Sequence record: CP099787.1
Origin: a plasmid
Reading direction: 5' to 3' (one strand)
Length of the DNA stretch: 64,000 bases
Numbering within the stretch: the first letter of the stretch is position 1; every line of letters begins with the position of its first letter. Positions 1 to 64,000 of this stretch are shown here, piece by piece. Made by a program: the position numbers and the translations under genes. Under the pieces are notes generated by a model, which saw only the letters and a list, made by a program, of their open reading frames with translations, was not told the origin of the DNA and did no database searches.

Positions 1-198
1 ATAAGCTCGACCATATAATTGACTTTGTTGTCAAAGTCATCAATTAAGATTTGGACTTTAGATAATGTAAGGTTTTCAATTAAGATTTTTTCAAGTAACT
101 GACTTGTAGAGATTCCTAATCTATTAGCCATATCATCATAGTATTTCTTAATTTCAGGGCTAACCTTACCTCCAATTGAAACTTTCTTTTGGGTCATG
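1..198 (-). CDS. partial CDS (N-terminal part; continues past the window start), small protein of unknown function, possibly DNA-binding
   Basis: The reverse complement of 1-198 translates to MTQKKVSIGGKVSPEIKKYYDDMANRLGISTSQLLEKILIENLTLSKVQILIDDFDNKVNYMVEL... with an ATG at 198-196. No stop codon is reached before the window edge. Confidence 0.4.
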
Positions 199-623
199 AG
201 TTTGACACTCCTCAAGAGCTGTGGATAAACAAAAGATGAAAAAATTGTAGCACTTTGATGCATTTTTTTTAAATTTCATTTTAGTTCTTTTGGAAATATT
301 TATATTTTTATGTTCAAAATAGTTGTGTAACTATAGTTTTTACATATATTTCAATAACATAAATCAAAAACTTTCTGTTTTTATAAAATAAAGTCGGTTA
401 CTCCATATATATTATTTAAAAACAAGTTCTTACATTGTTTTTATGGGTTTATTGGTTAACTTTAAATAAAATGAAAGTTAACACCTATTTCTATTTATAT
501 ATTAATAACATATAACAGTTTATAGATCATAAAAGTTAACCATATTTACCTAGTGTTTTATCCACTCAAAACCTTGCACCATAAAGGCTTGAGCTAAAAG
601 CACCGTTAGGTGCGTGGTGTGTG

Positions 624-651
624 AGAAAAAAAATGAGCGGGGTGTCCCGCA
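624..651 (-). terminator. rho-independent terminator (minus-strand sense)
   Basis: A GC stem gcggg/cccgc (637-650) with a 3-nt loop is followed on the minus strand by a U-run (an A9 tract at 625-633 on the plus strand). Confidence 0.45.
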
Positions 652-775
652 TCATTTAATCAATCTTAAGTTTTTTTAAAAAATTCTGTTGCTAGATTGG
701 TGAAAATATTTAGTATGTAGTTGTCCCCAAACAAAGAAGTTTTGTTTGCTAGTTAAAATTTGAGATGGTGTAAAT

Positions 776-1105
776 ATGAATAATGTTGCTCAAACAAATG
801 ACGAATCTGTTAAGGCTGAAAATGATGCAGCCAATACAAATTCTAATGAAACAAAAGCAAAAGATGAATCAGGTAATATTGAAGATTATTTATCGCCGAA
901 ATGCAAAAAATTAGCTCAACGAAAAGAGCAAATGAAAAGAGAATTAGAATTACTTGATGAACAAATTGCTCAAGAAGTTGAACAAGCAAAATTAAAAGTA
1001 AAAGATGATTTGTTTAAACTTTTAGATAGAAATAAGCTTCTTGAAATATCTCCAAAAGTTTGGAAAAAACATATGGACGATATTAAAAAGATTTTATTAG
1101 GATAA
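776..1105 (+). CDS. hypothetical protein (109 aa, charged/coiled-coil-like)
   Basis: A 330-nt ORF with a clean ATG at 776, followed directly by a strong hairpin terminator. Confidence 0.55.
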   Translation: MNNVAQTNDESVKAENDAANTNSNETKAKDESGNIEDYLSPKCKKLAQRKEQMKRELELLDEQIAQEVEQAKLKVKDDLFKLLDRNKLLEISPKVWKKHMDDIKKILLG

Positions 1106-1137
1106 AAAAAAGCTGGCTTAAAGCCAGCTTTTTTTAA
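1104..1137. terminator. bidirectional rho-independent terminator
   Basis: A8 + agctggctt / aagccagct + T7 forms a perfect 9-bp stem between convergent genes. Confidence 0.7.
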
Positions 1138-1328
1138 CGTTGTGTCCAGCAATTATTCCTTAATGCATATTCTGCTTCCTCACTGGTCTTGAAGTATTCC
1201 GATACACGGCTAACAGGACCATAATTATCAGAATCATAATCAAAAGTTCCAATGTAAAAACCTGCTGCACTTTTTAAAACTTCAAGTTTTAGTTCTTCAG
1301 TTGAATCATTAATTCGATGAGCAATCAT
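1134..1328 (-). CDS. hypothetical protein (64 aa)
   Basis: An ORF with an AGGAG Shine-Dalgarno 7 nt upstream of the ATG. It sits immediately downstream of, and is probably co-transcribed with, 1344..1676. Confidence 0.5.
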   Translation of the reverse strand: MIAHRINDSTEELKLEVLKSAAGFYIGTFDYDSDNYGPVSRVSEYFKTSEEAEYALRNNCWTQR

Positions 1329-1343
1329 TGAGTCTACTCCTAA

Positions 1344-1676
1344 TCAAATTAAAGCATTTATTAAAGTTTCTGGTGCAGCTTTTTCAAATTCACGCTTTAC
1401 CAAAAAGCTAAGTGGAATTGAAAAACCTAAAGATTTTCTTTGATGGATTTTATAACGTTTGACTGTTTTGCCTTCCTCATCACGGCATACTTCTATATGA
1501 TAAATAGTATAAATAATATTCTCTTTAGTAAGTGCTAGAGTTAAAATTTTAGAACCAGTAATAACGCTTTTTTTGTCTTTACCATCAATAAAGACTTTCT
1601 CTTTTTCCAATAAAGTTTCATTGCGAAATTCATTGATAAGATTTTTAATGTCGATCATATTATTTGATTTAATCAT
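1344..1676 (-). CDS. hypothetical protein (110 aa)
   Basis: ORF preceded by the conserved HP1/HP2-SD leader (gagctgaaaagcttatggag + 7 nt + ATG). Confidence 0.6.
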   Translation of the reverse strand: MIKSNNMIDIKNLINEFRNETLLEKEKVFIDGKDKKSVITGSKILTLALTKENIIYTIYHIEVCRDEEGKTVKRYKIHQRKSLGFSIPLSFLVKREFEKAAPETLINALI

Positions 1677-1682
1677 TTGTAA

Positions 1683-1735
1683 ACTCCATAAGCTTTTCAG
1701 CTCAAAAAATAGAAATCAGCCTATCCGATTTCTTG
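1683..1735 (-). promoter_or_regulatory. conserved structured 5' leader (HP1 with GGAUAGGCU loop, plus HP2 abutting the SD)
   Basis: In minus-strand sense: gaaatcggataggctgatttc, then a U-rich spacer, then gagctgaaaagcttatggag. It is one of about 11 full copies. Confidence 0.6.
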
Positions 1736-1777
1736 CTTAAATTATAACATTTTGCTTAATTTTTTCAAGCACTTTGA

Positions 1778-1812
1778 AACAAAAAAAGCCGTTATTCACG
1801 GCTTTTTTTTTG
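1778..1812. terminator. bidirectional rho-independent terminator
   Basis: aaaaaaagccgttattcacggcttttttttt is a stem gccg..cggc flanked by A and T runs. Confidence 0.65.
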
Positions 1813-1820
1813 TTTCAAAA

Positions 1821-2105
1821 TTAAATCCAAATTGCCTGTTTACTATCCCATTTTACGATTTTATAACTATCACTAATTTCACTCTTCTTATAGTCAAAAG
1901 CATTTTGATAAGCCATGTGAATAGCATTGCATATTTCTGGATCACTTAGTTCATCTATTTCAAATTCATCTTGCTTAACTCTTTCAGCTTGACGACCAAA
2001 ATTGTGAGCTATCCAAAACAATTTATCAGCCAATTTATATTCTAATTTAATTTTACAAATCGAAGTATCAATGACATTCATATTTGAATCAACAATTGCA
2101 TACAT
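1821..2105 (-). CDS. hypothetical protein (94 aa)
   Basis: ORF preceded by the conserved leader (copy at 2113-2162). Confidence 0.55.
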   Translation of the reverse strand: MYAIVDSNMNVIDTSICKIKLEYKLADKLFWIAHNFGRQAERVKQDEFEIDELSDPEICNAIHMAYQNAFDYKKSEISDSYKIVKWDSKQAIWI

Positions 2106-2112
2106 CTTAAAA

Positions 2113-2162
2113 CTCCATAAGCTTTTCAGCTCAAAAAATAGAAATCAGCCTATCCGATTTCA
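2113..2162 (-). promoter_or_regulatory. conserved structured 5' leader (HP1 + HP2-SD)
   Basis: Near-identical to the copy at 1683-1735. Confidence 0.6.
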
Positions 2163-2207
2163 CAAATAAATTATATCATATATGTTGTTGAAATTATACA
2201 TTTTAAG

Positions 2208-2241
2208 TTAAAAAAAGCCGATTTTGTCGGCTTTTTTTTGT
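2208..2241. terminator. bidirectional rho-independent terminator
   Basis: aaaaaaagccgattttgtcggcttttttttg. Confidence 0.65.
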
Positions 2242-2250
2242 AGAAAATAG

Positions 2251-2748
2251 TTAAGCAATTTTCTTAATTTTGCTACTAGTTTTTACCTTTTCATTTCCGT
2301 ATTTTGCTCTAAGCTCGTCCATATCTTTGTTTCCTCGTCCTCTGCATTCTGTACCTACATATATCCAAAGTTTTCTAGCATGTGCCCATTTTAAACCAGC
2401 CTCTTTTAATGCTTCCTTATGCGCTTTTGTATTGCCTGAAACATATAACCATAGCCCTATTCTCTCAATCTCTAACCCATCCAAGATTTCTATCTTTTCT
2501 AAAACTTCTCTCAATCGAATTTCTGCTTCAATTTCTTCATCTCGGTTTTTAAAAGTAGATTTCTCTGAATAGTTACTGTCTGCCTTTTTATTAATTAGAA
2601 CTTTTAATAGCTGCTCATATTCTGAATTTATGGCTTGCATATTTTCAGTCGAGCCGCCCATGTCTGGATGATGTTTAAAGCAAAGTTTACGGTATTCTTT
2701 CTTTAAATCATCAAGGTTGTTTACATCAGAACTAAACCATTTTTTCAT
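2251..2748 (-). CDS. J-domain (DnaJ-like) protein
   Basis: The N-terminus carries the HPD motif ...YRKLCFKHHPDMGG.... The true start is probably the ATG at 2748 (MKKWF), because the ORF-track start lies inside the conserved leader. Confidence 0.7.
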   Translation of the reverse strand: MKKWFSSDVNNLDDLKKEYRKLCFKHHPDMGGSTENMQAINSEYEQLLKVLINKKADSNYSEKSTFKNRDEEIEAEIRLREVLEKIEILDGLEIERIGLWLYVSGNTKAHKEALKEAGLKWAHARKLWIYVGTECRGRGNKDMDELRAKYGNEKVKTSSKIKKIA

Positions 2749-2783
2749 TTTGATCTCCATAAGCTTTTCAGCTCTAATTTTTA

Positions 2784-3098
2784 TTATTCACAATTCAAGA
2801 TAGTGTAATGATTTTCACAGATTAGACGAAAATTATTAGTAGCAATTTGAGCGGCATCCTCTATAGAATTAGATGTAAAATCTAAAATTCCATCTATCCG
2901 ATAATTTGAAACTGGACCATATTTACAATCAATAAATACAATTGAGTCATCAATTTGAGTAATGAAATAAATAGTGTCATTGGCTACTAAATGTTTTGGA
3001 TTTTGTGGTGATTCTGAGAAAAATATCCCATGTTCTTTTCCACATGCAGAAATTAAATTTCTGAAGTAATTAAGGGCAATTTTTGTATAAATTTTCAT
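2784..3098 (-). CDS. hypothetical protein
   Basis: The ORF-track N-terminus MKSDRLISIYELKSL is simply the conserved leader translated. The real start is the ATG at 3098 (MKIYTKIAL), 7 nt after the aagg SD. Confidence 0.55.
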   Translation of the reverse strand: MKIYTKIALNYFRNLISACGKEHGIFFSESPQNPKHLVANDTIYFITQIDDSIVFIDCKYGPVSNYRIDGILDFTSNSIEDAAQIATNNFRLICENHYTILNCE

Positions 3099-3103
3099 AG
3101 TAC

Positions 3104-3150
3104 ACCTTAAGCTTTTCAGCTCATATATAGAAATCAGCCTATCCGACTTC
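3104..3150 (-). promoter_or_regulatory. conserved structured 5' leader (HP1 + HP2-SD)
   Basis: gaagtcggataggctgatttc ... gagctgaaaagcttaaggtg, with a G-U wobble in the HP1 stem. Confidence 0.55.
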
Positions 3151-3236
3151 ACCCCTTAATTATACTATATTCTCATGTCTTTTTATTAAGAAAAAACATA
3201 TATTTAGTGTATTTTTTCGTGTTATAAAAGACATTT

Positions 3237-3661
3237 GCAGAGCAACGTGTCCACGTTGCGAACTGATGAAATTTGCGAGCATCCCCCTCCTTGATTACCG
3301 TTTCAAACTTCGAGCGAGTCAGTCAAAATCTGTGATTTTGACTAGACGACCGAAGAAGTGAAACTTCTCCCATTGGACCTTATCCGGTAATAACAAAGCA
3401 ATCCCGCAGGGTTGCGACAAATAGCCCTCTAAATCGCTCTAATTGCCCCTAGATTCAATTTTAAAGATAAACAGCATCCGATCATGCTGCGTTAGGGATG
3501 TTGCCAGTAAGGGGCGAAATACAAGCGTAAAAAAAGAGGATTTGAATCGAGTATTAAAATCAGGTTCAGGCTTTGCATGAAACTAGATTTTAAACTCGAT
3601 GGATCCTCTTTTTCGCTTGGAGTTCGAGCGAAGCCAACTAGCCCGGCCCGTAGGGAACGCC
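3237..3661. repeat. about 425-bp GC-richer, highly self-complementary repeat, copy A (full length)
   Basis: Near-identical to 9018-9442, with a single mismatch. It contains multiple perfect inverted repeats (caacgtgtccacgttg; gtcaaaatctgtgattttgac; aagaggat..atcgagt/actcgat..atcctctt). There is no convincing ORF. Confidence 0.8.
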
Positions 3662-3689
3662 CATAAAAAGATTAAAAAAAAATCAAGTA

Positions 3690-4080
3690 AGATTATTTTT
3701 TACTTTATAAAGCTCAAAAATTTCTTTCGTATGAAGCTGCTCATAATCAAAAAATAGAACTTTATTTTCTCTCGCTTTTCGTACTTCATCAACTTTACGT
3801 CTAAACACCATATTTTTATTGCATAGATAGTCAATCTGTTTGTAAAAGTCACTTTCTAATTCATTAAAAGAATCTGTATCTGATAGATATAGAATTTTAT
3901 TTTTTAAGCTTTTTAAACCTACTGAACCTTAATTTTCACCTACTAGATATCGCCTACAATATTCTTTTTGATGCACATTAGAATAGTGACCACAACCAAT
4001 AAAATTAATAAGATATACAACCACTTGCCTAAAATTATTTTCAACATATTTAAATTATCAATCGAAATTTTCATCTTTAA
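3690..4080 (-). pseudogene. degenerate coding remnants: a 43-codon hydrophobic ORF (MKISIDNLNMLKIILGKWLYILLILLVVVTILMCIKKNIVGDI) followed by about 70 in-frame codons with no start
   Basis: Minus-strand reading frames are too short or lack a start, and the region sits between repeat copy A and the next gene. Confidence 0.25.
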
Positions 4081-4090
4081 ATCCTCATGG

Positions 4091-4103
4091 TTGCGGATCC
4101 GCA
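4091..4103. repeat. degenerate copy (13/14) of the TTGCGGATCCGCAA palindrome
   Basis: The sequence here is ttgcggatccgcat. Confidence 0.4.
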
Positions 4104-4167
4104 TCACTTGAATATTTACCTCTATCGAGAGATTAAATGCGGGCCTCCGTTGGGAAGCCCCTAAAGT

Positions 4168-4926
4168 TTAAAAATTGGCTATTAAAGTTAAGTCTGTGTA
4201 TGGATAGAACTTTAAGAAACATTCAAAAGCCATCTTACTTTCTTCTGCTCCACCGTTATTGTACGTGTTAGAAAACTTCTCTATCTTGTAGTCTTTTCCG
4301 CTCTGTTGAAGGATATAGAAGTTAATTTCCGCTTCGTTAAATGTTTGATAAAAAGTATCTTCATCCATATCTAACGGAAATACATACCCTTTAGTTTGGA
4401 GATCAAATTCTAGTTTATTACCTATAATAAACTTGTCTGCCTGACGCTTGTTTCGAAGTAAAATATAGATAATGTAGTCAGCCCAAAACTGTAGAATCTC
4501 TTCTTGATGTTCATCAAAATATACCTTTCCATTATGTCTTACTTGGTATATTGCATGGAGATTTGCTCTAATGATCACATCGAATGTATTTATCACATAT
4601 CCCGTTTCTGGATCTTCATAATATTTTTCGTTTAGATCAAAATTAACTGGAAAGAAAAAACCATTTGCAGTCATCCATTTTGTATTCATGCAGCATTCTA
4701 CAAAGGTTTGATATACACAGTATTCGTAAACTTCCTCAAAAACGTCTTGCGCTAAAATTTGCAAAAGTCTGTTTTCATTACTGCCAAAATTGAGTTTTCT
4801 AATTTTGTCCAAAAATTCAGATTTATATTCATCTAAATTTGTCAACTCATCCAGCCCGTCATACTGAGCTACATTAAGATTCCTGATAAAAAATTCATTT
4901 TCGCTAATTAAGTCTTGTAAGTTCAT
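4168..4926 (-). CDS. hypothetical protein (252 aa); paralog of 5515..6213
   Basis: An HP2-SD leader precedes it. It shares the motif W-M-x-x-N-G-F-(F/Y)-x-P with the 232-aa product. Confidence 0.6.
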   Translation of the reverse strand: MNLQDLISENEFFIRNLNVAQYDGLDELTNLDEYKSEFLDKIRKLNFGSNENRLLQILAQDVFEEVYEYCVYQTFVECCMNTKWMTANGFFFPVNFDLNEKYYEDPETGYVINTFDVIIRANLHAIYQVRHNGKVYFDEHQEEILQFWADYIIYILLRNKRQADKFIIGNKLEFDLQTKGYVFPLDMDEDTFYQTFNEAEINFYILQQSGKDYKIEKFSNTYNNGGAEESKMAFECFLKFYPYTDLTLIANF

Positions 4927-4992
4927 TTATGCCACCTTAAGCTCTTCAGCTCATGTTAAAAAGTTTCAAAAAGGGTTTTGCTTTTGCTTTAT

Positions 4993-5376
4993 TCAAGCCT
5001 CTAAATAGCTGACTTCCTTTGCTTCCAATAGTTCTTGATAGACAAATAAAATCAGATCCCATCGATTCTTGCCATATGAACAATTGCCATACATGTTTTT
5101 GTTATTCTCATAATAGTCAAGGTATATCTCTGAGGGATCCTCGCCTTCAATTCTAACTGTATAACTTCGATCATTATTTTTCTCAGGCCATTTATCCATA
5201 ATTTCTAGAAAAGATAAGTATTCTTTGAATGGGACATTTCGTTCTACCAAAACACAAACACCTTCATTAAGATCGGTAATTGAGTAGCTGCCCTGACTAA
5301 CTGTAATCCCACACTGGATGAGTTTTTTATGGTTTAAGAGGAACTGGAATAAATCTTTTAGATTATTGTCTTTCAT
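4993..5376 (-). CDS. hypothetical protein (about 127 aa)
   Basis: The conserved leader precedes it, and the true start is probably at 5376 (MKDNNL). Confidence 0.55.
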   Translation of the reverse strand: MKDNNLKDLFQFLLNHKKLIQCGITVSQGSYSITDLNEGVCVLVERNVPFKEYLSFLEIMDKWPEKNNDRSYTVRIEGEDPSEIYLDYYENNKNMYGNCSYGKNRWDLILFVYQELLEAKEVSYLEA

Positions 5377-5388
5377 ATTAATCACCAT

Positions 5389-5432
5389 AAGCTTATCAGC
5401 TCAAATTTTGAAGTTAGCCTATCCAACTTCCT
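5389..5432 (-). promoter_or_regulatory. conserved structured 5' leader (HP1 + HP2-SD); compensatory HP1 stem variant gaagtt/aacttc
   Basis: ggaagttggataggctaacttc ... gagctgataagcttatggtg. Confidence 0.55.
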
Positions 5433-5484
5433 TTAATTATTATACATCAAAAACATATTTTTGTTTTAATATAAATTTAATTTT

Positions 5485-5517
5485 TTAAAAAAACGGGCAT
5501 TATTGCCCGTTTGTTTA
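5485..5517. terminator. bidirectional rho-independent terminator
   Basis: aaaaaaacgggcattattgcccgtttgttt. Confidence 0.6.
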
Positions 5518-6213
5518 GAAAGATGCCAGCAACTCAATATCTGGTAAAAGAGGTTTAATAGCACTTTTAAAATCAAGTGCATCATATACCCCTGAGACAC
5601 TGTGAAAAGTACCTACTGGAATAATCTCATTCTCATTTTCTTTCGCATACAGCAAACTTATCAAAATTTCTGAATCTAGAAATTGTTCATTAAAAATTTC
5701 ATCATCTGAAATTCTTTCTACGAAAATGTATCCTTCCTGATGTAACTCAAACTCATACTTATTTCCTAGTTCTAATTTAAAAATTTTATCATCTGAGCAA
5801 TGTACCGATTCTATTTTTTCAACGTACTTAATTAGAAACTCAACAAACCTTGTTTCGATTATTGCAGTATCAGTTTTGATCAATGTTTTTAATGCTGTGA
5901 TATTACAAAACAGTACTACTTCTAAAATAGAAATATTTGTTTTGTTATAATCTTCAACCATAGAAGGGACGTAAAAACCATTGCCAATCATCCAGCTAGA
6001 TGTAGATACATCAATGTTCATCATCTCCAAAGTATTTGACACAGCAGATTGATAAACATTCAAAAAAGCACGTTCTGCACTTGTAAGTTTCGCGCTTTCT
6101 AACTCAGAACCTTTTATTCTATCTAGAAAATCAACAAGCTCATCTTTTCCATCAGCAATTGCTAGAAGCTCGTTACGGGTATAAAAATATAAATTTGCTA
6201 TAAAGTATTTCAT
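5515..6213 (-). CDS. hypothetical protein (232 aa); paralog of 4168..4926
   Basis: Leader upstream; the paralogy is visible in the central region. Confidence 0.6.
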   Translation of the reverse strand: MKYFIANLYFYTRNELLAIADGKDELVDFLDRIKGSELESAKLTSAERAFLNVYQSAVSNTLEMMNIDVSTSSWMIGNGFYVPSMVEDYNKTNISILEVVLFCNITALKTLIKTDTAIIETRFVEFLIKYVEKIESVHCSDDKIFKLELGNKYEFELHQEGYIFVERISDDEIFNEQFLDSEILISLLYAKENENEIIPVGTFHSVSGVYDALDFKSAIKPLLPDIELLASF

Positions 6214-6217
6214 TAAC

Positions 6218-6268
6218 TCACCTTAAGCTTATCAGCTCAATATTAATAGAATCAGCCTATCCGATTCA
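6218..6268 (-). promoter_or_regulatory. conserved structured 5' leader (HP1 + HP2-SD)
   Basis: gaatcggataggctgattc ... gagctgataagcttaaggtg. Confidence 0.55.
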
Positions 6269-6279
6269 TACATATTTGA

Positions 6280-6462
6280 TTATTTTTCACTAATTACGAT
6301 ATTACTAATATCATAATTGTTTAAAAGTTCATTTAGAAGTTTTACATCTATATCACTACTGCCTAGTAAAACGTTCAAAAAAATTTCTATCCGATCATCT
6401 GGTGTTAGTTGTTCAAGTTTTTCATCATTTCTGAAAAAATCCATGAAGTGTTCGCGGTCCAT
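6280..6462 (-). CDS. hypothetical small protein (60 aa)
   Basis: A strong SD (ggaggtaaatATG), with the 22-bp palindrome immediately upstream. Confidence 0.45.
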   Translation of the reverse strand: MDREHFMDFFRNDEKLEQLTPDDRIEIFLNVLLGSSDIDVKLLNELLNNYDISNIVISEK

Positions 6463-6474
6463 ATTTACCTCCGT

Positions 6475-6496
6475 AGCCGTTGCGGATCCGCAACGG
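6475..6496. repeat. 22-bp perfect palindrome gccgttgcggatccgcaacggc (family core TTGCGGATCCGCAA)
   Basis: Read directly from the sequence; it is self-complementary. Confidence 0.85.
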
Positions 6497-6510
6497 CTAA
6501 AATATATGTC

Positions 6511-7077
6511 TTAAGCGTAACTAGTGAATTTTTGACGCTCATAAACTTTTGTTCCAGTTTCATCTATGACCGTAAATTTTAATAATCTAGCAATTTCACG
6601 ATTTCCAATCTGAACATATTCAGACTCTATTTTCTTTCTAAATGCTGGCCCTATAAATTCATTCGGTTTTGGAGTAACCCATCCTCTCATGTCTTCTTCA
6701 AAACGATATTTTTCAATCTCCCGAAGTGTTACAGTCTTTGCAGTAGATGAAATTACTTGATAAAAACTTACGTTTGTTTGTTCTGATCCCCAGCTAGAAA
6801 CAAGAATTGAACCTGGAATAAGTTTTTCTTTGAATGCGTTAGTTTTCTCTTTTTCTATAAGCTCTTTATTAAATATTTCTTTTACCAGATTCAGCCCATC
6901 AGACCAACAATTAAAATATTCCCATTTTAGCTTTTTTGAGTTTTTTTCAAAAATTCGTGCCGATAAATGAGAGGGTGATAAGTAAATTGTTTTGCCTGTA
7001 AGTTTGGACTTGAAAATTAGTGAGTCTGAATAAACTAGATGGCCTAGATTGTTAGTTATAAGAGTTGCTTTTTTCAT
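6511..7077 (-). CDS. hypothetical protein (about 188 aa)
   Basis: The conserved leader precedes it, and the true start is probably the ATG at 7077 (MKKATL). Confidence 0.55.
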   Translation of the reverse strand: MKKATLITNNLGHLVYSDSLIFKSKLTGKTIYLSPSHLSARIFEKNSKKLKWEYFNCWSDGLNLVKEIFNKELIEKEKTNAFKEKLIPGSILVSSWGSEQTNVSFYQVISSTAKTVTLREIEKYRFEEDMRGWVTPKPNEFIGPAFRKKIESEYVQIGNREIARLLKFTVIDETGTKVYERQKFTSYA

Positions 7078-7083
7078 AATATT

Positions 7084-7128
7084 CACCTTAAGCATTTCTG
7101 CTCATTTGAAACCAGCCTATCCGATTTC
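7084..7128 (-). promoter_or_regulatory. conserved structured 5' leader (HP1 + HP2-SD)
   Basis: gaaatcggataggctggtttc ... gagcagaaatgcttaaggtg, with a G-U wobble. Confidence 0.55.
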
Positions 7129-7199
7129 TCCTTTTAATTATAACATATTCTCGACCACTTACAAATTTATTAACGCAATATAAACAAACACTTAAGCAT

Positions 7200-7245
7200 A
7201 AATATAACCTAAAGGTTATGCTTGCAAATATAACCTAAAGGTTAT
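7200..7245 (+). promoter_or_regulatory. tandem 20-bp direct repeats, each containing the palindrome taacctaaaggtta (putative higBA operator/promoter)
   Basis: aaatataacctaaaggttat occurs twice, at 7200-7219 and 7226-7245, about 35 bp upstream of the toxin start. Confidence 0.5.
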
Positions 7246-7277
7246 AAAATAAAGTATCAACTTTATGATGATTTGTA

Positions 7278-7637
7278 ATGGCTTGGGATGTAGAAACAAC
7301 AGAACTTTTTGATTCTTGGTTGGCAGAACAAGATGAAAATGCTCAAGATAAAATCTTAGCGTCTTTGCTTGTTTTGTCAGAACTGGGGCCAAATCTAGGC
7401 CGGCCTCATGTTGATACTATTAAAGAATCAAAATATCCGAACATGAAAGAGATACGTGTGCAAGTTAAAGGTCATCCGATCCGTGGTTTCTTTGCATTTG
7501 ATCCAGAACGTAAAGCCATTGTTTTGTGTGCTGGAGATAAGAAAGGGCTAAATGAAAAAGCCTTTTATAAAGAAATGATCAAGATTGCAGATGAACAATA
7601 TGAGCAATATTTACGTGATAATTACGGAGATAAATAA
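7278..7637 (+). CDS. higB: RelE/ParE-superfamily toxin (HigB-like 'addiction module killer')
   Basis: A 119-aa product placed upstream of an HTH antitoxin, with a 1-nt ATGA overlap onto the next gene. The sequence pattern is typical of this toxin family. Confidence 0.6.
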   Translation: MAWDVETTELFDSWLAEQDENAQDKILASLLVLSELGPNLGRPHVDTIKESKYPNMKEIRVQVKGHPIRGFFAFDPERKAIVLCAGDKKGLNEKAFYKEMIKIADEQYEQYLRDNYGDK

Positions 7638-7936
7638 TGGCTAAATTAAACGATATAATTTCAAAACGCTCACCTGAAAGCCAACAACGCATCAAGAAAA
7701 TGGCAAATCAAATGCTATTGGATATTAACCTCTCGAACTTACGGGAAGAGTTAAAAATATCTCAAGCTGAAATTGCAAAAAATCTAGGTGTAAGCCAAGC
7801 TGCTATTTCAAAACGTGAAAAATTAGGTAAAGATCTTAAGATTTCATCATTAAAAGAATATGTTGAAGCTATGGGTGGCAAAGTAAGGTTAGATGTTGAG
7901 TTACCTAACGGAAAGCATGTTGCGATATCTATTTAA
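7637..7936 (+). CDS. higA: HTH (XRE-type) antitoxin, HigA-like
   Basis: The helix-turn-helix motif is LKISQAEIAKNLGVSQAAISKREK. A 99-aa product translationally coupled to the toxin. Confidence 0.6.
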   Translation: MAKLNDIISKRSPESQQRIKKMANQMLLDINLSNLREELKISQAEIAKNLGVSQAAISKREKLGKDLKISSLKEYVEAMGGKVRLDVELPNGKHVAISI

Positions 7937-8038
7937 TATGATCCCCAATATGATTGAAAATCTTTAAAACATCAAAAATCGTTTTAACTATTCAATCATT
8001 AGTTACAAAGTAGTGAATTCTAATAAAGGAAAATATAA

Positions 8039-8302
8039 ATGTCTGTCATAGATAGAGCTGTAGAAAAGAATGCTAATTTATCTTATGTTGCCTTAAAAGT
8101 GATCGAATGCTTTAAGGATGCTGGCTTAGACTTAAATTACATTGATGATAAGATAAGTGAATTTTCAGATTTAAGTAATTATGCTGCTCTACATCAAGCA
8201 TTACGTATTCTTGATGATAAGAATATAAATCGATTAGCAGATAAACTTGGTGTTTCGATTTCAGACCTTGAAACGACTTTGTTTGTTTTAAATAAAATTT
8301 AA
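8039..8302 (+). CDS. hypothetical protein (87 aa)
   Basis: ORF with an AAGGAAA SD, followed by a terminator. Confidence 0.5.
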   Translation: MSVIDRAVEKNANLSYVALKVIECFKDAGLDLNYIDDKISEFSDLSNYAALHQALRILDDKNINRLADKLGVSISDLETTLFVLNKI

Positions 8303-8307
8303 TTTTT

Positions 8308-8340
8308 AAGAGGTTGTGTTAACACAACCTCTCTTTTTTA
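8308..8340 (+). terminator. rho-independent terminator
   Basis: aagaggttgtgttaacacaacctct + T7. Confidence 0.65.
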
Positions 8341-8394
8341 TTTCTTTAATTAAAGCTACATGGCTCTTTATCTTTATTGCTCAATTCTTAATTT

Positions 8395-8883
8395 TTATAA
8401 ATTATTTTTCATAACCGAGTAAGTATATAACTGCTCCCAAGCCTCTAGTTTTAAAAACATCAGTGCTTTTTCATATGTAGCACCCTTAATATACATCCCT
8501 CCATCCTTGATCAATCCCTCTGACAAATTTTTCTCTATTTCATTTTGAGGTTCTAAATGCTCTTTTTTTAGGAAATCAATATGTTCTTGAATCACTAGGT
8601 TAAAGTTAATGCCTATATGGTTTAATCTTTCAGTCTGACTTAACTGATCATCATTTAAATCATAAGTAGTTAAAAAAGCTATCTCCTTGCTTCTAGCTAC
8701 ATTATGTTTTGCTACCGCAATGTAAAGTGAATGGCCTGTGACAATATTTGTGATTTTAGAATAATATGATTCAGGAAAATCTTTAATCAATTTCTTAGCA
8801 TTTGGATCTGTTGGCAAATTTTTATAATTTAGTTCTACAAATAGATAATTGTTTTTAAAACTTCTGTTTAAATTCATTTTCAT
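8395..8883 (-). CDS. hypothetical protein (about 162 aa)
   Basis: The ORF-track N-terminus is the translated leader; the true start is probably MKMNLNRS at 8883. Confidence 0.55.
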   Translation of the reverse strand: MKMNLNRSFKNNYLFVELNYKNLPTDPNAKKLIKDFPESYYSKITNIVTGHSLYIAVAKHNVARSKEIAFLTTYDLNDDQLSQTERLNHIGINFNLVIQEHIDFLKKEHLEPQNEIEKNLSEGLIKDGGMYIKGATYEKALMFLKLEAWEQLYTYSVMKNNL

Positions 8884-8886
8884 ACT

Positions 8887-8932
8887 CCATAAGCTTTTCA
8901 GCTCATCTATAGAAACCAGCCTATCCGATTTC
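8887..8932 (-). promoter_or_regulatory. conserved structured 5' leader (HP1 + HP2-SD)
   Basis: gaaatcggataggctggtttc ... gagctgaaaagcttatggag. Confidence 0.55.
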
Positions 8933-9017
8933 ACCCCTTAATTATACTACATTTCATGTCTTTTTATTAAGAAAAAACATATATTTAGTGTATTTTTTCG
9001 TGTTATAAAAGACATTT

Positions 9018-9442
9018 GCAGAGCAACGTGTCCACGTTGCGAACTGATGAAATTTGCGAGCATCCCCCTCCTTGATTACCGTTTCAAACTTCGAGCGAGT
9101 CAGTCAAAATCTGTGATTTTGACTAGACGACCGAAGAAGTGAAACTTCTCCCATTGGACCTTATCCGGTAATAACAAAGCAATCCCGCAGGGTTGCGACA
9201 AATAGCCCTCTAAATCGCTCTAATTGCCCCTAGATTCAATTTTAAAGATAAACAGCATCCGATCATGCTGCGTTAGGGATGTTGCCCGTAAGGGGCGAAA
9301 TACAAGCGTAAAAAAAGAGGATTTGAATCGAGTATTAAAATCAGGTTCAGGCTTTGCATGAAACTAGATTTTAAACTCGATGGATCCTCTTTTTCGCTTG
9401 GAGTTCGAGCGAAGCCAACTAGCCCGGCCCGTAGGGAACGCC
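9018..9442. repeat. about 425-bp structured repeat, copy B (full length)
   Basis: Identical to copy A except for one base. The listed ORF 9273..9455 lies inside it and is rejected as coding. Confidence 0.8.
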
Positions 9443-9499
9443 AAAATATTTCCAACAGATATTAAATTATTGTGAAGACACCTGGCTAATTACCACACA

Positions 9500-10036
9500 C
9501 TAAAGATCATGAATTTGTTTCTGATACCAAATTTTGTTTTCGGCTAGAGCTTGATTGAGACGTTTATTTTTAACTAAATCAAGTATTTCCTTTTGCTCAT
9601 GATAGGTTATAAGATTGTCTATCTTTGCTTTATTAATTATTTCTCTTACGTCAGGTTCATTCTTGTATTTTTCATAATAATGATTCGAAATTAGATCTTC
9701 CATTGCATCGTTTGAGACAGGTTTTTTTGCTAAATAATTATCTACACATTTTTTTAATGGTTGTGTATCTACACTTGATTTCAAGACATACCTTGTTTCC
9801 TTATTTAATTCAATTTTAACAAGCGAAAGTTGACTGATATTAATTACATCCATGCAATTATCGTAAATTTCTGAACTTAATTGATCAATTTCTAGCGACT
9901 CAATCGGATAATTGCTTGCTACATAATCTTTTATTTCTTTTTCTACAACCAATTTTTTTAAGGTATTAAGACTATCTTTTGTCATACAACCAGATAATAT
10001 CGAAGCAATGGCGATCATTACAGCTAGTTTTTTCAT
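9500..10036 (-). CDS. lipoprotein (signal peptide + lipobox LSGC); paralog of 10086..10640
   Basis: The N-terminus is MKKLAVMIAIASILSGC. A shared C-terminal block CVD(N/D)YL(A/V)K(K/T)P(V/I)S...NEPDVR..I(N/D)(K/N)AK(I/A)D(N/H)LI(T/S)Y is visible against the paralog. Confidence 0.65.
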   Translation of the reverse strand: MKKLAVMIAIASILSGCMTKDSLNTLKKLVVEKEIKDYVASNYPIESLEIDQLSSEIYDNCMDVINISQLSLVKIELNKETRYVLKSSVDTQPLKKCVDNYLAKKPVSNDAMEDLISNHYYEKYKNEPDVREIINKAKIDNLITYHEQKEILDLVKNKRLNQALAENKIWYQKQIHDL

Positions 10037-10085
10037 CAAATTCTCCTAAAGCTCTTCAGCTCTTTAATGCTCTGATAAGCTACTT

Positions 10086-10640
10086 TTAAAGACTTTGAAA
10101 GTCATGTTGGTATGCAGCTTTACCCAAATCAATTTCATGGTCGTAATGTTTCTTCAACACTAGTCCAAGTATTGTCTGGTATTCATAATAGCTGATTAAA
10201 TGATCAGCTTTAGCGTTATCAATTAACGAACGTACTTCAGGATCATTTTTGAATTGCTCAACTCTTGTATCCTCTTTCAGATTTTTCATTGACTCTTCTG
10301 AAATTGGGGTTTTTACCAAATAATCGTCAACACATGATTTGAGATCATTAATATTCACATCTTTATCTAAAACATATTCAGACTCGATACTTCTGATAGA
10401 TAATTTAACCCTCTGTTTCTTGATCATCCTTTTATTAATATTCAAATATTTACTACAAGTACTATATATCGATGGAGTTACATTTTTTATGTCGCTTATT
10501 ACAATCATCGAATATTGATCTTGAAGGTACGTATTGATAGTTTTTTCTACAATTTCTTCTTTTGCAAAAGCAAAATCTTCGTCACTCATGCACCCGGATA
10601 AAGCTAATACCAGGGCAAATATTAGAGGTATATTTTTCAT
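10086..10640 (-). CDS. lipoprotein; paralog of 9500..10036
   Basis: The true start is the ATG at 10640 (MKNIPLIFALVLALSGC). An HP2-SD leader precedes it. Confidence 0.65.
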   Translation of the reverse strand: MKNIPLIFALVLALSGCMSDEDFAFAKEEIVEKTINTYLQDQYSMIVISDIKNVTPSIYSTCSKYLNINKRMIKKQRVKLSIRSIESEYVLDKDVNINDLKSCVDDYLVKTPISEESMKNLKEDTRVEQFKNDPEVRSLIDNAKADHLISYYEYQTILGLVLKKHYDHEIDLGKAAYQHDFQSL

Positions 10641-10720
10641 CAGTATCACCTTAAGCCTTAGAGCTCCAGTATGAAAATTAAGTCCTATCTAGACTGATAA
10701 GACCTATTTAAAGCTGAACA

Positions 10721-11230
10721 TTAAATTTTTTTATTTGGCCTAATAACAATTTGAGCCAAAGTATCCTGGGATCTATCAATTATGTTTTCGGAAATATTCA
10801 ATACTTTTAAAGCCTCAAGTCCAAAATAACTTCTCACATAATTATTCCCGTCAGATGTTGTTAAGAATCTTAAAGTGTCAATTGCAGCAACAAAAAAGAG
10901 TATCTGAAAAGTGATTTCCGCTAATTGCCCTAAATAAGCATAACGTTCATGATTTGATGCGCTTTCTAACGCACCAACAATTTTCTGGATATCATCAAAG
11001 GGAATCATAATTGAGCAACATAGAATACCCATGATGAAAAAAGCAGGAAGGAGTTCAAGGCATTTACTAAAAGCATTCAGAAAATGCATCACTAATGGCC
11101 AAACATGTTTTTTTAAAAAAACTAAATCCGTATAAGCCTTCTTTACAATACTGAAGTATTCTTTAGCAGATAAAGTTCCAACAATTTCATTATTGAAGTC
11201 AACAGCATAGCTAAATTTAGATTTATTCAT
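10721..11230 (-). CDS. membrane protein (about 169 aa)
   Basis: The true start is probably MNKSKF at 11230, after the HP2-SD. It contains hydrophobic helices. Confidence 0.5.
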   Translation of the reverse strand: MNKSKFSYAVDFNNEIVGTLSAKEYFSIVKKAYTDLVFLKKHVWPLVMHFLNAFSKCLELLPAFFIMGILCCSIMIPFDDIQKIVGALESASNHERYAYLGQLAEITFQILFFVAAIDTLRFLTTSDGNNYVRSYFGLEALKVLNISENIIDRSQDTLAQIVIRPNKKI

Positions 11231-11269
11231 AACCTCTCCATAAGCCCTTCGGCTCGTTAAATAATTCAA

Positions 11270-11899
11270 TTATTTATTATCAACTTTTTCACAGTATGCT
11301 TTGATCTTTGCAAAGTCTTTATTTGATAGGTTTTCAATGTCATTAGACTTATGACCATTCTCTTTTAACCAGGTTTTGCAATCGACAACGATTTCTTTTG
11401 TTTCAACTGAAGAGTTTGATGCATGACTATTTGAAGAGCCGGACACGATCCAAGCTAACAACATCCAAGTCATCCAATCATTTGAAGATTTATACTTTTG
11501 ATGTTGTTCATGTTTAAATCTATCATAGCTGCTTAGGCTATTATTTTGCACCGGATACGGTTTTTGAACAGCTTGTTTTACTTCAGTACTTTTCACTACC
11601 GGTTTAACTGTTTTGGTTGTCGGATTAGATTTGGAGGTGGTATTAGCCACTGGTTTATATGTGGTGGTTGCTGAAGGTTTAGAAGGTGTGTAGCTTGGTT
11701 TACTTATGCTACTACTTGGTCGAGAAGTATAGGAGCTCGGAGAGCTTGAAGAATATGATTTACTACTCGATGATGATGAATACGAGCTTCTGCTTGATGA
11801 AGAGCTGTAACTAGATCTAGAAGCAGCATAGCTGGTAGAAACTAATGTTGAAACACTTAAACCAACTACAACAGCTTTAATAAAATAATTAATTTTCAT
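11270..11899 (-). CDS. secreted Ser-rich low-complexity protein (209 aa)
   Basis: Signal peptide MKINYFIKAVVVGLSVSTLVSTSYA followed by SRSSYSSSSS repeats. SD is aagagga. Confidence 0.55.
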   Translation of the reverse strand: MKINYFIKAVVVGLSVSTLVSTSYAASRSSYSSSSSRSSYSSSSSSKSYSSSSPSSYTSRPSSSISKPSYTPSKPSATTTYKPVANTTSKSNPTTKTVKPVVKSTEVKQAVQKPYPVQNNSLSSYDRFKHEQHQKYKSSNDWMTWMLLAWIVSGSSNSHASNSSVETKEIVVDCKTWLKENGHKSNDIENLSNKDFAKIKAYCEKVDNK

Positions 11900-12070
11900 A
11901 GGTAATCCTCTTAACTTAATACCCGGTGCATAACATTGAATGATCTATTGGGTTTTCAACTTTTGGATCTAAAATTTGATCACAAAGTGAACAATGGTAC
12001 TTCTCTGCCTTAATGAGAATTTTTTTGACATTCCCGCCTAAGCCTAAAGACAATATGTCTTCTTCCTTTT

Positions 12071-12643
12071 TTACTTCTGGATGCTTTGTTTCCATGTAAA
12101 TGCCTCCTGAGCTTTAATCGAAATATCAAGGTCAACTAATAACAAACTCAATTTATTCTTTGTTGTTCGTAAATCCTCGATACTACTTATTGAAATTTCA
12201 TCTGTTTTATTTTTATCGCTAGTAAAATTACCCATTTTTAAAATTTCAGAAATTTGATTATTAAAATCCCATCTAATAATTAAAATATCATGTACTATTA
12301 GCTTGTTACTCTTTCTCAATTTTGCCTTAACATTCTCAACATATTCTGGATAAACAGATAATATGTTTATTAGAGTTAAAACCCCATCATCCGTTAGCTT
12401 TCTTGAAAGATCCTCAATTTTATTAATCTTTATCATAAAAGTTGCAAAAGTTAATCCAGCTAAAGCAATTGAAGCTAGTTTCAAGGTATATGTGACTTCA
12501 TCTATAAAAAAATTCTGATTAAATGCGAATATTAAAAATACTATTGACACCAATATTGCGAGCCAATAATTATTCAACAATTCTTTAAAATTCATTTTGA
12601 AGAAATCTTTAGATGTAGGAGAATTCAATAATAAATTTTCCAT
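12071..12643 (-). CDS. membrane protein (190 aa)
   Basis: ORF with an SD aagaggtag and two predicted TM helices. Confidence 0.5.
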   Translation of the reverse strand: MENLLLNSPTSKDFFKMNFKELLNNYWLAILVSIVFLIFAFNQNFFIDEVTYTLKLASIALAGLTFATFMIKINKIEDLSRKLTDDGVLTLINILSVYPEYVENVKAKLRKSNKLIVHDILIIRWDFNNQISEILKMGNFTSDKNKTDEISISSIEDLRTTKNKLSLLLVDLDISIKAQEAFTWKQSIQK

Positions 12644-12647
12644 ATTT

Positions 12648-12905
12648 CTACCTCTTTTTTAAAATTTGACTATTATTTGAAGGGCATACCCAACCTTTTA
12701 TTTCAGTTGATGTACCGTCTTTCGGAGAAGTTATATAACCTACTGTTTTATATAAGCATGGCTCACCTTGAGCACTAACTTTAGGCCATAAAGCTGCTTG
12801 GATATGATCAAAATGTTTAATGAAAACAAATATAAAGAAGAGAAAAATAGCTATTATAAAAATAGTAGCTATTTTATTTTCAAAGCAATGTAGTTCACTT
12901 TTCAT
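12648..12905 (-). CDS. small membrane protein (85 aa)
   Basis: HP2-SD leader upstream and an N-terminal TM helix. Confidence 0.5.
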   Translation of the reverse strand: MKSELHCFENKIATIFIIAIFLFFIFVFIKHFDHIQAALWPKVSAQGEPCLYKTVGYITSPKDGTSTEIKGWVCPSNNSQILKKR

Positions 12906-13009
12906 GAGAACACCTTAAGCTTTTCAGCTCATCAATCTATTAATACTTTCAGTACCAATAATACAATATATCGGATTATATTTTAATCATTTTATTTAAA
13001 AATTAATCC

Positions 13010-14290
13010 TTAATTATGCTTATAATATGGCTCAATCATTTTTCTAATTTTATTTCTCAGTTCATATTGCCTTAATTCAGATAAACCGTTAAGTATGCCA
13101 AAAGGGATTAAAATAAATAAAAACCAATAAACTACGGCTTTATAATAAAAGTTCCAAAAGCCACTAAAATTATCATTCTTTTTTGTGATTCCTAAAGCAT
13201 ACTCATACGAATACTTAATATCAGGATTAATAGAAAAAGTAATATCATCCCTTTTTAAATCTGCTAACTGCAAAAGTATGGTATAACCTTTTTGAATAGC
13301 CTCCCTATTCTGTGGTGTCAAAGTTCGTGAACCGTTCAAATATTCTACTAAAACGTCCTGTGATTTATTATATGTTTGAACCGTACTTTCATAATTTTTT
13401 AGAAAGAATTCTTTGTTATGTTTTCCTATTGTTGAAGAAGGATTTGAACCATTCACCATGTTATAAACATCAAGTGCTGCAAAATGAACTGGTTCTTTAA
13501 TTTCGCTTTTATTATCACCTAACGTTAGTAATCCCGCTACAAGAAGAACAAGTACAAAAATTATGACGCAAACATAATTTACTAAAGATAAGTCTCTGAT
13601 ATTGAATTTGTCATATTTTTCAGGGTCTTTAGAAATTTCTATCAGGGCCTTATTATCACTCTGTAAAGCTTTAATAGAATAATTGGTGTTCCACATATCC
13701 CCGTGTGTCTTCGCTATATCAAAGTTACCCAATTTATCTTTAGCAAGATTAATAGCCATATCGAAAGACTTAAGGCTTAAGTCATTGTTCACAATTTGCA
13801 GGCTATTTAAATCATTAAGCTTAGATAGCTTTTTATACTCATCTTCATTATCAGAAGTCAGTTCACTTAATTTCTTTTGTAAGACCTCTCTAAGTCTTTG
13901 ACGTAATTCAAAGTTCCTTTGATACTTTTGTTTTTCAGCAATACAACCTTCGATAAGTTCTTTAAGTTTTCGCTCTGTATTTTCATACTGCTTAAGAATT
14001 AAAGGTAGTACATATTTAGCTTTCTGTATTGCTTGTATATGTTTATAAACTAGTTCTTTATCGTAGACGTATAGAATAGATCTCTTACTTTTTTCAAATT
14101 GTTGAAATGTGAATGAAGACATTACGTTAAAGTAATCTTCATGGATTACACCCATTTTATATCCGCAATCTTGTAAGGTCGTAAGGGATTGCGGATGACC
14201 TGGTAAATCCTGAATTTCACTTAATAATGAGTCTAGTTCGTTTTCATTAATGAAATTTGTTTTTAATGCAGATAAGTACTTAGTGTTCAT
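13010..14290 (-). CDS. hypothetical protein with TM segments (426 aa)
   Basis: A long ORF with the 16-bp palindrome about 35 bp upstream. Confidence 0.55.
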   Translation of the reverse strand: MNTKYLSALKTNFINENELDSLLSEIQDLPGHPQSLTTLQDCGYKMGVIHEDYFNVMSSFTFQQFEKSKRSILYVYDKELVYKHIQAIQKAKYVLPLILKQYENTERKLKELIEGCIAEKQKYQRNFELRQRLREVLQKKLSELTSDNEDEYKKLSKLNDLNSLQIVNNDLSLKSFDMAINLAKDKLGNFDIAKTHGDMWNTNYSIKALQSDNKALIEISKDPEKYDKFNIRDLSLVNYVCVIIFVLVLLVAGLLTLGDNKSEIKEPVHFAALDVYNMVNGSNPSSTIGKHNKEFFLKNYESTVQTYNKSQDVLVEYLNGSRTLTPQNREAIQKGYTILLQLADLKRDDITFSINPDIKYSYEYALGITKKNDNFSGFWNFYYKAVVYWFLFILIPFGILNGLSELRQYELRNKIRKMIEPYYKHN

Positions 14291-14302
14291 AACATTTCCC
14301 CG

Positions 14303-15406
14303 TTAATCTGCACTGATTTTTAATTGTTGCGGATCCGCAACGACCAGGCTTTTGAGCTGATCATTTAATTGTTGTGCCTGTAATTGTGTTTCTTTTCGCT
14401 TCTGAGCTGAAGTTTTGTTGATTGCCATAACTTCTTCAAAAGCAGTTAATGTATCAAGCTGCACCTTCTGAAGTGTCTCAATATCTATAACTTGGCGGTT
14501 GCTTTGTTTTGCAATATGAATTGAAGTTTCTTTAAAATCTTTCGCGCTTTCTAGAAGTGTTTCATTTGTGAAATTATCAATTTCCTCACCTAATTGTGAG
14601 TATTTCTTTTGATCTAAAATATTCAAGGCCAACATTAATTGTCTTTGCCAGGCTGGAATAGTTAAGCCAGATATAGTTTGGAACTTTTCAATTAACGCAA
14701 TATTATTGTTCTGCAAAAAAGTAATCTGAGGCAACGTTTGTAAGGCACTTAATCTCAACAATTCTAGATCCGTAATACGCTTATCTAAACGCTCTAAGAT
14801 TTGTGAATATGCATTTGCTCTTTGCTTTGCTAGATCTGTACCTTCACTGTTAAGTGACTCAATCAAGCCAATAAGCTCATTTTTTTTATATCGACCAGCT
14901 ATGACAGCAAAACCTAGTTGAGTATAAACAGAAATTGTATGCTCAAATAATTTCGTCAAGCTATCATTATTTAATTGCAACCCTTTTTGAGCTTCTGCTA
15001 CTTGCAATAAATTATCATTTAATTGTGATTCTACTGTCTTAAATTTAGTAATAAGCCTGTCTTTTGAATTACCAATTTTTGCTAACAGCCCCCCTATCAA
15101 CGGTATATTTGATTTATCACTACCAATGGAAAAGTCTGTTCTTTTTAATTTTACAGTAATATCCGTCATTAATTCTCCCATAACTCCCAACTGATCATTA
15201 GTAACTAATGACAGCATTTGGTTAGAAAGATCAGCTAACGAATCACGGTTATTAGCCCCCAACTCAAGTACCTTTTGTGGGTTCTTAATTAGATCTAAGT
15301 TTTCAACTATTGCTAAAACTTCATCTTTTCTATCAATATCAAGATCAAGTTTTTCCATTTCATTTTCAATTGAAAATACTTGTGTTGTTAATTCATTATT
15401 TAGCAT
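14303..15406 (-). CDS. alpha-helical protein, possibly TelA-like (toxic-anion-resistance family); tentative
   Basis: A 367-aa Leu/Glu/Lys/Gln-rich helical protein of about the right size, preceded by an HP2-like leader. The assignment rests only on compositional and length resemblance. Confidence 0.35.
   Translation of the reverse strand: MLNNELTTQVFSIENEMEKLDLDIDRKDEVLAIVENLDLIKNPQKVLELGANNRDSLADLSNQMLSLVTNDQLGVMGELMTDITVKLKRTDFSIGSDKSNIPLIGGLLAKIGNSKDRLITKFKTVESQLNDNLLQVAEAQKGLQLNNDSLTKLFEHTISVYTQLGFAVIAGRYKKNELIGLIESLNSEGTDLAKQRANAYSQILERLDKRITDLELLRLSALQTLPQITFLQNNNIALIEKFQTISGLTIPAWQRQLMLALNILDQKKYSQLGEEIDNFTNETLLESAKDFKETSIHIAKQSNRQVIDIETLQKVQLDTLTAFEEVMAINKTSAQKRKETQLQAQQLNDQLKSLVVADPQQLKISAD
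14326..14341. repeat. 16-bp palindrome GTTGCGGATCCGCAAC
   Basis: Read directly from the sequence. Confidence 0.85.
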
Positions 15407-15441
15407 TTTAAAACTCCTTAAGTCTTACGACTCGCAATTAC

Positions 15442-15720
15442 TCACCAGTTTATTAACTGAAGAAAAAGATTAAACGTTGTAAAGAGAACCATTGCAATGG
15501 TAGAAATTAGAAGAAGCAAAGAGATTGTACTATCATCATCATCACCATAAATCAAAGATATAAAATAAAGTCCAAAGCTAAGTATTATTAGAATAATATT
15601 TCTAAATACTACTTCGTCCCATATATACCTAATGAAAAATATTAAAGCAGCGTATGCAAGTAGGACGATTAAAACTCCGATCGAGAACCGAAGGATTTTG
15701 GCAAGTTTTTTCATAAACAC
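15442..15720 (-). CDS. small membrane protein (92 aa)
   Basis: HP2-SD leader upstream and two TM helices. Confidence 0.5.
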   Translation of the reverse strand: MFMKKLAKILRFSIGVLIVLLAYAALIFFIRYIWDEVVFRNIILIILSFGLYFISLIYGDDDDSTISLLLLISTIAMVLFTTFNLFLQLINW

Positions 15721-15752
15721 CTCAAGCTTTGCAGCTCTACTTTCAACATATT

Positions 15753-15986
15753 TTATTTAACCGGATATACGGGTAATTGTCCTTTTTCACAGCTATAGGA
15801 TCTTCGCTCTTTTACCTCTGAACCAAACTTAACGCTAATAATTTCGTTACCAGCATCATGTTTTAAACGCTTAAGTACTTCTTTTTTACACTCTTGTTCT
15901 GATTGGAACGGTATCGTATAAACAGCATGTTTATTCGGAGAGAAAATATTAATAACCAAGAACCAGGCACTAACCCATTTAACCAT
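15753..15986 (-). CDS. hypothetical small protein (77 aa)
   Basis: ORF in the operon immediately after 16001..17230; the SD is weak. Confidence 0.4.
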   Translation of the reverse strand: MVKWVSAWFLVINIFSPNKHAVYTIPFQSEQECKKEVLKRLKHDAGNEIISVKFGSEVKERRSYSCEKGQLPVYPVK

Positions 15987-16000
15987 TTTTTAATCACTAC

Positions 16001-17230
16001 TTATAAAGATGACCAATAAACCAACTGCCCAGGTACTTCTTTCTTTTTCCAAAATAAGTTGTCCGGCAAGTACTCTTCACTTAAATAACAAACTGCGTAA
16101 AGTATTTCTGCATAGCAGTGAAGTTTTGTTTCACTTCTTGAATAAGCTGAGAATGTAGGTGTATTTAATAGTGCATAACCGTTTGAAGTAACGGTATATT
16201 TATGTCTACTATCAACTATGTTTGTTCCATACAATTGCATTGCATAATCTAAAGTATCTGGTTGAAATACAGGAAAACCGGATACATAACGGTTTCTTAA
16301 ATCGTCATCTACTGTTTTTGGATCCGCCTCATATAACCAATAGGTATTTTCTGGTACAAAATCACAAATTGATTTCTGATAAACAAGTCCAGTTGCAATG
16401 CGTATATCTTCATTAAGTATATAATTTCGTACTTGATTGGCAGCACTTGGACTCTCACAGCTAATAATTAAATGTAGAGCTAATTTTCCATTGCTCTGAT
16501 CAACTTGGCCGACACCTACGTTTGTACGTGTTCTTGGATATTTAATTACTTTCTCACGCACTGAGACATTTTGATTTTTTTCAGTACCAGAAATTCCAAT
16601 CGCAAAATCAACTTTTTGGCCTGTCTTTAATTCAACATAATTAAAGAAGCTCGCAATAGATGTGACACTTGGTAAACCTGTTGCTATTAAATTACTGCTT
16701 AAATTAGCATCATCAATAAAAACAGTTAAACAAAACTCATCATCAGGTAGTTTTGATTTACTAAATTCAATAGGTCTTAAAGTAATTTCAGGTGTATTAA
16801 AGCTATTAATTTTTCCCTGTGAAATCTCAATTAACTCATTGTAATCAGAAAAGGATCTTTCTCGATCTTCAACTGTTACTTCTAAAAGTGCATTCCCATA
16901 GTCTTTATTTCTCTTATTAAGCTCATAGTAAATCCCAATTGCTGGCATCGGTGTGATTGCAACCGGCCCTAAGTCTTTAAGTGGAATTGAAACCTGCTTA
17001 ACTTTAGAATCAACTAGATCAGGAATACCCTTAAACGTTGCACAATTTAATTCCTTAAAACAATTTTTACGCAAGCTTACAGTTTTAGAGCTTATATAGT
17101 TTAACGGTATATCAAATTGGATTTCTGCATAGATTGGACTATGCATAGACTTCTTATGGAACAAAGCTGGTGAGTGTGTAGCCTGTTTTGCTGTAGCAAG
17201 GAATTCTTCAGTATTAAAATTAATATTCAT
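16001..17230 (-). CDS. hypothetical protein (409 aa)
   Basis: A long ORF preceded by an HP2-SD leader plus a 17-codon upstream ORF. Confidence 0.55.
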   Translation of the reverse strand: MNINFNTEEFLATAKQATHSPALFHKKSMHSPIYAEIQFDIPLNYISSKTVSLRKNCFKELNCATFKGIPDLVDSKVKQVSIPLKDLGPVAITPMPAIGIYYELNKRNKDYGNALLEVTVEDRERSFSDYNELIEISQGKINSFNTPEITLRPIEFSKSKLPDDEFCLTVFIDDANLSSNLIATGLPSVTSIASFFNYVELKTGQKVDFAIGISGTEKNQNVSVREKVIKYPRTRTNVGVGQVDQSNGKLALHLIISCESPSAANQVRNYILNEDIRIATGLVYQKSICDFVPENTYWLYEADPKTVDDDLRNRYVSGFPVFQPDTLDYAMQLYGTNIVDSRHKYTVTSNGYALLNTPTFSAYSRSETKLHCYAEILYAVCYLSEEYLPDNLFWKKKEVPGQLVYWSSL

Positions 17231-17231
17231 T

Positions 17232-17285
17232 TTAATCCTCGCTTTTAAATGTAATTAAACACATGTTGCAAGCTAACGATTTCAT
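17232..17285 (-). CDS. candidate 17-aa upstream ORF / leader peptide MKSLACNMCLITFKSED
   Basis: It starts 7 nt after the HP2-SD leader. Its stop is 1 nt before the SD/ATG of the 409-aa gene. Confidence 0.3.
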   Translation of the reverse strand: MKSLACNMCLITFKSED

Positions 17286-17365
17286 AGTTTCTCCTTAAGC
17301 TCTTCAGCTCTATAGCTTTTTGAATTATTAAATAAACAAGGAGGTCGCCCCCCTTGTTAGTTGTT

Positions 17366-18622
17366 TTAAATAAGGTCTTGTTGATTTAAAATAACTTGCA
17401 TACGAGAGTCTTCAACATTAGAAGATGGAACAAATACATGTAATTGCGCCATAGAATCTAAAATAGTCGCCAACTCATTAACTAGTACTGGATATTGAAT
17501 TAAGCTTTTCCACGAAAACAAATTAGCTGTATTTTCATCATTAAAGCTTCTTAAAAAGCCACAAGCTACTGATACTAAGTCTTCATCTTCGCTTTCTGTT
17601 AAATCTAAAATACTGACGTAACTTTCCAAAATACCATTAAAATAAGCTGTCTCAAGCTCTGAAAATGCCTTTTCATTTGCTTGTTTTACAATCTCTTTTG
17701 TTTGCTTTTGAGTAGTAGTCGTAAAAGATTTTTCATCTTTCACTGCTTCAGTATTTTCAACCGATTCTTGAACTTTTGCAGGTTGCTGTAAAGTCTCTTT
17801 AGTTTCGGTAATGAGCTCTTGAGTATTGTCCACTTTACTATCTTCATCTTTTTCACCAGCCTTTGGCGAATTCTGAAGTTCTAAAGATGACTGTGTTACC
17901 TCTGAAGTGCTTGAGGTAATAATTTCACCCTTCAGCTCTTTAGACCATACACGGGCTAATTTTGATGAAATAGCACCTTCATGATCTGCTACTAACGCTT
18001 TTACTTCTTCTGGATACTCAGCTAATAAGTTTTTAATGATCGTGCCAGTTTCAGCATCATTTACCATTTTATTAGCCATAAGGCTTTTTAGATAATCATC
18101 TGATTCAAGCAATTGTAATCTTCGAGAAACCCATGTCTTTGACTTATTAATTTCATTAGCTAAATCGTCATAACTATACTTTGGATTCTCTGCCACGCCT
18201 TCTTCTAGCATCAATTTTAAATTCGTAGCAACTTCAAGCAAACTCATGTCTTTTCTAAATAAGTTTTCTGACATTTTTACTCGGCGTGAACCAAGTTTGT
18301 TATCAATCGTTGCTTCGATAGTATCCAAGTTCAAATGTTTATGAGCTAAATAACGATAATGGCCCATATTAATAATATATTCACCAGGATTATCAGAATC
18401 GGCTCTAACTGAAATAGGCTGAAGTAAACCATCTCTCAAAATAGTATTTGCCAGTTCTTTTACATAATCTTGATCATATTCAAGACGTACATTCTGAGGA
18501 TCCAACTTAACCCGATTAAGCGGCAATTTTAGAATTGTGCGGTCAGAGTTATTGTTAGCATTTAAGTTTGCTGAAGTTAATGAGCTATCAACAGCGTTTA
18601 AATCACCTAATAAAGAAGACAT
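17366..18622 (-). CDS. parB: ParB-family partition protein (large, 418 aa, KorB-like size)
   Basis: It carries an N-terminal ParB/Sulfiredoxin-like box ...LLQPISVRADSDNPGEYIINMGHYRYLAHKHL.... It lies immediately downstream of parA and is translationally coupled to it. Confidence 0.8.
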   Translation of the reverse strand: MSSLLGDLNAVDSSLTSANLNANNNSDRTILKLPLNRVKLDPQNVRLEYDQDYVKELANTILRDGLLQPISVRADSDNPGEYIINMGHYRYLAHKHLNLDTIEATIDNKLGSRRVKMSENLFRKDMSLLEVATNLKLMLEEGVAENPKYSYDDLANEINKSKTWVSRRLQLLESDDYLKSLMANKMVNDAETGTIIKNLLAEYPEEVKALVADHEGAISSKLARVWSKELKGEIITSSTSEVTQSSLELQNSPKAGEKDEDSKVDNTQELITETKETLQQPAKVQESVENTEAVKDEKSFTTTTQKQTKEIVKQANEKAFSELETAYFNGILESYVSILDLTESEDEDLVSVACGFLRSFNDENTANLFSWKSLIQYPVLVNELATILDSMAQLHVFVPSSNVEDSRMQVILNQQDLI

Positions 18623-18625
18623 AGC

Positions 18626-19399
18626 TTAAACCCCCATTTTCTCTAAAACTAATTGATTAATTTTTTTGATTTTTCGCCCTACATCTTTTGCTGACGTTTT
18701 ATCAATTTTCCATACTGGAACTTGTTGTTCACTTGCATCAGCAATTGCAGATCGATTAGGTATGAAAGCAGTCTTATCAAGCATTAAATGACTCAGTTGT
18801 TTCTGCAATTCATTTAAAGTTGTTTTTTGAGTAACAGAGTTAGCACTAACCATATTTGGAAGCAGCCCTAGAAACTGAATTTTTGGGTTTACTTCTTTAA
18901 TTTCTTGTGTGGTATCAATAATACCTCTTAGCCCTAGAATTGAATATTTATCCAATAAAAAAGGAGATAGAGCAAATTCAGAAACTAACAAAGGTAATCG
19001 CTGAAACGGGCCGTCTGTAGGAGGTGTATCAAAAATACAGATATCAAAAAATTCGTTAGCCTTAGCAATATTTGATTTGAAATTACGTTGGTATTCTTCA
19101 ACTTTATCTAGCTTAAACTCTTGTTCTGTAGGATCAAAAAGTGATTTTAAACTCTTATTACCTTTAAAAAGAACAAAATATTTATCTAAAGTTTCAAAGT
19201 TTTGGATATCCGTAAATAGACTATGGGTATCTTTAATCTCAACCGCAACTTTACTAAGTGAGAAACCACTATTACCTTGTTTATCCATGTCTACAAATAG
19301 AACACGCATACCGCGCTCATAACAGTAATGTGCCAAATGAACAGCAACAGAGGTTTTGCCAATCCCACCCTTTTCGTTAGTGATTACGATTTTTTTCAT
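18626..19399 (-). CDS. parA: ParA-family partition ATPase
   Basis: The deviant Walker A motif is KGGIGKTSVAVHLAHY. A 257-aa product preceded by the conserved leader. Confidence 0.85.
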   Translation of the reverse strand: MKKIVITNEKGGIGKTSVAVHLAHYCYERGMRVLFVDMDKQGNSGFSLSKVAVEIKDTHSLFTDIQNFETLDKYFVLFKGNKSLKSLFDPTEQEFKLDKVEEYQRNFKSNIAKANEFFDICIFDTPPTDGPFQRLPLLVSEFALSPFLLDKYSILGLRGIIDTTQEIKEVNPKIQFLGLLPNMVSANSVTQKTTLNELQKQLSHLMLDKTAFIPNRSAIADASEQQVPVWKIDKTSAKDVGRKIKKINQLVLEKMGV

Positions 19400-19407
19400 T
19401 GTTCTTT

Positions 19408-19452
19408 ACTCCAAGCATTTCTGCTCAATTTTGAAATCAGCCTATCCGATTT
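19408..19452 (-). promoter_or_regulatory. conserved structured 5' leader (HP1 + HP2-SD) upstream of parA
   Basis: gaaatcggataggctgatttc ... gagcagaaatgcttggag. Confidence 0.55.
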
Positions 19453-19530
19453 CTGAATAAATTATACTACTAAAACATACTTTTTTGCAAGAAAAAGATT
19501 AAATTTTATAGCGCCAATTTGTCTTAAATA

Positions 19531-19554
19531 GGTTGTTGCGGATCCGCAACAACC
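19531..19554. repeat. 24-bp perfect palindrome ggttgttgcggatccgcaacaacc, about 135 bp upstream of parA
   Basis: Read directly from the sequence. Confidence 0.85.
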
Positions 19555-19591
19555 TAAGCTTGTGTAAGTTACATCTATGCATATAAAAAAA

Positions 19592-20369
19592 TCAATCATT
19601 AATTAAAATGAAATTAGGCACATAATCTTCAGCTTTATGTACAATTTCCTTTAATTTTTGACTATGCAATTTTATGTCCCACCCTTTTACGTAATACATT
19701 AAGCTACACCAGCATTCACGATACTTTAACTTGAGGGTATCACCAACAAAAATACGGCAAGGCACTGCCCACAAACTTAGTTGTATATAACACATTAAAG
19801 CAACGTTTCTATCAATGTCTGCTGCCTCAATATACAAGTGATCTTGCACTTGTATCTTAGATTCCAAACAGAGTTTTACAGTTGAAAGTAAAGTTGAGCC
19901 AGCTCCACAAGCTGGATCGGAAATCGAAATCACCCCCTCTTCCTCAAGTTGGTTTTTTAAGGTCGGTCATTACAACTTGAGCACATAAATTTGATACCTC
20001 ACTTGGTGTAAAATATTGGCCGATATGATCATTCCCAATTTCTAATTCCATGTAAATGCTACCTAACACATCATATGGCTCACCCTTTGCTTCGCATAAA
20101 TCCACCAACAGATAAAACAATTTTTTTATTTTTAAACGTCCACTAACGTCGTAACGATTGATACGTTGAAGATATTCATTTTCAATATTGTGGTTAAACA
20201 AATTTTGATATCTATGACCAATTGAGTTTCTTAATGCTGCTGCTGAACAAAAAACAAAGTCATGAAATATTTCATAAATGTTTTTAGATTGGTCGATACT
20301 TTTTAAGGTATGTATAAACTCACTTTTCAAAACACTATAAGTTTTACCAATGTTAACTTTTGAATTCAC
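19592..20369 (-). pseudogene. N6-adenine DNA methyltransferase-like gene, split into two ORFs and lacking a recognisable catalytic NPPF/Y motif
   Basis: The ORF 19944..20369 contains GQYFTP (HsdM/N6-MTase motif X). The ORF 19592..19933 contains DPACGAGSTLL (AdoMet motif I). The two frames are separated by a stop/frameshift near 19933-19944, and an HP2-SD leader lies upstream. Confidence 0.55.
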
Positions 20370-20397
20370 TTTTTTCTCCGCAAGCTCTTCAGCTCAA

Positions 20398-20895
20398 TCA
20401 ATTAATAGTTTTCAATGTATTGAATTGTATAAAACCATTTAAACCGGCTTTACGAAAAGTTTCTAAGACTTTGAAATACATTAATTGGAAATTAAGAGAC
20501 TCATCTGCTGTTTTAGTGAATTCTCCCAAGTGGTCAGGTCTGAATAATATATCTGCGTTATTATTAAACCAGGTCAAACATTCAAAAATGAAGTCACCAT
20601 AGAACTCATATGTTTCTTGAATAGCGGTTAAGAAAGGACAAGGAATACCAATCAATTCTTCAAGAACTTTTAATGTTGAAATAAACTTATTAAATGACTC
20701 TTTTGTACTTAATGTATAAACATTAAAGTCCTTACAATCATACATAGTAGTAGATAAGGCAACTAAGCCAGTATTGTATTCAAAAGATGGCTTCATAATA
20801 TCAATATGGCCAACAGCACATGCACAATGTGATGGAGTCTTTAAACGACCAATTTTTAAATCAGTTATGATTAATACATTAAAATAATTATTCAT
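20398..20895 (-). CDS. hypothetical protein (165 aa)
   Basis: The conserved leader precedes it. Confidence 0.55.
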   Translation of the reverse strand: MNNYFNVLIITDLKIGRLKTPSHCACAVGHIDIMKPSFEYNTGLVALSTTMYDCKDFNVYTLSTKESFNKFISTLKVLEELIGIPCPFLTAIQETYEFYGDFIFECLTWFNNNADILFRPDHLGEFTKTADESLNFQLMYFKVLETFRKAGLNGFIQFNTLKTIN

Positions 20896-20900
20896 TTTTT

Positions 20901-20948
20901 CACCATAAGCTTTTCAGCTCAAAATACGAAATCAGCCTATCCGATTTC
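20901..20948 (-). promoter_or_regulatory. conserved structured 5' leader (HP1 + HP2-SD)
   Basis: gaaatcggataggctgatttc ... gagctgaaaagcttatggtg. Confidence 0.55.
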
Positions 20949-21057
20949 TAACCCCAAAATTGTAATACAATGATGTATTTTAATCAAGATCTTTAAACGT
21001 TAATATTGTTAAAAAACATTAATTTAATGAAATATATTTTCGAATTAAACATTACTA

Positions 21058-21237
21058 ACAGAGCAACGTGTCCACGTTGCGAACTGAAGGAATTTGCGAG
21101 CATCTCCCTACTTGATTACCGTTTCAAACTTCGAGCGAGTCAGTCAAAATCTGTGATTTTGACTAGACGACCGAAGAAGTGAAACTTCTCCCATTGGAGC
21201 TTATCCGGGAGTAACAAAGCAATCCCGCAGGGTTGCG
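21058..21237. repeat. structured repeat, truncated copy C (about 180 bp, about 93% identical to the 5' part of copy A)
   Basis: It runs from acagagcaacgtgtccacgttgcg to gcagggttgcg. Confidence 0.75.
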
Positions 21238-21377
21238 CTTCTAAATTGCGAATCTAATTGATTTTAGGTTCATCCACTCTAGTTAATTAATGGAACTGAC
21301 AGCATTTTTTAATATTCTAGTGTGTTAGGGATAGATATACTTACCTACACCTACTTTAAAAATCACATAACACATGT

Positions 21378-22152
21378 CTAAGCTACATTCGCTTGGTTAA
21401 ACATATTTAAGATATCAATTGCTGAAGTATTTTGACGAAAAAAAACTCTATCAGGCCTGCCTGGTTGATTGTTAGTTTGCCCGTGGATCCTTTCCATTCG
21501 TAAATGAAACTCTAAAGCAAACGGATTTGATTCAAGCTGCTTCAATAATTTTGGAAATGATTTCTCAAAACACATATTACAATTTCCATCCCATTCATTT
21601 AGCTCTAGATCAAACGCTTGCTTTGACCACCAATCTAATATGAATTGCTTATCCACTGGATGTTCTGTGACTAATGGATAAATAAAGTTATTTGCTTCTG
21701 CATCCTTAGCACAACGTTTAGATTCATCAGCCCGGATACCGATTGCAGTAGGGATATCTTTAGGTTTCATCCCAATACTACGAATATATGAATCCATTGG
21801 TCTTATTTTTAATTCACGGGTGCAATGCTTATAAACTTTATTAGGAATTCCGTATTTCTCAATCATCTGTTCAAAAAGTACTGGCCCCCTGGTAGCTGTC
21901 TTAAAATTGACAACTTTATGCGTCGTACCTACTCTTTTTTTAGGGTGAATAACTTGCTTCTAACCAAACTGTATTGAAATTAAAATATTTATCACATTTA
22001 TCGACAAACTCTAAAGTTTTCTCATGCTCAATGCCTGTATTTGCAAATGTGACTATAAAGTTATAAAGGTGGCTATAGTTATTAAGCAAGTACCAGGTTA
22101 AATATGCTGAAGTACGTCCACCACTAAAGCTAATTTGATAATATGATTTCAT
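21378..22152 (-). pseudogene. PAPS-reductase-like (PP-loop ATP pyrophosphatase family) gene interrupted by a frameshift
   Basis: The ORF 21940..22170 carries the PP-loop SFSGGRTSA. The ORF 21378..21866 continues the family-like C-terminus. An HP2-SD leader precedes the 5' ORF. Confidence 0.5.
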
Positions 22153-22423
22153 TAATTTCACCTTAAGCATTTCTGCTCGAATCTCAATTGTTTTAGCCTT
22201 TTATAATTTTTAATCTGAACCGCATCCCTCTTTATTAAAGGCCCCCATAGGTAGCTCCCAGTTTTTTGTAAATATAGGCAAGGTATATTCTTTTCTCATT
22301 GCCTGATCCAAAGCTACTAAATCATTGATATTAAAAGGCTGAATACCCTCACTTATATTTATGACATTGATTTTTTTTCGACTAATTGTAGTTGCAAATT
22401 GTTCTTCGTATTTAAAAATTCGA

Positions 22424-23302
22424 TCAATACGATTGGGAAAATAATGTTTGATGGTTTGCCCAAACTTTCGGGCTATTATAGATACAAGTCATACAGCTTG
22501 ATCTCGACCATCCTAAGCGATATGGTACTGGCGCTGCGACATTATGACGCTCTAAAATTTCCCACACTTGACGTTCTGTAAAATCAAGAACTGGTCGATA
22601 TGCATCAATTAGACGACCTTTTTTCCCATTACGATTATCACAAAAATGTGTTTCTAATTGGAAGTATTTTGCTCGATTAGGACTTTCTTCTCGACGCTCT
22701 CCAGTAACAAATAAAACTTTAGAGTTATTAAAACGCTCCTGGTTTGATAAAGCTCTACGCCCTACCTCGATCTTCAGAGCTGAAGAACACCATCTAATAC
22801 GGAGATCTGCTGATTGTTGAGGAAACCGCAATCTCGTTCCAGCTTTTGCTCGTTTTCTTGGAATAATGATATTCCCACTCGGTGTTTCAATCTCATATTC
22901 ATGGCTTATGGAATTATTTTTTAGCATCTCCCCCTCGAAGCCATGCATTAACCAGCTATTATAAATTGGTAAATTAAATGCTTTGGCAAGCTGTTTGTTG
23001 TAGCTATCCATAAACAGCCAATCCATAAACGGCTCACTCTTACCGTCAACAAGGTTATGCCACAATTCAACCTTTGACATGTCCACGCCTTTCTCTATTA
23101 AATAGAGCAAAGAAGCAATACTATCTTTTCCGCCACTCATACTGACGATAATTAAATCATAAATATCTAAATCTATTTCTGAGACAGAGAACAACTTACC
23201 TTCAGATGCAAGTGCCTGTCCTATAGCATTTTTTAATACATTAGGAATAACATTCACATCATCATGTCTATCAAGCTCTTTATATAAAGCATTATTTTTC
23301 AT
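22424..23302 (-). CDS. PAPS-reductase-like / PP-loop family protein (292 aa)
   Basis: The PP-loop motif is SMSGGKDS. The conserved leader precedes it. Confidence 0.65.
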   Translation of the reverse strand: MKNNALYKELDRHDDVNVIPNVLKNAIGQALASEGKLFSVSEIDLDIYDLIIVSMSGGKDSIASLLYLIEKGVDMSKVELWHNLVDGKSEPFMDWLFMDSYNKQLAKAFNLPIYNSWLMHGFEGEMLKNNSISHEYEIETPSGNIIIPRKRAKAGTRLRFPQQSADLRIRWCSSALKIEVGRRALSNQERFNNSKVLFVTGERREESPNRAKYFQLETHFCDNRNGKKGRLIDAYRPVLDFTERQVWEILERHNVAAPVPYRLGWSRSSCMTCIYNSPKVWANHQTLFSQSY

Positions 23303-23307
23303 TCAAT

Positions 23308-23356
23308 TCACCTTAAGCTTTTCAGCTCATATATAGAAACCAGCCTACCCGATTTC
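23308..23356 (-). promoter_or_regulatory. conserved structured 5' leader (HP1 + HP2-SD)
   Basis: gaaatcgggtaggctggtttc ... gagctgaaaagcttaaggtg. Confidence 0.55.
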
Positions 23357-23442
23357 ACCCCTCAATTATACTACATTTTCATGTCTTTTTATTAAGAAAA
23401 AACATATATTTAGTGTAATTTTTCGTTTTATAAAATACTTTT

Positions 23443-23669
23443 GCAGAGCAACGTGTCCACGTTGCGAACTGATGAAATTTGCGAGCATCCCCCTCCTTGA
23501 TTACCGTTTCAAACTTCGAGCGAGTCAGTCAAAATCTGTGATTTTGACTAGACGACCGAAGAAGTGAAACTTCTCCCATTGGACCTTATCCGGTAATAAC
23601 AAAGCAATCCCGCAGGGTTGCGACAAATAGCCCTCTAAATCGCTCTATTTGCTCCTAGATTCAATTTTA
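23443..23669. repeat. structured repeat, truncated copy D (about 227 bp)
   Basis: Near-identical to the 5' half of copies A and B, including the same upstream flank. Confidence 0.75.
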
Positions 23670-23814
23670 TAGAAACAAGGTAGCCTAACTACCAAAGAAA
23701 TAAAACATGGCTAGAATTAACAAATATGATCAAAAACAAAATTAAACTTGTAATATTTTTTGTATATAAATTAAATAAATCACATATAATAAATTACTGA
23801 AAGGAGGATTTGTT

Positions 23815-24021
23815 ATGGGATCTACAGTACGTCTCCGGGATCCAACAGCTCAACTTGTTATGGATACCGCATTAGATATGCAACAAGAGCAACGTCAAAT
23901 GGTTAAAACTTCAGATATTGTTGAAACATTGGTTCAAAGATATATAAAGACAATTAGCTTTGAAGATGTTCAACAAACTATTGAAAATCGCAAAAAGAAT
24001 AAAAAAAATAAGGACAAATAG
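23815..24021 (+). CDS. hypothetical small protein (68 aa)
   Basis: A strong SD (gaaaggaggatttgttATG). It is the lone plus-strand gene inside the minus-strand array. Confidence 0.5.
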   Translation: MGSTVRLRDPTAQLVMDTALDMQQEQRQMVKTSDIVETLVQRYIKTISFEDVQQTIENRKKNKKNKDK

Positions 24022-24026
24022 AAAAC

Positions 24027-24263
24027 CTATTTGCCCTTATAAATTGTGTCAAACTCTGTCAACCAATCAAGCCTGTTAAAACCGGCTTCAACTTCATTGC
24101 CTCTTACATCTGCAATATAAAATTTCTTCTTACCATCTTTAAGAAACCATCCAGCTAATATATTTACATAATTACTCTTACAGTTCAGAACTCTCATGTA
24201 AGCATCCGGTGCAGCAGGATGAGCTGGATCAACATGCTCAAGTTGAGGATCAACGTTACTCAT
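24027..24263 (-). CDS. hypothetical small protein (78 aa)
   Basis: An ORF 4 nt downstream of 24268..24957. Confidence 0.45.
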   Translation of the reverse strand: MSNVDPQLEHVDPAHPAAPDAYMRVLNCKSNYVNILAGWFLKDGKKKFYIADVRGNEVEAGFNRLDWLTEFDTIYKGK

Positions 24264-24267
24264 TCAA

Positions 24268-24957
24268 TCAACTCAAGAAAATCTTTTTCGTTTCATTAGG
24301 ATCAATAGCATGATGTAAGTTCACCTTACTCCCGTCCGAATACCCTTTTACTCGTGCTTGATTAAGCATATCTTTATTATAATGTTTAACACTTTTAACT
24401 TCGCAATATATAAGATTAAGAGTTTTCTCATATTCGCTCAGTTTTTCCTTTAGCTCTTTATCTGGATTTAAGTTCCTACACTTTTTTTCAACTCCAAGAA
24501 TCCACCCTCTATGATAGCTTATGCCTAAACGTCTCTTAGATTTAAGTTTAGTATTTCCATGTAAAGTGGCTAAATAACTTTGTTTATTTTTAATCAAAAT
24601 AGGGAGTAAAACAGTATATGCATATGTTGCAATAGACACATTTGGTTCAACTCCATAAAAAACATGTTGTTGATATTTCACACCTTCTAAAGTGTAAAAA
24701 CCTGAGTAACTTCCGCATTCAAAGACATTTGCGATCATTACTTTAAGCCGTCTTTCAATATCTTTAGTTCTTTGAGTTTTTGTCTGAATAATTCGCTCTT
24801 TAATATCACTAATTAGTATCTGTTTTTCACTTATTTTGTACTTCTGCATCAATGTCTGTGCTTGCTTAAGTGCAACGGCTGCTTCATGCTCATTGGCACT
24901 TTTTGATAATGCTAGGCACTTACTAATTTTATCTATGATAGTTTGCATATCTTCCAT
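24268..24957 (-). CDS. DUF2786-like protein
   Basis: The N-terminal signature is KISKCLALSKSANEHEAAVALKQAQTLMQKYKI. The true start is probably MEDMQT at 24957, after the HP2-SD. Confidence 0.55.
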   Translation of the reverse strand: MEDMQTIIDKISKCLALSKSANEHEAAVALKQAQTLMQKYKISEKQILISDIKERIIQTKTQRTKDIERRLKVMIANVFECGSYSGFYTLEGVKYQQHVFYGVEPNVSIATYAYTVLLPILIKNKQSYLATLHGNTKLKSKRRLGISYHRGWILGVEKKCRNLNPDKELKEKLSEYEKTLNLIYCEVKSVKHYNKDMLNQARVKGYSDGSKVNLHHAIDPNETKKIFLS

Positions 24958-25006
24958 TTTTGGCTCCTTAAGCATTTCTGCTCAATTAAAATAAGTTTTA
25001 AAGATT

Positions 25007-25492
25007 CTAATCAATAAACATCAAGATCAATAAGAATAACCAAGCAACTAAACTCGCCCCTAAAGGTGTAAGTGTTATTACCCAAAATAAATCATTTGCA
25101 GTAAATTGATCAGATTTATCTTCCTTTGTCCTAGCTTCAACTTTGGCTGAAAATTTATCATTCACTTTTTCAACCACGCCAATAAAAGCTCCAATTTTCC
25201 ACCAAATAGAAATTGCAATCTGAACGAAGACTAATTTTACGGCAAATGAGATGAAATAAATGTCCACTAAATTAAATAGCGATTCAAAGGGCAGTAAACT
25301 ATCAATTGATTTTGAGTTATTAGCATTGTCAATACCCAAAATCTTATTTTCAAGATCTGACACGAATGCATCTATTTGCGTATTAAATACAAAAAATACT
25401 AAATATCCTGTTATTAACACTATCAATAAGTATCCTAAACGCCAAATTATATTCTCTTTGGTGTTATTCACACGACTAATCATCAGACTCAT
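25007..25492 (-). CDS. membrane protein (about 161 aa)
   Basis: Several TM helices. The probable start is the ATG at 25492, with a gaggtag SD. Confidence 0.5.
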   Translation of the reverse strand: MSLMISRVNNTKENIIWRLGYLLIVLITGYLVFFVFNTQIDAFVSDLENKILGIDNANNSKSIDSLLPFESLFNLVDIYFISFAVKLVFVQIAISIWWKIGAFIGVVEKVNDKFSAKVEARTKEDKSDQFTANDLFWVITLTPLGASLVAWLFLLILMFID

Positions 25493-25811
25493 AATTTCTA
25501 CCTCGTCTAGTTGTACCAACTAACATGAAATGTTCTGCTTCACCCTCGGAAAAAATACTCAATCCATATCTCGCCGGAGGAACAATAAAATTACTGGTAA
25601 AAATATCATCCTCCCTGTGCATCCAAAACTCATCAGTCACCCAAATTGGCTTACCAGCAGTTTTGCCTTTAAAGAATTTACCACGAGGTAAAATATCTCC
25701 ACGCTTTAACACGTTCTCTAACCAATATTTAAATGGTGCCTCATTGTTTCTTTTTGCTTTCAATATATTAATATTAAATTCGCGCGAATCTTGAGTAACA
25801 CTAACTATCAT
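25476..25811 (-). CDS. hypothetical protein (111 aa)
   Basis: SD aaggaaa + ATG. Confidence 0.5.
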   Translation of the reverse strand: MIVSVTQDSREFNINILKAKRNNEAPFKYWLENVLKRGDILPRGKFFKGKTAGKPIWVTDEFWMHREDDIFTSNFIVPPARYGLSIFSEGEAEHFMLVGTTRRGRNYESDD

Positions 25812-25913
25812 ATGTTTTCCTTCTTAATCAATTAAATAAATTACTATCAATTTAAGTAATAATTTTTGGAAGAATTAAATCAAAATGGAATCTTTTTAAT
25901 TCTTCCTTATCAA

Positions 25914-26102
25914 TCAAGATTTAATATCGGATATATTTTGTACAGCTAAATATCCACTTTGGCCAAATTTTCTAACTGTACTTAATGGTTTAATATCCTT
26001 AGCTGGTAAAACCACAAAACCATTATTTTGATGAGCATTTTGGAAGATTTTTTCAAGTGTCCAAAATGTACAACCAACATCTACAATCATTATATTTTCC
26101 AT
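25914..26102 (-). CDS. hypothetical small protein (62 aa)
   Basis: An ORF immediately downstream of hns. Confidence 0.4.
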   Translation of the reverse strand: MENIMIVDVGCTFWTLEKIFQNAHQNNGFVVLPAKDIKPLSTVRKFGQSGYLAVQNISDIKS

Positions 26103-26114
26103 ATTTTGATCCTT

Positions 26115-26441
26115 TTAGTTGATACGTAAATCTTCAAGTTTCGCACCTTTTTCAATTTCGGCTACTAACCAACGTGGTTGTTTACCGCGTCCAGTCCAAG
26201 TATCTTGTTCGTTTGCTTTACTACGATAGCGCGGTTTTACAGATTTACGAGCTTTCTTTTTAGAGTTCGCTGCGCCTACTTTCAAAAGATCCTCTACTGA
26301 ATATCCTACGCTTTCTGCAATTGAAATTATTTTCAAATAAGCATCCTCAATGGCTTGTTCTTTTTTGATTTCAATTAATTTGGCTGCTTCAAGCTGAAGA
26401 TCTTTTAACTCTTCAATTGATAATTCACTAATTTGCGACAT
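26115..26441 (-). CDS. hns: H-NS family nucleoid-associated protein
   Basis: The C-terminal DNA-binding motif is TWTGRGKQPRW. The true start is probably MSQISEL at 26441, after the agaggtg SD. Confidence 0.8.
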   Translation of the reverse strand: MSQISELSIEELKDLQLEAAKLIEIKKEQAIEDAYLKIISIAESVGYSVEDLLKVGAANSKKKARKSVKPRYRSKANEQDTWTGRGKQPRWLVAEIEKGAKLEDLRIN

Positions 26442-26470
26442 ATTCACCTCTTTATTAAACATTAATTACT

Positions 26471-26488
26471 TGTTGCGGATCCGCAACA
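26471..26488. repeat. 18-bp perfect palindrome tgttgcggatccgcaaca, immediately upstream of hns
   Basis: Read directly from the sequence. Confidence 0.85.
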
Positions 26489-26506
26489 TTCTTTCTCTAC
26501 TAATAA

Positions 26507-26983
26507 CTACTGTGATTGATTCTTTCGCCACATACTCGGATATACCGGCTTAGCATCTTGCCAAAGACCAATTTTATTTTTTCGCGCGTATGACTCTAGA
26601 TCCAGCATTATTGGATCATCTAAATATTCACGAAAGGCCCATGCCATACCATTTTTAACCATTATCCTATTAATAGGATCCACACCTACTAGAACAGTTC
26701 CTATCAATCGATGATACTTGTCATACCCTTTTTCCTGGATATAAACATTTCTATTAAAAGTTAAATCTGATAAAGCTTGCTTAGCCTTTGCTCCAAATGG
26801 CTGGCTTTTTTCTGGTGCATCAATATCTGCTAGACGCACCTTTATTTGATTATTTGATCTGTCTAAAACTGTTATTGTATCTCCATCAGTTACACCAATT
26901 ACTCTTGCAACAAAGTCTGCGTTAGCAATGTTACTTACTAACAATAAGCTACCTAAAAATATCTTTATTCCAGTTACTTTCAT
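26507..26983 (-). CDS. secreted thermonuclease (staphylococcal-nuclease-like)
   Basis: SNase-like motifs are present (GDTI.V, RL..IDAPE, GLW). The signal peptide MKVTGIKIFLGSLLLVSNIANA suggests the start is at 26983. Confidence 0.75.
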   Translation of the reverse strand: MKVTGIKIFLGSLLLVSNIANADFVARVIGVTDGDTITVLDRSNNQIKVRLADIDAPEKSQPFGAKAKQALSDLTFNRNVYIQEKGYDKYHRLIGTVLVGVDPINRIMVKNGMAWAFREYLDDPIMLDLESYARKNKIGLWQDAKPVYPSMWRKNQSQ

Positions 26984-26987
26984 AAGG

Positions 26988-27203
26988 TCAGTTTCCGCTA
27001 ACAATATATAGTTTTTTTGTTTTATGATGATCTTCAAGCATTTGTTTTTCAAGAATATCTATTCCGTTAGCTAGATCAATGCAATCCTGGCATATATATT
27101 CTTTATTAAAACAATTTTCATCTTGCTCAATTTCTTGAAAAATATGTGAATTTTGGTCACAAATCGAGCAAGTCTTAGGGAACTGAATTATTTCACCATT
27201 CAT
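26988..27203 (-). CDS. small Cys-rich (zinc-ribbon-like) protein (71 aa)
   Basis: CxxC...CxxC spacing is present, and it sits upstream of the nuclease gene. Confidence 0.45.
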   Translation of the reverse strand: MNGEIIQFPKTCSICDQNSHIFQEIEQDENCFNKEYICQDCIDLANGIDILEKQMLEDHHKTKKLYIVSGN

Positions 27204-27335
27204 AATTTTTTCTCACCCTCATCTGTTTTGGATCAATTACTGGAAATTAAAGATCTTTTTTTAAAGCCATTTTCTTCACAAGTTGTTTCACCAACATAGC
27301 TAGATCCGCTTTCACAAGCATGTTTAATAACCTGC

Positions 27336-27623
27336 TTACTCACTAAAAATACGAGAGCTAATGAAATTACTAAAGGAGCAAGTATTCCGATAATTTTCAT
27401 TTCTTATCACCCTTTCTTCTATTAACTCATAGCCTGAAAATGTTCTAACAATGGGCTTAGGTAAATTGTCTCTTTTGATAAATAGAAAATCTTGTTGCAG
27501 TTTTTGAAATACTTGCCAAGTAGTTTTCGTATCCTCATTAAGGTAATTACCATCTTGATCTTCAGTAAAATCTAAGGTTGAAAAATATTGTTCAAACAAG
27601 CCTTTATTAGTCATAGCCTTCAA
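27336..27623 (-). CDS. hypothetical protein (95 aa)
   Basis: ORF with a 4-nt overlap onto the upstream gene. Confidence 0.45.
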   Translation of the reverse strand: MKAMTNKGLFEQYFSTLDFTEDQDGNYLNEDTKTTWQVFQKLQQDFLFIKRDNLPKPIVRTFSGYELIEERVIRNENYRNTCSFSNFISSRIFSE

Positions 27624-28216
27624 CTCCAGACCTCATTTATCTCGGTCATCAAGTTTGAATCTTCTAAACATTTAAAAAACGATGATTGCTGCGACTCTGA
27701 TAAAATCACTTCAGTAAGATGTGGTTTCTTATCTACAATTTTTGAATTGTAAATAGATGCATAGAACTTATTTTCTTCATTAGCTGAAAGTATAAAAACA
27801 CTTTCATTTGAAGAATTAGGATCTAGAGAGCAACCGATCAAAGTTTTTGATTTAATGCAATTCATTTCATTAAAAAGGAAATGCTCAATAATATTTAAGT
27901 TATCTTCCAACACCTTGAAATTGTTTAGTTTTGTGCGGATAGACCAACTATTTGACCAAAGCTTTAAGATAACTGTGGAAAGAGCAAATATTGCTGTAAG
28001 AAAGTAATATCCTAACGTGGAGTTATCACTCGTTAATCCAGAATACCCAGCATATGCTGCTAAAATTACTAGTAAACAAAGTAGTATTAAATTTACTTGC
28101 TTCTTCTTAGTCGCTTCGATATCCGAAAAAATCTTATTAAAGCCACCCTCTGAATAACGACTGAGGTAGAAATTTATAACTTTAGATTTGTTAATAGTGT
28201 CTGTTTTTGAGCTCAT
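27620..28216 (-). CDS. membrane protein (198 aa)
   Basis: ORF with two TM helices. Confidence 0.5.
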   Translation of the reverse strand: MSSKTDTINKSKVINFYLSRYSEGGFNKIFSDIEATKKKQVNLILLCLLVILAAYAGYSGLTSDNSTLGYYFLTAIFALSTVILKLWSNSWSIRTKLNNFKVLEDNLNIIEHFLFNEMNCIKSKTLIGCSLDPNSSNESVFILSANEENKFYASIYNSKIVDKKPHLTEVILSESQQSSFFKCLEDSNLMTEINEVWS

Positions 28217-28387
28217 CAGTTACCCTTTTAAATTCAATTCAAGGATTGTTTGTTTTTGCTGAAGTTTAAAATCAAATTGTAGTAGGACTGGCTAATTCGG
28301 ATTTTTTTATAGCCAAAGTCTATGTAATAAAAAACCCTATGGTTTTTTATCCGTTTCTTTGGAATACAATTAAATTTCAATATATGC

Positions 28388-28762
28388 TTAACAGTCATTT
28401 TCATGGTCCACCTCTGTGTTAAATAGCTTTAACTCAACGAACCAGTAATTAAACTTACCTTCTACACTAGCAATTATTTCTGCATATACTCCCTTTGAAT
28501 TAACTAAAATTTTGACATCTTCTAAATCAATAGGACCTTTGAAGTTAAGAAGGCGTAAATGAATGAAGTTATGTAAATTGATTTCAGGTATACGATATGT
28601 AGTGAAGAAACAGGATTCCAAGCTTTTCAGCTTCGCAATACTCTGATCTAAGTCCTGAACTATTTTTTCAGGCAAATTAAGAATGAGGGTTTCAAAGTCT
28701 AAGTGACTTTTAAAATTTAGGATATTATCTGGGAAAGCTAGAAATTGAATGGTTTCTACCAT
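28388..28762 (-). CDS. hypothetical protein (about 124 aa)
   Basis: The true start is probably MVETIQ, after the HP2-SD leader. Confidence 0.5.
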   Translation of the reverse strand: MVETIQFLAFPDNILNFKSHLDFETLILNLPEKIVQDLDQSIAKLKSLESCFFTTYRIPEINLHNFIHLRLLNFKGPIDLEDVKILVNSKGVYAEIIASVEGKFNYWFVELKLFNTEVDHENDC

Positions 28763-28889
28763 CTTGAACTCCTTAAGCATTTCTGCTCATTAATTGCGTA
28801 GATTATACTACTAAAACATACTTAAAACAAACTGTTTATTATTTAGCTATACTAACAGACGGTTCTGTATATTTAAACAAAAAAAATAA

Positions 28890-28909
28890 CTGTTGCGGAT
28901 CCGCAACAG
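28890..28909. terminator. 20-bp perfect palindrome ctgttgcggatccgcaacag followed by T8 on the minus strand: terminator for 28916..29296 built from the palindrome family
   Basis: Hairpin plus U-run in minus-strand sense (A8 at 28881-28888 on the plus strand). Confidence 0.6.
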
Positions 28910-28915
28910 CTACTT

Positions 28916-29296
28916 TTACTTATTATCTCCGTCAATAAATTCTTTAGCCAATTGTGTAAACTTTGCGCTTCTATTTGGAGAAACGGCATCAATTCCAGTA
29001 ATAACACTCTTAGGTAAAGTTAAAGTAACTCTTTCTAATGTATCATCAAAGCAACTACTCGGAATTTCTAATAAAATCCCGCCACTTTTTAAACTTTTGT
29101 AAAGATCAAATACTGGTAATTTTTCTCCAGCATGGTGCAGAGCGACCACTTTTTCGATAATCCTGTTTTTCATTTGTTCAATACAATGTAGTAAATTGCT
29201 TGATTTTTCTACAATATCAAACGCTTCGCAATTTAAATAATAAATATTGCCCTGTCTTAAAACTTTAACCGGAATGTAACGAGTTTCATCAACCAT
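28916..29296 (-). CDS. HicB-like antitoxin-fold protein with C-terminal ribbon-helix-helix; tentative
   Basis: The N-terminus resembles the HicB/UPF0150 pattern (RYIPVKV...GNIYYLNCEAFDIV). The C-terminus (VTLTLPKSVITGIDAVSPNRSAKFTQLAKEFI) looks like an RHH. No hicA partner was seen. Confidence 0.4.
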   Translation of the reverse strand: MVDETRYIPVKVLRQGNIYYLNCEAFDIVEKSSNLLHCIEQMKNRIIEKVVALHHAGEKLPVFDLYKSLKSGGILLEIPSSCFDDTLERVTLTLPKSVITGIDAVSPNRSAKFTQLAKEFIDGDNK

Positions 29297-29341
29297 GATA
29301 TTTCTAATCTAAATCATACGAGTAAATCATACCAAAAAAAA

Positions 29342-29866
29342 TTATTTAGTAGAAAGTTTTTCAAGACACTTTTTTGCCTCTTCTAATAGACGAGTATCAA
29401 TTTCTCTTTTATGTGTAAGCATTCTTCTGAGATTTTGAGGATTCGCGTTCAAGAGATCTGCATATATACTACTTGTAAGCTCTTCACCATTCTGAGCTTC
29501 ATAAAGTTTTTTTGTTTTTTCATATATTTGCTTTAGATGGATAGCATTAATAAAGTCCTTTCTTTCTTGAACAACCCCTCTCTCAATATAATTCCAATCA
29601 AAATAATTTTTTTCAAAATCTTTATTTTTTGCTTTGGACTCAAGACGTTTAAGTCTATTTTGAATTTCGGGAACAGCTACTTGACTCAAAATAGTGAAGA
29701 CCTGACTATTATGATAATCAGGGTCCTCCATCACGACTTTATTTAGAAAATCATCACCGATTTTCTGAAGCTCTGGATATTGGGGAGAATTTTTTGGTAC
29801 ACAAGTTTCGAGAAATACATCATATAACCCCTTAACTTGTCCGATTTGTATCGAATAACTGCTCAT
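29342..29866 (-). CDS. hypothetical protein (174 aa)
   Basis: Last gene of the operon that starts at 32422. Confidence 0.5.
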   Translation of the reverse strand: MSSYSIQIGQVKGLYDVFLETCVPKNSPQYPELQKIGDDFLNKVVMEDPDYHNSQVFTILSQVAVPEIQNRLKRLESKAKNKDFEKNYFDWNYIERGVVQERKDFINAIHLKQIYEKTKKLYEAQNGEELTSSIYADLLNANPQNLRRMLTHKREIDTRLLEEAKKCLEKLSTK

Positions 29867-31097
29867 TTGGTTTTAAATTGTCCTCTAAAATTTCTGAATC
29901 TGTAGTTAATAATCCAAGTTTTGGAAGATCAGGCATCGCCATTTCAGCCTCCCATATCCAACCTTCATATTCACTAGCTTCAATCAAATTAACTACACTT
30001 TCTTTATACGTGTGAGATTGTGCTGCCGGAATGATATACATTGCCGTAGGAACAGGCAAAGTATCAAGAGCCACTAAACTCGACAACGGTTTTTTTCTAT
30101 CCAGATTGTAACGCAACCCTTTAATAAAAGGTCTATTTTCTCTGATCATTTCATTTATAAGATCATATTCATACATATTCTCATAAGGAATCCACTGTTC
30201 ATTTACAACAATTAAACTAACTTCTTCTAAATTAGCTACACCAGAAATTCCTCTAGTAAAAGTTGAGATAGTAATTAATTGAGAGTTTTCGTGAGCACCC
30301 CAAAGCTCTAAGTCCTCTTGGAACCGTTTAAATATTCTTTTATGTAGATCCTTATTCATAAAAAAATGGAAATCTGGACAATGCTTTATAACCATTTTGA
30401 AATCGTATCTGGCTTCTGAAATTTCTTTAACTATTCCTATTAAAATCATGAGGTTTTGTGATGCTTTGCCCGTATTCATATGGGCCATTTTTTCATTTCT
30501 TCTTGCTATTATTTCTTTTTTCTTCTGATCATTATATGTTTCAGGAATATAGAGATTATCGGTTAATGAAGCTCTTTTGGCGATTTTAGAATCACTAGCA
30601 TTAAGCAGTGCTTTTCTTACTGTATACCAATTTCTCTTCGGAATGTCTGGATTGAAATAATTTAACTTAGCTTCTTCAAAAAGATAATGAAGTAATCCAC
30701 GTAATGTAAGTTTTTTTCCATCAGTTCTTACCGAGTCACTATCTGCTCCAGAAGGGGCTGGCGGAGCTTTACCTGGCATTTTAGTTAAACTGAAATCTAA
30801 TTTTAAATTTGTAGTACCATCTTCAGGATTTTCTTGTATTGCCTGTCCTTGTACCTCTCCAAGCCCGGAAAGTTCTTCAGGAGGCTCAAAACTTAAACAG
30901 ACTGGTGAATGTCTTCCACCTGTTTTAGGCATTCTTTTTAGAATATAACTTTCATTTATTTTTGCTATGTACATTTCAACACCATTATTAGTACATAAAC
31001 AAAGTGGACGTTTCCGCTTCTCATAGTATTGTTTTAATAATGATTGTAGTCCTTCAAAATCACTACTAATTACATCTTCACCAAATAATAGTTTCAT
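29832..31097 (-). CDS. hypothetical protein (421 aa)
   Basis: A long ORF 16 nt after the zeta-like gene. Confidence 0.55.
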   Translation of the reverse strand: MKLLFGEDVISSDFEGLQSLLKQYYEKRKRPLCLCTNNGVEMYIAKINESYILKRMPKTGGRHSPVCLSFEPPEELSGLGEVQGQAIQENPEDGTTNLKLDFSLTKMPGKAPPAPSGADSDSVRTDGKKLTLRGLLHYLFEEAKLNYFNPDIPKRNWYTVRKALLNASDSKIAKRASLTDNLYIPETYNDQKKKEIIARRNEKMAHMNTGKASQNLMILIGIVKEISEARYDFKMVIKHCPDFHFFMNKDLHKRIFKRFQEDLELWGAHENSQLITISTFTRGISGVANLEEVSLIVVNEQWIPYENMYEYDLINEMIRENRPFIKGLRYNLDRKKPLSSLVALDTLPVPTAMYIIPAAQSHTYKESVVNLIEASEYEGWIWEAEMAMPDLPKLGLLTTDSEILEDNLKPNEQLFDTNRTS

Positions 31098-31112
31098 ATT
31101 AGTAACTCCAAA

Positions 31113-32196
31113 TTATCTGTCTAGTTCTACGCCAACATCATGTTGTAAGCTTTGTTCTTGAGTAATATGAAAATCTTGTATTTCCTTTTCATTCATTAAT
31201 TGCGGTATATCCCCAGCATGATTAATAAATAACTCTCGTCCACGATAAAAGTTATTGTCTTTTTCGAGTTGATCCTTTAATTGATCTTTACTGTATTTTA
31301 TTCCAACCAAGTTATTGATTTTGAGTGTAAAATCCCTTTCAGACTCATCCGTCACGATACCATGTACTACATCTCTAAATGAACCAGGATCTTTAATAAT
31401 CTTTGGTGGGTCTAAATTTATTTCTAAGTTCTTTTCTGATTTCCCGTTTATATTTTTATTTTGGTTTTCACGTGGATTAATTGTTAGATGAGCATTTTCA
31501 ATTTCTTTTAATTGTTGTTGCGTCAGCAAATTATAATCAGCCTCCGTTTTAGATAAAGTTTTATTCGTTTCTTGATTATAGATATTTAAACCAGCTTTTT
31601 TTTGGTTCCATACCCCTTCATCATTACGCATGTTTGAGTAAATTTCTTTACCAACACGATCATAAACTTTAAAACTATCCACAACTTTTGAATTTTCTAA
31701 TTCTTCTATTGCTCTTAAAGTTTCAGGATGTGTATTTTTATCTAAAGAGTTTTCATTAGGGGGGAATGAAGATACTGCTCTGATTTCAATCGTATAATTT
31801 TTACTCTTAAGCGATTCAGTAATATCATTTAAAACATTTTCATTTTTAAATTCATGATTTAAAAGCAAATTATATTTTTCATTACTAATAGTAGAAATCA
31901 ATTGATGAATTGAATGGTCTTTATCTTGTTGCGGATCCGCAACTTTAAAAAATTGATTGGTCAATTAAAATTGAACCACCTTTTTTATTTAATTCATCTT
32001 GTGCTTGTGCAACGATTACGTCTTTACCTGAATCATGAGTACCCACAGTTAATATAGCTGTTGGAGTTTCTTGACTAACAGCTAAAGCTTTAGAAAAACT
32101 AAAATACTTATCTACAAATTGAGTAAATTGTTGATTAATGCTTTCTTCCGAATTCAAACTAGAATTTAGAGAATTTTCAAAATTATTTGTTACCAT
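31113..32196 (-). CDS. zeta-toxin-family (UNAG-kinase fold) protein with an atypical Walker A; the reading frame is broken at a T6 run near 31950
   Basis: Across the ORFs 31945..32196 and 31113..31964, the sequence AVSQETPTAILTVGTHDSGKDVIVAQAQ...GGSILIDQSIF|KVADPQQ aligns with the zeta-toxin N-terminus [28 protein letters not shown]...[18 protein letters not shown]. Removing one T restores the frame. Confidence 0.55.
31928..31943. repeat. 16-bp palindrome GTTGCGGATCCGCAAC inside the zeta-like gene (it encodes VADPQ)
   Basis: Read directly from the sequence. Confidence 0.85.
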
Positions 32197-32422
32197 TATT
32201 GAGTTCCTTATTTAGATTTATAAGTTCATTTTTAAAAGAAATTAGACTAGAAAAGTCCATCTTATATAGGACACCGTTATTTAATATCCTTACTGACATA
32301 GATATCAATTTTTGATGCTCAATAGAGGCATCTTCAATAGAATTTTGTAGAAGTAAAAATATTAAATATTTGATATCTTTAAGATATTTATTTCTCTCGT
32401 TAAAAAAATAAAGATTTTCCAT
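32183..32422 (-). CDS. small helical protein, candidate epsilon-like antitoxin (79 aa)
   Basis: It sits immediately upstream of the zeta-like gene and overlaps it by 14 nt. Its size and helical character fit an epsilon antitoxin. Confidence 0.4.
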   Translation of the reverse strand: MENLYFFNERNKYLKDIKYLIFLLLQNSIEDASIEHQKLISMSVRILNNGVLYKMDFSSLISFKNELINLNKELNNGNK

Positions 32423-32460
32423 CTATAGTTCACCGTAAAACATCGTAAGCAATGAACATA

Positions 32461-32497
32461 CTATACTAAAAAAAATCAATCAAAGTGCTGCAATTAT
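32461..32497 (-). promoter_or_regulatory. conserved promoter/operator motif (TTGCAG-N17-TAGTAT with spacer GCACTTTGAT), copy 1 of 3
   Basis: taaaaaaaatcaatcaaagtgctgcaatt on the plus strand. The same motif occurs upstream of rep and of the tra operon. Confidence 0.5.
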
Positions 32498-33687
32498 TGA
32501 ATTGGAACTTTTAATTTGAATTTGATGGTAATTTTTAATTCTTCAGATTCATTAAAATCATAAATGTGCTCATCTAAAATAATAACGATTAAAGAAGCAA
32601 TGAAGCAGGCTAATATCTGATTTTGGGCATTGTCACATAACTTTTTTAATTCTGATAAATGCATTATTGCAGCTTGTACTTTTATGCCTTGAAGCCAACG
32701 GAGAACGCTTCTGTACGATACTTGAAGTAATTCTGATATATAGGTTTTAGTTTTACCAGAACGCAATAAACGCGCAGCCGTGCGCCTCATTTCAACATAT
32801 TTATCGGATTTTGCACGTCCACCTTTCTTTGCTTTAATATGTTGCCTTTCACAAAACTCTTGAAAGCAGTAGCTATCTTTTTTCCAACAATATTTTGCGA
32901 TTGATTTTGCTGTAGCACAAACTTCTGAATATGGTAGCGGAACGCTAAAATTCTTATTTGCATTTATTAATAAGCTTTTTACATGATCAAACCACTCAAC
33001 AAATGTTTTACTTCTATAACTTCTAATGTCGATATATGCTTGATGCCGTATTTCGTTAAATAGATGATCATTACGGCCGTTAATTACAAATTTCTCTATA
33101 CCGGGTTTTTCTGAATTTATATTTCTGTATTCATGTGGCTTAAGTTCTAAATGTTCAACAAGTTCATGCAATGAATACTTTTCTAATCGTGGTACTTCTA
33201 CAATCCATTTTTCATGTGCAGGATTCTTTGCTATTAGTCCCACGTACTTGCTGTCACCTTTTAATACTTCAGTGAGCTTTTTAGAAACTGAATTATAAAA
33301 TTCTTGAGCTCTCTTGCTGGAACTTTCAGTAAAACTTACTGGAGCTTCAAGTTCATAGTAAAAATGGCAATGAGTATTTTCTGGATTAACTACAATTAAA
33401 TTTGGTACTGGAATATTGTCATCAAAATCATACCGCCAAGCTGTTGCTGCGCCTGGATAATCAGCATCAATAACTATATATCTTTTAAAATTCGGATGAT
33501 TAATTTGTATATGTGAGTGACGTATAGCTTGTTTCTTGTCACGAATCTTTAATCCGAAGAAGTCACTGGTACAGTAAGGTTTTTTTGGTAGGTTTTCATA
33601 TAATCTATTGATTATAAAGTCTTTTTTAGAATTTAAATTAACAGAGTTTACAGTCATAAGTATGCCCATTGTACAATTTGGACACAC
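32494..33687 (-). CDS. rep: plasmid replication initiator, replicase-family with PriCT-like C-terminal region
   Basis: A 397-aa product. The C-terminal block LPYSEVCATAKSIAKYCWKK fits the primase-C-terminal pattern, and the N-terminal region resembles replicase-family Rep proteins. Its position next to the partition genes fits a rep gene. Confidence 0.6.
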   Translation of the reverse strand: MCPNCTMGILMTVNSVNLNSKKDFIINRLYENLPKKPYCTSDFFGLKIRDKKQAIRHSHIQINHPNFKRYIVIDADYPGAATAWRYDFDDNIPVPNLIVVNPENTHCHFYYELEAPVSFTESSSKRAQEFYNSVSKKLTEVLKGDSKYVGLIAKNPAHEKWIVEVPRLEKYSLHELVEHLELKPHEYRNINSEKPGIEKFVINGRNDHLFNEIRHQAYIDIRSYRSKTFVEWFDHVKSLLINANKNFSVPLPYSEVCATAKSIAKYCWKKDSYCFQEFCERQHIKAKKGGRAKSDKYVEMRRTAARLLRSGKTKTYISELLQVSYRSVLRWLQGIKVQAAIMHLSELKKLCDNAQNQILACFIASLIVIILDEHIYDFNESEELKITIKFKLKVPIQ

Positions 33688-33726
33688 TTTTCTTGGTTAT
33701 TATAATGATCTTTCGCATATAAAAGG

Positions 33727-33859
33727 GTTGCAAAAGATATGAAGTAGATGTACTATGAATCTACGTTATACAAATAACCGTTGTTAAGTATGCCCTGCGA
33801 AGGATCTTGACAACAACCAGAGAGACTGAACGTTGGCGCGTTCAGTCTTTCGTCTTTTT
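33727..33859 (+). ncRNA. candidate small antisense RNA in the rep leader (putative promoter TTGCAA-N17-TACTAT at 33727-33755; intrinsic terminator at 33820-33859)
   Basis: A perfect 9-bp stem gactgaacg/cgttcagtc + tttcgtcttttt lies on the plus strand opposite rep. No plus-strand gene is nearby. Confidence 0.35.
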
Positions 33860-33875
33860 AAGCATAGCATTTTTC

Positions 33876-33907
33876 TAATCAAAAAAAATCATCAAAGTGC
33901 TACAACT
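33876..33907 (-). promoter_or_regulatory. conserved promoter/operator motif, copy 2 (upstream of rep)
   Basis: aaaaaaaatcatcaaagtgctacaact. Confidence 0.5.
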
Positions 33908-34160
33908 TTTCGTATTTTATAGCACAAAATATTTTAGTTATCCACAATTTGTATAAATTTATTTTTTATCACAAATTACATTTTTCAACTCTAGCCTTAG
34001 TAACCTTATTCTAGTGCATCACTCTGCGTATTCATCTTTAAATAAATCATTCACTAAAAATGTTGAATTTTTAAACTTAACTTTTTTTTTGTATATGGTT
34101 ATCATATGATCTAAACATACACTTGATTTAAAAAATCCCACTCATTACAAGGAAACCATT

Positions 34161-34394
34161 ATGAAAAAAATCTTTTTATCTTTAACTTTGGGTTTAACAC
34201 TTGCTGCTTCAAATGCTGCTTTTGCTCAAAAAAAAGGAGGCGAATGTTATTCCCGTGATAACTCAACATATATGTGCCCTGCCATTAGCCAAAAAGATCG
34301 TTTAACTATCCAACAAATTTATGATTTGGGATGGAAAGTAGTAGGTTACTTTGGAACACAAACAGGTAGATCAATTATCATCGAGCAACAATAA
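34161..34394 (+). CDS. small secreted protein (77 aa)
   Basis: The signal peptide is MKKIFLSLTLGLTLAASNAAFA, and the SD is aaggaaa. Confidence 0.55.
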   Translation: MKKIFLSLTLGLTLAASNAAFAQKKGGECYSRDNSTYMCPAISQKDRLTIQQIYDLGWKVVGYFGTQTGRSIIIEQQ

Positions 34395-34461
34395 TTTGAT
34401 AATTGTTTAGACTTTGCCAACACGGTACTTCATGTATGTGTTGTACCTATTGGAGAATAAA

Positions 34462-34713
34462 ATGATTGAAAATAAGTTTATGAAATTTTTGTTATTTCTT
34501 TTATTTGCAATTATGGGCTCCACACTTAGCTACATGATTAACAATATAATTCCTTTAATTATTTTACTTGTTATTTATGGATTAATTGTTAAGGATCCAG
34601 CTTTAAGAGCTCATAAATTTCTAGAAAGAGAAGTGTATTTTGTTCCGTGCGATCCTAGTACATCATACAAATATGCTCCTTTTGCGCCTCCATTTTTTAC
34701 TTCAAGCAAATAA
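34462..34713 (+). CDS. small membrane protein (about 83 aa)
   Basis: The true start is probably MIENKF, after the ggagaa SD; two TM helices. Confidence 0.5.
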   Translation: MIENKFMKFLLFLLFAIMGSTLSYMINNIIPLIILLVIYGLIVKDPALRAHKFLEREVYFVPCDPSTSYKYAPFAPPFFTSSK

Positions 34714-34754
34714 CCAAAACACATTTTTGAGCCTCTCGGCTTCAGGAGTCAATA

Positions 34755-35420
34755 ATGCAAATCTCAGATAGAGTTGAAAGTTATATCCGTGAAGTTGTTC
34801 ATCTAAATGCTACCTCTTCTTATACATTATTGTCCTATATTGAAGGACCAATAAAGAATGAGTTCTTTTATCAAATTGATGACACTTACCAAAGACTTTA
34901 TTTTGAAGAATTACGGAAGCCCAGTGCATTAAGATTTATCCCGGGCGCAATGGAATTACTTTCAAATGATAATATTCCGTCAACCATAAAAGAACTTTTT
35001 GTGATCGCTGCAAGACAAAGAAAGAATTTTTATTTTTGGAAGCGGCCAATTAATGCAATAACAGACTTTCTTAAATCCATAGATCCGAATCAATTGAAAG
35101 ATTTATCTAAAATCAAATCATTGATATCAGAACATAACCTTAAAGCGCAAAAAAATAGCTCCATAATTCAGTTAAAATCTCTAAATGACAGATTTATAAG
35201 CGATTTAATACATTGCTACTTTGAATTGATGAAGTATAAGTCTGATACTATTCGAGTTATTACTATTTTCAAAACAATACAGAAAGATACTGAAGTATTT
35301 CTTGATCGAGTTGAGTATTTTCTGGAAAACATTGAAAACCAAGAAATTAATGAATATTGGAATAATATCCGTATAACGTTCGATGATTTTTTACAAATTA
35401 AATATGACTTCAAACAATAA
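34755..35420 (+). CDS. hypothetical protein (221 aa)
   Basis: ORF with the SD caggag. Confidence 0.55.
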   Translation: MQISDRVESYIREVVHLNATSSYTLLSYIEGPIKNEFFYQIDDTYQRLYFEELRKPSALRFIPGAMELLSNDNIPSTIKELFVIAARQRKNFYFWKRPINAITDFLKSIDPNQLKDLSKIKSLISEHNLKAQKNSSIIQLKSLNDRFISDLIHCYFELMKYKSDTIRVITIFKTIQKDTEVFLDRVEYFLENIENQEINEYWNNIRITFDDFLQIKYDFKQ

Positions 35421-35457
35421 CCTCTAAACACGGTCCTTCATTTTTTCGGGTTAATAA

Positions 35458-35961
35458 ATGATTAATTTGCTTGAGCTCCTTTATCTAGGAGATTTTTATT
35501 CCCTTGTGTTTATATTTTTCTTGATGTTAATGCTAGCTAGTTTAATTTTCTTTGCATTAAAAAAACGTCCAATTTTCTATAATTCATTCAGCTTATCATT
35601 CTTTCTTACTTTAATTGCTTGGTTGAGCATAAATGCAGCACCACTACCCTTTGCATTACAGGAAAATATTAAAACTCTTTTAATTCAACAAGCAAAAGCC
35701 GGTGTTGGGTCTAACGGTCTTGTAAATCGTATTCTAGTGCCATGTATGTATCCAAATAAAGGTTATATTAGAGGGTTTGATTATCACTATGCTTTAGATT
35801 CTTATAAAACTGACATGCAAAAACATCTTGATAAAACTGAAGCTTTTAAAGTTCAACCTAAGAGTGTCTTAAACATCGATACTAGTTTAGAGCTGTGTAA
35901 ATTTATTGAAGAATTTAATGTAATAAAAGTTAAAGAAATCACAGAAAATGAACCTAGATAA
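35458..35961 (+). CDS. membrane protein (167 aa)
   Basis: ORF with two N-terminal TM helices. Confidence 0.5.
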   Translation: MINLLELLYLGDFYSLVFIFFLMLMLASLIFFALKKRPIFYNSFSLSFFLTLIAWLSINAAPLPFALQENIKTLLIQQAKAGVGSNGLVNRILVPCMYPNKGYIRGFDYHYALDSYKTDMQKHLDKTEAFKVQPKSVLNIDTSLELCKFIEEFNVIKVKEITENEPR

Positions 35962-36040
35962 AAGTTGCAAAATATTCCATGGCCATTCTCCTTCAGCAGC
36001 TCCTGGATAAAAGTAATTAAATGTCATAACCTTTTGTTTT

Positions 36041-36090
36041 ATAAAAAAATGCCAAGAATAGTTATTAAAACTCTCTTGGCATTTTATTAC
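36041..36090. terminator. probable bidirectional terminator between convergent genes
   Basis: aaaaaaatgccaaga...tcttggcattttatt; the loop is large. Confidence 0.4.
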
Positions 36091-36122
36091 AAAAATATAA
36101 GAAGTTTAGCTTTAGATTTTTT

Positions 36123-37148
36123 CTAAGACTTATAAAAATCACTTTTGCATTTACTGGTCGACCTAATATTATCTGCCCAATTTATTAATTCGTTATTCGA
36201 TCTTGGTTTTGGCAATGTCTGAGCAATATTCAACCAACAACTTGTTGAATGCCCTTCATCGTCTTTTGTATTTTTTGCTCTTAATTTACTCCAATTATTA
36301 ACAGCTTGGTCTGCAATGCTAGGATGATTTACATACAGATAACCCGCCATATAAAGATCCGCAAAAACTTCTTTCCACAATGTAGAGGCGCTACCAAGCT
36401 CTTGGTAACTCATTAGATCTTTTACGTGGGATCTAAATTTTGGTGCTATAGCGTTTGTACCTAAAATTGTTGTCTTATCTGAATTTGCTGCATTTATATT
36501 GAATGTTAAATAATCTCTCTTAATATCAATACAATGTGCAAACTCATGCATCATTATTGCCATCTTTGGAATATCAAGTCTTTCCTTTGCAAGCTTATCT
36601 TTTGATATATTTTTTATCATTTCTTGCTTCATATCTTGGCTCGAAACATCAGAATAATTTAATGCACAATATCCGTTCATTAAATACATTGATGCGCCTG
36701 ATGCATCTGGTACAACTACTAATCTTGTTAGAGCCCAACTTGTCCTTGTATTTCCAAGTTTAATATATACATCATTTTCATGACCAAGCTTTTGAATAAT
36801 TCCGAATTCTTTACTCTTAGCATCTTGTTCATTTGTTTTTGTAAACTTTTGCTGATCTCTAATTGAGTACAAATGAAGAAATGTTCCTGAAGTGCCTACA
36901 ATAACTAAAAAAATCAATGATAGAGCACCATATACAAGTTTTATATCCCATCCTTTCAATACTTCTGAAAAATTTTTCCAAATAAAATACAATATATAAG
37001 CTACTGATATTATGGCTATACAAACATTTAACCCCAAAAAATTATTATTAGGTTGTATATAAAAATTCAGAATGACAATAAATATTGATGATATTACTAA
37101 TCCAATTTGTGCTAGAAATAGCAGGATCATATGCGAAATTGACTTCAT
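36123..37148 (-). CDS. membrane-anchored zincin-like protein (HEFAHC motif); paralog of 39431..40423
   Basis: It has N-terminal TM helices and the motif AIMMHEFAHCID. It shares SWALT.L....AS.ASM....GYC.LN with its paralog. Confidence 0.55.
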   Translation of the reverse strand: MKSISHMILLFLAQIGLVISSIFIVILNFYIQPNNNFLGLNVCIAIISVAYILYFIWKNFSEVLKGWDIKLVYGALSLIFLVIVGTSGTFLHLYSIRDQQKFTKTNEQDAKSKEFGIIQKLGHENDVYIKLGNTRTSWALTRLVVVPDASGASMYLMNGYCALNYSDVSSQDMKQEMIKNISKDKLAKERLDIPKMAIMMHEFAHCIDIKRDYLTFNINAANSDKTTILGTNAIAPKFRSHVKDLMSYQELGSASTLWKEVFADLYMAGYLYVNHPSIADQAVNNWSKLRAKNTKDDEGHSTSCWLNIAQTLPKPRSNNELINWADNIRSTSKCKSDFYKS

Positions 37149-37420
37149 TGTTGTTTGAACCGTATATCTTGTGTATGTTTAGGAGAGATGATACTAAAAT
37201 CACAATATATTGTGCTTATAAGGTAAAAAATCAACTTATATTTTTAAATTCCTGTATTTTCACCGCGCCTTTACTTCATAGATTCGCGTATATGAGCATT
37301 TTAATTGATCTGTATGAACATAGGTCTTAATCTTAAGTTAGGGCTTAAACAGTAAATGAACGCAATCTAGAGGGTATTTTTTATATTAGTTTGCTGAACT
37401 CCTAAAAAAAGAGGTTCCTA

Positions 37421-37648
37421 GTGAAGAAAAATCTTTTAAATATGCCACTTGATTTACAAATGAAAAGGGCTAATGAAGCTGGTCTAACTTTAGATCAATG
37501 GCAACAATCTATAAATGAAAAATTAGCAAATATGCATCAATGTGTTATTAAATCTATGGTTCCAACTGGTAAGTTTTGCTTCATCAAATTATCCGATTCT
37601 GAGCGATTCCAAAGGAAAATGGACTCGGCTATATTCGTAATAAAGTAA
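37421..37648 (+). CDS. hypothetical small protein (75 aa; GTG start)
   Basis: SD aagagg 6 nt before the GTG. Confidence 0.35.
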   Translation: MKKNLLNMPLDLQMKRANEAGLTLDQWQQSINEKLANMHQCVIKSMVPTGKFCFIKLSDSERFQRKMDSAIFVIK

Positions 37649-37673
37649 ACCATCGTAGCTAATTGGAAAAAGT

Positions 37674-37958
37674 ATGAAAACCAAAGAAATTATCCAAATG
37701 CCACTGAAATTGATCTCATCAAGTAAAAAAGATGATGTATACGAAAATATTGAAGCTCTTGTATTGAGCATAAAGAAAGATGGCTTTTTACTCCCTATCA
37801 GCGTGCGAATGAATCCCGATAAAACAGGAGAATTCATTGTTAATCTTGGGGAAAACCGATTTAGGGCAGCGCTAGCACTTGGTTTAAATACTATTCCTGT
37901 TTATATTGAGGAAGCTCCAAAAATTTCTATTGATTTCCTGTTTACGAGTCCAGAATAA
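37674..37958 (+). CDS. small ParB-like nuclease-domain protein (94 aa)
   Basis: ...LLPISVRMNPDKTGEFIVNLGENRFRAALALGLNTIPV... fits the ParB N-terminal domain pattern. Confidence 0.5.
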   Translation: MKTKEIIQMPLKLISSSKKDDVYENIEALVLSIKKDGFLLPISVRMNPDKTGEFIVNLGENRFRAALALGLNTIPVYIEEAPKISIDFLFTSPE

Positions 37959-37972
37959 TTAAATTTCGACTT

Positions 37973-39265
37973 TTAATTGTTAATTTTTAATAGCCCATCC
38001 CATGAAAAATAATTTTGGCTTAGGCTATTACGGCACATGGTCCATTTCCGATCCGGGAACATACATGTACCAACTGCAAGCTTTTTTTTACCAAATTTAT
38101 TAGTGATCGACTCGAACGCTAACATGAGATTTTCTTGTTTTGCTATATCATCCATATCTGTTAATAAGTCATATGTGAAAAGTGACTTTGGTTCCAGCCC
38201 GGTTAATATAAGCCCGCACTTTTTATATTCTATCCCTTCTGTATACACTTTCTCGATTAGCTTTACCGCAGCTTCAACCAAAGTTAAAACATTATCAGTA
38301 GGAATAACAAAACCACTTGTAGAGCTCTTATAGTAGTACTTTCTTTTATTATCAAATGGATTAGAGTGTGCGAATACAATGATACAACCACAAAGCAAAT
38401 TAGCTTTTCTAAGCCTTCTAAACGCATCTTGAGTATATCGAGAAATTGCTTCTTGTAAGTCTTCCAATGCTGTGACACGCTGACCAAAAGATTTTGATGA
38501 TATTATTTGCTTTTGACTTGGTGGACTATGCTCAATCTCAATACATGGGATTCCTCGCAGCTCCATTACTGTTCTTGCTAATACCACACTAAATTGTTTT
38601 TTTATCCATACTGGATTAGCAACAGCTAAGTCATAAACTGAAGAAAACCCAAAATTATTTAATTGCTTTGCTATTCGCCTTCCAACTCCCCACACTTCAT
38701 TCAAGGGAATATCCTGAAAAATGTCTTCTTTTATGAGTGGATCCATGTTAACTAAATCGCATACTCCATTGAAATGTTTCATCTTTTTTGCTAGAAAATT
38801 ACCTAATTTAGCCTCTGTTTTTGATCTACCCAATCCAACTGAGACGGGCAAACCAATTAATCGAAAGATTTCTTTTTTTATAGTATGTGCATATTCAGTT
38901 AGATCAAATAAACTCTCGTAATTAGTTAGTAAGAGCCAAGCTTCATCTATACTATAGACTTCCATTTCTTGATCAGTAACAAATTGATTTATAATAGAAT
39001 GAAAGCGTCTACTCATTTCACCATAAACTGTATAATTACTAGACAACATCACAACGTTATTACGCTTAATAATATCTTTTATCTTAAAGAGCGGAACGCC
39101 CATCTGAATTCCAAGCAATTTCGCCTCATTTGAACGGGCTACTACCGTGGCATCCCCATTTGACAAGACAATAACTGGTTTATCAATAAGTTGTGGATTA
39201 AAAAACCGCTCAATACTAGCATAGCAGTTATTAATATCGATTAGGGCGAAGACATGCTCTTTCAT
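37973..39265 (-). CDS. umuC: Y-family DNA polymerase (UmuC/MucB-like); no umuD seen upstream
   Basis: A 430-aa product. Its N-terminus (IDINNCYASIERFFNPQLIDKPVIVLSNGDATVVARSNEAKLLGIQMG) closely parallels the E. coli UmuC N-terminus. Confidence 0.85.
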   Translation of the reverse strand: MKEHVFALIDINNCYASIERFFNPQLIDKPVIVLSNGDATVVARSNEAKLLGIQMGVPLFKIKDIIKRNNVVMLSSNYTVYGEMSRRFHSIINQFVTDQEMEVYSIDEAWLLLTNYESLFDLTEYAHTIKKEIFRLIGLPVSVGLGRSKTEAKLGNFLAKKMKHFNGVCDLVNMDPLIKEDIFQDIPLNEVWGVGRRIAKQLNNFGFSSVYDLAVANPVWIKKQFSVVLARTVMELRGIPCIEIEHSPPSQKQIISSKSFGQRVTALEDLQEAISRYTQDAFRRLRKANLLCGCIIVFAHSNPFDNKRKYYYKSSTSGFVIPTDNVLTLVEAAVKLIEKVYTEGIEYKKCGLILTGLEPKSLFTYDLLTDMDDIAKQENLMLAFESITNKFGKKKLAVGTCMFPDRKWTMCRNSLSQNYFSWDGLLKINN

Positions 39266-39387
39266 GCTATCTTGAAAATGTTACAAATTCAAAATAAATG
39301 GTAGAGCTGAGTCTTAAAAAAAGCAAATTAAAAAAATTCTTTAAAATCATTACAACGACATTGATTGTCGTTAGTTATAATAATTAT

Positions 39388-39401
39388 TTGCGGATCCGCA
39401 A
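39388..39401. repeat. 14-bp palindrome TTGCGGATCCGCAA upstream of 39431..40423
   Basis: Read directly from the sequence. Confidence 0.8.
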
Positions 39402-39430
39402 CGCTTGAAACTAATTACCAGGATATAAAA

Positions 39431-40423
39431 ATGTCTAATCACAAAATTAACTTGAATGATTTGACTATCCCCGTCCTTTTCATTCTATTTGTGATTTCTA
39501 TCATGATATGGCCTCTGTTGGGCTTCATAATTCCGTTGCATTACCCGGTAATCGGTTTAACTATACTTTCTTTGATGACGATGACTCCCTTATTTTTTTT
39601 ATTAAATAGTCAAATTAAAAAGGGTCCTCATCCGGTTACTAGTAAATTAAAACAATTCATAATTTCAGGTTCTCTTTCTGCAAGTTTTACGCTGTTGATT
39701 GCATTGATAGCCGTTATAGTAGGTAATTCATTAAAACTCTATTCGCAAAAGCAATTTGATGATCAAAGGCAAGAATTTCTAAGTTCTGCAACCGGGTTTA
39801 AAATCTTAAAAGATTACGCTTTTAAAAATTATAAAACTGTGGTTGAGCTTGGCGACATAAATGATAGTTGGGCATTAACAACACTTAATATCCCTAATGC
39901 TTCTCCGGCTTCTATGCAAGCAGCATCGGGTTATTGCATTTTAAATCTATCACCCCAAAATGTCTTAAATACTGCACCTTCTTTAGTCGATAAGGACTTG
40001 TGGGTTCAAGGAATCATGATGCATGAATTTGCTCATTGTCTTGATAGGTCAAGAGATTTACCTAACAAAAACTCTTTGAACCCATTGTCCACTCTGTCCA
40101 TCGCTCCCGACCAAGCTAATAAAGTTACTGATCTGCAATCATATTTGCTTAATGAGAGATCTGAACAAACACAACTCTGGCGTGAAGCCGTCTCTGATAT
40201 TTTTGCTATCGGATACTGGAAAATAAAAGCTGATCACAATAATTATAATTCCTTAGTAAATTCACTATATAACTATAGAGCTGAAAGAAGTTCCGATGAT
40301 CCTGAGCATGGAACAATGTGTTTTATCAAGGCTGCTATGAATAGCAAAATTCCTTTATCTGAAGAGAAATTGTTTGAATGGTCAGATGAAATAAGACGAA
40401 CTGCTAAATGTAGAATTTCTTAA
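39431..40423 (+). CDS. membrane-anchored zincin-like protein (HEFAHC); paralog of 36123..37148
   Basis: Motif GIMMHEFAHCLD. The probable start is MSNHKI at 39431. A terminator follows. Confidence 0.55.
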   Translation: MSNHKINLNDLTIPVLFILFVISIMIWPLLGFIIPLHYPVIGLTILSLMTMTPLFFLLNSQIKKGPHPVTSKLKQFIISGSLSASFTLLIALIAVIVGNSLKLYSQKQFDDQRQEFLSSATGFKILKDYAFKNYKTVVELGDINDSWALTTLNIPNASPASMQAASGYCILNLSPQNVLNTAPSLVDKDLWVQGIMMHEFAHCLDRSRDLPNKNSLNPLSTLSIAPDQANKVTDLQSYLLNERSEQTQLWREAVSDIFAIGYWKIKADHNNYNSLVNSLYNYRAERSSDDPEHGTMCFIKAAMNSKIPLSEEKLFEWSDEIRRTAKCRIS

Positions 40424-40456
40424 AAAAATGCCCTCAATTTTGAGGGCATTTTATTT
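40422..40456. terminator. rho-independent terminator
   Basis: aaaaaaatgccctcaattttgagggcattttattt. Confidence 0.7.
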
Positions 40457-40539
40457 AATTTCTCTTTCCGTTCCTTAACTTAGCATCGATAACAACAAAC
40501 TTTCGATCGACCGTTTCCATATACTGTTTTGCCGTCGTA

Positions 40540-40980
40540 TTAATTCCCATTTTCGTAAAGTTGTGCATTGTTTCTCATAGCCTTCACAGATACACCGGCT
40601 AAAGCCATTTTACCTTGTCTTGCTGCTACAGCCATGCTTGGATTACCAATGTTATGGACTGTATAAATATCTGCAAGTGTTACGTTATCTCTTATACCAT
40701 TGGCTTTAAAAGCAGATTTAACACGGTCTTCTGCATCTTTAATATGTTCAGCTAAAGCTAGTGCTCCAATTCTTGGATCCTTCCTTTTTTCAAGTAGCTC
40801 TTCTCTAGATAAACCTCTTAGTGCTCGCAGTTCAGGATGTCTCGATTTAGCAATTCGTTCAGCAAACGTTCCAGCTACAAATTGGCCTAAGCCGGTTGCT
40901 TTAGTTGCTGATACAGCATCTTCTTTGAACGAGCTCTCTAAACCCGAAATTAAAATAACTTTCTGAGGGTCCACCCCCAC
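40540..40980 (-). CDS. SLT-domain lytic transglycosylase-like protein (146 aa)
   Basis: The catalytic region is LESSF...AVS..GA.GLGQF, and it lies downstream of traG. Confidence 0.6.
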   Translation of the reverse strand: MGVDPQKVILISGLESSFKEDAVSATKATGLGQFVAGTFAERIAKSRHPELRALRGLSREELLEKRKDPRIGALALAEHIKDAEDRVKSAFKANGIRDNVTLADIYTVHNIGNPSMAVAARQGKMALAGVSVKAMRNNAQLYENGN

Positions 40981-41045
40981 TTCCCTAGCAGCTTGAATTA
41001 GAAATCCTCCTGTTTTTTCATACTGCCTATAGAGTTGGGGGTCCT

Positions 41046-44000
41046 TTACTTTTTTGGGTCAATATCTCTTCTGTTCCACTGGCCAAATGAAGCACCATTA
41101 CTGTTTATATGGGTTTCATTTTTTGGCATAACCTTTTCTTTCAACTCGGTAAATGCTTCTTTCGCATGACCAATAGGATCAAAATCAATCGTGTCCTTAA
41201 TATCTTTACGTTTCCATTCTCCTACTTTTTCTTCAAGCTCAAAGTTTCTATCTTTTGTGTGCTCAGTTTTATTATGTTGATTCTGCTGAATAACTGACAT
41301 ATTACCTTCAATATCATCCAGACTATTTTTCACACCACTAATTGCTGAAGATGGCCCCGTATTCACTGACACTTGTTTAATTCCAGTACCAATATTGCTA
41401 GAATTTTTAGCAAAATCCGCACTGATCCCACTTCGGCTTCCCACATTGCCTTTATTTGATCTAAAGTCACTTGGCAAATTAAATTCAATTGGCTTTCCGT
41501 CAGCATATGTGCTTGGAGTCTCTTTAATTCGTGCAGTTTCATTAGCTAAATAATCTTGCATGTATTGGGTTTGTTGCTGCGGACTTAAATTACTAAATTG
41601 AATCTGGTCTAGGCCAAAATGTTGAGCAACTTCTTTTTTAAACTTAGGATCTTGTGCAAAGTTATAACCACTTTCCATTGAATGAGAGCTTGCAAAAGAA
41701 GTACTACGTGCTTCTTCATTTCTTGAACTTAATTGTGCATTTCTATTTTCTGCATAACTATTATTTTCATAAAGGCTGGCCGAACGTTCATGACCATTTG
41801 ATGAGGTGTGAGTTTCATTTTGACTTTCATGTTTGTTATGTTCTAGATCATTACGATAATTAACTCCGGTAGATACACCGCGATACTCATCAACTGCTGA
41901 AGTTCTGTTTTGACCTTCATCTTGTGTACCACTCCAGTTAATACCTTTCTGACCTTGTGCATAGACTCCAACACCAGCTTGAATACCAACTCCAGCTTTA
42001 CCACCTTTACCACCTTTACCACCTTCTCCTTTAGATACAGGTTGAACATTCCCTGGATTAGTTGGAGAGCCAGCAACACGTTTTTCTTCAGAGCCTCCAC
42101 CACCACTTCCGGCACCACCACCTAAGCCTAAATTTCCGTTTGCTCCGGCAGACATGGCCGTATAATCTGTCTTACTTAATGAAACACCCGTATGTGTAGT
42201 ATCTGATTCGTTTTGGTTCGTTCCAGTCGTATACCCTTTCGAATTTCCAACTCCTGTTAATGAAGAATTAGATACACCTCTCTCATCCGTTAAGCCATAT
42301 GTTTCAGATCTGTTATATGAGTTTGTATTCGTTGAACCGGTTGCTTTGTCATATGTCGCACCAACGCCATATACAGAATCTGTACTCTGTCCATATCGGT
42401 TTTCGTTGCTTCTGCTTATTGATTGGCCTGTATGAAGAGATTGCGCTGTTGTATCTTCAAGCTTTTGAGTATTCATAACTCCAGATGGGGTTAGTGTATG
42501 GCTAGTTCCATACTCATTTGTTAAAGTTGTTAAACCTCGGCTTTGTGAAAGATTGCTATCATATTTGTTCATTGAAGTGTTGTTGACTGAAGATGAATCA
42601 ATATTAGTTTCACCCAATGTCATATTACCCATTGCCATTGAACTGCCGATCGACGAACCTGCTGATGTAAAGCGCCCAACTATTTGATTTCCAATTGCAG
42701 CTATATCACCATAAAATCCTCGTGCTATCCATGCAGCTAGAGGTATAGTTAGAATTACAAATAATCCAATAACAGTTTGAATATCAACGACTGTGGAGTC
42801 TAATACCCCCATTTTAGTAAAGGGAATGCCCTCACTAAAATCTAGAGCTTCTGCTTTCCGTCTTAGATATAGCATTGAAGCATGATTAATTAATGCGAAA
42901 ATTAGAGGAAAAAGGCCAAGCGTTAAAAAGCTTGTAAAGTAACCGGATAAAATATTTACTGCCGTACTCGGTTTTAAAACTATTAACATGACCGCTATTG
43001 GGAATGTTGCATATAGAACAACTTCTAGCCAATTTCTCACTATCGGAATGACTTCAAATGCTAATTTTGATAAAACTGCGGCTGCACCTTTCATTTGTTC
43101 TGAAGCTGCTGCTGCACCTGCCGATGCCATTAATTCTTGTATACGAGTTTGATCATTAATAAGTGCCGGTAATTCAGTATTTGCATCTTTCATAATGTTA
43201 TTAAACATACTTTGTTTAACAGCATCAGAAGCACTTTGATTAGCTCCAAGTATCCAGCTATAACTTGTTCCAACAGCATTTGTATACATAGATAAAGCAG
43301 TCGCTTCATTAAAATCTATAAATGCATTTTTTCCGTAATAGCGCATTGCTGCTGCAATACCATCGTTAACTTGTTGCTTTAATCTTGTTGCTCCTTCGAC
43401 ACATGTGACGGTTTCAGGTGCACCTTTCAAAATACCCAGAGTTACAAATCGCGCTGGATTTGTATTGGAAAATAGCTTGTTCCAACTATCTGTTTTCTGC
43501 ATCAAATCTTCAGCATTCAATACCCCATCTTGCATGTCGTAAATTGAAACATTCTTTGATATATTGCATAATATCAGCACGCAAACTAGGACTAGTGATA
43601 CTCATTTTATTTGTGTTTCTTATTAGGGCTTGACCAAAGCCCATATCACCAGTTCCTGTTAAACTTAGGCTGCTAGGTACGGAAGTAAGTGTTTCATATT
43701 CTTTAGTTATCCATCCCGTTGTGAAATTTGTTGTGAATGCTCCCATTGCTAACAGCCAGGGAACATTACCCACAATTTTTGGAGGCTCTTGCTTAAGTTT
43801 ATCAACTACGGCCACTGAACTAACCGGCGCCATAATGATTACTACAATAAAGTAAGCCCAACCAAAATTTCTAACAAACTTTCCTAAATCTCTATCTAAA
43901 GCAAATACAAAAAGCGAAGCCATGATCGCAGTTAAAAAGATGAATTTTAAAGCCCCTACCCAGTCGCTACTTCCCATGAGAGATGCAACAGCATTAAGGA

Positions 44001-44049
44001 TTAAGTAGGTACTTTCAACGTTCCAGTACGTTTCAATTGTAAAGTCCAT
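41046..44049 (-). CDS. traG: TraG (F-type mating-pair stabilisation/entry exclusion protein), apparently frameshifted (ORFs 43510..44049 and 41046..43580 overlap)
   Basis: It has an N-terminal multi-TM region and a long C-terminal Gly/Ser/Thr/Asn-rich region. Its position after traH matches F-like order. Confidence 0.7.
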
Positions 44050-44064
44050 AATTATTATCCCTAC

Positions 44065-45492
44065 TTATTTATCTAATGTGTTAGCGAAGACAATTGACTG
44101 TCTTAAAGCTGGAGCTAAATTTGAATGTAAAGTTCGCTCCATATGCTGAACTTCCTGGGCGATATTAAATGAGACATTGGAACGTGCGTAAGCAACTTGC
44201 GTGCTTTGGTTCAAGTCTGCTCTTGTTTTATCTAAGGTTTCTCTAATCTTAGTAACTTCTTGAGCAGTTACAGCATCAGCCGTTCCAGCAATAATATTGC
44301 CTAAAGCAGCTTCAACCATCTTTGAAGTTATTTCAAAGTACGCAAGAGCATATTTTGCTGCTATCAGTTCTTTGTACTGGTCTAAGGCCATCATTGCAGC
44401 AGTACTATCACCACCATATCGAGTATTCAGTGCTATGATTTTATAGATCGGAATATCTGTTAAATTGATGAATTGAATGATTCCACCAGCATCAGTAATT
44501 GGGCGACGTTGCGAAATAGCATCCGCTAGTAATCTCATCTTTTCATCTACTAGCGAATAGAATGTTTCATTAGTTGTTAAGTTGTCTTGAACAAGAGATG
44601 TACATTCATCTTCACGTGTACCATCGACACAACGCCAAACTGGAAATTGTGCTTGTGAACTTGCACTAGTACCAATGAGTGTAGAAATATTATCGATTCT
44701 TCGCGGATAAGCGACTATTTTAGGCGTTCCATTGGTTGGATCTTCAGTTATAACTACTGTACCCACCATTGCCATGATTAAGTATTTTTGGTCTGTAGGT
44801 AATGCTGAAATTTTTGATAATGCTTTCCAAGTCAAGTTACCATCCGGTATATGATTTTTCATATTTGGATCTTGATTAGATAAATTATCTAAAGTTTGAT
44901 TTGTTTGTTGTGAATTTCCCTTATTCTTGGTCCATGCTTCTGTCATATCACTGAAGATATTTTTTATTGTTCCAAAATTCATTGAAGATTGTTCGCGTCC
45001 ACGCAATGCAACAGTAGAAGTTGCTGCATTAACAATCCCTTTCGCTGCCTCACACGAATCAATGTTCATTCTATTAATTTGTTGAGAGGCAGATTGAAGA
45101 GCTTGCAGAACGTTATCGCAAGTCGGACATAAATTTTGTAAAGCTAATTTAAAGCCATATCCCAATGCATTTGAGCCGATATTTTTTAGCATGGCTACAA
45201 ATTGTTCTTTATTTACAAAGCTGAAGCCACCCATATACAAGTCAATGCCGCCACAACCAGCATTAGCTGAAGGAGGGGTAATAGCAGCTAGATTATATGT
45301 GGTGTTGGGAGTTCGCATAAACAAACTCCCACCTGTCATATAATTCATAGTCTGGCCCTGGATTGCGGTTGGCTGAGTAACATTTCCACGCGCATTTATT
45401 TGGTCAAAAACTTCTTGCATTGAGGCTGGATCGGCATTTGCAGAAACCGTAATACCAAATAGAACACCTATAATTAATGCTTTAATTTTCAT
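44065..45492 (-). CDS. traH: TraH (F-type)
   Basis: A 475-aa product with a signal peptide, matching TraH in size and position. An HP2-SD leader lies upstream. Confidence 0.7.
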   Translation of the reverse strand: MKIKALIIGVLFGITVSANADPASMQEVFDQINARGNVTQPTAIQGQTMNYMTGGSLFMRTPNTTYNLAAITPPSANAGCGGIDLYMGGFSFVNKEQFVAMLKNIGSNALGYGFKLALQNLCPTCDNVLQALQSASQQINRMNIDSCEAAKGIVNAATSTVALRGREQSSMNFGTIKNIFSDMTEAWTKNKGNSQQTNQTLDNLSNQDPNMKNHIPDGNLTWKALSKISALPTDQKYLIMAMVGTVVITEDPTNGTPKIVAYPRRIDNISTLIGTSASSQAQFPVWRCVDGTREDECTSLVQDNLTTNETFYSLVDEKMRLLADAISQRRPITDAGGIIQFINLTDIPIYKIIALNTRYGGDSTAAMMALDQYKELIAAKYALAYFEITSKMVEAALGNIIAGTADAVTAQEVTKIRETLDKTRADLNQSTQVAYARSNVSFNIAQEVQHMERTLHSNLAPALRQSIVFANTLDK

Positions 45493-45525
45493 AACATCAC
45501 CTTAAGCCGTGAGGCTCCTTTATTA

Positions 45526-45855
45526 TTAAGATACTTGAATTGGTTTATCGCAATTCTCATCAGAGGTTTTAGTACCACTTAATTCTGGTTTTTTAAGTTT
45601 TCTGCTCCTTTCGTTTAATGAACTAGAATGTAAATGTTGCGGATCCGCAATCTTAGTTTTACTAGATGTTAATTCTTTATGTTCATTACAAAAACGGCCA
45701 GATTCAACTTTGATTAATCTATTTTTCTGAAGTGAATGAGCTGTTTCTCTTTCACTATTAATCTTCAAAAAAACATCTTGCATTGAGTTTGAGCCAGCGA
45801 ACATAGGGCCAGAACAAATCAAAGATAAGGAAATTACTATTAATTTTGCTTTCAT
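45526..45855 (-). CDS. small exported protein/lipoprotein (109 aa)
   Basis: Signal peptide with LICSG; HP2-SD leader upstream. Confidence 0.5.
   Translation of the reverse strand: MKAKLIVISLSLICSGPMFAGSNSMQDVFLKINSERETAHSLQKNRLIKVESGRFCNEHKELTSSKTKIADPQHLHSSSLNERSRKLKKPELSGTKTSDENCDKPIQVS
45637..45650. repeat. 14-bp palindrome TTGCGGATCCGCAA (inside ORF 45526..45855)
   Basis: Read directly from the sequence. Confidence 0.8.
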
Positions 45856-45889
45856 AGAGACACCATAAGCCCTTCGGCTCTAATTAAGT

Positions 45890-46703
45890 TTAAAAATCTT
45901 GACCTGGTTGGGTATTTGTAAGTACCCAAATTCTTTCTATGACTTCATTTAAAGACATTACACCAAATCCGATCGGTGCGTGATCTTTAGTTTTTTTAGA
46001 TGCAATAAAGGTAGCGGGTACTTTTTCAATACCCCATTTTTGTACCACTTGCACGGCCATCTACAGGATTTGGAAAGTCAGGTAATCCAGCTCCATCAAC
46101 ACTAACGCCAAGCACTTCAAAACCATACATTTGTGATAATTGTTTAAGTATTGGAGCCATTTGATGACAGTACGGACAATCTGATCTGAAGAAGAATATC
46201 AATCCTTGTTCTTTACTTAAGTTCTTAAGATATCCATCAATTTGCGTTTGCTTTGCCTGTGCTTGAACTTTAATCGCTGCATTATTAGATGGGTTTCTTA
46301 ATGAATAATCATAGTCTGGATTCTGATAAACTACTCGTCTCCATTGGTCTGTAAATACAGTTGCTTTGTTTTGTACAAGATGCCATGCATCAAGATAATT
46401 TTTGATGTTCTGTTCTGTCGGATACATGACTGCTATATCTTCTCGTTTTTTTAACTCAGCTCGAAGTTCAGTCGCAGTCTTTAATTTATTTAAATCAGTA
46501 ATAGGATCAAATAAAGGAGCTTGTTTAGGAGTTTCCTTTTTTACTTCCTGAACCGGCGTTTCTTCTTTTGGCTTATTACAATACCAGTTGACTTTAGTTC
46601 GATCACAATTCCAAACAGAGTCATAATCCAATACATTATTGGCTTTTGTTAGCTGAGTTAGCCCACTAAATACAACCATTGAAGCTAAGATTAATTTATT
46701 CAC
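45890..46703 (-). CDS. trbB: TrbB-like periplasmic thioredoxin-fold protein (CPYC); the 3' end is frameshifted near 46055
   Basis: The active site is SDCPYCHQ. After a +1 shift the frame continues ...VQVVQKWGIEKVPATFIASKK... (the cis-Pro/beta-strand of the thioredoxin fold), ending at 45890. Confidence 0.65.
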
Positions 46704-48755
46704 TGTAATAACCTCCGACGGCTTGCTTATTTACCCGTTCTCTAATCTTTTCTGCTTTATCTCCCAAATCAACGTTTTTTGGCACTACTGAGTTTTGAAA
46801 TTCAGTCATATCAATTTTAGAGAAATCTAATTTTTGCAATTGCTCAACAGTAATTCCTTCACAAGTTTCTAATGAAAGACCAAGCTGTTTTCTGCCCTCT
46901 CGGTTAATTATCTTTGCCAAGATACTTTTGAAACAGCAATAGGAACGACTCTCTTCAGTACAACCAAAAATGGTTTTTGATGAGCACCATGTCCGCGCAT
47001 GAGTACATAAACTACCGCCACGTTTTACGGCCAAGTCCCGTTCTTCTTCGTTACATTGAAGCCATCCACCAGTCAGATCTCCCTGAAGGTTTTTCATCAT
47101 TGAATCATCGTTATATAAATCATCATATTGATAAGTTGAGCCTTCTGTTTGCTGAGCTGCTTGTTCCGGGTTATTACCCATAGCTTGAGTTTGCTTACTT
47201 CCAGTTGCATTGTTTGAAGCTTTAGAAACGTCAACTTTTATTTCTTTACAACAGCTCATGATGTTATGACCAGCTAATAGCTTTACAGTACATGTTCCCC
47301 CTTCTCCATTGAATACTCTCAAGGAACCTGTAGAATCTTTTTCGCCATACACGCCCGCTTCTCGCGTAGCTTCCATCATTGCAATTGCTTGACCAAAATC
47401 TTTATCCGGTTCTGAAGATTCTTGATAGCATTTACCGTCAGTACATTTAGCCTCTACACATACTCTTCGATTTTCTTTTCGTGCTTCTGAAGTTTTGCAT
47501 TGATATGTTTGACTATAAGTTAAGCAATTACCTGCTGAGTCTTTGGATGAACAAACACTTTTAATTTGAGAACAACCAGCATCTATTAAGTTTTGACAAT
47601 CAGATACATTAGTTTTTTCCGCACACATGAATTGTTTTTCTTCATAAACACATTCGCCATCGATTGTTTTTTTGCATTCTGATTTTATCTCTTTGCATGG
47701 TTTAATAGTCGGGTTGTATTTATCATAACAACCATTAACCTTCTGTTTTTTACATGCGCACGCAATTCTTGTTTTAATATTTACACTTGTCCACCAATCT
47801 GTGCGTGCATTCCAGTTTTCAAGTCTAACTGTATTAATGCCTTCTTTGAGGAATGGTTTTAGATCCACATTCGTTGTTCCTGAGCAACAATGAGCGCCCC
47901 CCCAATTAAAACTCCATGCTTCTTTACCATTGATATAAAGTCTTGAACCGTCGTTATTCATAAAATCAGTGAGGCGAAATTCAGCCAAAGATTCCAGATT
48001 CTTAACTTCAAAACTATATTCGGCAGCATGTACTCCAGTAGAACCATCAGTTCCAAATAGGCCAATTTTTAAAAAGCCATTTTCCATTGTGATTGTTGAA
48101 TTATGAAATGGCTTAGTCACTTTTAAAGTAGTATGATCAATTCCGCTTCCATCTTCTCCACAAATCATGTCTTTTATTGGAGAAATACAATCAGTAAAGA
48201 GAATTTTGTTTATGCAGCTTTCTGTAGAACTAGTTGAAAATACTGAGCACTGTTTATTTTCAAAAACTGGTTTAACATCGAATTCTTTATTGAAGCAAAA
48301 CTGATTTGTAGAACCTTCAATGCTTGCTTGTGTAGCACTTTCACCAGATACCTTTATCGTTTCCTTAGAGTCTTTTACTAGGGGATCTTTTTTTGGATCA
48401 ATTTCATAAATTGGTCTAGATGTAGCACTTTTATTAACTAAATTAATAGCCTCACATTCCAAGTTAAGTTGATTGCTTCCACTCATATTTTGGTTTTGGC
48501 AGTTCGTAACTTTCTGGTTTCCAATACTATTAACGTTTCCCATTCCATTTTTTGATAATAGGCGGATTCAGGTGCGTTAGTTGAAAAATTAGGTACTGTA
48601 TTCTGACCATTTTGAGAATTTACTAAAGAGGATGTGGACTCAATAGAATTTTGGCCAAAATCTCTCCCTTCCTCTTCTGCTGTTTTTGCATGTATGACGC
48701 TTGACATACATGCAAAACTCAATATTGTTGCTAATACATGATGTTTCTTAATCAT
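46696..48755 (-). CDS. traN: TraN (Cys-rich outer-membrane mating-pair stabilisation protein), frame broken at an A6 run near 48545
   Basis: The 615-aa ORF is rich in conserved Cys. Its signal peptide lies in the overlapping upstream ORF 48483..48755, and a single-base indel joins the two. Confidence 0.7.
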
Positions 48756-49459
48756 TGATTAGCTCCTTTTAAAAAGGTCAGATATCTCTTTGCGATCTGA
48801 CTCAGTTCAGCCGTTTCTTTTTTCTCCATTTGTTCTAAGGCATATTCAAGACTTATATCACCCGTAATTTTGCTATGATTTTCGGGTAATACACAGCCTT
48901 CTTCATCTAGATTTTCTTCTGCCCGTGGTTTTACTAAAACTATAGCCGGTACTGAATCAACCCGGTATTGTTTAAACGCGTTAGGGTTAATTTGAATATT
49001 GGCTGATTTAACGCCTATCTGGGATATGGCTTTCGCCATTTCCATGTAGTTACCGTCTTTAAAACCTCTAAAGACAACTACGCCACCAGCCTTAGTAACA
49101 TCTGTCACTAGTTTGTTTAAAGCATCTTTGGGCATAGATAAGCTTGCAAAAGCTAAAATACCATCAACATTTTTCTTATTTTCTGCTTTACGTTTATATC
49201 TTGCTGCAATGTCATCAAGATTTATACCATTTGGTTTTTGAACATTAATATTTGGAAAGTTGTTAGGACGTGCCTCAACACTTTTTAAAATTTCAATTTG
49301 CTTTCTTGCTTTTTCTTGAGCCATTTCCCAATCAGACTTTTTGAAAGTCTGATTTTTTACTTTATCCATTTCCTTTTTAATTTCTTGTTCGCTAGGAAAA
49401 TCTGCACTGTGTACATTGCAAGACAACAAACAAATTGATGCTAGGATTAATTTTTTCAT
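48752..49459 (-). CDS. trbC: TrbC (F-type pilus assembly)
   Basis: Size, a signal peptide after the MKKLILAS start, and its position between traU and traN. Confidence 0.6.
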   Translation of the reverse strand: MKKLILASICLLSCNVHSADFPSEQEIKKEMDKVKNQTFKKSDWEMAQEKARKQIEILKSVEARPNNFPNINVQKPNGINLDDIAARYKRKAENKKNVDGILAFASLSMPKDALNKLVTDVTKAGGVVVFRGFKDGNYMEMAKAISQIGVKSANIQINPNAFKQYRVDSVPAIVLVKPRAEENLDEEGCVLPENHSKITGDISLEYALEQMEKKETAELSQIAKRYLTFLKGANQ

Positions 49460-49473
49460 TCTAGTTACTCCTT

Positions 49474-50517
49474 TTAATACACATAGAACGGTGAAATAGG
49501 GCCCAAACAGCAATTTTTCTTTCTGAATAATTCATAGGAGAAATGTTCGCCAGTTACCGGCCATGATTTCCCGGCACCCCATACACTTGTCGTTCTGCCG
49601 AATGGCTGGCAGCATTTACCATTAATTTTTTTAGTTTGTGCCACTGGATAGAGCATCTGATATTTATATGCTGTTTTATCCATAATTGGTTGCGGATAAA
49701 CGCCACACAATCCAGCTTCTCCATTGGTTCCCCAAGTTAGGAACTGACGATGCATTTTTGCTGCTAATCGTTGTGCAATTAGTGATGAAGCTTGAATATG
49801 ACTAACATGTGCGCCAACGTTCCCATTTAATGGATAAATTGAACCATTACATCCAGCACACCAGAACAGACCATTTGAACCAAAACCTGCTGATGCTAAT
49901 ACGCAATCCCCTGCACATGCAGCTTGTGTAAGTGGGTTTGTGAATAAGGCTGCTTCTGGAGATAAAATTGCAGACAACTCATCATCATTCCACATCGGAT
50001 CCAACTCAGTCATATATCCGATATCAAAGTATCCAGTTTCAGTACATGGATGCTCATAGATCACTTCTAACCACATCATGATTGGATCTGTATACCAGTG
50101 CGCTTGATAAAATGAGTGCCTATTGTTGTCATCATGCAAACGTACTTCACCTTCCGGTGCTTCTACACCTACGTCCAATTCAGTTCCTAATGAAACCATA
50201 CAATAAGGAGTACGAGTTACATCTACTCGTCTTACTGGCTCCCAAAAACCTGTTTGAATTCCTAGATAGATTCTTGGGATCGCACAACTACAGAACAATT
50301 GCGATGGATTACTATTATCTTCTTGTCCACCTTTCCACAATGGCATTCCTCCCATGCTGATAGGAAAAATGCAAGACCAACAGATATCGCTAATTGGATT
50401 AGCAAATTCGCCTGGGCAACGTAAGCTTTTAGATCCATTATTATTTGATCCAGAGTCAGCGGCGAAGCTTAAATTAGTGAAAATTAAAAGGAATAAAATA
50501 GTAAAAAATTTCTTCAT
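49474..50517 (-). CDS. traU: TraU
   Basis: A 347-aa Cys-rich periplasmic protein with motifs such as NPISDICWSCIFP, in the canonical position between traW and trbC. Confidence 0.75.
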   Translation of the reverse strand: MKKFFTILFLLIFTNLSFAADSGSNNNGSKSLRCPGEFANPISDICWSCIFPISMGGMPLWKGGQEDNSNPSQLFCSCAIPRIYLGIQTGFWEPVRRVDVTRTPYCMVSLGTELDVGVEAPEGEVRLHDDNNRHSFYQAHWYTDPIMMWLEVIYEHPCTETGYFDIGYMTELDPMWNDDELSAILSPEAALFTNPLTQAACAGDCVLASAGFGSNGLFWCAGCNGSIYPLNGNVGAHVSHIQASSLIAQRLAAKMHRQFLTWGTNGEAGLCGVYPQPIMDKTAYKYQMLYPVAQTKKINGKCCQPFGRTTSVWGAGKSWPVTGEHFSYELFRKKNCCLGPISPFYVY

Positions 50518-51152
50518 TTCACTAACTCCTTAGCTGGGACTTCACTAATCTCAAGCATTTTTCCATTTTGTCTAACAATCGATGGTACAGATGTAATTTG
50601 TAATCGCTTTGAGATATAACCGTACTGGTCAAAGTAGACTTGACGTTTCCAAGCTCTAGTCAAATCGAACCAAGAGCCATCTACTAAAATTGGAGTAATT
50701 CGATTTTTATACAATTCAGTTAATTTTTTTACCGCTTGTACTTGTTCTGGATCTGAGCCTTTAAAAAGAACTAGTGTTTTAGTCATGGTCACGGTATCCA
50801 ATGGATTTACACTTGTTCCTGCTCTAGCAACCACAACCCCTTCATCAGTTTTTATGTCATTAGATAAGTGCATGGTTGGGTCAAATAACCTGACCTTCTT
50901 TACTGTAACAGTAGAAATATTTTCAACTGGTTTTGGGTTTTTAGCAGAGTTCATGGCACGTGAAACAGCTTCTTGCTGTTTCCGCTTTAACTCACCGGTT
51001 TTCTCAAGAGCCTTTAATTTCGTATAAATTTGCTCTAATGCATCCGGCTCTTGAATTTTATATACAGCTCCATTAACCCCTAAATCTTTGGAATTAGAGT
51101 TAAATGAAATCGCTAAAATTGGTAATAAAAAAAGATATTTAGAAAATTTCAT
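50514..51152 (-). CDS. traW: TraW
   Basis: About 212 aa after the probable start MKFSKYLF, with a signal peptide; it is in the right position for traW. Confidence 0.6.
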   Translation of the reverse strand: MKFSKYLFLLPILAISFNSNSKDLGVNGAVYKIQEPDALEQIYTKLKALEKTGELKRKQQEAVSRAMNSAKNPKPVENISTVTVKKVRLFDPTMHLSNDIKTDEGVVVARAGTSVNPLDTVTMTKTLVLFKGSDPEQVQAVKKLTELYKNRITPILVDGSWFDLTRAWKRQVYFDQYGYISKRLQITSVPSIVRQNGKMLEISEVPAKELVK

Positions 51153-51639
51153 AAGCTTTCCCCAAAATATATTGCTTGTTAATTGTTCCGACCTTTGCGT
51201 AACGACTATCAAGCGAGTCTTTATGAGGAGTGCTTACAAATATTTCATTTTTAGGAATTACTTGTGATGAGATAACTTCGAGCTGAAGCTTTCCATCTGC
51301 ACTTTGTTTTTTTGCTCTACCAATGTATTTATCATTTATAAAGACGTCTCGATCTTTAACAACGATACGATCACCTTCAACACCTGATACAATTTTTACA
51401 AAAATAACGTCTTTAGGATATTTGATCTGGCCTTGCCATAAAAAACCAACTAAATCACCCTTTTGTACAGGCTCACCTTTTTTAATTACATATACTTTCC
51501 CACTCAAGCTTGTTGTGTGATTGACCGTATAGATAAACCATTTTTGGCATAACATTAGCCCTACACTGACAATCAACATCAAAACAAATGTCACTAGTAA
51601 GACGTTTACAACCTTAAACCTTTTAACTTCATTATTCAT
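51139..51639 (-). CDS. traF: conjugal-transfer signal peptidase (S26 family, TraF/TrhF-like)
   Basis: An N-terminal TM helix and an S26-like C-terminus (...DSRY.G.I....LGK). HP2-SD leader upstream. Confidence 0.65.
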   Translation of the reverse strand: MNNEVKRFKVVNVLLVTFVLMLIVSVGLMLCQKWFIYTVNHTTSLSGKVYVIKKGEPVQKGDLVGFLWQGQIKYPKDVIFVKIVSGVEGDRIVVKDRDVFINDKYIGRAKKQSADGKLQLEVISSQVIPKNEIFVSTPHKDSLDSRYAKVGTINKQYILGKAYEIF

Positions 51640-51686
51640 GAATACACCCTAAGCCGTCAGGCTCCTTAATCAAAAAATCTGTCTAA

Positions 51687-52082
51687 TTATTTTTGATAGA
51701 TTGTTTCTCTAACCTGTTGTGTGTAATCTTTTACACGATTAGTATCACTTAAAAGCGCTGCTTTATTAACCAAAATACATTTGCATTCATCACTGATTTT
51801 TTGAACTGCACTATTAAGTTGCTTAGTAAATTTTTGATTTTCGATATCTGCTATTTTTGATTGTTGAGCTAAATCAACATTTGCTGAATCAAGATTTTTA
51901 ACGCCTTGATATAACAAGTCTGTTAGCTTTTTCTCATGTTCTTTTACCAGTGTCAGAATATCGATCGTAGCTATCTTTGGACGTTTCATATCATTGTAAT
52001 AATCCATAGCTCCCGCAATAACTATTACGATGATTGTTAAAACTAAACCTTGAGTCATTTTTTGCATAGTTGAAAGTTTCAT
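51687..52082 (-). CDS. trbI: TrbI-like inner-membrane protein (131 aa)
   Basis: A single TM helix, a size of about 130 aa, and a position immediately after traC as in F. Confidence 0.45.
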   Translation of the reverse strand: MKLSTMQKMTQGLVLTIIVIVIAGAMDYYNDMKRPKIATIDILTLVKEHEKKLTDLLYQGVKNLDSANVDLAQQSKIADIENQKFTKQLNSAVQKISDECKCILVNKAALLSDTNRVKDYTQQVRETIYQK

Positions 52083-54805
52083 ACTTCTTCAGCCTCTTTT
52101 TTACGCATTAAAGCGTATGTTGCTTCTGTCATACTCATGCCTTTATTCGTGCATTCTTCAATGAAGTTGTAGTCGTCTTTGTTTGTTGATGCCATAGCTA
52201 AAGAAAACGGATCCGCAACATGTCTTACGATGTGCTGACCGTTTGGTGAAGTAACCATAATTTCTGAATACCAACCGTGGATACTTTCAATTGACTTAAT
52301 TTGTTTAATGACAGCTTCAGAAAAGTTCGCTTTTTTCTCTTGAAGTAACTTTTCAAAGCTTTGTTCATCTTGGCGTAAGAAGAATTTCCAGTCTGAAGAA
52401 TTATATGCAGCTCTAGCAGCATCATTCGCAAATGCGTCATCAATACCTTGAGTACCCATGCCAAATGAACCAAAGTATTTACGTGCTCTACGATAACCTT
52501 CTTCAATAAAAGCTGCTGTTTCTTCTGTATCATCAAGTAGTTGCCATGCTTCATCTACAAACACGATTTTCCCTTGAGATCGCGATAAATACATATCTCG
52601 CATGATTCGGTTCATAACACCGAAAAGCACAACCGTTTTTAATTCAGGTGAGTCTTTTAGTTCTTCCAGTTCGAGATATATCATCTCGTTATTCATATCG
52701 ATGTTGGCTTTACCATTAAAGTAACTTCCATACATCCCGTTTGTTTTGAAATTTTCTAACTGAGTACCAAGAGCCCAACCTCGTGCATCAATATTTCCGT
52801 TTTGATCTCTAATTTCTTTCAAGAAGTCAGAGATTTGGTCTACGCCATTGTTATTGCGGAATTTTAACCATGTCTCTCTAATAGCTCTTGAAAGGAGAGC
52901 TTTATCGTAATCGTCTAATGGTTTGGATGGTGAAGCCATTTTTGCATACATAGGCAAGAGCATTTTCATCTCTTGGGCAAATGTATTTAAGGTTCCTTCT
53001 TTTTCCGAAAGTTCCTCATCTTCAATTACCTCTAGCCATGTGAAAGGATTCATACAAATCTTTTCGCGCTTTGCGAAATCAATTGCTTGTCCTTTACCGA
53101 GCGCTACGAAGTTTTTAAATGAGCGTCCTACGTCAATAATATATATTTTGAAGCCCAAGCTTTTGTAAGCTGCCAAAATTTCAAGAGAGAAAACAGATTT
53201 ACCAGCGCCTGACGTACCACAAATATAAAAATTATAGTTCCCCTGTTTATTTGAAAATAAATCAAAAAAACAAGGTGTTCCTCTGCGGCCAAATACCATA
53301 ATTACCGGTTTACCGAAACCTTGCCATTCTGACAAAATTGGCATCATATCTACGGCATTAATAGTTGTTTTAGTCGTAATCAGCTTTAATTTCTTCAAAT
53401 CATCTCTTGCCTTTTTTGTCAAAATCATAGGCATTGATGAATAAAGAAGTGGCAGTTGTAAGCAAGATAACGGCATTACGCTAAAGCCGTTTGACTTCCA
53501 TAAATTGTCAACGTTTGCAGAATAACTATCTAGTTGTGATCTTGGAGCGAATATCCCGATTGTATGATAGAGCTCGCACATCCCTCCACCTTTATGTAGG
53601 TGATATGTGATCGCATTCCAATCTCTAGCAATTTCAGCATACTCAGGCTGCCATTTTGCCATTTTACTTTCAGCATTCTGTGTTGAACGAGCTTGCTTTA
53701 TTCTTGCTTTGGTTTCAGAAGATGTTTTATCTAAGATATGAATACCCATCGAAATTATGTAAGGGCATGGATACTGAAGGGAATTTTCAAAAAAATCGCC
53801 AATTACATTTCCCATTTCATAAAGATGTTTGAATTTTGGATACCTCATAACTCCAAAACCACGAAATGCAATTCGATTGTCTTCTTCTAGATCTTCATCG
53901 TCATCTTCTTCAATCCATTCAGAATCATAGACTCTTACTGATCTATTAGTTCCCTTAGTTTTATCAATTATAGGTTGACCAAATACTATTTCAGACACAC
54001 CAACTGTTGCTGAATGACCACGTGGTGTTAACTGACTTTTTATTGATTCTAGACGATTATAATCTTCACTGTAGTATGAGCGAGAAACTTGGAATTCATG
54101 TTCTGGTGGAACGGTTCTAAATAAACTCTCAGGGTCAAGCATTGGCTTAATTATTTTAAGCAGTAACATTGGTGTTAAAACAATATTAGGTAATTTAGCT
54201 TGTTGTAGTTGAGCACTTGTCTGATGCAACAACTCTTCCATTTGCTTAATTAGTTGTGGGTCTTTATAACTACCCGAACGTGTAACTGATAGAATAATTT
54301 TTGGTTTTTTAATAACGTAATATGAGTCTCTTCCGAACTGTGGCCGTCCTTTACGAGACTGGATATGTTTGATTCGATTCTTTGCAAATTCTATTGCGAA
54401 ATCAGACACTTTACCATTCTGATATTCCGCAACACGTAAATCCAAGTACTCTTGAAGATCATCTTCAAAAATTGTATTACCGAAGTTTAATATCTGAATA
54501 CCTGTTTCCGCAGGGAAACTTGAAATAATAGATACTATGCGAGAAACGAAGTCCTCATTTGATCCTGTCTGCGGTATGATTTCTAGAGCAAAGCTTACGG
54601 AAGGGCCATCATTATAATAAAGACTTCTTTTCACATTAAACATGTTGTATTTAAATATCTGATACATGCCGTAGCTTTCAAGAATCTTATTCGTTAAATC
54701 TACAGTTGAGAATTTTTTACCTGTCGGATCATCACCTAATACGTGGACCTTAAACCAGTTTGCGAGCATGGCTCTAAAATTGATTAGTTTGTTATTTCCA
54801 GTCAT
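52079..54805 (-). CDS. traC: TraC (VirB4-family ATPase)
   Basis: A 908-aa product with the Walker A motif GTSGAGKS and a Walker B region. Confidence 0.9.
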   Translation of the reverse strand: MTGNNKLINFRAMLANWFKVHVLGDDPTGKKFSTVDLTNKILESYGMYQIFKYNMFNVKRSLYYNDGPSVSFALEIIPQTGSNEDFVSRIVSIISSFPAETGIQILNFGNTIFEDDLQEYLDLRVAEYQNGKVSDFAIEFAKNRIKHIQSRKGRPQFGRDSYYVIKKPKIILSVTRSGSYKDPQLIKQMEELLHQTSAQLQQAKLPNIVLTPMLLLKIIKPMLDPESLFRTVPPEHEFQVSRSYYSEDYNRLESIKSQLTPRGHSATVGVSEIVFGQPIIDKTKGTNRSVRVYDSEWIEEDDDEDLEEDNRIAFRGFGVMRYPKFKHLYEMGNVIGDFFENSLQYPCPYIISMGIHILDKTSSETKARIKQARSTQNAESKMAKWQPEYAEIARDWNAITYHLHKGGGMCELYHTIGIFAPRSQLDSYSANVDNLWKSNGFSVMPLSCLQLPLLYSSMPMILTKKARDDLKKLKLITTKTTINAVDMMPILSEWQGFGKPVIMVFGRRGTPCFFDLFSNKQGNYNFYICGTSGAGKSVFSLEILAAYKSLGFKIYIIDVGRSFKNFVALGKGQAIDFAKREKICMNPFTWLEVIEDEELSEKEGTLNTFAQEMKMLLPMYAKMASPSKPLDDYDKALLSRAIRETWLKFRNNNGVDQISDFLKEIRDQNGNIDARGWALGTQLENFKTNGMYGSYFNGKANIDMNNEMIYLELEELKDSPELKTVVLFGVMNRIMRDMYLSRSQGKIVFVDEAWQLLDDTEETAAFIEEGYRRARKYFGSFGMGTQGIDDAFANDAARAAYNSSDWKFFLRQDEQSFEKLLQEKKANFSEAVIKQIKSIESIHGWYSEIMVTSPNGQHIVRHVADPFSLAMASTNKDDYNFIEECTNKGMSMTEATYALMRKKEAEEV

Positions 54806-54814
54806 AAGTTAATC

Positions 54815-55459
54815 TCACTGTCTAGTAAACTTAGAGATATCGACATTCAAGTCTTTTATTTCAGTATTTATTCCATTCAAAATTTCTTTACTATTTGGCT
54901 GGCTATTAACTGAAGCATTTACTGGTATAGGACCATCTGAACCTGTTTTAGTAGATTGCGGATCCGCAACTGTAATGGCTGGACTTGAATAGTTTGAAAT
55001 TGGGGCTCCAATTGGTGCGTATGCATCTTGTAGACGTCGAGAATTGTGTTCAATCATCCACTTCCAATTGTCGATTACTAGATAGAAATATTGTTGATCG
55101 AATAAAGTTCTATCCGAAGATTCCCACGGAGCTACCCAAATTCTGAGAGTTTTCGGTTGGCGTAGTAATGGTTCATCTGCGTATGGAGCTACTGGCATTG
55201 CATTATCTTTAGTCGCACGTGTACGCTGCATATATGTATTTGCAATTACTTCTTTACTATTGCCATGTTTAACCTGCTGTGACGGCAAATTGTTTGCATT
55301 CAAATTCGCCATTACACCTGACATTGAGTCACACAAAATTCCATCTGGCGCTTTGCATGAAAATGAGCTTTGACCATTTAAACCGTCGAACCCTCCGTTA
55401 AATGCTGCACATCCACTTAGATTGATTGCCAAGCAAAGTAAAATACCTTTTCTTTTCAT
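54815..55459 (-). CDS. traV: TraV lipoprotein
   Basis: Lipobox LSGCAAF. Its position before traC follows F-like order. Confidence 0.6.
   Translation of the reverse strand: MKRKGILLCLAINLSGCAAFNGGFDGLNGQSSFSCKAPDGILCDSMSGVMANLNANNLPSQQVKHGNSKEVIANTYMQRTRATKDNAMPVAPYADEPLLRQPKTLRIWVAPWESSDRTLFDQQYFYLVIDNWKWMIEHNSRRLQDAYAPIGAPISNYSSPAITVADPQSTKTGSDGPIPVNASVNSQPNSKEILNGINTEIKDLNVDISKFTRQ
54956..54969. repeat. 14-bp palindrome TTGCGGATCCGCAA inside traV
   Basis: Read directly from the sequence. Confidence 0.8.
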
Positions 55460-55717
55460 TTATAAATTCTCCAATGCTGTATGTGAATCAACGGCTTTTT
55501 CATTTTGGAAAGCCAAAATTGATTCATTGAATTTAGTTTCTTCATTCGGCTTCTTAGTTGTCTTAACAGGTGGACGAAGATGTACCTCAAGCTTAGAAAT
55601 TACTTGATTAACATTTTTTGAGTTATTGACTGTTAAACACTTTTCTTGATAAGGGCTCGTTGCTAGAGCACTGCATCCTGAAAGTAAAAGAATGAATGGA
55701 CAAATAATTAAATATTT
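55460..55717 (-). CDS. small lipoprotein (about 85 aa)
   Basis: The true start is MKYLIICPFILLLSGC, after the HP2-SD. The ORF-track start lies inside the leader. Confidence 0.5.
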   Translation of the reverse strand, partial: KYLIICPFILLLSGCSALATSPYQEKCLTVNNSKNVNQVISKLEVHLRPPVKTTKKPNEETKFNESILAFQNEKAVDSHTALENL

Positions 55718-55762
55718 CATTGACTCTCCTGAAGCCGTGAGGCTCACTATCTTTAGCTATCT

Positions 55763-56485
55763 TTATTTTGATTTCTGAGATGAATTGAGAAGTCGTTCTA
55801 GTTCAGAAACACCCACTGCTCCAGGCACCATTGAACCGTCTTCAAATATTAATGAAGGTGTACCTTGAATATTCATACTTGATGCAAATTCAATATTACG
55901 ATCTATTGGGTGAGCGCAATTTTTGGATGAAGGCTTAATATTTTCAATCATGTAATCTTGAAATGCTTTACCAGGATTCTTAGAACACCAAATTGATACT
56001 GCTGTTGTTTTAGCAGTTGGGTGAATACTCTCTAACGGATAAAGGAATGTATAAATCGTTACATTATCAATCGATTGCAAATTACGTTCTAATTGTTGGC
56101 AATATGGGCAATCAGGATCGCTAAATACTACGAGCTTTCTTTTCCCATTGCCTTTAACTGTTTTAATTGCATCTTTTAAACGATCAGCATTCGGGAAACC
56201 AACTTCAACTTTGTTTGAACTTGTTGGAGTCGTTGTTAAATCTGTTTGTGTTTTCATATCAAACAAATTTCCAAAAATGAAGTATCTACCATCTTTATCG
56301 GTATATGCCACATTTCTACCCATTACGACTTCATATATGCCGGTTAAAGGAGTTTTATTCACTTGAGTAACAGTAGTTGCCGGATAGTTTTTTTGGATAT
56401 TAGACTTAATATCTTCTGCTACATCTGCATATGCTATTGAATAGGAACTAATTGCTACGGCAAAAGTTAATAAAAATTTTTTCAT
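55763..56485 (-). CDS. dsbC: DsbC-like thiol:disulfide interchange protein
   Basis: The active site is CPYC, with a signal peptide after the MKKFLL start. Confidence 0.75.
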   Translation of the reverse strand: MKKFLLTFAVAISSYSIAYADVAEDIKSNIQKNYPATTVTQVNKTPLTGIYEVVMGRNVAYTDKDGRYFIFGNLFDMKTQTDLTTTPTSSNKVEVGFPNADRLKDAIKTVKGNGKRKLVVFSDPDCPYCQQLERNLQSIDNVTIYTFLYPLESIHPTAKTTAVSIWCSKNPGKAFQDYMIENIKPSSKNCAHPIDRNIEFASSMNIQGTPSLIFEDGSMVPGAVGVSELERLLNSSQKSK

Positions 56486-56535
56486 ATTAGTCATCCATTA
56501 AAATGCGTTTTTGTTGATTCATTGGAGTTGCACTT

Positions 56536-57805
56536 TTAGTTATTAAAACATTGATTCGCTACTGTGCCACCTTGTTGAACAACAATCTCTAAAGTTCGCC
56601 CTGCACTAACTTCAATAACAGGAAATAAGTCATTTGCCCGTTGCATATAGAAATCAGAAAGTTTTTCTGCTCCACCTGAAATCGCACCACCTACTGCGGC
56701 TTGCTTCAGTTCACTTCCTGAAATCGTTCTAACAGTACCTAGCGCCGATTGGCTTGCTGTACCAACTGTACTACCGTACAGTCCACCTATAGCCTCCATT
56801 GCGGATGCTAATGCAGCTTTAGCAAGAATTTGACCTTGTTTACTTACTACACGGCCACGAATACCAGTTTTGCCGTCTTCTCCAACGACTTGACCTTTAA
56901 TTTGAATTGGTACTGTTTGACCATTAATAATGCAGTTACCACTTTGAATTGTTGCTTTAACACGTTCACTCGATAATTCACCCCAAGCGGCTCCTACAAA
57001 ACGACATCCTTTGATGTTCATTTTATAATTATTTGGCATATCGAATTTCCCAACTGTTTGGAATACAACTGGAATTGGGTCCGACTGTGCTTGTCCACCA
57101 GTTGGTGCATCTACGCCATTAATCATTACGACACGAACAAAACTCCCATCCGGGATAAATGTTGTTTTCTCAGGTCGTTGGCTTTTAACTGAAGTAGATG
57201 TTGTATTTCCTTGTTCATCAATTGACTTATTCATGTCAATAATGCCAAAGGTTTTAACTGGAGCTATATTATTTGGTAAAGGTATTCGCTCGCCTGTCTG
57301 AGGATCGATACCAGTTCCATTTGGATCTGATAGAATACTTTGTCCATGCAATCCTTGTTTATTTGGATAAGCTGAAGATGTACCAGCTATTCCCCCAAGA
57401 TTTGGTGGATTTGTATTTGTTGGTTGTGCTACCACTCTTGATTCGGAACGATTAGCAATTTGACTAATACGCTCGTTCATTATTGATAGTTCTGACTTTA
57501 ACGCATCATTTTGAGCAACTTGAGAGTTAACGGTTTGAGTTAAATCATCGAATTTGCTTTTTTTGAGCTTCTTGATCAATTGCGGCCGTTTGTCTCCATT
57601 TATCTTGCTCTTCAGCATCACCCGGTTTTTCCACATTTACCGCATTTTCAGGTGCTTGAGTTTTATTCGTTTCTTCTGGTGGACTTCCAGAAAACAAGAA
57701 AATAGCAACAATAATGAATAATATTGTGCCTAATATGGCCAACCATTTAATTTGTTTTTTCTTGAGTTTGTCATTAGGATTTTCTAAATCGATATCGTTA
57801 CTCAT
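56536..57805 (-). CDS. traB: TraB (VirB10-like), apparently frameshifted (ORFs 57545..57805 and 56536..57636 overlap)
   Basis: The 86-aa ORF supplies the cytoplasmic N-terminus and TM helix. The 366-aa ORF supplies the coiled-coil, Pro-rich and C-terminal VirB10-like beta-domain. Confidence 0.7.
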
Positions 57806-57814
57806 TTATATCTC

Positions 57815-58537
57815 CTAATTATTTTCTCTAACAACATAAACAAATGTCGATCTGCCAGGGCTTAGTGTTAAATTTTGAATAGAAACAGCACTTACACCTT
57901 TTCTATAAAATTCCTGCTCTAACAAATTCATTGTTTTATTTGTTAAATTAGTTAGTTGATACATTTCGCCATACATACCGTCGGTATCGTAACGACGCAA
58001 CAAAACAAATTTAGACTCTTTCCACAAAGGGATTTCTGCTTTTACGAACGAACGGGATATCCCGTCTACGGCAAGTGTCTCTTGAGGATTTTCGGCATCA
58101 TCTCCCATGACATACATCAATTCTTTTATTTGCTGTAAATAGGATTGAGATCGTTTGCTTGTGCCCGCACCTGGTTTTGGCGGAACTAATACAACCTCTT
58201 CGGCCCCAACGCTACGTGGCTGCAATACAAGCTTGTAACGGGTTCCTTCATCATCAGTAACAAATAGAGTTATAGGTGTATTCTGGAAATATGGAGATAT
58301 TTTAAAATAGAGAGTCCCTTGCTCTTTATCTGGCAAGGTATCCAAAGCTGTTACATCTGATGGCACTAAATTAACAATTCGTCTTCCATCAACAACAAGC
58401 ACATTTGGCTCTGTATTCGACACAGTTACTTGAACAGTTTCTTGATCAGCTTTAGTAATATGTTGAGCCGCAAATGTAGATGTAGTCAGGAAGATAGAAG
58501 ATATAAACAATGCAATTTTACTGAGTTGCAATTTCAT
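57815..58537 (-). CDS. traK: TraK (VirB9-like secretin-like)
   Basis: A 240-aa product with a signal peptide, positioned between traE and traB. Confidence 0.65.
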   Translation of the reverse strand: MKLQLSKIALFISSIFLTTSTFAAQHITKADQETVQVTVSNTEPNVLVVDGRRIVNLVPSDVTALDTLPDKEQGTLYFKISPYFQNTPITLFVTDDEGTRYKLVLQPRSVGAEEVVLVPPKPGAGTSKRSQSYLQQIKELMYVMGDDAENPQETLAVDGISRSFVKAEIPLWKESKFVLLRRYDTDGMYGEMYQLTNLTNKTMNLLEQEFYRKGVSAVSIQNLTLSPGRSTFVYVVRENN

Positions 58538-59096
58538 CTTTCACCTCATTTAATGAATAAAGACATATCGTTCCCTTACTCATCACAAATTTAGTTTGAA
58601 TCTTTTGTGATTTTTCAGAGACTAAACGATCTGCCAAATAGGTTTTCCTTGTTCCTTCAATGGTTACGGCCTTATCTGCTTCTTGAAAAGTGAAAGCACC
58701 TGAAGATGACCACACACTGGTAAGGCCCTCACGTTTAATTTGTGCTTCAGATTGACTTAAATATTTTTGAATTTGTGGGAAGGATGGTTCACATGTAATG
58801 CCTAGAATTTTTTCAAAGTTCTTGGATACATTTATTGGTGTAACATTGAATAGATAATTAATTACATAGTTTGAAAAATCTAAATAATATTCTTTATTTG
58901 CCGAAGTACTTCCTAAGATATACGTTGGGCCTGAATTATCCGAAGGTTTAATTATTGTTTTGCCACTCAGTGCAAGTACAATATTTGCAATTATTGATAA
59001 AGTAAGTAAGCCTATTAAAGAAAAGATCACATAAGTCTGTGATCTATTTCTTAAATTAAGGCTTTCATTTGATGCTATTCCAACTTCTGAATCCAT
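58518..59096 (-). CDS. traE: TraE
   Basis: A 192-aa product with an N-terminal TM helix, positioned after traL. Confidence 0.65.
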   Translation of the reverse strand: MDSEVGIASNESLNLRNRSQTYVIFSLIGLLTLSIIANIVLALSGKTIIKPSDNSGPTYILGSTSANKEYYLDFSNYVINYLFNVTPINVSKNFEKILGITCEPSFPQIQKYLSQSEAQIKREGLTSVWSSSGAFTFQEADKAVTIEGTRKTYLADRLVSEKSQKIQTKFVMSKGTICLYSLNEVKDEIATQ

Positions 59097-59100
59097 AATG

Positions 59101-59400
59101 TCATCCGAAAAAGTGGCGATTGTTTGATTCAGGCAACTCCTTTAATTTCGGTGAGTTAGCCACCCAGTAAGTTAGGTGGAGCATATAATCAGGATGTAGA
59201 CCTGCTTTAGCTTTATTGAAGTAATAAGCTATTGCGAATCCCACAAAGAATCCCAAGAAGGGATGACCAAAAACAAAACCCAGAATGAAGATCAGAAATG
59301 AAGCTAAAGCAACATCTTGATCAAACATTAAGAACTTTGATTTAGCATCGATGTACGTTGGAACATAATGAGAAAGTTCTACACCTGAAGACATACCCAC
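59101..59400 (-). CDS. traL: TraL
   Basis: A 99-aa product with a central hydrophobic segment, positioned between traA and traE. Confidence 0.6.
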   Translation of the reverse strand: MGMSSGVELSHYVPTYIDAKSKFLMFDQDVALASFLIFILGFVFGHPFLGFFVGFAIAYYFNKAKAGLHPDYMLHLTYWVANSPKLKELPESNNRHFFG

Positions 59401-59415
59401 CCCACTAAAAAGTTA

Positions 59416-59769
59416 TTAGATAACGGCTGTAAACGAACCTGTTACTAACGACACAATAATTCCAACTACAACGGCAGCAACTGCTGGAATTACAATAACG
59501 CGAAGATCACGAGTCCAAGCGAATGCACCAATTGCGAATAATAAACTCGCAAGAATTGCTAATTTCCCGTATGGGCCTTTAATCCAGCCTTCCACTGTTG
59601 TCGCCCAAGTGTTAAATGTAGAACCAACACCTGTACCAGTACCTGCGGTTGATAAAGTCATCCAAATAAGCATTGCTGTGACAACCATCAAGGCGATTGT
59701 TACTGGACGTTTTAGTTTTTTGATATCAAAGTAAATTTGATGTGTTTGAGCTGGAACAACTAATTCCAT
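59416..59769 (-). CDS. traA: F-type propilin TraA
   Basis: A 117-aa product with a long leader and two hydrophobic domains; it is the first gene before traL. Confidence 0.6.
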   Translation of the reverse strand: MELVVPAQTHQIYFDIKKLKRPVTIALMVVTAMLIWMTLSTAGTGTGVGSTFNTWATTVEGWIKGPYGKLAILASLLFAIGAFAWTRDLRVIVIPAVAAVVVGIIVSLVTGSFTAVI

Positions 59770-59819
59770 ATTTTTATTCCTCTTAAGGTTTTAGGTTTTG
59801 CCCCCTTAAATGGGGTTAT

Positions 59820-60056
59820 TTATTTGGCTACTGCCAAATGCTTTTCACTGCGCTCTTGTTGAACGCAACTTTTATTTTCTGGATCACATAGAACAAATTT
59901 TGATTCTCTGCCTTCACCCTTTTGAAGAACATTCACATATCGGGTGATAGGGTTAGGTTCATTCATACTCTGCTGTTTTGTTTCATTTTTTTGTTCTTTT
60001 GCTACTGCTAAGGTTGCGGATCCGCAACATAGTAGAAGCAAAAAAAATCTATTCAT
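59820..60056 (-). CDS. small exported protein (78 aa)
   Basis: Signal peptide MNRFFLLLLCCGSATLAVA. It contains the 16-bp palindrome at 60013-60028. Confidence 0.45.
   Translation of the reverse strand: MNRFFLLLLCCGSATLAVAKEQKNETKQQSMNEPNPITRYVNVLQKGEGRESKFVLCDPENKSCVQQERSEKHLAVAK
60013..60028. repeat. 16-bp palindrome GTTGCGGATCCGCAAC
   Basis: Read directly from the sequence. Confidence 0.85.
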
Positions 60057-60072
60057 TTCATACTCCGTGTGG

Positions 60073-60699
60073 TTAGAATCGAATTATTTGGAAATTTGAA
60101 GTTTTCTTAATTGTTTGATTCACTGAAGAATAATTTGGAATATCTTCGTTATAATTAACTGACTGAGCTTTTATACTTTGAGGTTGTAATGGGGTATAAA
60201 CTGCTGGTAAGCCCGCTTTTCTTTTATAGCCTTCAAAGTATCTTCGAACATCGGCAGAATATTGATTCATTGCCGTATATGCTTTAGAAGCAGGTCCTCC
60301 GTAGTAACACCCTACTGCTCTCCAGACTTCACCAAATTTTTTTAAACAATCAGCAAGAACCCATGAAGCAATTTTTTGAGAAGTACAAGGATCGAATAAA
60401 TCATTACGAGTAATTCCTTGTTTTCTTAAAGCTGGTAAATGAATGGTATTTATCTGCATTAGTCCTAATGCTCTATTGCCATCTTTAAGTAAAGAACCAA
60501 CTGCACCAACATGGCCTCTACTCTCTTTCCATCCAATTGCTTTTAATAAAATAGGATCCGTACCATACATACTTGCGGCTTCATCCCAACAAACAGCATA
60601 TGTTGTTGATGTAACACAAGCTCCAAATACGATTGCTGAAAGTTTTATAATTGAGTTATGTATGTTGTAAGTTTTAGCTCTTTGCATAGCTTCAATCAT
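60073..60699 (-). CDS. lytic transglycosylase (orf169/P19-like), first gene of the tra operon
   Basis: SLT motifs are present (ESRGHVGAVGSL...GLMQI). Its position before traA matches F orf169. Confidence 0.75.
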   Translation of the reverse strand: MIEAMQRAKTYNIHNSIIKLSAIVFGACVTSTTYAVCWDEAASMYGTDPILLKAIGWKESRGHVGAVGSLLKDGNRALGLMQINTIHLPALRKQGITRNDLFDPCTSQKIASWVLADCLKKFGEVWRAVGCYYGGPASKAYTAMNQYSADVRRYFEGYKRKAGLPAVYTPLQPQSIKAQSVNYNEDIPNYSSVNQTIKKTSNFQIIRF

Positions 60700-60722
60700 G
60701 TACGAATTAATATGTTATTATC

Positions 60723-60754
60723 ATACTAAAAAATTACATCAAAGTGCTGCAATT
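60723..60754 (-). promoter_or_regulatory. conserved promoter/operator motif, copy 3 (tra operon promoter)
   Basis: atactaaaaaattacatcaaagtgctgcaatt lies about 25 bp upstream of the transglycosylase start. Confidence 0.5.
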
Positions 60755-60929
60755 TTTTAAAAATAAAACTGCTTGTTTTTATCTATAAATTTCAGTATGT
60801 TATAGATTTCATTAATATATTTTTACATTATTTGTTACAATAGGCATACACTTGCTGAGGTTAAATAAGCGATATTTAACACTCCCCAAGCCATAATGTT
60901 GTTTTTTTGTTTATACAAGCTTAAGAAAA

Positions 60930-61265
60930 ATGGCAAAAAAAGGCATAAATTCTTTAAATCTCATTAATAGTTATGAGTCAAAAATTATGAATGTTAAGTT
61001 ATCAACTGTTGAAGCAGCTCTCAATACTCCGTTAAAACCATTAGAATTAAATTCCGAAGTAAAATGTCCTAAATGTAAAAGTCGGAATCTCATATGCAGC
61101 GTTAGATACCAAACAGCAGATGTAATTCATTTTGAAAATGGATGTTTTCAATTAAAGGAATCAGAAGCATCAAAGATTTTCAAAAAAATTGATCTGGAAT
61201 GTAAAGACTGTGGCAATAAATTTGAAAATGAAAAAGTTAAGACACCCAATGAAGTGTTGTTCTAA
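60930..61265 (+). CDS. zinc-ribbon protein (CxxC...CxxC) (111 aa)
   Basis: The cysteine pairs are CPKCKS...CKDCGNKF. Confidence 0.5.
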   Translation: MAKKGINSLNLINSYESKIMNVKLSTVEAALNTPLKPLELNSEVKCPKCKSRNLICSVRYQTADVIHFENGCFQLKESEASKIFKKIDLECKDCGNKFENEKVKTPNEVLF

Positions 61266-61290
61266 ACAATAAGAATAGAAGGAGTGCAAG

Positions 61291-61722
61291 ATGCAAAGTA
61301 TTGTCAAACATATATTTAGACACTATCTGGTAGCTTTATTAAGTTTAGGAATATTTATTCTGAGTTACTTTGTTGGGATGGTATTTGGTAAATTGCTATT
61401 TAAAAACATGAATGCCGTAGAGATCGGATCTATTTTTACAGCCCTTGCCGTTAATTTTTACCTCTCCCTCCTACTGTGTACCTTCACTTTTGTTGGGCAA
61501 TTTTTTTTCAATTCATTAAAAAAAATTGCAGACACCCCTTTCCAAAATCTCTTAATTCTTTTAACTGGTAGTTTTTGGATGGTTGCTACACGAACTCCTG
61601 AAGTGATTACGAACAATATTCCCTTATATAATTTTAATATTAGCCTAATAACTTTATTTGCATTTATGTTGTTCATTAGCAATTCAAAATTTATAAAAGC
61701 TTTTATTTCTAAACAAGAATGA
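61291..61722 (+). CDS. membrane protein (143 aa)
   Basis: ORF with an SD aaggag and four TM helices. Confidence 0.55.
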   Translation: MQSIVKHIFRHYLVALLSLGIFILSYFVGMVFGKLLFKNMNAVEIGSIFTALAVNFYLSLLLCTFTFVGQFFFNSLKKIADTPFQNLLILLTGSFWMVATRTPEVITNNIPLYNFNISLITLFAFMLFISNSKFIKAFISKQE

Positions 61723-61735
61723 AAAAGTCTCAAAC

Positions 61736-61765
61736 AATTGTTGTTGCGGATCCGCAACAACAATT
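61736..61765. repeat. 30-bp perfect palindrome aattgttgttgcggatccgcaacaacaatt between convergent genes
   Basis: Read directly from the sequence; it is the longest member of the palindrome family. Confidence 0.85.
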
Positions 61766-62402
61766 ACTTTAAAGCTTGAGATGAATTTGATTCGCTATAT
61801 CTCTTCCAAACTAGCTTAACTAAAGAAACACTACAATTTGCTATTAATGCCGTTTTTGAAATACTAATATTCTGCTTTCTTAACTCTACAATTTTATCGT
61901 GAAGTTTTTTGTCAGCTTTTCTACCATTGTAAAGACCTTTATTTTTTCGAAGTTCAATTCCCTCTTCCCTTCTTTTTTTAATTAACAAATAATCTTCATG
62001 TGCCATTTGCAATGCAATTTTTAGCAACATGTCTTGTACTTGATCTAATACAATTTTAGAAATTCCACTAGCATCTTTTGAAAATTCAGATAAATCAATT
62101 ACACCGGGTATTGAAAGTTTTGCACCTTTTTCTTTAATTGCAACAATTAACTTCTCGGCTTCAGGTAATGGTAATCTACTAATACGGTCAATTCGCTCTG
62201 CAATAACTACTTCACCGGCTTGAAGGTCATGTATCATCCTATTAAGTTCTGGACGATCAGGTGTAATACCTGAAGCTTTTTCCCTATAGACTGCTGCAAT
62301 ATAATAACCAGCATTTCGCGCATCATTTATCACCTTCTCTTGTCGCTCAAGATCTTGTTTCTCTGTACTGACACGCATGTAAATACGAGCTACGTTATTC
62401 AA
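61764..62402 (-). CDS. serine recombinase (resolvase/invertase family)
   Basis: The catalytic motif is IYMRVSTEKQDLERQ, and there is a C-terminal HTH. Confidence 0.85.
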   Translation of the reverse strand: MNNVARIYMRVSTEKQDLERQEKVINDARNAGYYIAAVYREKASGITPDRPELNRMIHDLQAGEVVIAERIDRISRLPLPEAEKLIVAIKEKGAKLSIPGVIDLSEFSKDASGISKIVLDQVQDMLLKIALQMAHEDYLLIKKRREEGIELRKNKGLYNGRKADKKLHDKIVELRKQNISISKTALIANCSVSLVKLVWKRYSESNSSQALK

Positions 62403-62658
62403 CAGATCAGACTCCTACATTTATAAACAAATATCATGGGTAACTATAATTGCCATATTTACTATCAATATGGCTTTTTTGGGTATAGTTAAAAAGACCT
62501 CAGAATTATATATGGTTAAAATAGAATTTTGAGCATCTAAAATGGCCTAGCCAACCTTGCTGAGTTATATTGACCAAATATACATATTAAATTATATTGA
62601 TTCAATATAACATCATAAAACTTTATGAATGAGCTGAAAAGCTTATGGAGTACAAAAA

Positions 62659-63318
62659 ATGATCCATGAAAATATCTACATGCATGATGTAATCGATATA
62701 TTCGATGTTTATCAAAAAGACGATCTGCTTAAGAAATCCAAACTAGGACTCATGAAAAAATGGGATACTTTCTCAATTATAGCCATATTTTTATCCATAA
62801 TTGCTTTAATCGGTGGTTCCCTATGGTTAGTTGGTTTAGTTAGTCATGAAAAATCTAATAATGTTGATACTGCATTTATGATAGCAATTAGCGGACTTGT
62901 ATCGATCATTATTAATTACTATTTAAATAAAAAAATAACAGAAATAATTTTAAGAAAAGTTTTTTATTCTTCAAAAGAAAAAGAATTTAAATTATCTAGA
63001 CCAATGTATATTAACTTAGTATTACTTTCAGATTATGAGCGATGTTCAGCTCTCATTGAAAAGGAAATCAATGAAGATATGTATAAAAAGGTATTGTATC
63101 TGAAAGATAATTATAATCTCCCTTTAAAAAAACCAATCGAAAAGATCATGAAAGAAAGAGGGTATATATCCTATTTTGACTATGAATTTTTATTCATAGA
63201 ACATTTTTATAAAAGATTCAAAGATATGGAATTTGAGACGATACAGGAATCAAAGATCTTAGAAGCAAGAGAACGTATCGGTGAAGCTAACAATATCACT
63301 AATGATAAAAAGGAGTAA
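62659..63318 (+). CDS. membrane protein (219 aa)
   Basis: Preceded on the plus strand by an HP2-SD leader (gagctgaaaagcttatggag). Confidence 0.5.
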   Translation: MIHENIYMHDVIDIFDVYQKDDLLKKSKLGLMKKWDTFSIIAIFLSIIALIGGSLWLVGLVSHEKSNNVDTAFMIAISGLVSIIINYYLNKKITEIILRKVFYSSKEKEFKLSRPMYINLVLLSDYERCSALIEKEINEDMYKKVLYLKDNYNLPLKKPIEKIMKERGYISYFDYEFLFIEHFYKRFKDMEFETIQESKILEARERIGEANNITNDKKE

Positions 63319-63460
63319 CAGATTAAAAATGGTTCAAGAGATGTTATTGAATCAAATAAATAATACAATTCGGTATTATTACATTTACTTTTTCTTGAAT
63401 TTTGTAGATACTTAACCTAGATTTTTAAAGAATGAGCTCAATAGCTTAAGGAGATATACT

Positions 63461-63658
63461 ATGGGGTTTAAATTTAGTTTAATTACGCTAATTATTACAG
63501 CATTAGGTGTACTATTTATTTTGGTAGGTTTGTATTGGTACAAATCTAAAAAGTATCAAAATGATTTATGGGTTCAAAATGTAGGCCATATGACTTTAAT
63601 TATCGGTCTATTTCTGAGTATAAATGGCATTGGTTTTTCAATTAAATTTAATCAGTAA
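63461..63658 (+). CDS. small membrane protein (65 aa)
   Basis: SD aaggag; two TM helices. Confidence 0.45.
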   Translation: MGFKFSLITLIITALGVLFILVGLYWYKSKKYQNDLWVQNVGHMTLIIGLFLSINGIGFSIKFNQ

Positions 63659-63884
63659 GAGAGGGTTAATAAATTGGTCCATTATTCTATTTAACAGGAA
63701 TTTCAATTTTAATGGGCTGGCATATATTATTTATCCATAGATTTAATAATCATGTGACACCATGTCTTGCAGCGGTGTTAGCATTATCATTTATGTTAAT
63801 TCAATCCAATTTTCCGCCTTCAATATTACAAATTAATTAACCAATACCAAAATTTTAGAGCTGAAAAGCTTATGGAGTTAAACA

Positions 63885-64000
63885 TGGAATTATTGCAACC
63901 ACTAGACTTAATTAACAATTGTCTTATTACGCTTCCTAATACAGACACTTCATTTTTGAATCCAACATCTATTAATGTAGCAATGAATTGTGCTAGTTAT
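63885..64000 (+). CDS. partial CDS (5' end; continues beyond the window), hypothetical
   Basis: An HP2-SD leader at 63850-63880 is followed by ATGGAATTATTGCAACCA..., which stays open to the window end. Confidence 0.35.

Follow-up and report, generated by a model that had tools for sequence, protein, structure and literature searches.

Two small RNA hairpins recur at promoters and ribosome-binding sites of a RepAci6-type Acinetobacter baumannii plasmid

Two small RNA hairpins recur in the analysed stretch of DNA (64,000 nucleotides, referred to as the window): HP1 at 10 promoters and HP2 at 31 ribosome-binding sites. The two-hairpin leader that they form is a genuine expression cassette serving those genes that are first to enter a new host. 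It most likely represents a plug-in combination of promoter and leader, in which HP1 would protect and mark the 5' end of the transcript and HP2 would set the context of the ribosome-binding site. As far as literature and databases go the leader has apparently not been described before, since a database search gave no match to an Rfam family, searching for copies in phages found none and a literature search found no paper on it. The window is a RepAci6-type conjugative plasmid of Acinetobacter baumannii with 99.8% identity to pDETAB8. The plasmid carries resistance.

The 9-mer GGATAGGCT occurs nine times in the window without mismatch, always on the minus strand, and a tenth copy, the variant GGGTAGGCT, is found at 23350 on the same strand. 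A covariance model of HP1 gave exactly 10 matches in the window with 31–41 bits, the next-best match (15.9 bits) being the reverse strand of a genuine copy; as the model was trained on the very copies it scored, the gap between scores counts and the E-values do not. HP1 folds into a stem of eight base pairs, one of them an invariant G·U and another a G-C, closed by an AUAGG pentaloop. The first-pass annotation had described an invariant loop of nine nucleotides. The loop is shorter and not strictly invariant, reading GUAGG at 23350. The HP1 stem is paired throughout (100%), double changes occur at three pairs and every single-sided change leads to a G·U in mRNA sense. HP1 begins about 8 nt past the TATAAT box, which a promoter scan found to be perfect in 19 of 23 distinct HP1 leaders. 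With a modal distance of 8 nt between box and stem, about two nucleotides would stay unpaired at the 5' end, so that HP1 should lie about 2 nt from the mRNA 5' end and be complete once 25 nt have been transcribed, taking the start site predicted from the promoter consensus. The A/U-rich spacer between HP1 and HP2 is short and measures 4–10 nt rather than the 7–9 nt given before.

HP2 has the consensus GAG-YN-N4-NR-CUU and forms five base pairs around a loop of 4 nt. The pattern GAG-N8-CTT-NN-GGWG matched 30 times compared to 0.08 expected in shuffles, and the HP2 covariance model returned 31 matches with 22.7–36 bits before dropping to 13.5 bits, 27 of them on the minus and four on the plus strand. 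In 28 of 29 copies the 3' end of HP2 is 2 nt upstream of the GG of the SD, and the start codon follows 9–14 nt beyond the hairpin. The loop sequence is free (GNRA in 16/29). HP2 is confined to starts with an upstream gap of at least about 28 nt; tightly coupled starts are devoid of it, as are several starts with long upstream gaps. All ten genes previously listed with both hairpins and every HP2 start named were recovered, together with two additional copies at 34729 and 63434 on the plus strand (Table 1). For the gene starting at 51639, formerly called traF, the annotation of related plasmids gives a signal peptidase. Open reading frame translations do run into the leader, in line with the earlier view that the long N-termini are artefacts.

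Table 1. Positions of full leaders, HP2-SD elements without HP1 (from the HP2 covariance model) and E180 copies in the window
Feature	Coordinates	Strand	Details
Full leader, gene 1676	1682..1769	-	HP1 1711-1733, spacer, HP2-SD 1682-1706 (covariance models); promoter -35/-10 TTGAAA-16-TATAAT with TG
Full leader, gene 2105	2111..2198	-	promoter, HP1 2140-2162, HP2-SD 2111-2135
Full leader, gene 3098	3101..3187	-	promoter, HP1 3129-3151 (G·U variant GAAGUC/GAUUUC), HP2-SD 3101-3125
Full leader, gene 5376	5381..5467	-	HP1 5409-5431 (doubly compensated stem GAAGUU/AACUUC), HP2-SD 5381-5405
Full leader, gene 6213	6217..6304	-	HP1 6248-6268 (one pair shorter, GAAUC/GAUUC), HP2-SD 6217-6241; weaker -10, AATAAT
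Full leader, gene 7077	7082..7165	-	promoter TTGTAA-16-TATAAT, HP1 7107-7129, 4-nt spacer, HP2-SD 7082-7106 (GAGCA/UGCUU)
Full leader, gene 8877/8883	8883..8970	-	promoter, HP1 8911-8933, HP2-SD 8883-8907
Full leader, parA (start 19399)	19405..19490	-	promoter, HP1 19432-19454, HP2-SD 19405-19429; SD 2 nt nearer to HP2
Full leader, gene 20895	20899..20985	-	promoter TACAAT, HP1 20927-20949, HP2-SD 20899-20923
Full leader, gene 23302 (PAPS-reductase-like)	23307..23393	-	promoter, HP1 23335-23357 (GUAGG loop), HP2-SD 23307-23331
HP2-SD, J-domain gene (start 2748)	2753..2777	-	
HP2-SD, start 4926	4931..4955	-	
HP2-SD, start 10036	10041..10065	-	
HP2-SD, start 10640	10645..10669	-	
HP2-SD, start 11230	11234..11258	-	GAGCC/GGCUU
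HP2-SD, start 12905	12909..12933	-	
HP2-SD, start 15406	15412..15436	-	GAGUC/GACUU, loop GUAA
HP2-SD, start 15714/15720	15716..15740	-	
HP2-SD, 17-codon upstream ORF (17285-17232)	17289..17313	-	ORF stop overlaps start region of 409-aa gene at 17230
HP2-SD, N6-methylase gene (start 20369)	20374..20398	-	
HP2-SD, start 22152	22157..22181	-	
HP2-SD, DUF2786 gene (start 24957)	24962..24986	-	
HP2-SD, start 28762	28767..28791	-	TATAAT box 13 nt upstream of HP2
HP2-SD, traH (start 45492)	45496..45520	-	
HP2-SD, 109-aa gene (start 45855)	45859..45883	-	
HP2-SD, signal-peptidase-like tra gene (start 51639)	51643..51667	-	
HP2-SD, start 55720	55724..55748	-	
HP2-SD, start 34755	34726..34750	+	absent from first-pass annotation
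HP2-SD, start 62659	62628..62652	+	
HP2-SD, start 63461	63431..63455	+	absent from first-pass annotation
HP2-SD, start about 63882	63855..63879	+	
E180 copy 1, upstream of gene 3098 HP1 promoter	3238..3416	-	
E180 copy 2, upstream of gene 8877 HP1 promoter	9019..9197	-	
E180 copy 3, upstream of gene 20895 HP1 promoter	21059..21237	-	96% identical
E180 copy 4, upstream of gene 23302 HP1 promoter	23444..23622	-	

For the analysis of covariation HP2 sites were chosen on the GAG..CTT flanks, the SD and the start codon only. Both inner pairs were complementary in 65 of 66 distinct sites from the window and related plasmids, in comparison to 18 of 75 GAG-N8-CTT occurrences elsewhere. The loop-closing pair varies (U-A 31, C-G 25, A-U 6, U·G 2). 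The bottom three pairs (G·U, A-U and G-C, with the invariant G·U at the base) are constant in all 66 sites, which is partly built in by selecting for the flanks; that they never vary suggests sequence-specific reading beyond structure alone. Compensatory changes and G·U pairs valid in mRNA sense only, found in both stems, argue for RNA hairpins rather than DNA operators. The repeated leader is confirmed as genuine, and the earlier proposal of an RNA-level structure is supported, the stems varying with compensation around a fixed HP1 loop; the leader is neither an IS, a MITE nor an attC-like site. Folding in silico revealed no gain in SD accessibility from HP2: on average the SD was unpaired with a probability of 0.43 in the native leader, 0.44 after mutation of the 5' arm and 0.48 once HP2 was removed. 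The U-rich spacer of a few copies is able to pair with GGAG through HP2.

Leading-region promoters of pNDM-BJ01-type and pRCH51-3-type Acinetobacter conjugative backbones are likewise followed by a 5'-terminal hairpin whose loop reads A-U-N-G-G; these backbones are unrelated to the window plasmid and their leaders lack HP2. The position of the hairpin after TATAAT is unchanged in pNDM-BJ02, pHZE23-1-2 and pRCH51-3, which have five copies each, and its presence in unrelated backbones is new here. Across backbone families all six loop-proximal stem pairs show double changes, while U, G and G of the loop never change. Since this hairpin occurs without HP2 in other backbones, HP1 and HP2 are separable modules; 21 of the 31 HP2 copies in the window also lack HP1. 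The former notion of one module under one control is not supported in that form. In pBDT201-3, HP2 is combined with a different 5' hairpin, which is G+C-rich and followed by 5–7 U in 11/11 leaders, and a third hairpin, also covarying, holds the SD itself in its loop. In the HRAB-85 plasmid the HP1 loop and HP2 frame are unchanged although orthologous proteins are only 40–85% identical, a comparison that points to purifying selection on both. Concerted evolution among paralogous copies inflates apparent conservation within a plasmid.

In the reading that we favor, with a probability of roughly one half, the repeats are modular parts of an expression cassette for leading-region (establishment) genes and act in the mRNA through 5'-end protection, a host partner and SD context. 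Transcription from a strong sigma-70 promoter would begin about 2 nt ahead of HP1, as judged from the promoter sequence, with HP1, the short A/U-rich spacer, HP2, SD and start codon following in this order. HP1 at the very 5' end would leave too few unpaired nucleotides for 5'-end-dependent decay, blocking pyrophosphate removal and subsequent RNase E entry. Its conserved loop may tag the mRNA for recognition by a sequence-specific partner. This partner would probably come from the host, given that the loop is common to backbones that have no candidate protein in common. HP2, next to the ribosome-binding site, would have a structural role only, supplying a uniform SD context for every gene, including internal cistrons without HP1. 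The stabilizing and translational effects as well as the host partner are what we infer from this arrangement. Terminators separate the cassettes. 5'-terminal stem-loops are known to stabilize mRNAs of E. coli, among them ompA and papA (reviewed in PMC3997798), and selection for fast expression has been reported for leading regions (PMC13478746, PMC11541004). Among the roles put forward earlier, processing or stability appears to be the best-supported option; a fixed loop would be superfluous for a plain stabilizer, which counts against stabilization as the whole role of HP1.

The first-pass annotation, whose interpretation as a whole is partly supported, proposed among its candidate roles a site for an RNA-binding regulator. 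In such a post-transcriptional regulon HP1, HP2 or both would be recognized by a protein dedicated to this task, which would turn dozens of genes off together after establishment; bound HP2 would block the ribosome since it abuts the SD. Invariance of the HP1 loop and the lower three HP2 pairs while other positions vary, the fixed 2 nt between HP2 and the SD core, the SD-containing loop of pBDT201-3 and the many plasmid proteins of no known function speak for it. However, no RNA-binding domain was detected in 50 window proteins scanned with Pfam and PHROGs, no protein common to all four AUNGG-hairpin backbones was found, so that a partner from the host or a role intrinsic to the hairpin is indicated rather than a plasmid regulator, and a single regulator cannot explain both hairpins because their distributions differ. 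We therefore regard such a regulon as unlikely. A CsrA-type reading was rejected: the pNDM-BJ02 hairpin lacks GGA and many SDs read GGUG. Somewhat tentatively, the promoter/leader blocks might instead persist mainly by mediating gain, loss and exchange of leading-region cassettes, like the PeSL elements of T4-like phages (PMC2839356, PMC4122927), which is compatible with an RNA function. The gene 2105 cassette has no HRAB-85 counterpart and its flanking leaders are identical over about 52 nt; in pAb-G7-2 window positions 7940-9019 are missing, and one of the junctions coincides precisely with the edge of E180 copy 2, and pDETAB7a differs at 3662-4141, the end of a 570-bp repeat. Yet homology shuffling leaves compensatory stem changes, strand-specific wobbles and the fixed -10 box and SD distances unaccounted for, and the 14-nt HP2 is too short as an efficient recombination substrate.

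It is improbable that HP1 and a U-rich spacer act on transcription as a promoter-proximal attenuator or a nut/put-like hairpin modifying RNA polymerase. A terminator scan flagged HP1 plus spacer in three copies, the hairpin would be complete within 25 nt of the predicted start, and the pBDT201-3 leaders show a comparable arrangement; but of the seven HP1 copies within the scanned stretch 1100-9100 only three are followed by a U-run, other copies continue with UAUAUAU, AAAU or AAAAUU, and the pNDM-BJ02 and pRCH51-type hairpins precede A-rich sequence. Read-through control would also be unneeded since each cassette comes with a terminator and a promoter of its own, and annotations contain no NusG/RfaH-like or N-like protein. 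A DNA operator, with HP1 as an inverted repeat at +3 to +23 bound by a global plasmid repressor like the KorA and KorB operators of IncP plasmids, is already disfavored and very improbable. HP1 does overlap the predicted transcription start at ten promoters including parA, and global repressors are common in plasmids. But its arms vary with compensation around a fixed asymmetric center, the opposite of a dimer operator, and its one-sided changes are all wobble-compatible on one strand only. Apart from HP1, the palindrome GTTGCGGATCCGCAAC is already dispersed over the plasmid in 12 copies, and the ParB of the plasmid has a KorB domain. Related backbones keep the hairpin while the operator-like palindrome inside the promoter spacer differs from backbone to backbone; since each has its own, the hairpin is not the repressor site.

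The suggestion of a single-strand promoter does not fit HP1 and HP2, which are short and whose G·U pairs become A·C mismatches on the template strand, presumably the transferred strand. It may apply to E180, a conserved structured element of 179 nt upstream of four HP1 promoters, which is an associated element and probably works at the DNA level.

The two hairpins of the leader were mapped by pattern search and by covariance model. HP1, the 5' hairpin that follows the promoter, occurs nine times exactly as GGATAGGCT and once as GGGTAGGCT, on the minus strand in all cases. With a covariance model trained on 15 different copies, exactly ten sites scored 31-41 bits; the next hit, at 15.9 bits, is a true site read from the other strand. 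For HP2, the short hairpin next to the Shine-Dalgarno sequence (SD), the pattern GAG-N8-CTT-NN-GGWG occurs 30 times versus 0.08 expected in shuffled sequences, and the covariance model returned 31 sites at 22.7-36 bits before the score falls to 13.5 bits. Both models were trained on the same sequences as those searched, and it is the discrete score gap and not the E-values that is meaningful. All gene starts to which the first-pass annotation had assigned a leader were recovered, together with two plus-strand HP2 sites beyond its list.

Folding with ViennaRNA gives HP1 an 8-bp stem, GAAAUCGG/CUGAUUUC, closing an AUAGG pentaloop; the larger loop described initially shrinks to these five nucleotides, as a G·U and a G-C pair form within it. 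HP2 folds into a 5-6-bp stem with a 4-nt loop, and whole leaders are more stable than their shuffles (z = -2.7 to -3.2). The covariation analysis that had been proposed for both stems revealed compensatory changes in each. In HP1 119/119 cells are paired, with two-sided changes at three pairs (GAAGUU/AACUUC, GGAAUC/GAUUCC, GAAAUU/AAUUUC), and one-sided changes lead to G·U in every case. To avoid circularity, HP2 sites were picked on the GAG..CTT flanks, SD and start codon alone. Both inner pairs are complementary in 65 of 66 distinct sites from the window and related plasmids, versus 18 of 75 GAG-N8-CTT occurrences elsewhere. The loop-closing pair is U-A (31), C-G (25), A-U (6) or U·G (2). The G·U, A-U and G-C pairs at the base of the stem are constant in these sites picked on their GAG..CTT flanks, which hints at sequence-specific reading. 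On the opposite strand, the invariant G·U pairs of HP1 and HP2 as well as the one-sided changes of HP1 would become A·C mismatches.

A perfect TATAAT is found upstream in 19/23 distinct HP1 leaders, often with an upstream TG. The distance from the -10 box to the HP1 stem is 7-11 nt with a mode of 8, therefore the transcript is predicted to begin with about 2 unpaired nucleotides (range 1-5, mode 2, start sites being predicted from the promoters). The 3' end of HP2 is followed after 2 nt by the GG of the SD in 28/29 window copies, and the start codon lies 9-14 nt downstream of HP2. According to our gene table HP2 is limited to starts with an upstream gap of at least about 28 nt; tightly coupled starts are devoid of it, as are several starts with long upstream gaps. 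About three-quarters of the HP2 copies scored (22/29) lie in the first 29 kb, and the cassettes are set apart by strong bidirectional terminators. Here the minus strand carries every gene from ~1134 to 29866, directed toward a non-coding stretch at ~200-1130, beyond which the accessory protein/T4CP/MobF operon is located. From the analogy to MOBF plasmids, and since leading-region genes as a rule are templated by the transferred strand (PMC11541004), we infer that this minus-strand block represents the leading region, the plus strand being the one transferred.

Across 1600-9600 the window shares 99.8% identity with pDETAB8. This region matched 268 plasmid records, which with few exceptions are conjugative plasmids of Acinetobacter, of RepAci6 type and with a MOBF relaxase and an MPF_F transfer system. 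The leader itself matched 231 plasmid records, 230 of which are from Acinetobacter; p1AB5075 (NZ_CP008707.1), from A. baumannii AB5075, matches the leader query at 8 places. A query of HP2 with its SD was found full-length only in Acinetobacter plasmids (233/308 records matched); the remaining 75, mostly Vibrio, are 18-nt matches covering half of the query with E = 4. A metagenome scan yielded eight fragments, seven of which are AT-rich, plasmid-like and of the same architecture with extra stem variants. The leader had no relevant blastn match among 50,697 phage records, and two pattern scans of IMG/VR gave coding-sequence or chance matches only. All 120 loci from a scan of genome contigs with a degenerate HP1-HP2 pattern were chance matches, the pattern being too loose. 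Rfam returned no match at gathering threshold across the whole window, and weak terminator matches or none in permissive searches of 1640-3200 and 3150-4170. We found no description of the HP1, HP2 or E180 motifs in the literature; a paper on the AB5075 RNA interactome does not mention the plasmid.

Among diverged relatives, the HRAB-85 plasmid (rep_cluster_650) has ~72% DNA identity in tra and leading-region proteins that are 40-85% identical. It carries the HP1 loop unchanged at five promoters and ~27 HP2 sites, with many compensated differences at orthologous genes: HP2 of the J-domain gene reads GAGCU..AGCUU in the window and GAGCC..GGCUU in HRAB-85. A different leader was observed in pBDT201-3 from A. 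indicus, this record alone in PLSDB, where 11 copies precede ardA and other anti-restriction genes among others; its four parts are listed in the table.

HP1-type hairpins with an AUNGG loop were also found in unrelated backbones. In pNDM-BJ02 (MOBQ/MPF_T) five leading-region promoters have the form TATAAT-N10-AGGUCG-AUUGG-CGACCU, with the stem variants UUAAGUCG/CGACUUAA and CGAUCU. pHZE23-1-2 and pRCH51-3 (MOBP/MPF_T) contain five copies each of TATAAT-N10-AGGACGC-AUCGG-GCGACCU, with AUCGG, AUUGG or AAUAGG as loop, and the genes served include parA and the J-domain gene. These five-copy families stand before consecutive leading-region genes. When the families are aligned on the loop, six of six flanking pairs show double changes, 94.9% of cells are paired and the U, G and G of the loop do not vary. 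The leaders of all three plasmids lack HP2, and 21 of the 31 HP2 copies in the window stand without HP1. HP1 and HP2 are thus separable modules, and the single shared module of the first-pass annotation has to be divided. Between the -35 and -10 boxes pHZE23-1-2 and pRCH51-3 carry the palindrome GTCCAC-NN-GTGGAC and pNDM-BJ02 an imperfect repeat. Since this operator-like palindrome within the promoter spacer differs from backbone to backbone, the AUNGG hairpin is independent of plasmid-specific repressors. Apart from Par proteins we found no protein common to all AUNGG backbones, so the partner of the loop, if any, is more likely to be a host factor than a plasmid protein.

Upstream of four HP1 promoters lies E180, a separate structured non-coding repeat with a core of 179 nt and 96-100% identity between copies, embedded in longer repeats. 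Homologues of 70-78% identity occur unannotated in 358 Acinetobacter plasmid records of several backbones including the pNDM-BJ01 type, the pRCH51 type and small MOBQ plasmids; pNDM-BJ02 has two mutually inverted copies. E180 had no Rfam match, and the promoter scan listed no site inside its first copy. RNAalifold predicts a long nested structure with 16/48 pairs compensated. Within those helices that the predictions for the two strands have in common, there are 335 Watson-Crick, 1 G·U and 3 A·C cells, and one strand folds about as well as the other. The near absence of wobble pairs, unlike in HP1 and HP2, suggests a structure at the level of single-stranded DNA.

Coordinates of features in the window and in related plasmid records
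Feature	Position	Remark
HP2 sites, plus strand, newly found	34729; 63434	
E180 copies	3238-3416; 9019-9197; 21059-21237; 23444-23622	
Longer repeats containing E180	e.g. 3091-3661; 8876-9442	300-570 bp
Palindrome GTTGCGGATCCGCAAC	4090, 6479, 14326, 19535, 26472, 28892, 31928, 39387, 45636, 54955, 60013, 61743	16 bp
ParB gene	17366-18622	
Cassette-sized differences	7940-9019; 3662-4141	versus pAb-G7-2, pDETAB7a; junctions at E180/570-bp repeat edges
Split backbone ORFs	19592-20369; 21378-22170; 31113-32196; 41046-44049; 46026-46703 with 45890-46060; 46696-48755	two adjacent ORFs each
Upstream ORF MKSLACNMCLITFKSED	17232-17285	minus strand; 17 codons
Tandem inverted repeats TATAACCT-AA-AGGTTATA	7203-7265	
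pNDM-BJ02 hairpins	record positions 40682-43448	
pHZE23-1-2 copies	record positions 26167-28786	
pRCH51-3 copies	record positions 1857-4477	
pBDT201-3 leaders	record positions 3975-18802	
pBDT201-3 leader, part 1		promoter with own palindrome TATATAAC-CTGA-GTTATATA
pBDT201-3 leader, part 2		G+C-rich terminator-like 5' hairpin, then U5-7
pBDT201-3 leader, part 3		HP2 as in the window, GAGCCGAAAGGCUU
pBDT201-3 leader, part 4		third covarying hairpin whose loop displays GGAG from the SD; stem either CGUA/UACG or UGCA/UGCA

The leader is real and extensive and is kept across the backbones of clinically important plasmids. The best supported reading of the sequences is that of a plug-in cassette for expression that would act at the mRNA level. 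HP1 would be a 5'-terminal hairpin of the kind that protects mRNA from 5'-end-dependent decay, as reported for E. coli mRNAs (PMC3997798), and may have an additional loop-specific function: its pairing is kept by compensation and the loop is kept as well, which is not required of a plain stabiliser. HP2 could serve as a structural hairpin fixing the context of the ribosome-binding site. Its constant lower stem and the lack of a gain in predicted SD accessibility call for caution with this reading. The 5' UTRs of ompA and papA (Emory, Bouvet, Arnold, Belasco, cited in PMC3997798) likewise begin, a few nucleotides in, with a hairpin, after which come an unpaired A/U-rich stretch, another hairpin and the ribosome-binding site. 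With ~2 unpaired nucleotides on the predicted start sites, HP1 falls within the ~0-4 nt from the 5' end that are required for protection by ompA-type stem-loops. Unlike in ompA and papA, the AUNGG loop is kept across plasmid families, the leader is repeated at 10 unrelated genes and stabilisation is only putative.

Further known systems resemble the leader in part. The PeSL blocks of T4-like phages (PMC2839356, PMC4122927) are short repeated composites of a sigma-70 promoter and a stem-loop. They precede numerous small orphan genes, the region that holds them is plastic and its indels end at the repeats, features which are also found with the leader. In PeSL, however, the stem-loop terminates transcription of the gene before it, whereas the leader hairpins lie in the 5' UTR and are fixed to transcription start and SD; this is analogy, not membership. 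Stable C(UUCG)G tetraloop hairpins were reportedly described in T4 intercistronic regions by Tuerk et al. in 1988. HP2 is similarly short, often has a GNRA tetraloop and lies between cistrons beside ribosome-binding sites, but it has an invariant GAG/CUU lower stem 2 nt from the SD core and is confined to one plasmid group. HP1 shares with the boxB of lambda nut sites a small promoter-near hairpin with a sequence-specific pentaloop in early transcripts. It differs in its loop, AUNGG instead of GNRNA, as well as in the lack of boxA and of an N-like protein and in having a promoter and terminator per cassette. We rate the leader as belonging among known categories (conserved 5'-UTR hairpins, promoter/leader cassettes) and not as a new one.

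Other roles in translation were considered and rejected. For HP2 as an insulator that keeps the SD single-stranded, the partition function gives no rise in predicted SD accessibility. FourU-like pairing of a U-rich spacer with GGAG is restricted to few copies, HP2-only sites not being U-rich upstream. Pairing of the HP1 loop with the HP2 3' arm (AUAGGCU with AGCUUAU) is possible on paper but disfavoured by the 8-bp fold; both segments are invariant, hence covariation is uninformative on it. A CsrA/RsmA leader, expected to have one GGA in a hairpin loop and another overlapping the SD, does not fit, as the GGA of HP1 sits in the stem of the 8-bp fold and not in the loop, the AGGUCG-AUUGG-CGACCU hairpin of pNDM-BJ02 has no GGA, and the consensus SD is AAGGUG. 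Apart from the HP1 copies the plasmid contains no site complementary to the HP1 loop from which a trans-acting RNA might act.

The remaining explanations compete with the mRNA cassette as a whole. Control by a dedicated translational repressor is rather unlikely, given that Pfam and PHROGs searches of 50 proteins of the window, most of them encoded in the leading or maintenance region, revealed no RNA-binding, NusG-like, CsrA or FinO/ProQ domain and that only Par proteins are shared by the AUNGG backbones. We consider a nascent-RNA attenuator or antiterminator improbable: a U-tract after the hairpin was flagged at only 3/7 HP1 copies in the scanned 1100-9100, in the pNDM-BJ02 and pRCH51 types an A-rich stretch comes after the hairpin, and a G+C-rich hairpin with U-tract is present only in the different 5' hairpin of pBDT201-3. 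Least probable is a DNA operator of a dimeric repressor, for which conserved half-sites and a variable spacer are expected, complementarity being dispensable. Because the HP1 arms are variable yet complementary, with compensated changes, and the centre is invariant and asymmetric, the pattern is that of a hairpin read single-stranded.

A mainly recombinational role is possible but doubtful. It has real support as a side effect, since indels among the window plasmid, pAb-G7-2, pDETAB7a and HRAB-85 are bounded by repeats; these junctions are consistent with modular exchange of leading-region genes. An IS or MITE end or an attC-like site had been named in the first-pass annotation as what would speak against an RNA element. 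attC sites span 57-141 bp, contain R''/L''-L'/R' boxes at the 3' end of a cassette and are accompanied by an integrase, while MITEs and IS elements have terminal inverted repeats and target duplications. HP1 and HP2 have neither set of features: they are 21 nt (HP1) and 14 nt (HP2) long, lie 5' of genes and keep a fixed register with the -10 box and SD. The recombinases annotated are serine recombinase/resolvase genes only.

A single-strand promoter had been proposed as well. Studies on leading regions to date concern enterobacterial Frpo and codon adaptation (PMC11541004, PMC13478746). Like the Frpo/ssi elements (Masai and Arai 1997; PMC11541004), the hairpins are repeated non-coding elements of the leading region, upstream of establishment genes and in one orientation. 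Frpo is a ~300-nt hairpin on the transferred DNA strand containing the -35 and -10 boxes (PMC11541004), whereas HP1 and HP2 measure 14-23 nt, come after a promoter of the usual kind and have their best pairing in the mRNA sense. Their G·U pairs turn into A·C on the presumed transferred strand, and the -10 region is unpaired in the plus-strand fold, so the proposal does not hold for these hairpins. As a candidate Frpo/ssi analogue E180 fits better, and a priming or ssDNA-promoter role is a reasonable hypothesis by this analogy. More tentatively, the AUNGG hairpin might be a genus-wide tag (RepAci6, pABTJ1 type, pNDM-BJ01 type, pRCH51 type) on establishment-gene mRNAs with E180 as the Acinetobacter counterpart of Frpo/ssi, a joint reading that we regard as unlikely. 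A dedicated host factor reading AUNGG would then provide a post-transcriptional layer of 'zygotic induction', while E180 would fold on the incoming single strand and prime local duplex conversion, allowing the adjacent promoter to fire early.

RepAci6, pABTJ1-type and pNDM-BJ01-type plasmids are major vehicles of OXA-23, NDM-1 and amikacin resistance in the genus Acinetobacter, and expression of the first genes after plasmid entry is known almost solely from enterobacterial plasmids (Frpo, zygotic induction). The leader cassette offers a testable handle on establishment-gene expression in Acinetobacter, a possible common target against plasmid establishment and naturally standardised, ready-made expression parts for this genus. 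Together with E180 it would give one or two families to the catalogues of RNA and DNA structures, where they are so far missing.

The plasmid also contains twelve dispersed copies of the perfect palindrome GTTGCGGATCCGCAAC, where chance would give 0; 7 are exact and 5 differ at one position, and one of the twelve is just upstream of the parA promoter. In HRAB-85 four genes have the palindrome 5-8 nt ahead of their HP2. ParB has a ParB_N and a KorB domain, the latter scoring 39.7 bits against a cut-off of 22.3. Palindrome and ParB look like a partition and global-regulation network of the KorB/OB type. One motif spread over many plasmid promoters is a trait that the leader shares with the IncP KorB/OB network, but in the window plasmid this role fits the palindrome and the KorB-domain ParB, not HP1/HP2.

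Several genes of the backbone (N6-methylase, a 257-aa gene, zeta toxin, traG, traF and traN) are present as ORF pairs matching one intact ORF in relatives. These are frameshifts, perhaps sequencing errors or pseudogenes in the present copy. The 17-codon upstream ORF has its own HP2-SD, and its stop codon lies 1 nt ahead of the ATG of a 409-aa gene (17230), for which reason the pair looks like translational coupling via a leader peptide. A divergent RelE/ParE-HTH toxin-antitoxin operon is preceded by tandem inverted repeats that are probably its operator. Their half-site is similar to the palindrome of the pBDT201-3 leader promoters.

Follow-up and report, generated by a model that had tools for sequence, protein, structure and literature searches.

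A structured, oriented repeat element of Acinetobacter conjugative plasmids and its possible role as a single-strand signal

Repeat units and their surroundings

The window (the whole stretch of DNA that was analysed, 64 kb) belongs to an Acinetobacter baumannii RepAci6 conjugative plasmid of the pACICU2/pAb-G7-2 type. It contains two full copies of a repeat, A (3237-3661) and B (9018-9442), each of 425 nt and with a single difference at 3506 (A/C); their identity reaches 64 nt further left, into the neighbouring linker. Two truncated copies, C (21058-21237) and D (23443-23669), show 95.6% and 99.1% identity to copy A over their own lengths. The element has 45.4% GC, and its two 1-kb flanks have 30.7% and 30.3%. 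A linker of about 85 nt is common to A, B and D, and C is without that linker. The open reading frame at 9273-9455 is spurious: it begins beyond the repeat, and in copy A the corresponding frame has a stop at its very beginning. The near-identity of A and B, the truncated copies, the GC excess, the shared linker and the spurious reading frame had all been claimed in an earlier note on this DNA, and our analysis agrees with it on these points. A HigB/Gp49-HTH toxin-antitoxin pair is located between copies A and B, which are 5.8 kb apart.

A covariance model of the core of the element, run with filters off, gave exactly four matches in 64 kb, all on the + strand, with scores of 188-195 bits (187.6 bits for copy C) and E values of about 1e-41 to 1e-43, and the next best match had 13 bits. 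The 425-bp unit combines two modules, a widespread core of about 185 nt and a lineage-specific tail; the earlier note had missed this modularity. The coordinates of the features are listed in Table 1.

The same DNA segment was recorded in 2013 in the RepAci6 plasmid pAb-G7-2 as "423/424 bp repeat units", with two full units and a 229-bp partial copy mapped and without functional analysis (Hamidian et al. 2013; PMC3956371). The units were treated there as repeats which confused assembly and which flanked a 4.7-kb segment. The repeat units of pAb-G7-2/pACICU2 are also on record in a paper of 2019 (PMC6861863). These 2013 and 2019 mentions were all that a literature search for expression data or earlier functional analysis returned, and plasmid sRNA data were not found in the transcriptome and interactome papers of strain AB5075. 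The fourth copy, the core/tail modularity, the fold, its strand, the relation to oriT and the spread to other plasmid families go beyond the 2013 record (PMC3956371).

Table 1. Positions in the window of the repeat copies, their parts and the neighbouring elements.
Feature	Position	Strand	Description	Basis
Inferred oriT nick region	600..623	+	GCACC-GTTA-GGTGC hairpin, then GTGGTGTGT|G	R388-like IR2 and nick architecture
Conserved 5' leader of downstream gene	3099..3158	-	Gene starts at ATG 3098-3096	Repeat families D2 and D3; alignment
AT-rich linker, ~85 nt	3150..3236	.	Contains the downstream gene's -10 TATAAT (minus strand, 3164-3159)	
Core of copy A, ~185 nt	3237..3421	+	Helices P1, P2-P3-P4 and P5	Covariance-model match 3235-3423, 194.5 bits; covariation, wobble count
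P1 hairpin	3238..3265	+	CAG-a-GCAACGTG / loop / ACGTTGC-gaa-CTG, then invariant GCGAACTG	Helices 1-2, 99-100% paired
Unpaired conserved tract	3283..3300	+	C/T-rich CCCCCTCCTT, then invariant TGATTACCG	Alignment columns 58-67 invariant; unpaired in consensus fold
Long hairpin P2-P3-P4	3300..3364	+		Helices 3-4, compensatory changes in 18/23 pairs
P5 hairpin	3398..3415	+	GCAA-t-CCC gca GGG TTGC, then GAC; core 3' boundary	Helix 5, compensatory changes in 7/7 pairs
Variable core-tail linker	3422..3488	+	Common to A, B and partly D; differs in related plasmid L002	Alignments
Tail module	3489..3661	+	In RepAci6-type plasmids only	nhmmer match to element positions 238-425 alone; alignment
Tail hairpin, long and imperfect	3527..3611	.	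Hairpin 3534-3606 between A7 (3527-3533) and T5 (3607-3611)	Folds
Copy B	9016..9442	+	Core 9016-9204, then linker and tail	Covariance model, alignment
Copy C	21056..21244	+	Core alone; upstream linker differs	Covariance model
Copy D	23441..23669	+	Core 23441-23629 and start of linker; without tail	Covariance model

Fold of the core and its strand

Among 48 distinct cores, 96.3% of the alignment cells were paired in the consensus fold and compensatory changes were found in 27 of the 40 pairs; none of 500 shuffles matched the observed value, and slid controls paired at 34-46%. For example, pair 12-21 of P1 changes from A-U to C-G in six sequences. The P2-P3-P4 hairpin has a conserved internal loop (AGCGAG / GACCG) and an A/T-rich top (CAAAATC...GATTTTG), and the apical loop of P4, CTGTG (3330-3334), is invariant. 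A column-wise search of the core alignment for further long-range helices found nothing but alternatives overlapping P5. Since the compensatory changes occur across backbones with different relaxase and T4SS types, selection on the fold is required. Wobble pairs were counted across the cores as G·T 56 times against A·C 10 times on the + strand, and therefore the folded strand is the + strand of the window.

Four hairpins had been named by the earlier note. Three of them are kept by covariation and correspond to P1, the top of P4 and the tail hairpin, but the fourth, gaagaagt-gaa-acttctc, is not conserved, and its bases fall in helices P2 and P3 of the covariation-supported fold. The extensive self-complementarity that the earlier note described is borne out by fold z-scores of -4.7 to -6.6 on both strands. 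Folded as ssDNA, the + strand reached -80.3 kcal/mol with z = -6.55, the best z-score of the DNA folds; folded as RNA, the - strand was better than the + strand. Among all 300-nt ssDNA segments of the + strand in the 64 kb, those at copies A and B are the most stable (-56 to -60 kcal/mol), more than 5 sd below the mean of -24.6 kcal/mol (sd 6.0). At these two copies the + strand is more stable than the - strand by 5-8 kcal/mol, while the average over the window slightly favours the - strand.

Tail, linker and downstream leader

The tail can stand apart from the core, as in the related plasmid L002 (23309-23492). In that plasmid the lower stem of the tail hairpin is wholly replaced yet complementary, and it includes two G·T pairs on the + strand. 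The tail hairpin looks like a two-way intrinsic terminator in the predicted folds, with seven U in the minus (gene) sense and five U in the + sense.

The -10 box TATAAT in the AT-rich linker is conserved in nine of nine leaders. On the + strand of the same linker, an extended -10 sequence TGTTATAAA (3220-3228) could possibly start an RNA at about 3235-3237, and this box gave no pass in the consensus promoter scan. The conserved leader which follows the TATAAT box is an element of its own, folding in the sense of the mRNA, a point that the earlier note had missed. The leader has a hairpin GAAGTC-GGATAGGCT-GATTTC, a GAGCTGAAAAGCTT hairpin and then the Shine-Dalgarno sequence, in this order. Read in the minus sense, the leader alignment has compensatory changes as well as G·U ones. 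Because the leader gives minus-sense wobbles and the core gives + sense ones, the wobble method does discriminate strands.

Promoter-like boxes and priming triplet

Sigma70-like hexamer pairs on the + strand of the core of copy A were limited to TTCAAA-16-CAAAAT and TTGACT-16-GAAACT, each with 8/12 matches and both in the long P2-P3-P4 hairpin. The pair TTGCAA-17-CAAAAT is found at the same place of the hairpin in 23 of the 48 distinct cores and is absent from the L5b/c types, in which the hexamer spacing shrinks to 13-14 nt; in RepAci6 the TTG was lost via a compensatory change. Scanning 3237-3661 with consensus models on both strands revealed no sigma70-like site and two weak terminator-like sites on the minus strand. 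The crude hexamer scan has no discriminating power, since the proven Frpo1 and Frpo2 of F also reach just 8/12 in it. The triplet CTG is invariant both in the apical loop of P4 (CTGTG) and after P1 (GAACTG). CTG is the template triplet of E. coli DnaG.

Transferred strand and gene geometry

An R388-like nick was placed at about 622/623 on the + strand by sequence match to the R388 nic architecture, which consists of 5-bp arms, a 4-nt loop, 9 nt to the nick and a purine after the nick (PMC4176350). In related plasmids, the genes for T4CP and the MOBF relaxase (Dtr) are immediately left of the oriT region. With the oriT nick on this strand, the transferred strand is the + strand, and the leading region would be everything above 623. 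All four cores of the window are on the + strand, 2.6 to 22.8 kb from the nick, and they sit 140-165 nt upstream of minus-strand genes, which are templated by the + strand.

The same geometry was observed in a MOBP backbone, L159, where the position of relaxase and NikA-like genes indicates an oriT at about 6.8-7.0 kb and the core at 11593(+) is upstream of a six-gene leading operon. Over all loci, the 5' neighbour is divergent in 41/58 and the 3' neighbour is convergent in 36/53, which puts the core between co-directional genes, on their template strand. Transferred-strand placement, found for four of four cores in the window, is not found for copies b and c of L005/L159. In L005, the cores at 3451(-) and 23596(-) are on the non-transferred strand, upstream of umuDC-type and topA-virB operons. 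Of the two cores of pNDM-BJ02, the copy at 20000(+), wedged between two gene ends, would also be on the non-transferred strand; the sequence of this plasmid has a palindrome near traA and no recognisable nick motif.

Distribution among plasmids

The core is present in at least three unrelated Acinetobacter conjugative backbones, with MOBF, MOBQ and MOBP relaxases. Among 72,556 plasmids of PLSDB, 365 records were matched by blastn in "distant" mode. Of these records 355 belong to Acinetobacter and 362 are conjugative or mobilizable, and none is an IncF or IncI plasmid. Plasmid p1AB5075 of strain AB5075 (NZ_CP008707.1) has three copies. Blastn against a phage collection gave no match to the element. 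When genomes were scanned with a loose 18-base pattern, 120 loci were obtained, mostly by chance, and nhmmer retained 16 of them: 14 from Acinetobacter and two on short MAG contigs that carry the labels Kurthia and Thiotrichaceae, probably through mis-binning.

Homology ends abruptly at AGAGC...GCGAC, and the flanks are unrelated between plasmid families. An IS end or MITE was not supported: AGAGCAA... and ...GTTGCGAC, the two ends, do not form inverted repeats, and the differing flanks show no target duplication. A remnant of a group II intron or retron, which the earlier note had considered, was not supported by the Rfam 15 scan of the window (0 matches at gathering score), and relaxed thresholds gave only noise (copy A at E<=10; two diverged homologues at E<=1). 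No tRNA or tmRNA was found by searches for them. A small minus-sense ORF (AAGGAGG...ATG) was rejected because its ATG and frame are missing in other families. Lagging- or leading-strand priming sites for the replication fork were rejected as a general rule, because the two-copy layouts face outward around rep in L159 and inward in pNDM-BJ02.

Possible function as a single-strand signal

We tentatively propose, at a probability of roughly 0.4, that the core might be a new functional analogue of the Frpo/ssi single-strand promoters or priming signals, not homologous to them. On the first-entering strand the core would probably start early gene expression or DNA copying in the new cell. The earlier note had offered a Frpo/ssi-like element and a structured ncRNA as explanations, and we keep both: the + strand fold, the transferred strand and the geometry agree with the first of them, but homology to Frpo and a Frpo-like architecture were not found. 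The arrangement of genes and strands fits the Frpo/ssi idea best.

The events would be as follows. After nicking at about 622/623, the + strand would enter the recipient with its 5' end leading, and every core would fold on it into P1, the long P2-P3-P4 hairpin and P5. We infer that RNA polymerase or primase may recognise the A/T-rich top of P4 and its CTGTG loop together with a TTG-type box at the hairpin base. Leftward RNA synthesis on the T-strand could then supply early transcripts of leading-region operons, a primer for the complementary strand, or both. When the DNA becomes double-stranded the fold would be abolished, and the ordinary TATAAT promoter before each conserved leader would take over. 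In RepAci6-type plasmids the tail hairpin (U7 in gene sense) might terminate the upstream unit, so that tail and core would make a stop-start cassette. A good ordinary promoter already exists before the downstream genes, and this counts against a single-strand signal.

In common with Frpo1/Frpo2 of F, ssi1-3 of ColIb-P9 and the class 1-3 promoters of pESBL, the element is non-coding and has 2-4 copies in the leading region, its window copies are on the transferred strand upstream of gene clusters templated by that strand, and its ssDNA fold is outstandingly stable. Such stability of ssDNA is the homology-free criterion used for new ssDNA promoters in pESBL (PMC12672017). The ssDNA promoters of F are GC-richer than the plasmid (PMC13478746), and the element is likewise GC-richer than its own plasmid. 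The near-identical copies A and B, about 5 kb apart, flank a toxin-antitoxin pair, which is like the layout Frpo1-flmAB-Frpo2 of F (PMC9849209).

There are also clear differences from Frpo/ssi. No sequence similarity was found. In our computation the Frpo of F forms a single hairpin about 320 nt long, its arms measuring about 150 nt, whereas the element has five helices in three domains, a large internal loop and an optional tail hairpin. Its promoter-like hexamers are weak and not universal, and some homologues are on the non-transferred strand. Its host genus is Acinetobacter, its backbones are MOBF, MOBQ and MOBP, and it is known from sequence alone.

The element can be compared with ssoA and ssoU of rolling-circle plasmids and with G4-type ssi. 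These are non-coding, structured and 150-300 nt long, are specific for one orientation and start RNA primer synthesis only as ssDNA. They show covariation in their stems and constancy in their short unpaired motifs. The element is similarly oriented, structured and non-coding, and its apical loop has the invariant CTG. Unlike sso and G4 ssi, it has no Rep or rolling-circle context, occurs in several copies per plasmid and follows the direction of the neighbouring operon instead of a replication origin, and its conserved motifs differ from CS-6 and RSB of sso.

RepAci6 and pNDM-BJ01-type plasmids spread OXA-23, NDM-1 and aphA6 in Acinetobacter. To our knowledge, the establishment of these plasmids in a new host is essentially unstudied, and we know of single-strand promoters proven so far only in enterobacterial IncF and IncI plasmids. 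The element is a candidate for the same ssDNA strategy in another genus with a different fold; its specificity for the transferred strand is seen in the window plasmid and, in a MOBP backbone, for one copy. The analysis also provides a covariance model for annotating Acinetobacter plasmids that carry the element, an inferred oriT nick site and transfer polarity of RepAci6 plasmids, and a defined set of probable early genes.

Alternative explanations

As the main rival, there is a real possibility that the core is instead the gene of a structured ncRNA on the + strand, transcribed divergently from the promoter of the adjacent operon and in antisense to the genes on either side. Its exposed C/U-rich tract and conserved loops would let such an RNA work in trans or in cis, with the leading-region regulon as one conceivable target. 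Covariation and the + strand excess of G·U suit RNA as well as ssDNA, but the + strand has its best z as DNA (-6.55) and the - strand is better as RNA. The unpaired conserved tract CCCUYCCYU resembles an anti-Shine-Dalgarno sequence, but predicted pairing of a + sense RNA with the eight conserved leaders did not exceed that with shuffled sequence (z of about -2 to +1). In RepAci6 a start at 3235-3237 from TGTTATAAA (3220-3228) would coincide exactly with the onset of conservation, while across families no promoter motif occurs at a fixed distance and the consensus scan of copy A was empty.

The tail hairpin with T5 could terminate an RNA of about 370 nt in the RepAci6 copies, and the L5b variants have a stem followed by TTTT in place of P5, but most families lack a + sense terminator and conservation runs 55 nt past the T5 tract. 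Copies on the non-transferred strand, too, are oriented according to the neighbouring operon, which a divergent promoter pair explains without ssDNA. In L004 and L062 an ORF follows closely downstream of the core on the same, coding strand; the core would thus be transcribed there in the + sense, which we count in favour of an RNA. On the other side, transcription of an antisense RNA gene would run into that of the co-directional genes around it, no Rfam family was matched, and the occurrence is nearly confined to conjugative or mobilizable plasmids. If the element is an RNA, it would represent a new plasmid-borne family of structured ncRNA, with three or four copies per replicon.

We regard as unlikely a wider form of the single-strand signal, in which the core would be a general sensor of single-strandedness on both strands of Acinetobacter conjugative plasmids. 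T-strand copies would then fire in the recipient for establishment genes, and their retained-strand counterparts in the donor. The retained-strand copies of the MOBP plasmids, upstream of the topA-virB transfer operon and a umuDC-type operon, would respond to the transient single-stranded state of that strand during transfer. DNA processing would in this case be coupled to gene expression in both partners by a fold unrelated to Frpo.

An element acting in the minus-sense mRNA, as terminator-insulator and long structured 5' or intercistronic leader which controls read-through, processing or stability between leading-region operons, seems quite improbable to us. At most loci the core does lie between co-directional genes, and in the pNDM type the upstream gene ends 14 nt from it without a terminator, so minus-sense transcription probably crosses the core. 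The minus strand also folds well, and both the tail hairpin and the L5b replacement of P5 terminate better in the minus sense (7 U). However, the 56 G·T pairs of the + strand would turn into A·C mismatches if read in the minus sense, both G·T pairs of the L002 tail stem are on the + strand, and the adjacent leader has minus-sense wobbles where the core has + strand ones. Most transcripts of the downstream genes would moreover omit the core, because a canonical TATAAT is downstream of it.

Functionless repeated DNA, a mobile-element relic or recombination scar kept by hitch-hiking and gene conversion, is a very improbable explanation: copies within a plasmid are near-identical, homology boundaries are sharp and recombination between copies explains the 4.7-kb segment absent from the first pACICU2 sequence (PMC6861863), but terminal inverted repeats, target duplications, a transposase and a match to group II intron, retron or other RNA families are all missing, and the reading is strongly disfavoured by covariation, with 27/40 compensatory pairs across differing backbones.

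Distribution of the repeat

The region 3150-3680 matched 365 plasmid records of PLSDB by blastn, 355 of them from Acinetobacter; the predicted mobility is conjugative for 351, mobilizable for 11 and non-mobilizable for 3. No match to the repeat was obtained by blastn of the phage collection. The best PLSDB matches were RepAci6-type plasmids with a MOBF relaxase and MPF_F, such as pAb-G7-2 (NC_025104.1) and p1AB5075 (NZ_CP008707.1).

The repeat itself has been noted before. In pAb-G7-2, Hamidian et al. mapped two units of "423/424 bp" together with a partial copy of 229 bp (PMC3956371), and the same group later showed that the first pACICU2 sequence lacked the 4.7-kb segment between two repeat copies (PMC6861863). 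They suggested neither function nor structure for it and did not mention copy C (PMC3956371; PMC6861863). The finding here is more general, namely a structured, strand-specific element that conjugative plasmids carry genus-wide and that is annotated in no database.

As the earlier note had seen, copies A (3237-3661) and B (9018-9442) are near-identical; their sole difference lies at 3506, and the identity extends 64 nt further left. C and D are indeed truncated, with 95.6% and 99.1% identity to A. The higher GC content (45.4% in the element vs about 30.5% in the flanks) was also found, and the reported self-complementarity is matched with folding far better than that of shuffled sequence on both strands (z -4.7 to -6.6). 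The ORF at 9273-9455 was rightly called spurious: its start lies outside the repeat, and a stop stands at the matching place in copy A. One proposed hairpin, gaagaagt-gaa-acttctc, was not conserved, its bases being the 3' strands of helices P3 and P2.

Between copy A and the next gene, about 500 nt (3662-4167) had no ORF of at least 60 aa and are unannotated in related records. Their composition is AT-rich and coding-like; they may hold small ORFs or the remains of a gene.

Core and tail modules

Diverged relatives show that the repeat has two modules. The core of about 185 nt (3237-3421) occurs alone in other plasmid families with about 70-78% identity: two inverted copies in pNDM-BJ01/02-type plasmids (MOBQ, MPF_T), three copies on both strands in pWE_H_1/pAb-D10a-a_1-type plasmids (MOBP, MPF_T) and one partial copy in small MOBQ plasmids. 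The tail (3489-3661) is confined to RepAci6-type plasmids, and in the related plasmid L002 it can stand 318 nt from a core. Species-representative genomes and metagenomes were scanned once each, and after filtering by nhmmer and then by covariance model 64 core copies were left, 48 of them distinct. The genomic copies are on Acinetobacter contigs of at least eight species and on two short MAG contigs, which are probably mis-binned.

Fold of the core and the folding strand

RNAalifold predicted 33 pairs, 21 with compensatory changes, from a MAFFT alignment of 33 sequences. P2 was added and P3 and P4 were completed by hand to give the covariance model R1, with which all copies were realigned and the pairs counted. 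In this alignment, which is fitted to R1 but agrees with the independent MAFFT/RNAalifold result, pairing was kept in 96.3% of 1746 cells and both-sided changes occurred in 27 of 40 pairs. The covariation score was 0.330 vs 0.112 in shuffles (reached by 0 of 500), and sliding the 3' partners by 1-3 columns as a control lowered pairing to 34-46%. The core structure is real. A natural deletion variant (locus L083, 2136-2292) has P1-P4 and P5 but is missing the CTCCC...CGGGA segment that separates P2 from P5 (columns 134-166), so this segment may be dispensable.

The + strand cells held 56 G·T and 10 A·C, several A·C coming from copies without a homologous P5. Some G·T pairs are fixed across whole families, for example at columns 4-31, 87-112 and 175-189. 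In the tail of L002 the whole lower stem was exchanged yet stayed complementary, with two G·T pairs, also on the + strand. As a control, in the neighbouring conserved leader (5' UTR) of the downstream genes both the wobble and the compensatory pairs belonged to the opposite sense, that of the mRNA. It means that the method separates the strands, and that core and leader are different things.

Features of the window and of the MOBP-backbone loci L005 and L159
Feature	Position	Strand	Remark
P1	3238-3265	+	consensus fold
Unpaired stretch after P1		+	consensus fold; ends in C/T-rich run and invariant TGATTACCG
P2-P3-P4 long hairpin	3300-3364	+	conserved internal loop; nearly invariant A/T-rich top; invariant CTGTG apical loop
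P5	3398-3415	+	consensus fold
TTCAAA-16-CAAAAT	5' arm of P2-P4 hairpin	+	8/12
TTGACT-16-GAAACT	3' arm of P2-P4 hairpin	+	8/12
Rep (Replicase, PriCT_1)	32494-33687	-	Pfam
KorB-like ParB; ParA	in window		Pfam
TelA, SNase-type nuclease, DUF1173, UmuC, J-domain protein, PAPS-reductase-like protein	in window		Pfam
Hypothetical and J-domain two-gene start after core	2251-3098; L005 17952-19277; L159 10126-11452	- (all)	MOBF and MOBP
Shared promoter/5' UTR	1674-1750, 2103-2183, 3100-3172, 5380-5452, 7078-7150, 8882-8954, 20898-20970, 23306-23378	minus-strand sense	eight operons
Palindromes	L005 about 19360-19375 and homologues; L005 flanks of 3451(-) and 23596(-)		candidate operators

Transferred strand and gene context

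The + strand at 600-623 reads GCACC-GTTA-GGTGC-GTGGTGTGT/G (slash, predicted nick). The 5-bp arms match those of R388 IR2 exactly and enclose a 4-nt loop; nine bases lie between hairpin and predicted nick, which is followed by a purine. The nick core, GGTGT, is F-like. This arrangement of arms, loop, spacing and purine was described for the TrwC nic site (PMC4176350). The surrounding interval 597-625 is the probable oriT nick site of RepAci6 plasmids. In related plasmids an accessory gene, the T4CP gene and the MOBF relaxase gene lie directly left of the nick region and are transcribed away from it. Because the relaxase carries the nick-made 5' end, DNA 3' of the nick enters first; by this order the + strand would be the transferred strand (T-strand), with the leading region upward from 623. 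The leading-region genes are nearly all on the minus strand, so the T-strand is their template. With this inferred polarity, the four cores belong to the T-strand, and their distances from the predicted nick are 2.6, 8.4, 20.4 and 22.8 kb.

Each core of the window lies 140-165 nt upstream of a minus-strand gene with the conserved leader. Over all loci, 41 of the 58 5' neighbours were divergent and 36 of the 53 3' neighbours convergent; the core thus usually stands on the template strand of the two co-directional genes that flank it. In locus L001 (NZ_CP017657, 21170-21233) the linker upstream of copy B is swapped for unrelated sequence with a terminator-like hairpin (aagaggttgtg-ttaa-cacaacctcttttt), so the core is kept without its usual linker.

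On the MOBP backbone, the relaxase gene (L159:5052-6125) and a gene for a NikA/MobC-like protein (Pfam) place oriT near 6.8-7.0 kb. By this placement core a of L159 (11593, +) belongs to the predicted T-strand and stands upstream of a leading operon whose six genes end with parA and parB. This operon and that downstream of copy A both begin with a hypothetical gene and then a J-domain (DnaJ-like) gene; core and operon seem to travel together across the unrelated MOBF and MOBP backbones. The other strand of the same MOBP plasmid carries two more cores, one upstream of a topA-virB operon and one upstream of an umuDC-containing operon. pNDM-BJ02 has one core in the usual geometry, and its second is wedged where two convergent genes end. 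These other-strand cores are the chief difficulty for a role confined to the T-strand. In donors, too, ssDNA accumulates (PMC9849209), which leaves room for function of copies on the retained strand.

The two pNDM-BJ02 cores (L003, 16229-16408, -; 20000-20179, +) are identical and, as inverted repeats of 180 nt, bracket a 3.6-kb six-gene block adjoining traD and the presumed oriT. They could pair together on ssDNA.

Possible function of the core

We tentatively read the core as a signal for single-strand initiation that would act like Frpo/ssi without belonging to the same family (probability about 0.42). With DNA parameters (300-nt windows, 50-nt step), the mean + strand fold was -24.6 kcal/mol (sd 6.0). 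The ten most stable + strand windows were all in copies A and B (best -56 to -60 kcal/mol), followed by copy C. In A and B the + strand was more stable than the - strand by 5-8 kcal/mol, whereas on average the - strand was slightly more stable. New ssDNA promoter classes in pESBL were found by the same homology-independent criterion and then confirmed by 5'-RACE (PMC12672017).

On the + strand of the copy A core, a scan in which the second hexamer had to carry A as its second and T as its sixth base gave only two sigma70-like pairs, both in the P2-P4 hairpin; with this filter off, three more pairs (8-9/12) appeared in linker and tail. TTGCAA-17-CAAAAT stands in the same columns of 23 of 48 cores, including predicted-T-strand copies of other backbones and the pNDM-BJ02 copy on the other strand, and is absent from the L5b/c core variants, in which the hairpin is shorter by 3 nt. 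If the 5' arm served as non-template strand, the -10 would lie directly against the apical loop of P4; RNA would start at this loop, and transcription would run leftwards to the genes. The experimentally proven Frpo1 and Frpo2 of F score at most 8/12 in the same scan, which thus has no discriminating power, and these weak matches are suggestive only.

The tail hairpin (3534-3606) lies between A7 and T5 and is followed in gene sense by seven U, so it should end incoming upstream transcription just before the core. L5b variants have a canonical minus-sense terminator (AAAACACCC...GGGTGTTTTTTT) at the position of P5 instead. In the gene direction, tail and core may be read as "end of one unit, start of next".

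The layout is also like that of F. There, Frpo1 and Frpo2 share 92% identity and enclose about 5 kb with the toxin-antitoxin locus flmAB, thought to guard the interval against deletion (PMC9849209). Copies A and B share 99.8% identity at a distance of 5.8 kb, and between them a HigB/Gp49-like toxin and HTH_3 antitoxin pair (7278-7936, +), on the strand opposite to all its neighbours, mirrors flmAB. The ssDNA promoters of F are GC-richer than the plasmid (PMC13478746), as is the element here.

A + sense ncRNA is the main rival and somewhat less probable. Such an RNA would account equally well for all the structural evidence; the RepAci6 copies have an extended -10-like box (3220-3228), from which it would begin exactly at the onset of conservation, and the tail hairpin with T5 could terminate it. 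A divergent promoter pair would naturally explain why orientation follows the adjacent operon on both strands, and the cores of loci L004 and L062 lie on the coding strand. But no promoter is conserved at fixed distance across families, most families have no terminator, conservation runs on past the T5 tract, and neither significant pairing with the conserved leaders, nor an Rfam match, nor a plasmid sRNA in the AB5075 transcriptome and interactome papers searched was found; moreover, the element is almost exclusively on transmissible plasmids. An element of the gene-sense mRNA, the sense of the seven U and the L5b terminators, is improbable beside the + strand wobble counts, and an inert repeat is very improbable beside the covariation; some probability is assigned to none of these readings.

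Other elements between core and operon

In other plasmids, perfect palindromes, namely CTTAGTCATGACTAAG and those of the GCTGCAAGCTGCAGC type, lie between core and downstream operon start, and look like repressor operators. Eight operons of the window have a common promoter and 5' UTR: a near-perfect TATAAT, then the hairpin GAAATC-GGATAGGCT-GATTTC with an invariant 9-nt loop, and after it a GAGCTGAAAAGCTT hairpin beside the Shine-Dalgarno, with compensatory and G·U changes in mRNA sense. This shared 5' UTR suggests a post-transcriptional regulon in the leading region.

Follow-up and report, generated by a model that had tools for sequence, protein, structure and literature searches.

The partition locus and the repeated palindrome

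The window analysed here (the whole stretch of 64,000 nucleotides from sequence record CP099787.1) is a RepAci6-type backbone (pACICU2/p1AB5075-like), and belongs to pXH731, a conjugative resistance plasmid of Acinetobacter baumannii. It carries the partition genes parA and parB, after which comes a 409-aa open reading frame (Table 1). Around the plasmid, a palindrome with the 16-bp consensus GTTGCGGATCCGCAAC recurs at approximately one copy per 5 kb. One of these copies lies upstream of parA, with 44 bp between the end of its 16-bp core and the -35 element of the parA promoter.

Table 1. Partition genes, palindromic sites and half-sites, by position in the window
Feature	Position	Strand	Remarks
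Degenerate copy, 12-bp perfect palindrome TGCGGATCCGCA	4092..4103		14-mer with 1 mismatch; start of a small minus-strand ORF just downstream
26-bp perfect palindrome	6474..6499		Within a 48-bp gap between two co-directional genes
16-bp site	14326..14341		In the 3' end of a TelA-like gene, reads V-A-D-P-Q; next gene starts 36 bp on
409-aa ORF of unknown function	16001..17230	-	After parB in every lineage
parB, 418 aa, candidate binder	17366..18622	-	ParB/Srx N-terminal domain, KorB-type DNA-binding domain, variable linker, helical C-terminal domain
parA, 257-aa Walker-type partition ATPase	18626..19399	-
parA promoter, conserved, sigma-70-type (TTGCAA-N18-TATAAT)	19461..19490	-	Precedes a conserved 5' leader
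28-bp palindrome upstream of parA	19529..19556		22-bp core GTTGTTGCGGATCCGCAACAAC the same in four lineages
18-bp site	26471..26488		In the nuc-hns spacer (65 bp); annotated hns start about 30 bp downstream; ortholog in pBJ83
20-bp site	28890..28909		T-run after it on the minus strand (terminator-like); ortholog in pBJ83
16-bp site	31928..31943		In a zeta-toxin-family gene, reads V-A-D-P-Q; orthologs in pBJ83 and L064
14-bp site	39388..39401		Divergent spacer between a Y-family polymerase gene and a 330-aa gene; orthologs in pBJ83 and L064
14-bp site	45637..45650		In a small ORF between traF and traH, reads I-A-D-P-Q
Orphan half-site GTTGCGGAT	49689..49697	+
Orphan half-site	52211..52219	-	Listed as a degenerate copy in the initial annotation
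14-bp site	54956..54969		In traV, reads V-A-D-P-Q within a variable linker; ortholog in pBJ83
16-bp site	60013..60028		Upstream of tra (pilin/traL) genes; kept in three lineages
30-bp perfect palindrome	61736..61765		Between convergent genes, overlaps the stop codon of a serine recombinase gene

The repeat is not a product of chance. There are 11 exact copies of the 14-mer TTGCGGATCCGCAA in the window (starting at 6480, 14327, 19536, 26473, 28893, 31929, 39388, 45637, 54956, 60014 and 61744) against none expected, and no match was obtained in any of 100 dinucleotide-preserving shuffles of the window. The 11 perfect copies read in the initial annotation are thereby confirmed, as are the gene contexts that it named (about 130 bp upstream of parA, upstream of hns, in a hairpin stem with a T-run, in the zeta-family gene and in traV). 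Most of the extents that it gave also stand, except that two palindromes are longer than was read: 26 bp instead of 22 at 6474-6499, and 28 bp instead of 24 at 19529-19556. As for its two degenerate copies, the one near 4091 is real, since 4091-4104 differs from the 14-mer by a single mismatch, while the one at about 52207-52219 is a mere half-site, GGATCCGCAAC, which has kept its right arm and lost the left one; it is one of two orphan half-sites in the window. The 12-mer TGCGGATCCGCA forms the centre of 12 of the 40 palindromes in the window with arms of at least 6 bp, and the window holds no other multi-copy palindrome family save for one low-complexity T/A run.

Half of the 12 sites of pXH731 are intergenic, compared with an expectation of 11.8% (P=0.0013). 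In addition, the sites are spaced more evenly than random positions in the two complete plasmids analysed (CV 0.44, P=0.003; CV 0.46, P=0.0005), and a 96-kb member of the family has no copy in its accessory islands. A recognisable promoter is found near only about 3-5 of the 12 sites. For instance, the site at 28890..28909 precedes by about 100 bp a conserved promoter, the -10 element (GTATAAT) of which ends at 28802, and that at 39388..39401 overlaps the predicted transcription start of a weak plus-strand promoter (39355-39384).

Conservation of the sites among related plasmids

The palindrome is confined to plasmids that carry this parAB. A search of related plasmids for the co-occurrence of the 16-mer and this ParB, as proposed in the initial annotation, gave similar totals in PLSDB, where 232 records contain the long palindrome and 230 contain the DNA of this parAB; these are totals, compared without intersecting the accession lists, and the exact 16-mer count takes in sites that are too short to be detected with a BLAST query. 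All but one of the records are from Acinetobacter in both sets. Elsewhere, a scan of genomes gave single, chance-like matches only, the one exception being a mis-binned contig that belongs to this plasmid family, and a scan of viruses gave single matches only. The motif is identical in every relative found (ParB identity 60-100%); the sole ParB relative at 44% is on a 1.6-kb contig.

Across lineages whose backbones are 66-76% identical, 41 sites (82 half-sites) were gathered with the central 10-mer GCGGATCCGC, so that the search itself dictates this part of the motif. Outside the 10-mer, T occupies ±6 without exception and ±7 in 93%, and G occupies ±8 in 88%. At least 8 of the 12 pXH731 sites have an orthologous counterpart in pBJ83. 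These are the sites that precede parA, hns, the tra genes and the Y-family polymerase gene, the terminator-like one, and those within traV, zeta and mobF. The intragenic copies of this set appear as 'ADPQ' islands amid non-conserved linkers, and other in-gene copies encode 'CGSA' in signal peptides, as does the site at 60013..60028 (C-G-S-A-T in a 78-aa ORF). The persistence of such islands in variable protein segments indicates that selection acts on the DNA.

This conservation bears on whether the palindrome could be the footprint or target of recombination or repeat spread, be it a REP/MITE-like element, a recombinase site or a microhomology hotspot. Three copies in pBJ83 do lie exactly at the junction of repeated segments of about 190 bp that are also found separately, and the longest copy in the window adjoins the serine recombinase gene. 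Nevertheless, the other copies have no flanks in common, the repeated unit being the 16-bp palindrome alone, and the orthologous positions are shared by lineages that are 66-72% identical, which suggests that they became fixed long ago and did not spread recently. Their stability among hundreds of near-identical plasmids speaks against this reading as well. Moreover, 12-18 active sites would scramble the plasmid, whose synteny is kept, and the palindrome is, to our knowledge, unlike the pdif consensus of Acinetobacter. A reading as footprint or target of recombination or repeat spread is thus very improbable.

A link to restriction-modification or methylation can scarcely be credited. It is suggested by the core GGATCC, which is a BamHI site and contains GATC, by the orphan methylases that these plasmids carry and by the N6-methylase gene directly upstream of the parA copy. 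However, conservation spans 16 bp, well past a type II site, and GGATCC is not avoided, with 14 further copies in the window against about 5 expected from a rough estimate based on base composition. The accessible text of the nanopore methylome study of pACICU2/pAb-G7-2 (PMC13227989) names other methylated motifs and does not mention GGATCC.

The copies might also act mainly as RNA or single-stranded DNA hairpins instead of operators, that is, as terminators, as intercistronic elements for mRNA stabilisation or processing, or, on the transferred strand, as hairpins for priming or promoter function. The copy at 28890, together with its T-run, does have the score of an intrinsic terminator, and that at 61736 lies between convergent genes. 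Several intergenic copies take the position of hairpin 1 in a conserved 5' leader, where they precede either a GNRA hairpin and a ribosome-binding site or the ribosome-binding site directly; at 6474..6499, GGAGG and ATG come directly after the palindrome on the minus strand. Some arms reach 26-30 bp in a site-specific manner, with symmetric changes that are specific to lineages. Nevertheless, the flanks outside the searched 10-mer are invariant or nearly so, symmetry past ±8 is barely over expectation (41 sites) and, beyond the copy at 4091-4104, the window has no variant within 2 mismatches of the 14-mer, be it mismatched or compensated. In the genuine RNA hairpins of these plasmids, by contrast, compensatory and wobble changes are seen. 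Six of the 12 copies are inside ORFs, without a T-run and in frames that the protein tolerates, and the parA copy is upstream of the promoter. A hairpin role in RNA may still exist, but as the main function it is judged improbable.

ParB as the candidate binding protein

The sites are probably the cognate sites of the plasmid's own KorB-type ParB, and would be the counterpart of parS and of the OB operators of IncP-1 plasmids. This ParB has a Pfam ParB_N domain and a KorB DNA-binding domain (PF08535, above the curated cut-off). KorB of RK2 is both its top sequence match in the PDB and the source of its top Foldseek matches (8qa8, 8qa9). Residues R90 and N120 are invariant and align with R117 (CTP binding) and N146 of KorB. 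By contrast, the phosphate-binding motif reads GHYRYL, compared with GERRxR in ParB proteins and GARRYR in KorB; as a single arginine of the three is retained, it is uncertain whether this ParB binds CTP and slides. Among five lineages at 44-66%, four have the DNA-binding domain as their most conserved one, with 73-87% identity; their other folded domains are at 57-75% and their linkers at 14-22%. The C-terminal domain, of about 115 aa, is predicted to be all-helical and unlike the SH3-like KorB-C, in a low-confidence model (pLDDT 58), and PF06613 gave no match on the protein. The unusual length of ParB (418 aa), which had been offered as an argument for a double role, is not itself evidence, as the excess corresponds to a disordered linker and the larger predicted C-terminal domain.

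The parAB locus itself points in the same direction. The 22-bp copy upstream of parA is a sharp and perfect phylogenetic footprint within a poorly conserved spacer in four lineages. The palindrome flanks parAB in this way in every lineage, and in four sequences (pBJ83, L005 and L006/L007) a second flanking copy is found directly after parB, before the 409-aa gene. Around parAB, the palindrome is the only parS-like repeat seen.

It is, on the other hand, unlikely that the palindrome is the operator of another DNA-binding protein, encoded by the backbone or the host, with the ParB centromere elsewhere. The palindrome co-occurs with the whole backbone and not with ParB specifically; because the entire backbone travels together, co-occurrence fits about 60 other genes equally well and cannot single out ParB. 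Many backbone ORFs lack a Pfam or NCBIfam match, and the conserved 409-aa ORF always follows parB. Against such a protein stand the constant flanking of parAB, the lack of a competing repeat there or of another multi-copy palindrome family in the window (bar the T/A run), and the fact that ParB alone among the backbone proteins was found to have a DNA-binding domain of the kind that recognises dispersed 16-bp palindromes.

The ParB-palindrome set is best read as a new KorB/OB-like system that would serve as centromere and autoregulator and possibly as a global silencer; we infer ParB binding, repression, centromere function and CTP dependence. ParB dimers would recognise the 16-bp sequence through the conserved KorB-type domain. 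At the site upstream of parA, this binding would autoregulate the parA-parB-orf409 operon, and the same site, together with the remaining copies, would nucleate the partition complex that is the substrate of ParA action. Where sites adjoin or overlap promoters (the divergent region of the Y-family polymerase gene, the gene at 28388-28780, hns and the tra leader region), ParB may repress transcription. If ParB worked as KorB does, as a CTP-dependent clamp, its evenly spaced sites, including those retained inside long tra genes, would let it load and cover the whole backbone.

Comparison with KorB and other ParB systems

KorB of the IncP-1 plasmids RK2/RP4 is a ParB-family CTPase clamp that acts as a global repressor and, with IncC, in partition; the KorB-type DNA-binding domain is common to both proteins. 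The order of domains described for KorB (PMC11790492), namely N-terminal peptide, N-terminal domain, DNA-binding domain, flexible linker and C-terminal domain, is the same in this ParB. KorB operators are 16 bp long, and their distance upstream of a promoter is either 4-10 bp or from 45 bp to >1 kb (PMC11790492). The site-promoter distances observed here are within these proximal and distal ranges; at parA, the distance to the -35 element is 44 bp. Both systems have about a dozen 16-bp palindromes over the whole plasmid, in promoters, between genes and within genes, with one site upstream of the protein's own operon. As a positive control, the same counting approach applied to one IncP-1 plasmid found 11 OB sites, including intragenic ones.

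The analogy with KorB drawn in the initial annotation thus holds for PF08535, for RK2 KorB as best match, for the parA footprint and for the restriction of the palindrome to parAB plasmids, and it is plausible, by this analogy, that the set works as a global operator. As for a partner, the analysis found neither a homologue of KorA or TrbA, nor an OA equivalent, nor a second operator that accompanies the palindrome. Other differences from KorB are the operator, which is unrelated (GTTGCGGATCCGCAAC here and TTTAGCSGCTAAA for KorB), the low identity of ParB (only about 25-30%), and the phosphate motif and C-terminal domain described above. In addition, OB sites are clustered (CV 1.13, in the one IncP-1 plasmid tested) while the pXH731-type sites are evenly spaced, and the host range here is restricted to Acinetobacter.

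ParB of IncC (A/C2) plasmids also has ParB and KorB domains, according to the accessible text of PMC10954446. As described there, it requires a palindromic core, TTTCACATGTGAAA, and conserved flanks, with a footprint of >14 bp; a conserved flanking G/C is likewise found here, at ±8. The same text reports three parS sites tested by EMSA and describes no plasmid-wide set, in contrast to the 12-18 replicon-wide sites of the present family. The IncC parS motif is unrelated to GTTGCGGATCCGCAAC.

The consensus of chromosomal parS, TGTTNCACGTGAAACA, is also unrelated to that of the plasmid. Still, those chromosomal ParB-parS systems that have additional dispersed sites or half-sites share with this one a 16-bp palindrome, extra copies and half-sites far from parAB, and, as proposed here, a role of ParB beyond segregation. 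Full chromosomal parS sites cluster near oriC, whereas the full sites described here are evenly distributed over a plasmid of 65-70 kb. With respect to half-sites, ParB of Pseudomonas aeruginosa binds many that are related to parS (PMC5961200, PMC10419367).

The repeat and its conservation among related plasmids

The 14-mer TTGCGGATCCGCAA has 11 exact matches in the 64-kb window and none in any of 100 dinucleotide-preserving shuffles, which agrees with the initial annotation, where its recurrence was judged to be beyond chance. If two mismatches are permitted, a single extra copy appears at 4091-4104. This is one of two degenerate copies that had been proposed, while the other, near 52207, is a half-site only (GGATCCGCAAC); a further orphan half-site lies at 49689. 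The copies are perfect palindromes, as had been read, with perfect symmetry over 14 to 30 bp, although two of them extend further than claimed (6474-6499 and 19529-19556); the longest is at 61736-65. Altogether, the family makes up 12 of the 40 perfect palindromes with arms of at least 6 in the window and is the sole multi-copy family besides one low-complexity T/A run.

The extent of the repeated unit was read from 41 sites (82 half-sites) anchored on the central 10-mer GCGGATCCGC, whose invariance is built in because the sites were collected by searching for it. Among the half-sites, T at ±6 is invariant, ±7 is T in 93% and ±8 is G in 88%; T is weakly preferred at ±9 and ±10, and beyond ±8 symmetry barely exceeds expectation. 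Thus, the unit is a 16-bp palindrome, GTTGCGGATCCGCAAC, equal in length to parS and to the KorB operator OB, which is also 16 bp long (PMC11790492).

The plasmid belongs to a recognizable family. Positions 5378-64000 of the window are 99.6% identical to pXH731 (NZ_CP021322.1), a 64.6-kb MOBF/MPF_F conjugative plasmid of Acinetobacter baumannii from the RepAci6 (pACICU2/p1AB5075) family. Nearly all genes in the window are on the minus strand, and they include parA, parB, hns, a zeta-toxin-family gene, rep, a Y-family polymerase gene and an F-like tra region. The diverged member pBJ83 (NZ_CP018422.1), with a backbone only 66-72% identical to this lineage at the nucleotide level, carries 18 copies of TGCGGATCCGCA, compared with 12 sites in pXH731. 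The same core is found on three short contigs (L005, L006 and L008) that encode ParB proteins 61-66% identical to the one studied here. In addition, the 34.8-kb contig CAZNMO010000021.1 (L063/L064), which is 73-76% identical to pBJ83, has at least five palindromes at orthologous positions. Although binned in an 'uncultured Clostridiaceae' MAG, it represents a third lineage within the Acinetobacter plasmid family described here, and its assignment to Clostridiaceae probably arose by mis-binning. Counterparts at orthologous positions in pBJ83 or the third lineage were found for at least eight of the pXH731 sites (see table). Upstream of parA, for instance, the 22-bp GTTGTTGCGGATCCGCAACAAC stands out in four lineages as a sharp footprint within a poorly conserved spacer.

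Positions of the features discussed, and contexts of the orthologous palindromes
Feature	Sequence	Position	Strand	Remarks
parA	window	18626-19399	-	Walker ATPase
parB	window	17366-18622	-	418 aa; same strand as parA, 3-bp gap
orf409	window	16001-17230	-	409-411 aa; always after parB; orthologues in pBJ83, L005, L006, L008
ParB/Srx N-terminal-domain protein	window	37674-37958	+	94 aa, stand-alone; GENRFRA, near-canonical phosphate motif; no DNA-binding domain
Orthologous sites, upstream				parA; hns; tra genes
Orthologous sites, intragenic				zeta gene; traV; mobF (mobF copy outside window)
Orthologous sites, other				terminator-like 28890; Y-family-polymerase divergent spacer
Leader copies (n=10), 5' ends	window	1732, 2161, 3150, 5430, 6266, 7128, 8932, 19453, 20948, 23356	-	
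Leader copies	pBJ83 (L002)	22468, 23453, 25929, 35888, 37361		
Leader copy	L006	1459		
Leader copies	L008	994, 2476		
~350-bp module, four copies	window	3091-3661, 8872-9248, 20884-21237, 23291-23673		81-97% identical
Inverted repeat AACGACA-N5-TGTCGTT	window	39354-39372		overlaps predicted -35
Segments A, B (~190 bp)	pBJ83 (L002)	26383-26764, 38043-38424, 23572-23760		
Segments A, B (~190 bp)	pBJ83 (L003)	3742-3931 (record 53742-53931)		

A repeat of this kind might also be spread by a mobile element, which the initial annotation had named as a condition that would overturn a ParB reading. Against this, the sites keep their orthologous positions and the plasmids their synteny. There are, nevertheless, hints that the palindromes act as recombination breakpoints, as three copies in pBJ83 are located at junctions of repeated segments of about 190 bp. 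These segments, A and B, are joined exactly at a TGCGGATCCGCA palindrome (twice), stand singly beside one or occur without a palindrome; thus, in pBJ83 the palindromes mark junctions of mosaic segments.

The copies within genes are informative about the level at which the sequence is maintained. They read (V/I/N)-A-D-P-Q in traV, zeta, mobF, telA and a small tra ORF, and C-G-S-A-T in signal peptides, and in each case the residues that flank them vary between lineages. With a constant motif amid differing flanks, it follows that the motif was accommodated in protein segments that tolerate it and has been kept unchanged since. Selection on the DNA is strong, and the repeat family is a real backbone feature of one Acinetobacter plasmid family. 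Such selection could in principle come from a link to restriction-modification or methylation; however, the window shows no avoidance of GGATCC outside the palindromes, and the accessible part of a pACICU2 methylome study makes no mention of it (PMC13227989).

The distribution of the repeat in databases points to the same family. Among the 72,556 plasmids of PLSDB searched by BLAST, the long palindrome matches 232 records (231 from Acinetobacter and 1 from Klebsiella) and parAB DNA matches 230 (229 and 1). For the co-occurrence of palindrome and ParB on related plasmids, proposed earlier as a check, number and organism breakdown agree when compared as totals rather than record by record. In species-representative genomes, the matches listed for the 16-mer (at least 120, from genomes other than those of Acinetobacter) are single hits in high-GC genomes, which are consistent with chance, apart from the mis-binned plasmid contig; IMG/VR gave 17 single matches. 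The 96-kb family member NZ_CP102824.1 has no copies in its AbaR4-like, IS-rich and TnaphA6 inserts. It was not counted as an extra lineage, since apart from these accessory insertions it belongs with the window, and NZ_CP032742.1 (28.7 kb, 'non-mobilizable'), considered as a possible informative deletion derivative, was set aside because it is a fragmentary, error-rich assembly of the tra region.

The window also departs from pXH731 in several respects. Positions 1-5377 have no counterpart in pXH731, which holds mobF and its neighbours at the corresponding place; because this stretch bears backbone-style leaders and a degenerate palindrome, the window plasmid is taken to be a longer variant. 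The window lacks mobF and the coupling-protein region, where pXH731 holds a further palindrome inside mobF. Relative to pXH731, whose zeta-toxin-family gene encodes 360 aa, the window has one additional base at 31952, in an A-run next to the 31928-31943 palindrome, that splits this gene; a second single-base insertion, at about 19934-19943, splits a 258-aa N6-methylase gene upstream of parA. Either true pseudogenes or sequencing errors in homopolymers could account for these.

A KorB-type ParB as the candidate binder

The genes parA and parB are adjacent and share a conserved promoter and leader, as expected of a type I ParABS operon. All four sequences that cover the region have the palindrome upstream of parA, and in pBJ83, L005 and L006/L007 (one of the related short contigs) it is also found directly after parB. 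ParB contains a KorB DNA-binding domain (PF08535, E=4.8e-10, 39.7 bits against a Pfam cut-off of 22.3) and a ParB/Srx N-terminal domain (ParB_N), and both its best sequence match in the PDB and its top Foldseek matches are RK2 KorB (8qa8 and 8qa9). In a search for relatives that might show covariation between ParB and its proposed site, a protein search recovered only 8 clusters and a metagenome scan with the ParB alignment only two loci. The contigs of the 61-66% identical relatives all carry the identical palindrome; that of a 44%-identical relative (ERZ27239145) is 1.6 kb long and has no site on it.

In an alignment of the eight known members, a conserved N-terminal peptide and an N-terminal domain precede the helix-turn-helix region, and a hypervariable linker connects this to a conserved C-terminal domain. 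The DNA-binding domain is the best-conserved one in four of the five lineages at 44-66% identity (73-87%, compared with 57-75% in the remaining folded domains and 14-22% in the linker), a pattern that would fit an unchanged operator. The segments opposite the T211/R240 region of KorB are invariant in the family (NDAETG and GA[I/L]SSKL.R) and unlike those of KorB, where T211 and R240 were reportedly identified by Khare and colleagues in 2004 as the base-contacting residues. In the N-terminal domain, YIINxGHYRYLAH is invariant, as are R90 and N120, which align with R117 and N146 of KorB. In KorB, R117 is needed for CTP binding (PMC11790492).

The likeness to KorB and OB lies in the DNA-binding domain and in about a dozen palindromic sites dispersed over the plasmid. 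On the IncP-1 control pMNCI063 (LC623898.1), TTTAGCSGCTAAA occurs 11 times, intragenic copies included, and the placement in promoters, between genes and inside coding regions that had prompted the comparison is common to the KorB operators and the sites here. There are also differences: the operators are unrelated (TTTAGCSGCTAAA in IncP-1, GTTGCGGATCCGCAAC here) and the control sites are clustered (CV 1.13), whereas those of the Acinetobacter plasmids are unusually even. The proteins differ as well. The P-motif of KorB is GARRYR, while GHYRYL keeps one of the three arginines of GARRYR / GERRxR. In place of the SH3-like dimerisation domain KorB-C (PF06613), for which neither Pfam nor a Foldseek search gave a match, the C-terminal domain is predicted to be all-helical at 320-413. 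This AlphaFold2 model was built from the eight-sequence alignment with a low overall pLDDT of 58, and of moderate to low confidence in that region, so that it is read at domain level only. Finally, KorB works with KorA, and no KorA or TrbA-like partner was found with Pfam and NCBIfam among the ORFs scanned, small promoter-proximal ORFs included.

Taken together, these observations make it fairly likely that the palindromes are the parS/OB-type site set of the plasmid's own KorB-type ParB, for which we infer binding, repression, centromere activity and CTP dependence. Neither a paper on the 14-mer, KorB-like regulation or parS in RepAci6 plasmids nor a report of EMSA, ChIP-seq or reporter assays on these sites was found in a search of literature outside subscription-only sources. 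Among conjugative plasmids, those of the RepAci6 family, such as pACICU2, pAb-G7-2, pA85-3 and p1AB5075, are the chief vehicles for OXA-23 carbapenemase and aphA6 in epidemic clones of A. baumannii (PMC4356202, PMC6751817, PMC8346695). How they are maintained and regulated is essentially missing from their annotation, most backbone genes being labelled 'hypothetical'. The 16-bp site and the KorB-type ParB would offer a testable handle on partition, on copy control of backbone expression and possibly on transfer control, and tools for plasmid curing or incompatibility could be aimed at the site. For the biology of ParB/CTP clamps, the system would be a natural second KorB-like example that has its own operator and a divergent nucleotide motif and lacks an obvious KorA.

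Two other proteins are worth describing. The product of orf409, in which no domain is detectable, is usually followed by a 57-aa ORF, and parA-parB-orf409 appears to be a conserved operon. The 94-aa ParB/Srx protein is possibly a modulator or partner of the full-length, GHYRYL-bearing ParB.

Spacing and position relative to promoters

In pXH731, six of the 12 sites are intergenic and six intragenic, in a plasmid whose intergenic fraction is 11.8% (P=0.0013). The gaps between sites are more even than random on both complete circles (CV 0.44, P=0.003, largest gap 9.3 kb; CV 0.46, P=0.0005, largest gap 7.3 kb), two tests that are not independent because many of the sites are orthologous. A speculative and rather improbable explanation is that even spacing is kept on purpose, as a loading array that would let a divergent ParB clamp cover the entire backbone. 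Its basis is the largest gap of 7-9 kb and the copies held in long tra and mobF genes as 'ADPQ'/'CGSA' codons. If so, the whole plasmid would form one ParB domain, with silencing and a partition complex acting plasmid-wide and not promoter by promoter, and the spacing would tell how far the clamp slides. More generally, statistically regular spacing could inform the reach of such clamps.

Several sites are near predicted promoters. Upstream of parA, 44 bp separate the end of the 16-bp core from the -35 element of a conserved promoter (TTGCAA-N18-TATAAT). The site at 28890 is about 100 bp upstream of another conserved one with an extended -10 as in parA, and is followed by a T-run on the minus strand. 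A weak promoter on the plus strand has its predicted transcription start within reach of the site at 39388, which overlaps it, and the start codon of hns follows the site there by about 30 bp. These distances, measured to predicted promoters, are within the proximal and distal ranges of OB (PMC11790492). Beside the palindrome at 39388, in the divergent spacer of the Y-family polymerase gene, there is an inverted repeat that may be the operator of a different regulator. Its core, ACGACA-N5-TGTCGT, was rejected as a second operator family, with one copy in the window and partial conservation in L064, from the third lineage.

A shared 5' leader and the RNA-hairpin alternative

A second candidate operator, a strand-specific repeat associated with promoters, was dismissed as it behaves as an RNA hairpin in a 5' leader. 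This leader, of about 55-65 nt, is common to at least 10 operons and begins directly after the TATAAT -10 element, which is followed by hairpin 1, a U-rich spacer, a GNRA-tetraloop hairpin (AGCU-GAAA-AGCU), the ribosome-binding site and ATG. Hairpin 1 is GAAAUCG-GAUAGGC-UGAUUUC, with its loop and one G-U pair invariant. In an RNAalifold analysis of 17 sequences, 13 pairs were obtained, four with compensatory changes and none broken, and an Rfam scan of the window, leader included, gave no match. The leader is probably a plasmid-specific element for mRNA stability or translation, or the target of an RNA-binding regulator.

The existence of such leaders is relevant to whether the palindromes themselves function as RNA. 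In REP-like or intrinsic-terminator repeats the structure is kept while the sequence drifts, and the copies lie in transcribed intergenic regions or at 3' ends. The palindromes behave otherwise: their sequence is invariant or near-invariant beyond the searched 10-mer in the 41 sites, half of the sites are intragenic, and the parA copy is upstream of its promoter, all of which speaks against RNA structure as their main function. By contrast, the genuine RNA hairpins of the same plasmids do carry compensatory and wobble changes. Nevertheless, several intergenic palindromes are found where hairpin 1 would otherwise be or immediately ahead of a ribosome-binding site, so an added RNA-level role is possible beside the proposed recognition by ParB.

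The leader is also part of a larger repeat. Each of the four dispersed copies of an intergenic module of about 350 bp contains a promoter (…cttaataaaaagacatga…GTATAAT) and the leader, and in each case the gene downstream, which belongs to the maintenance or leading region, is on the minus strand.
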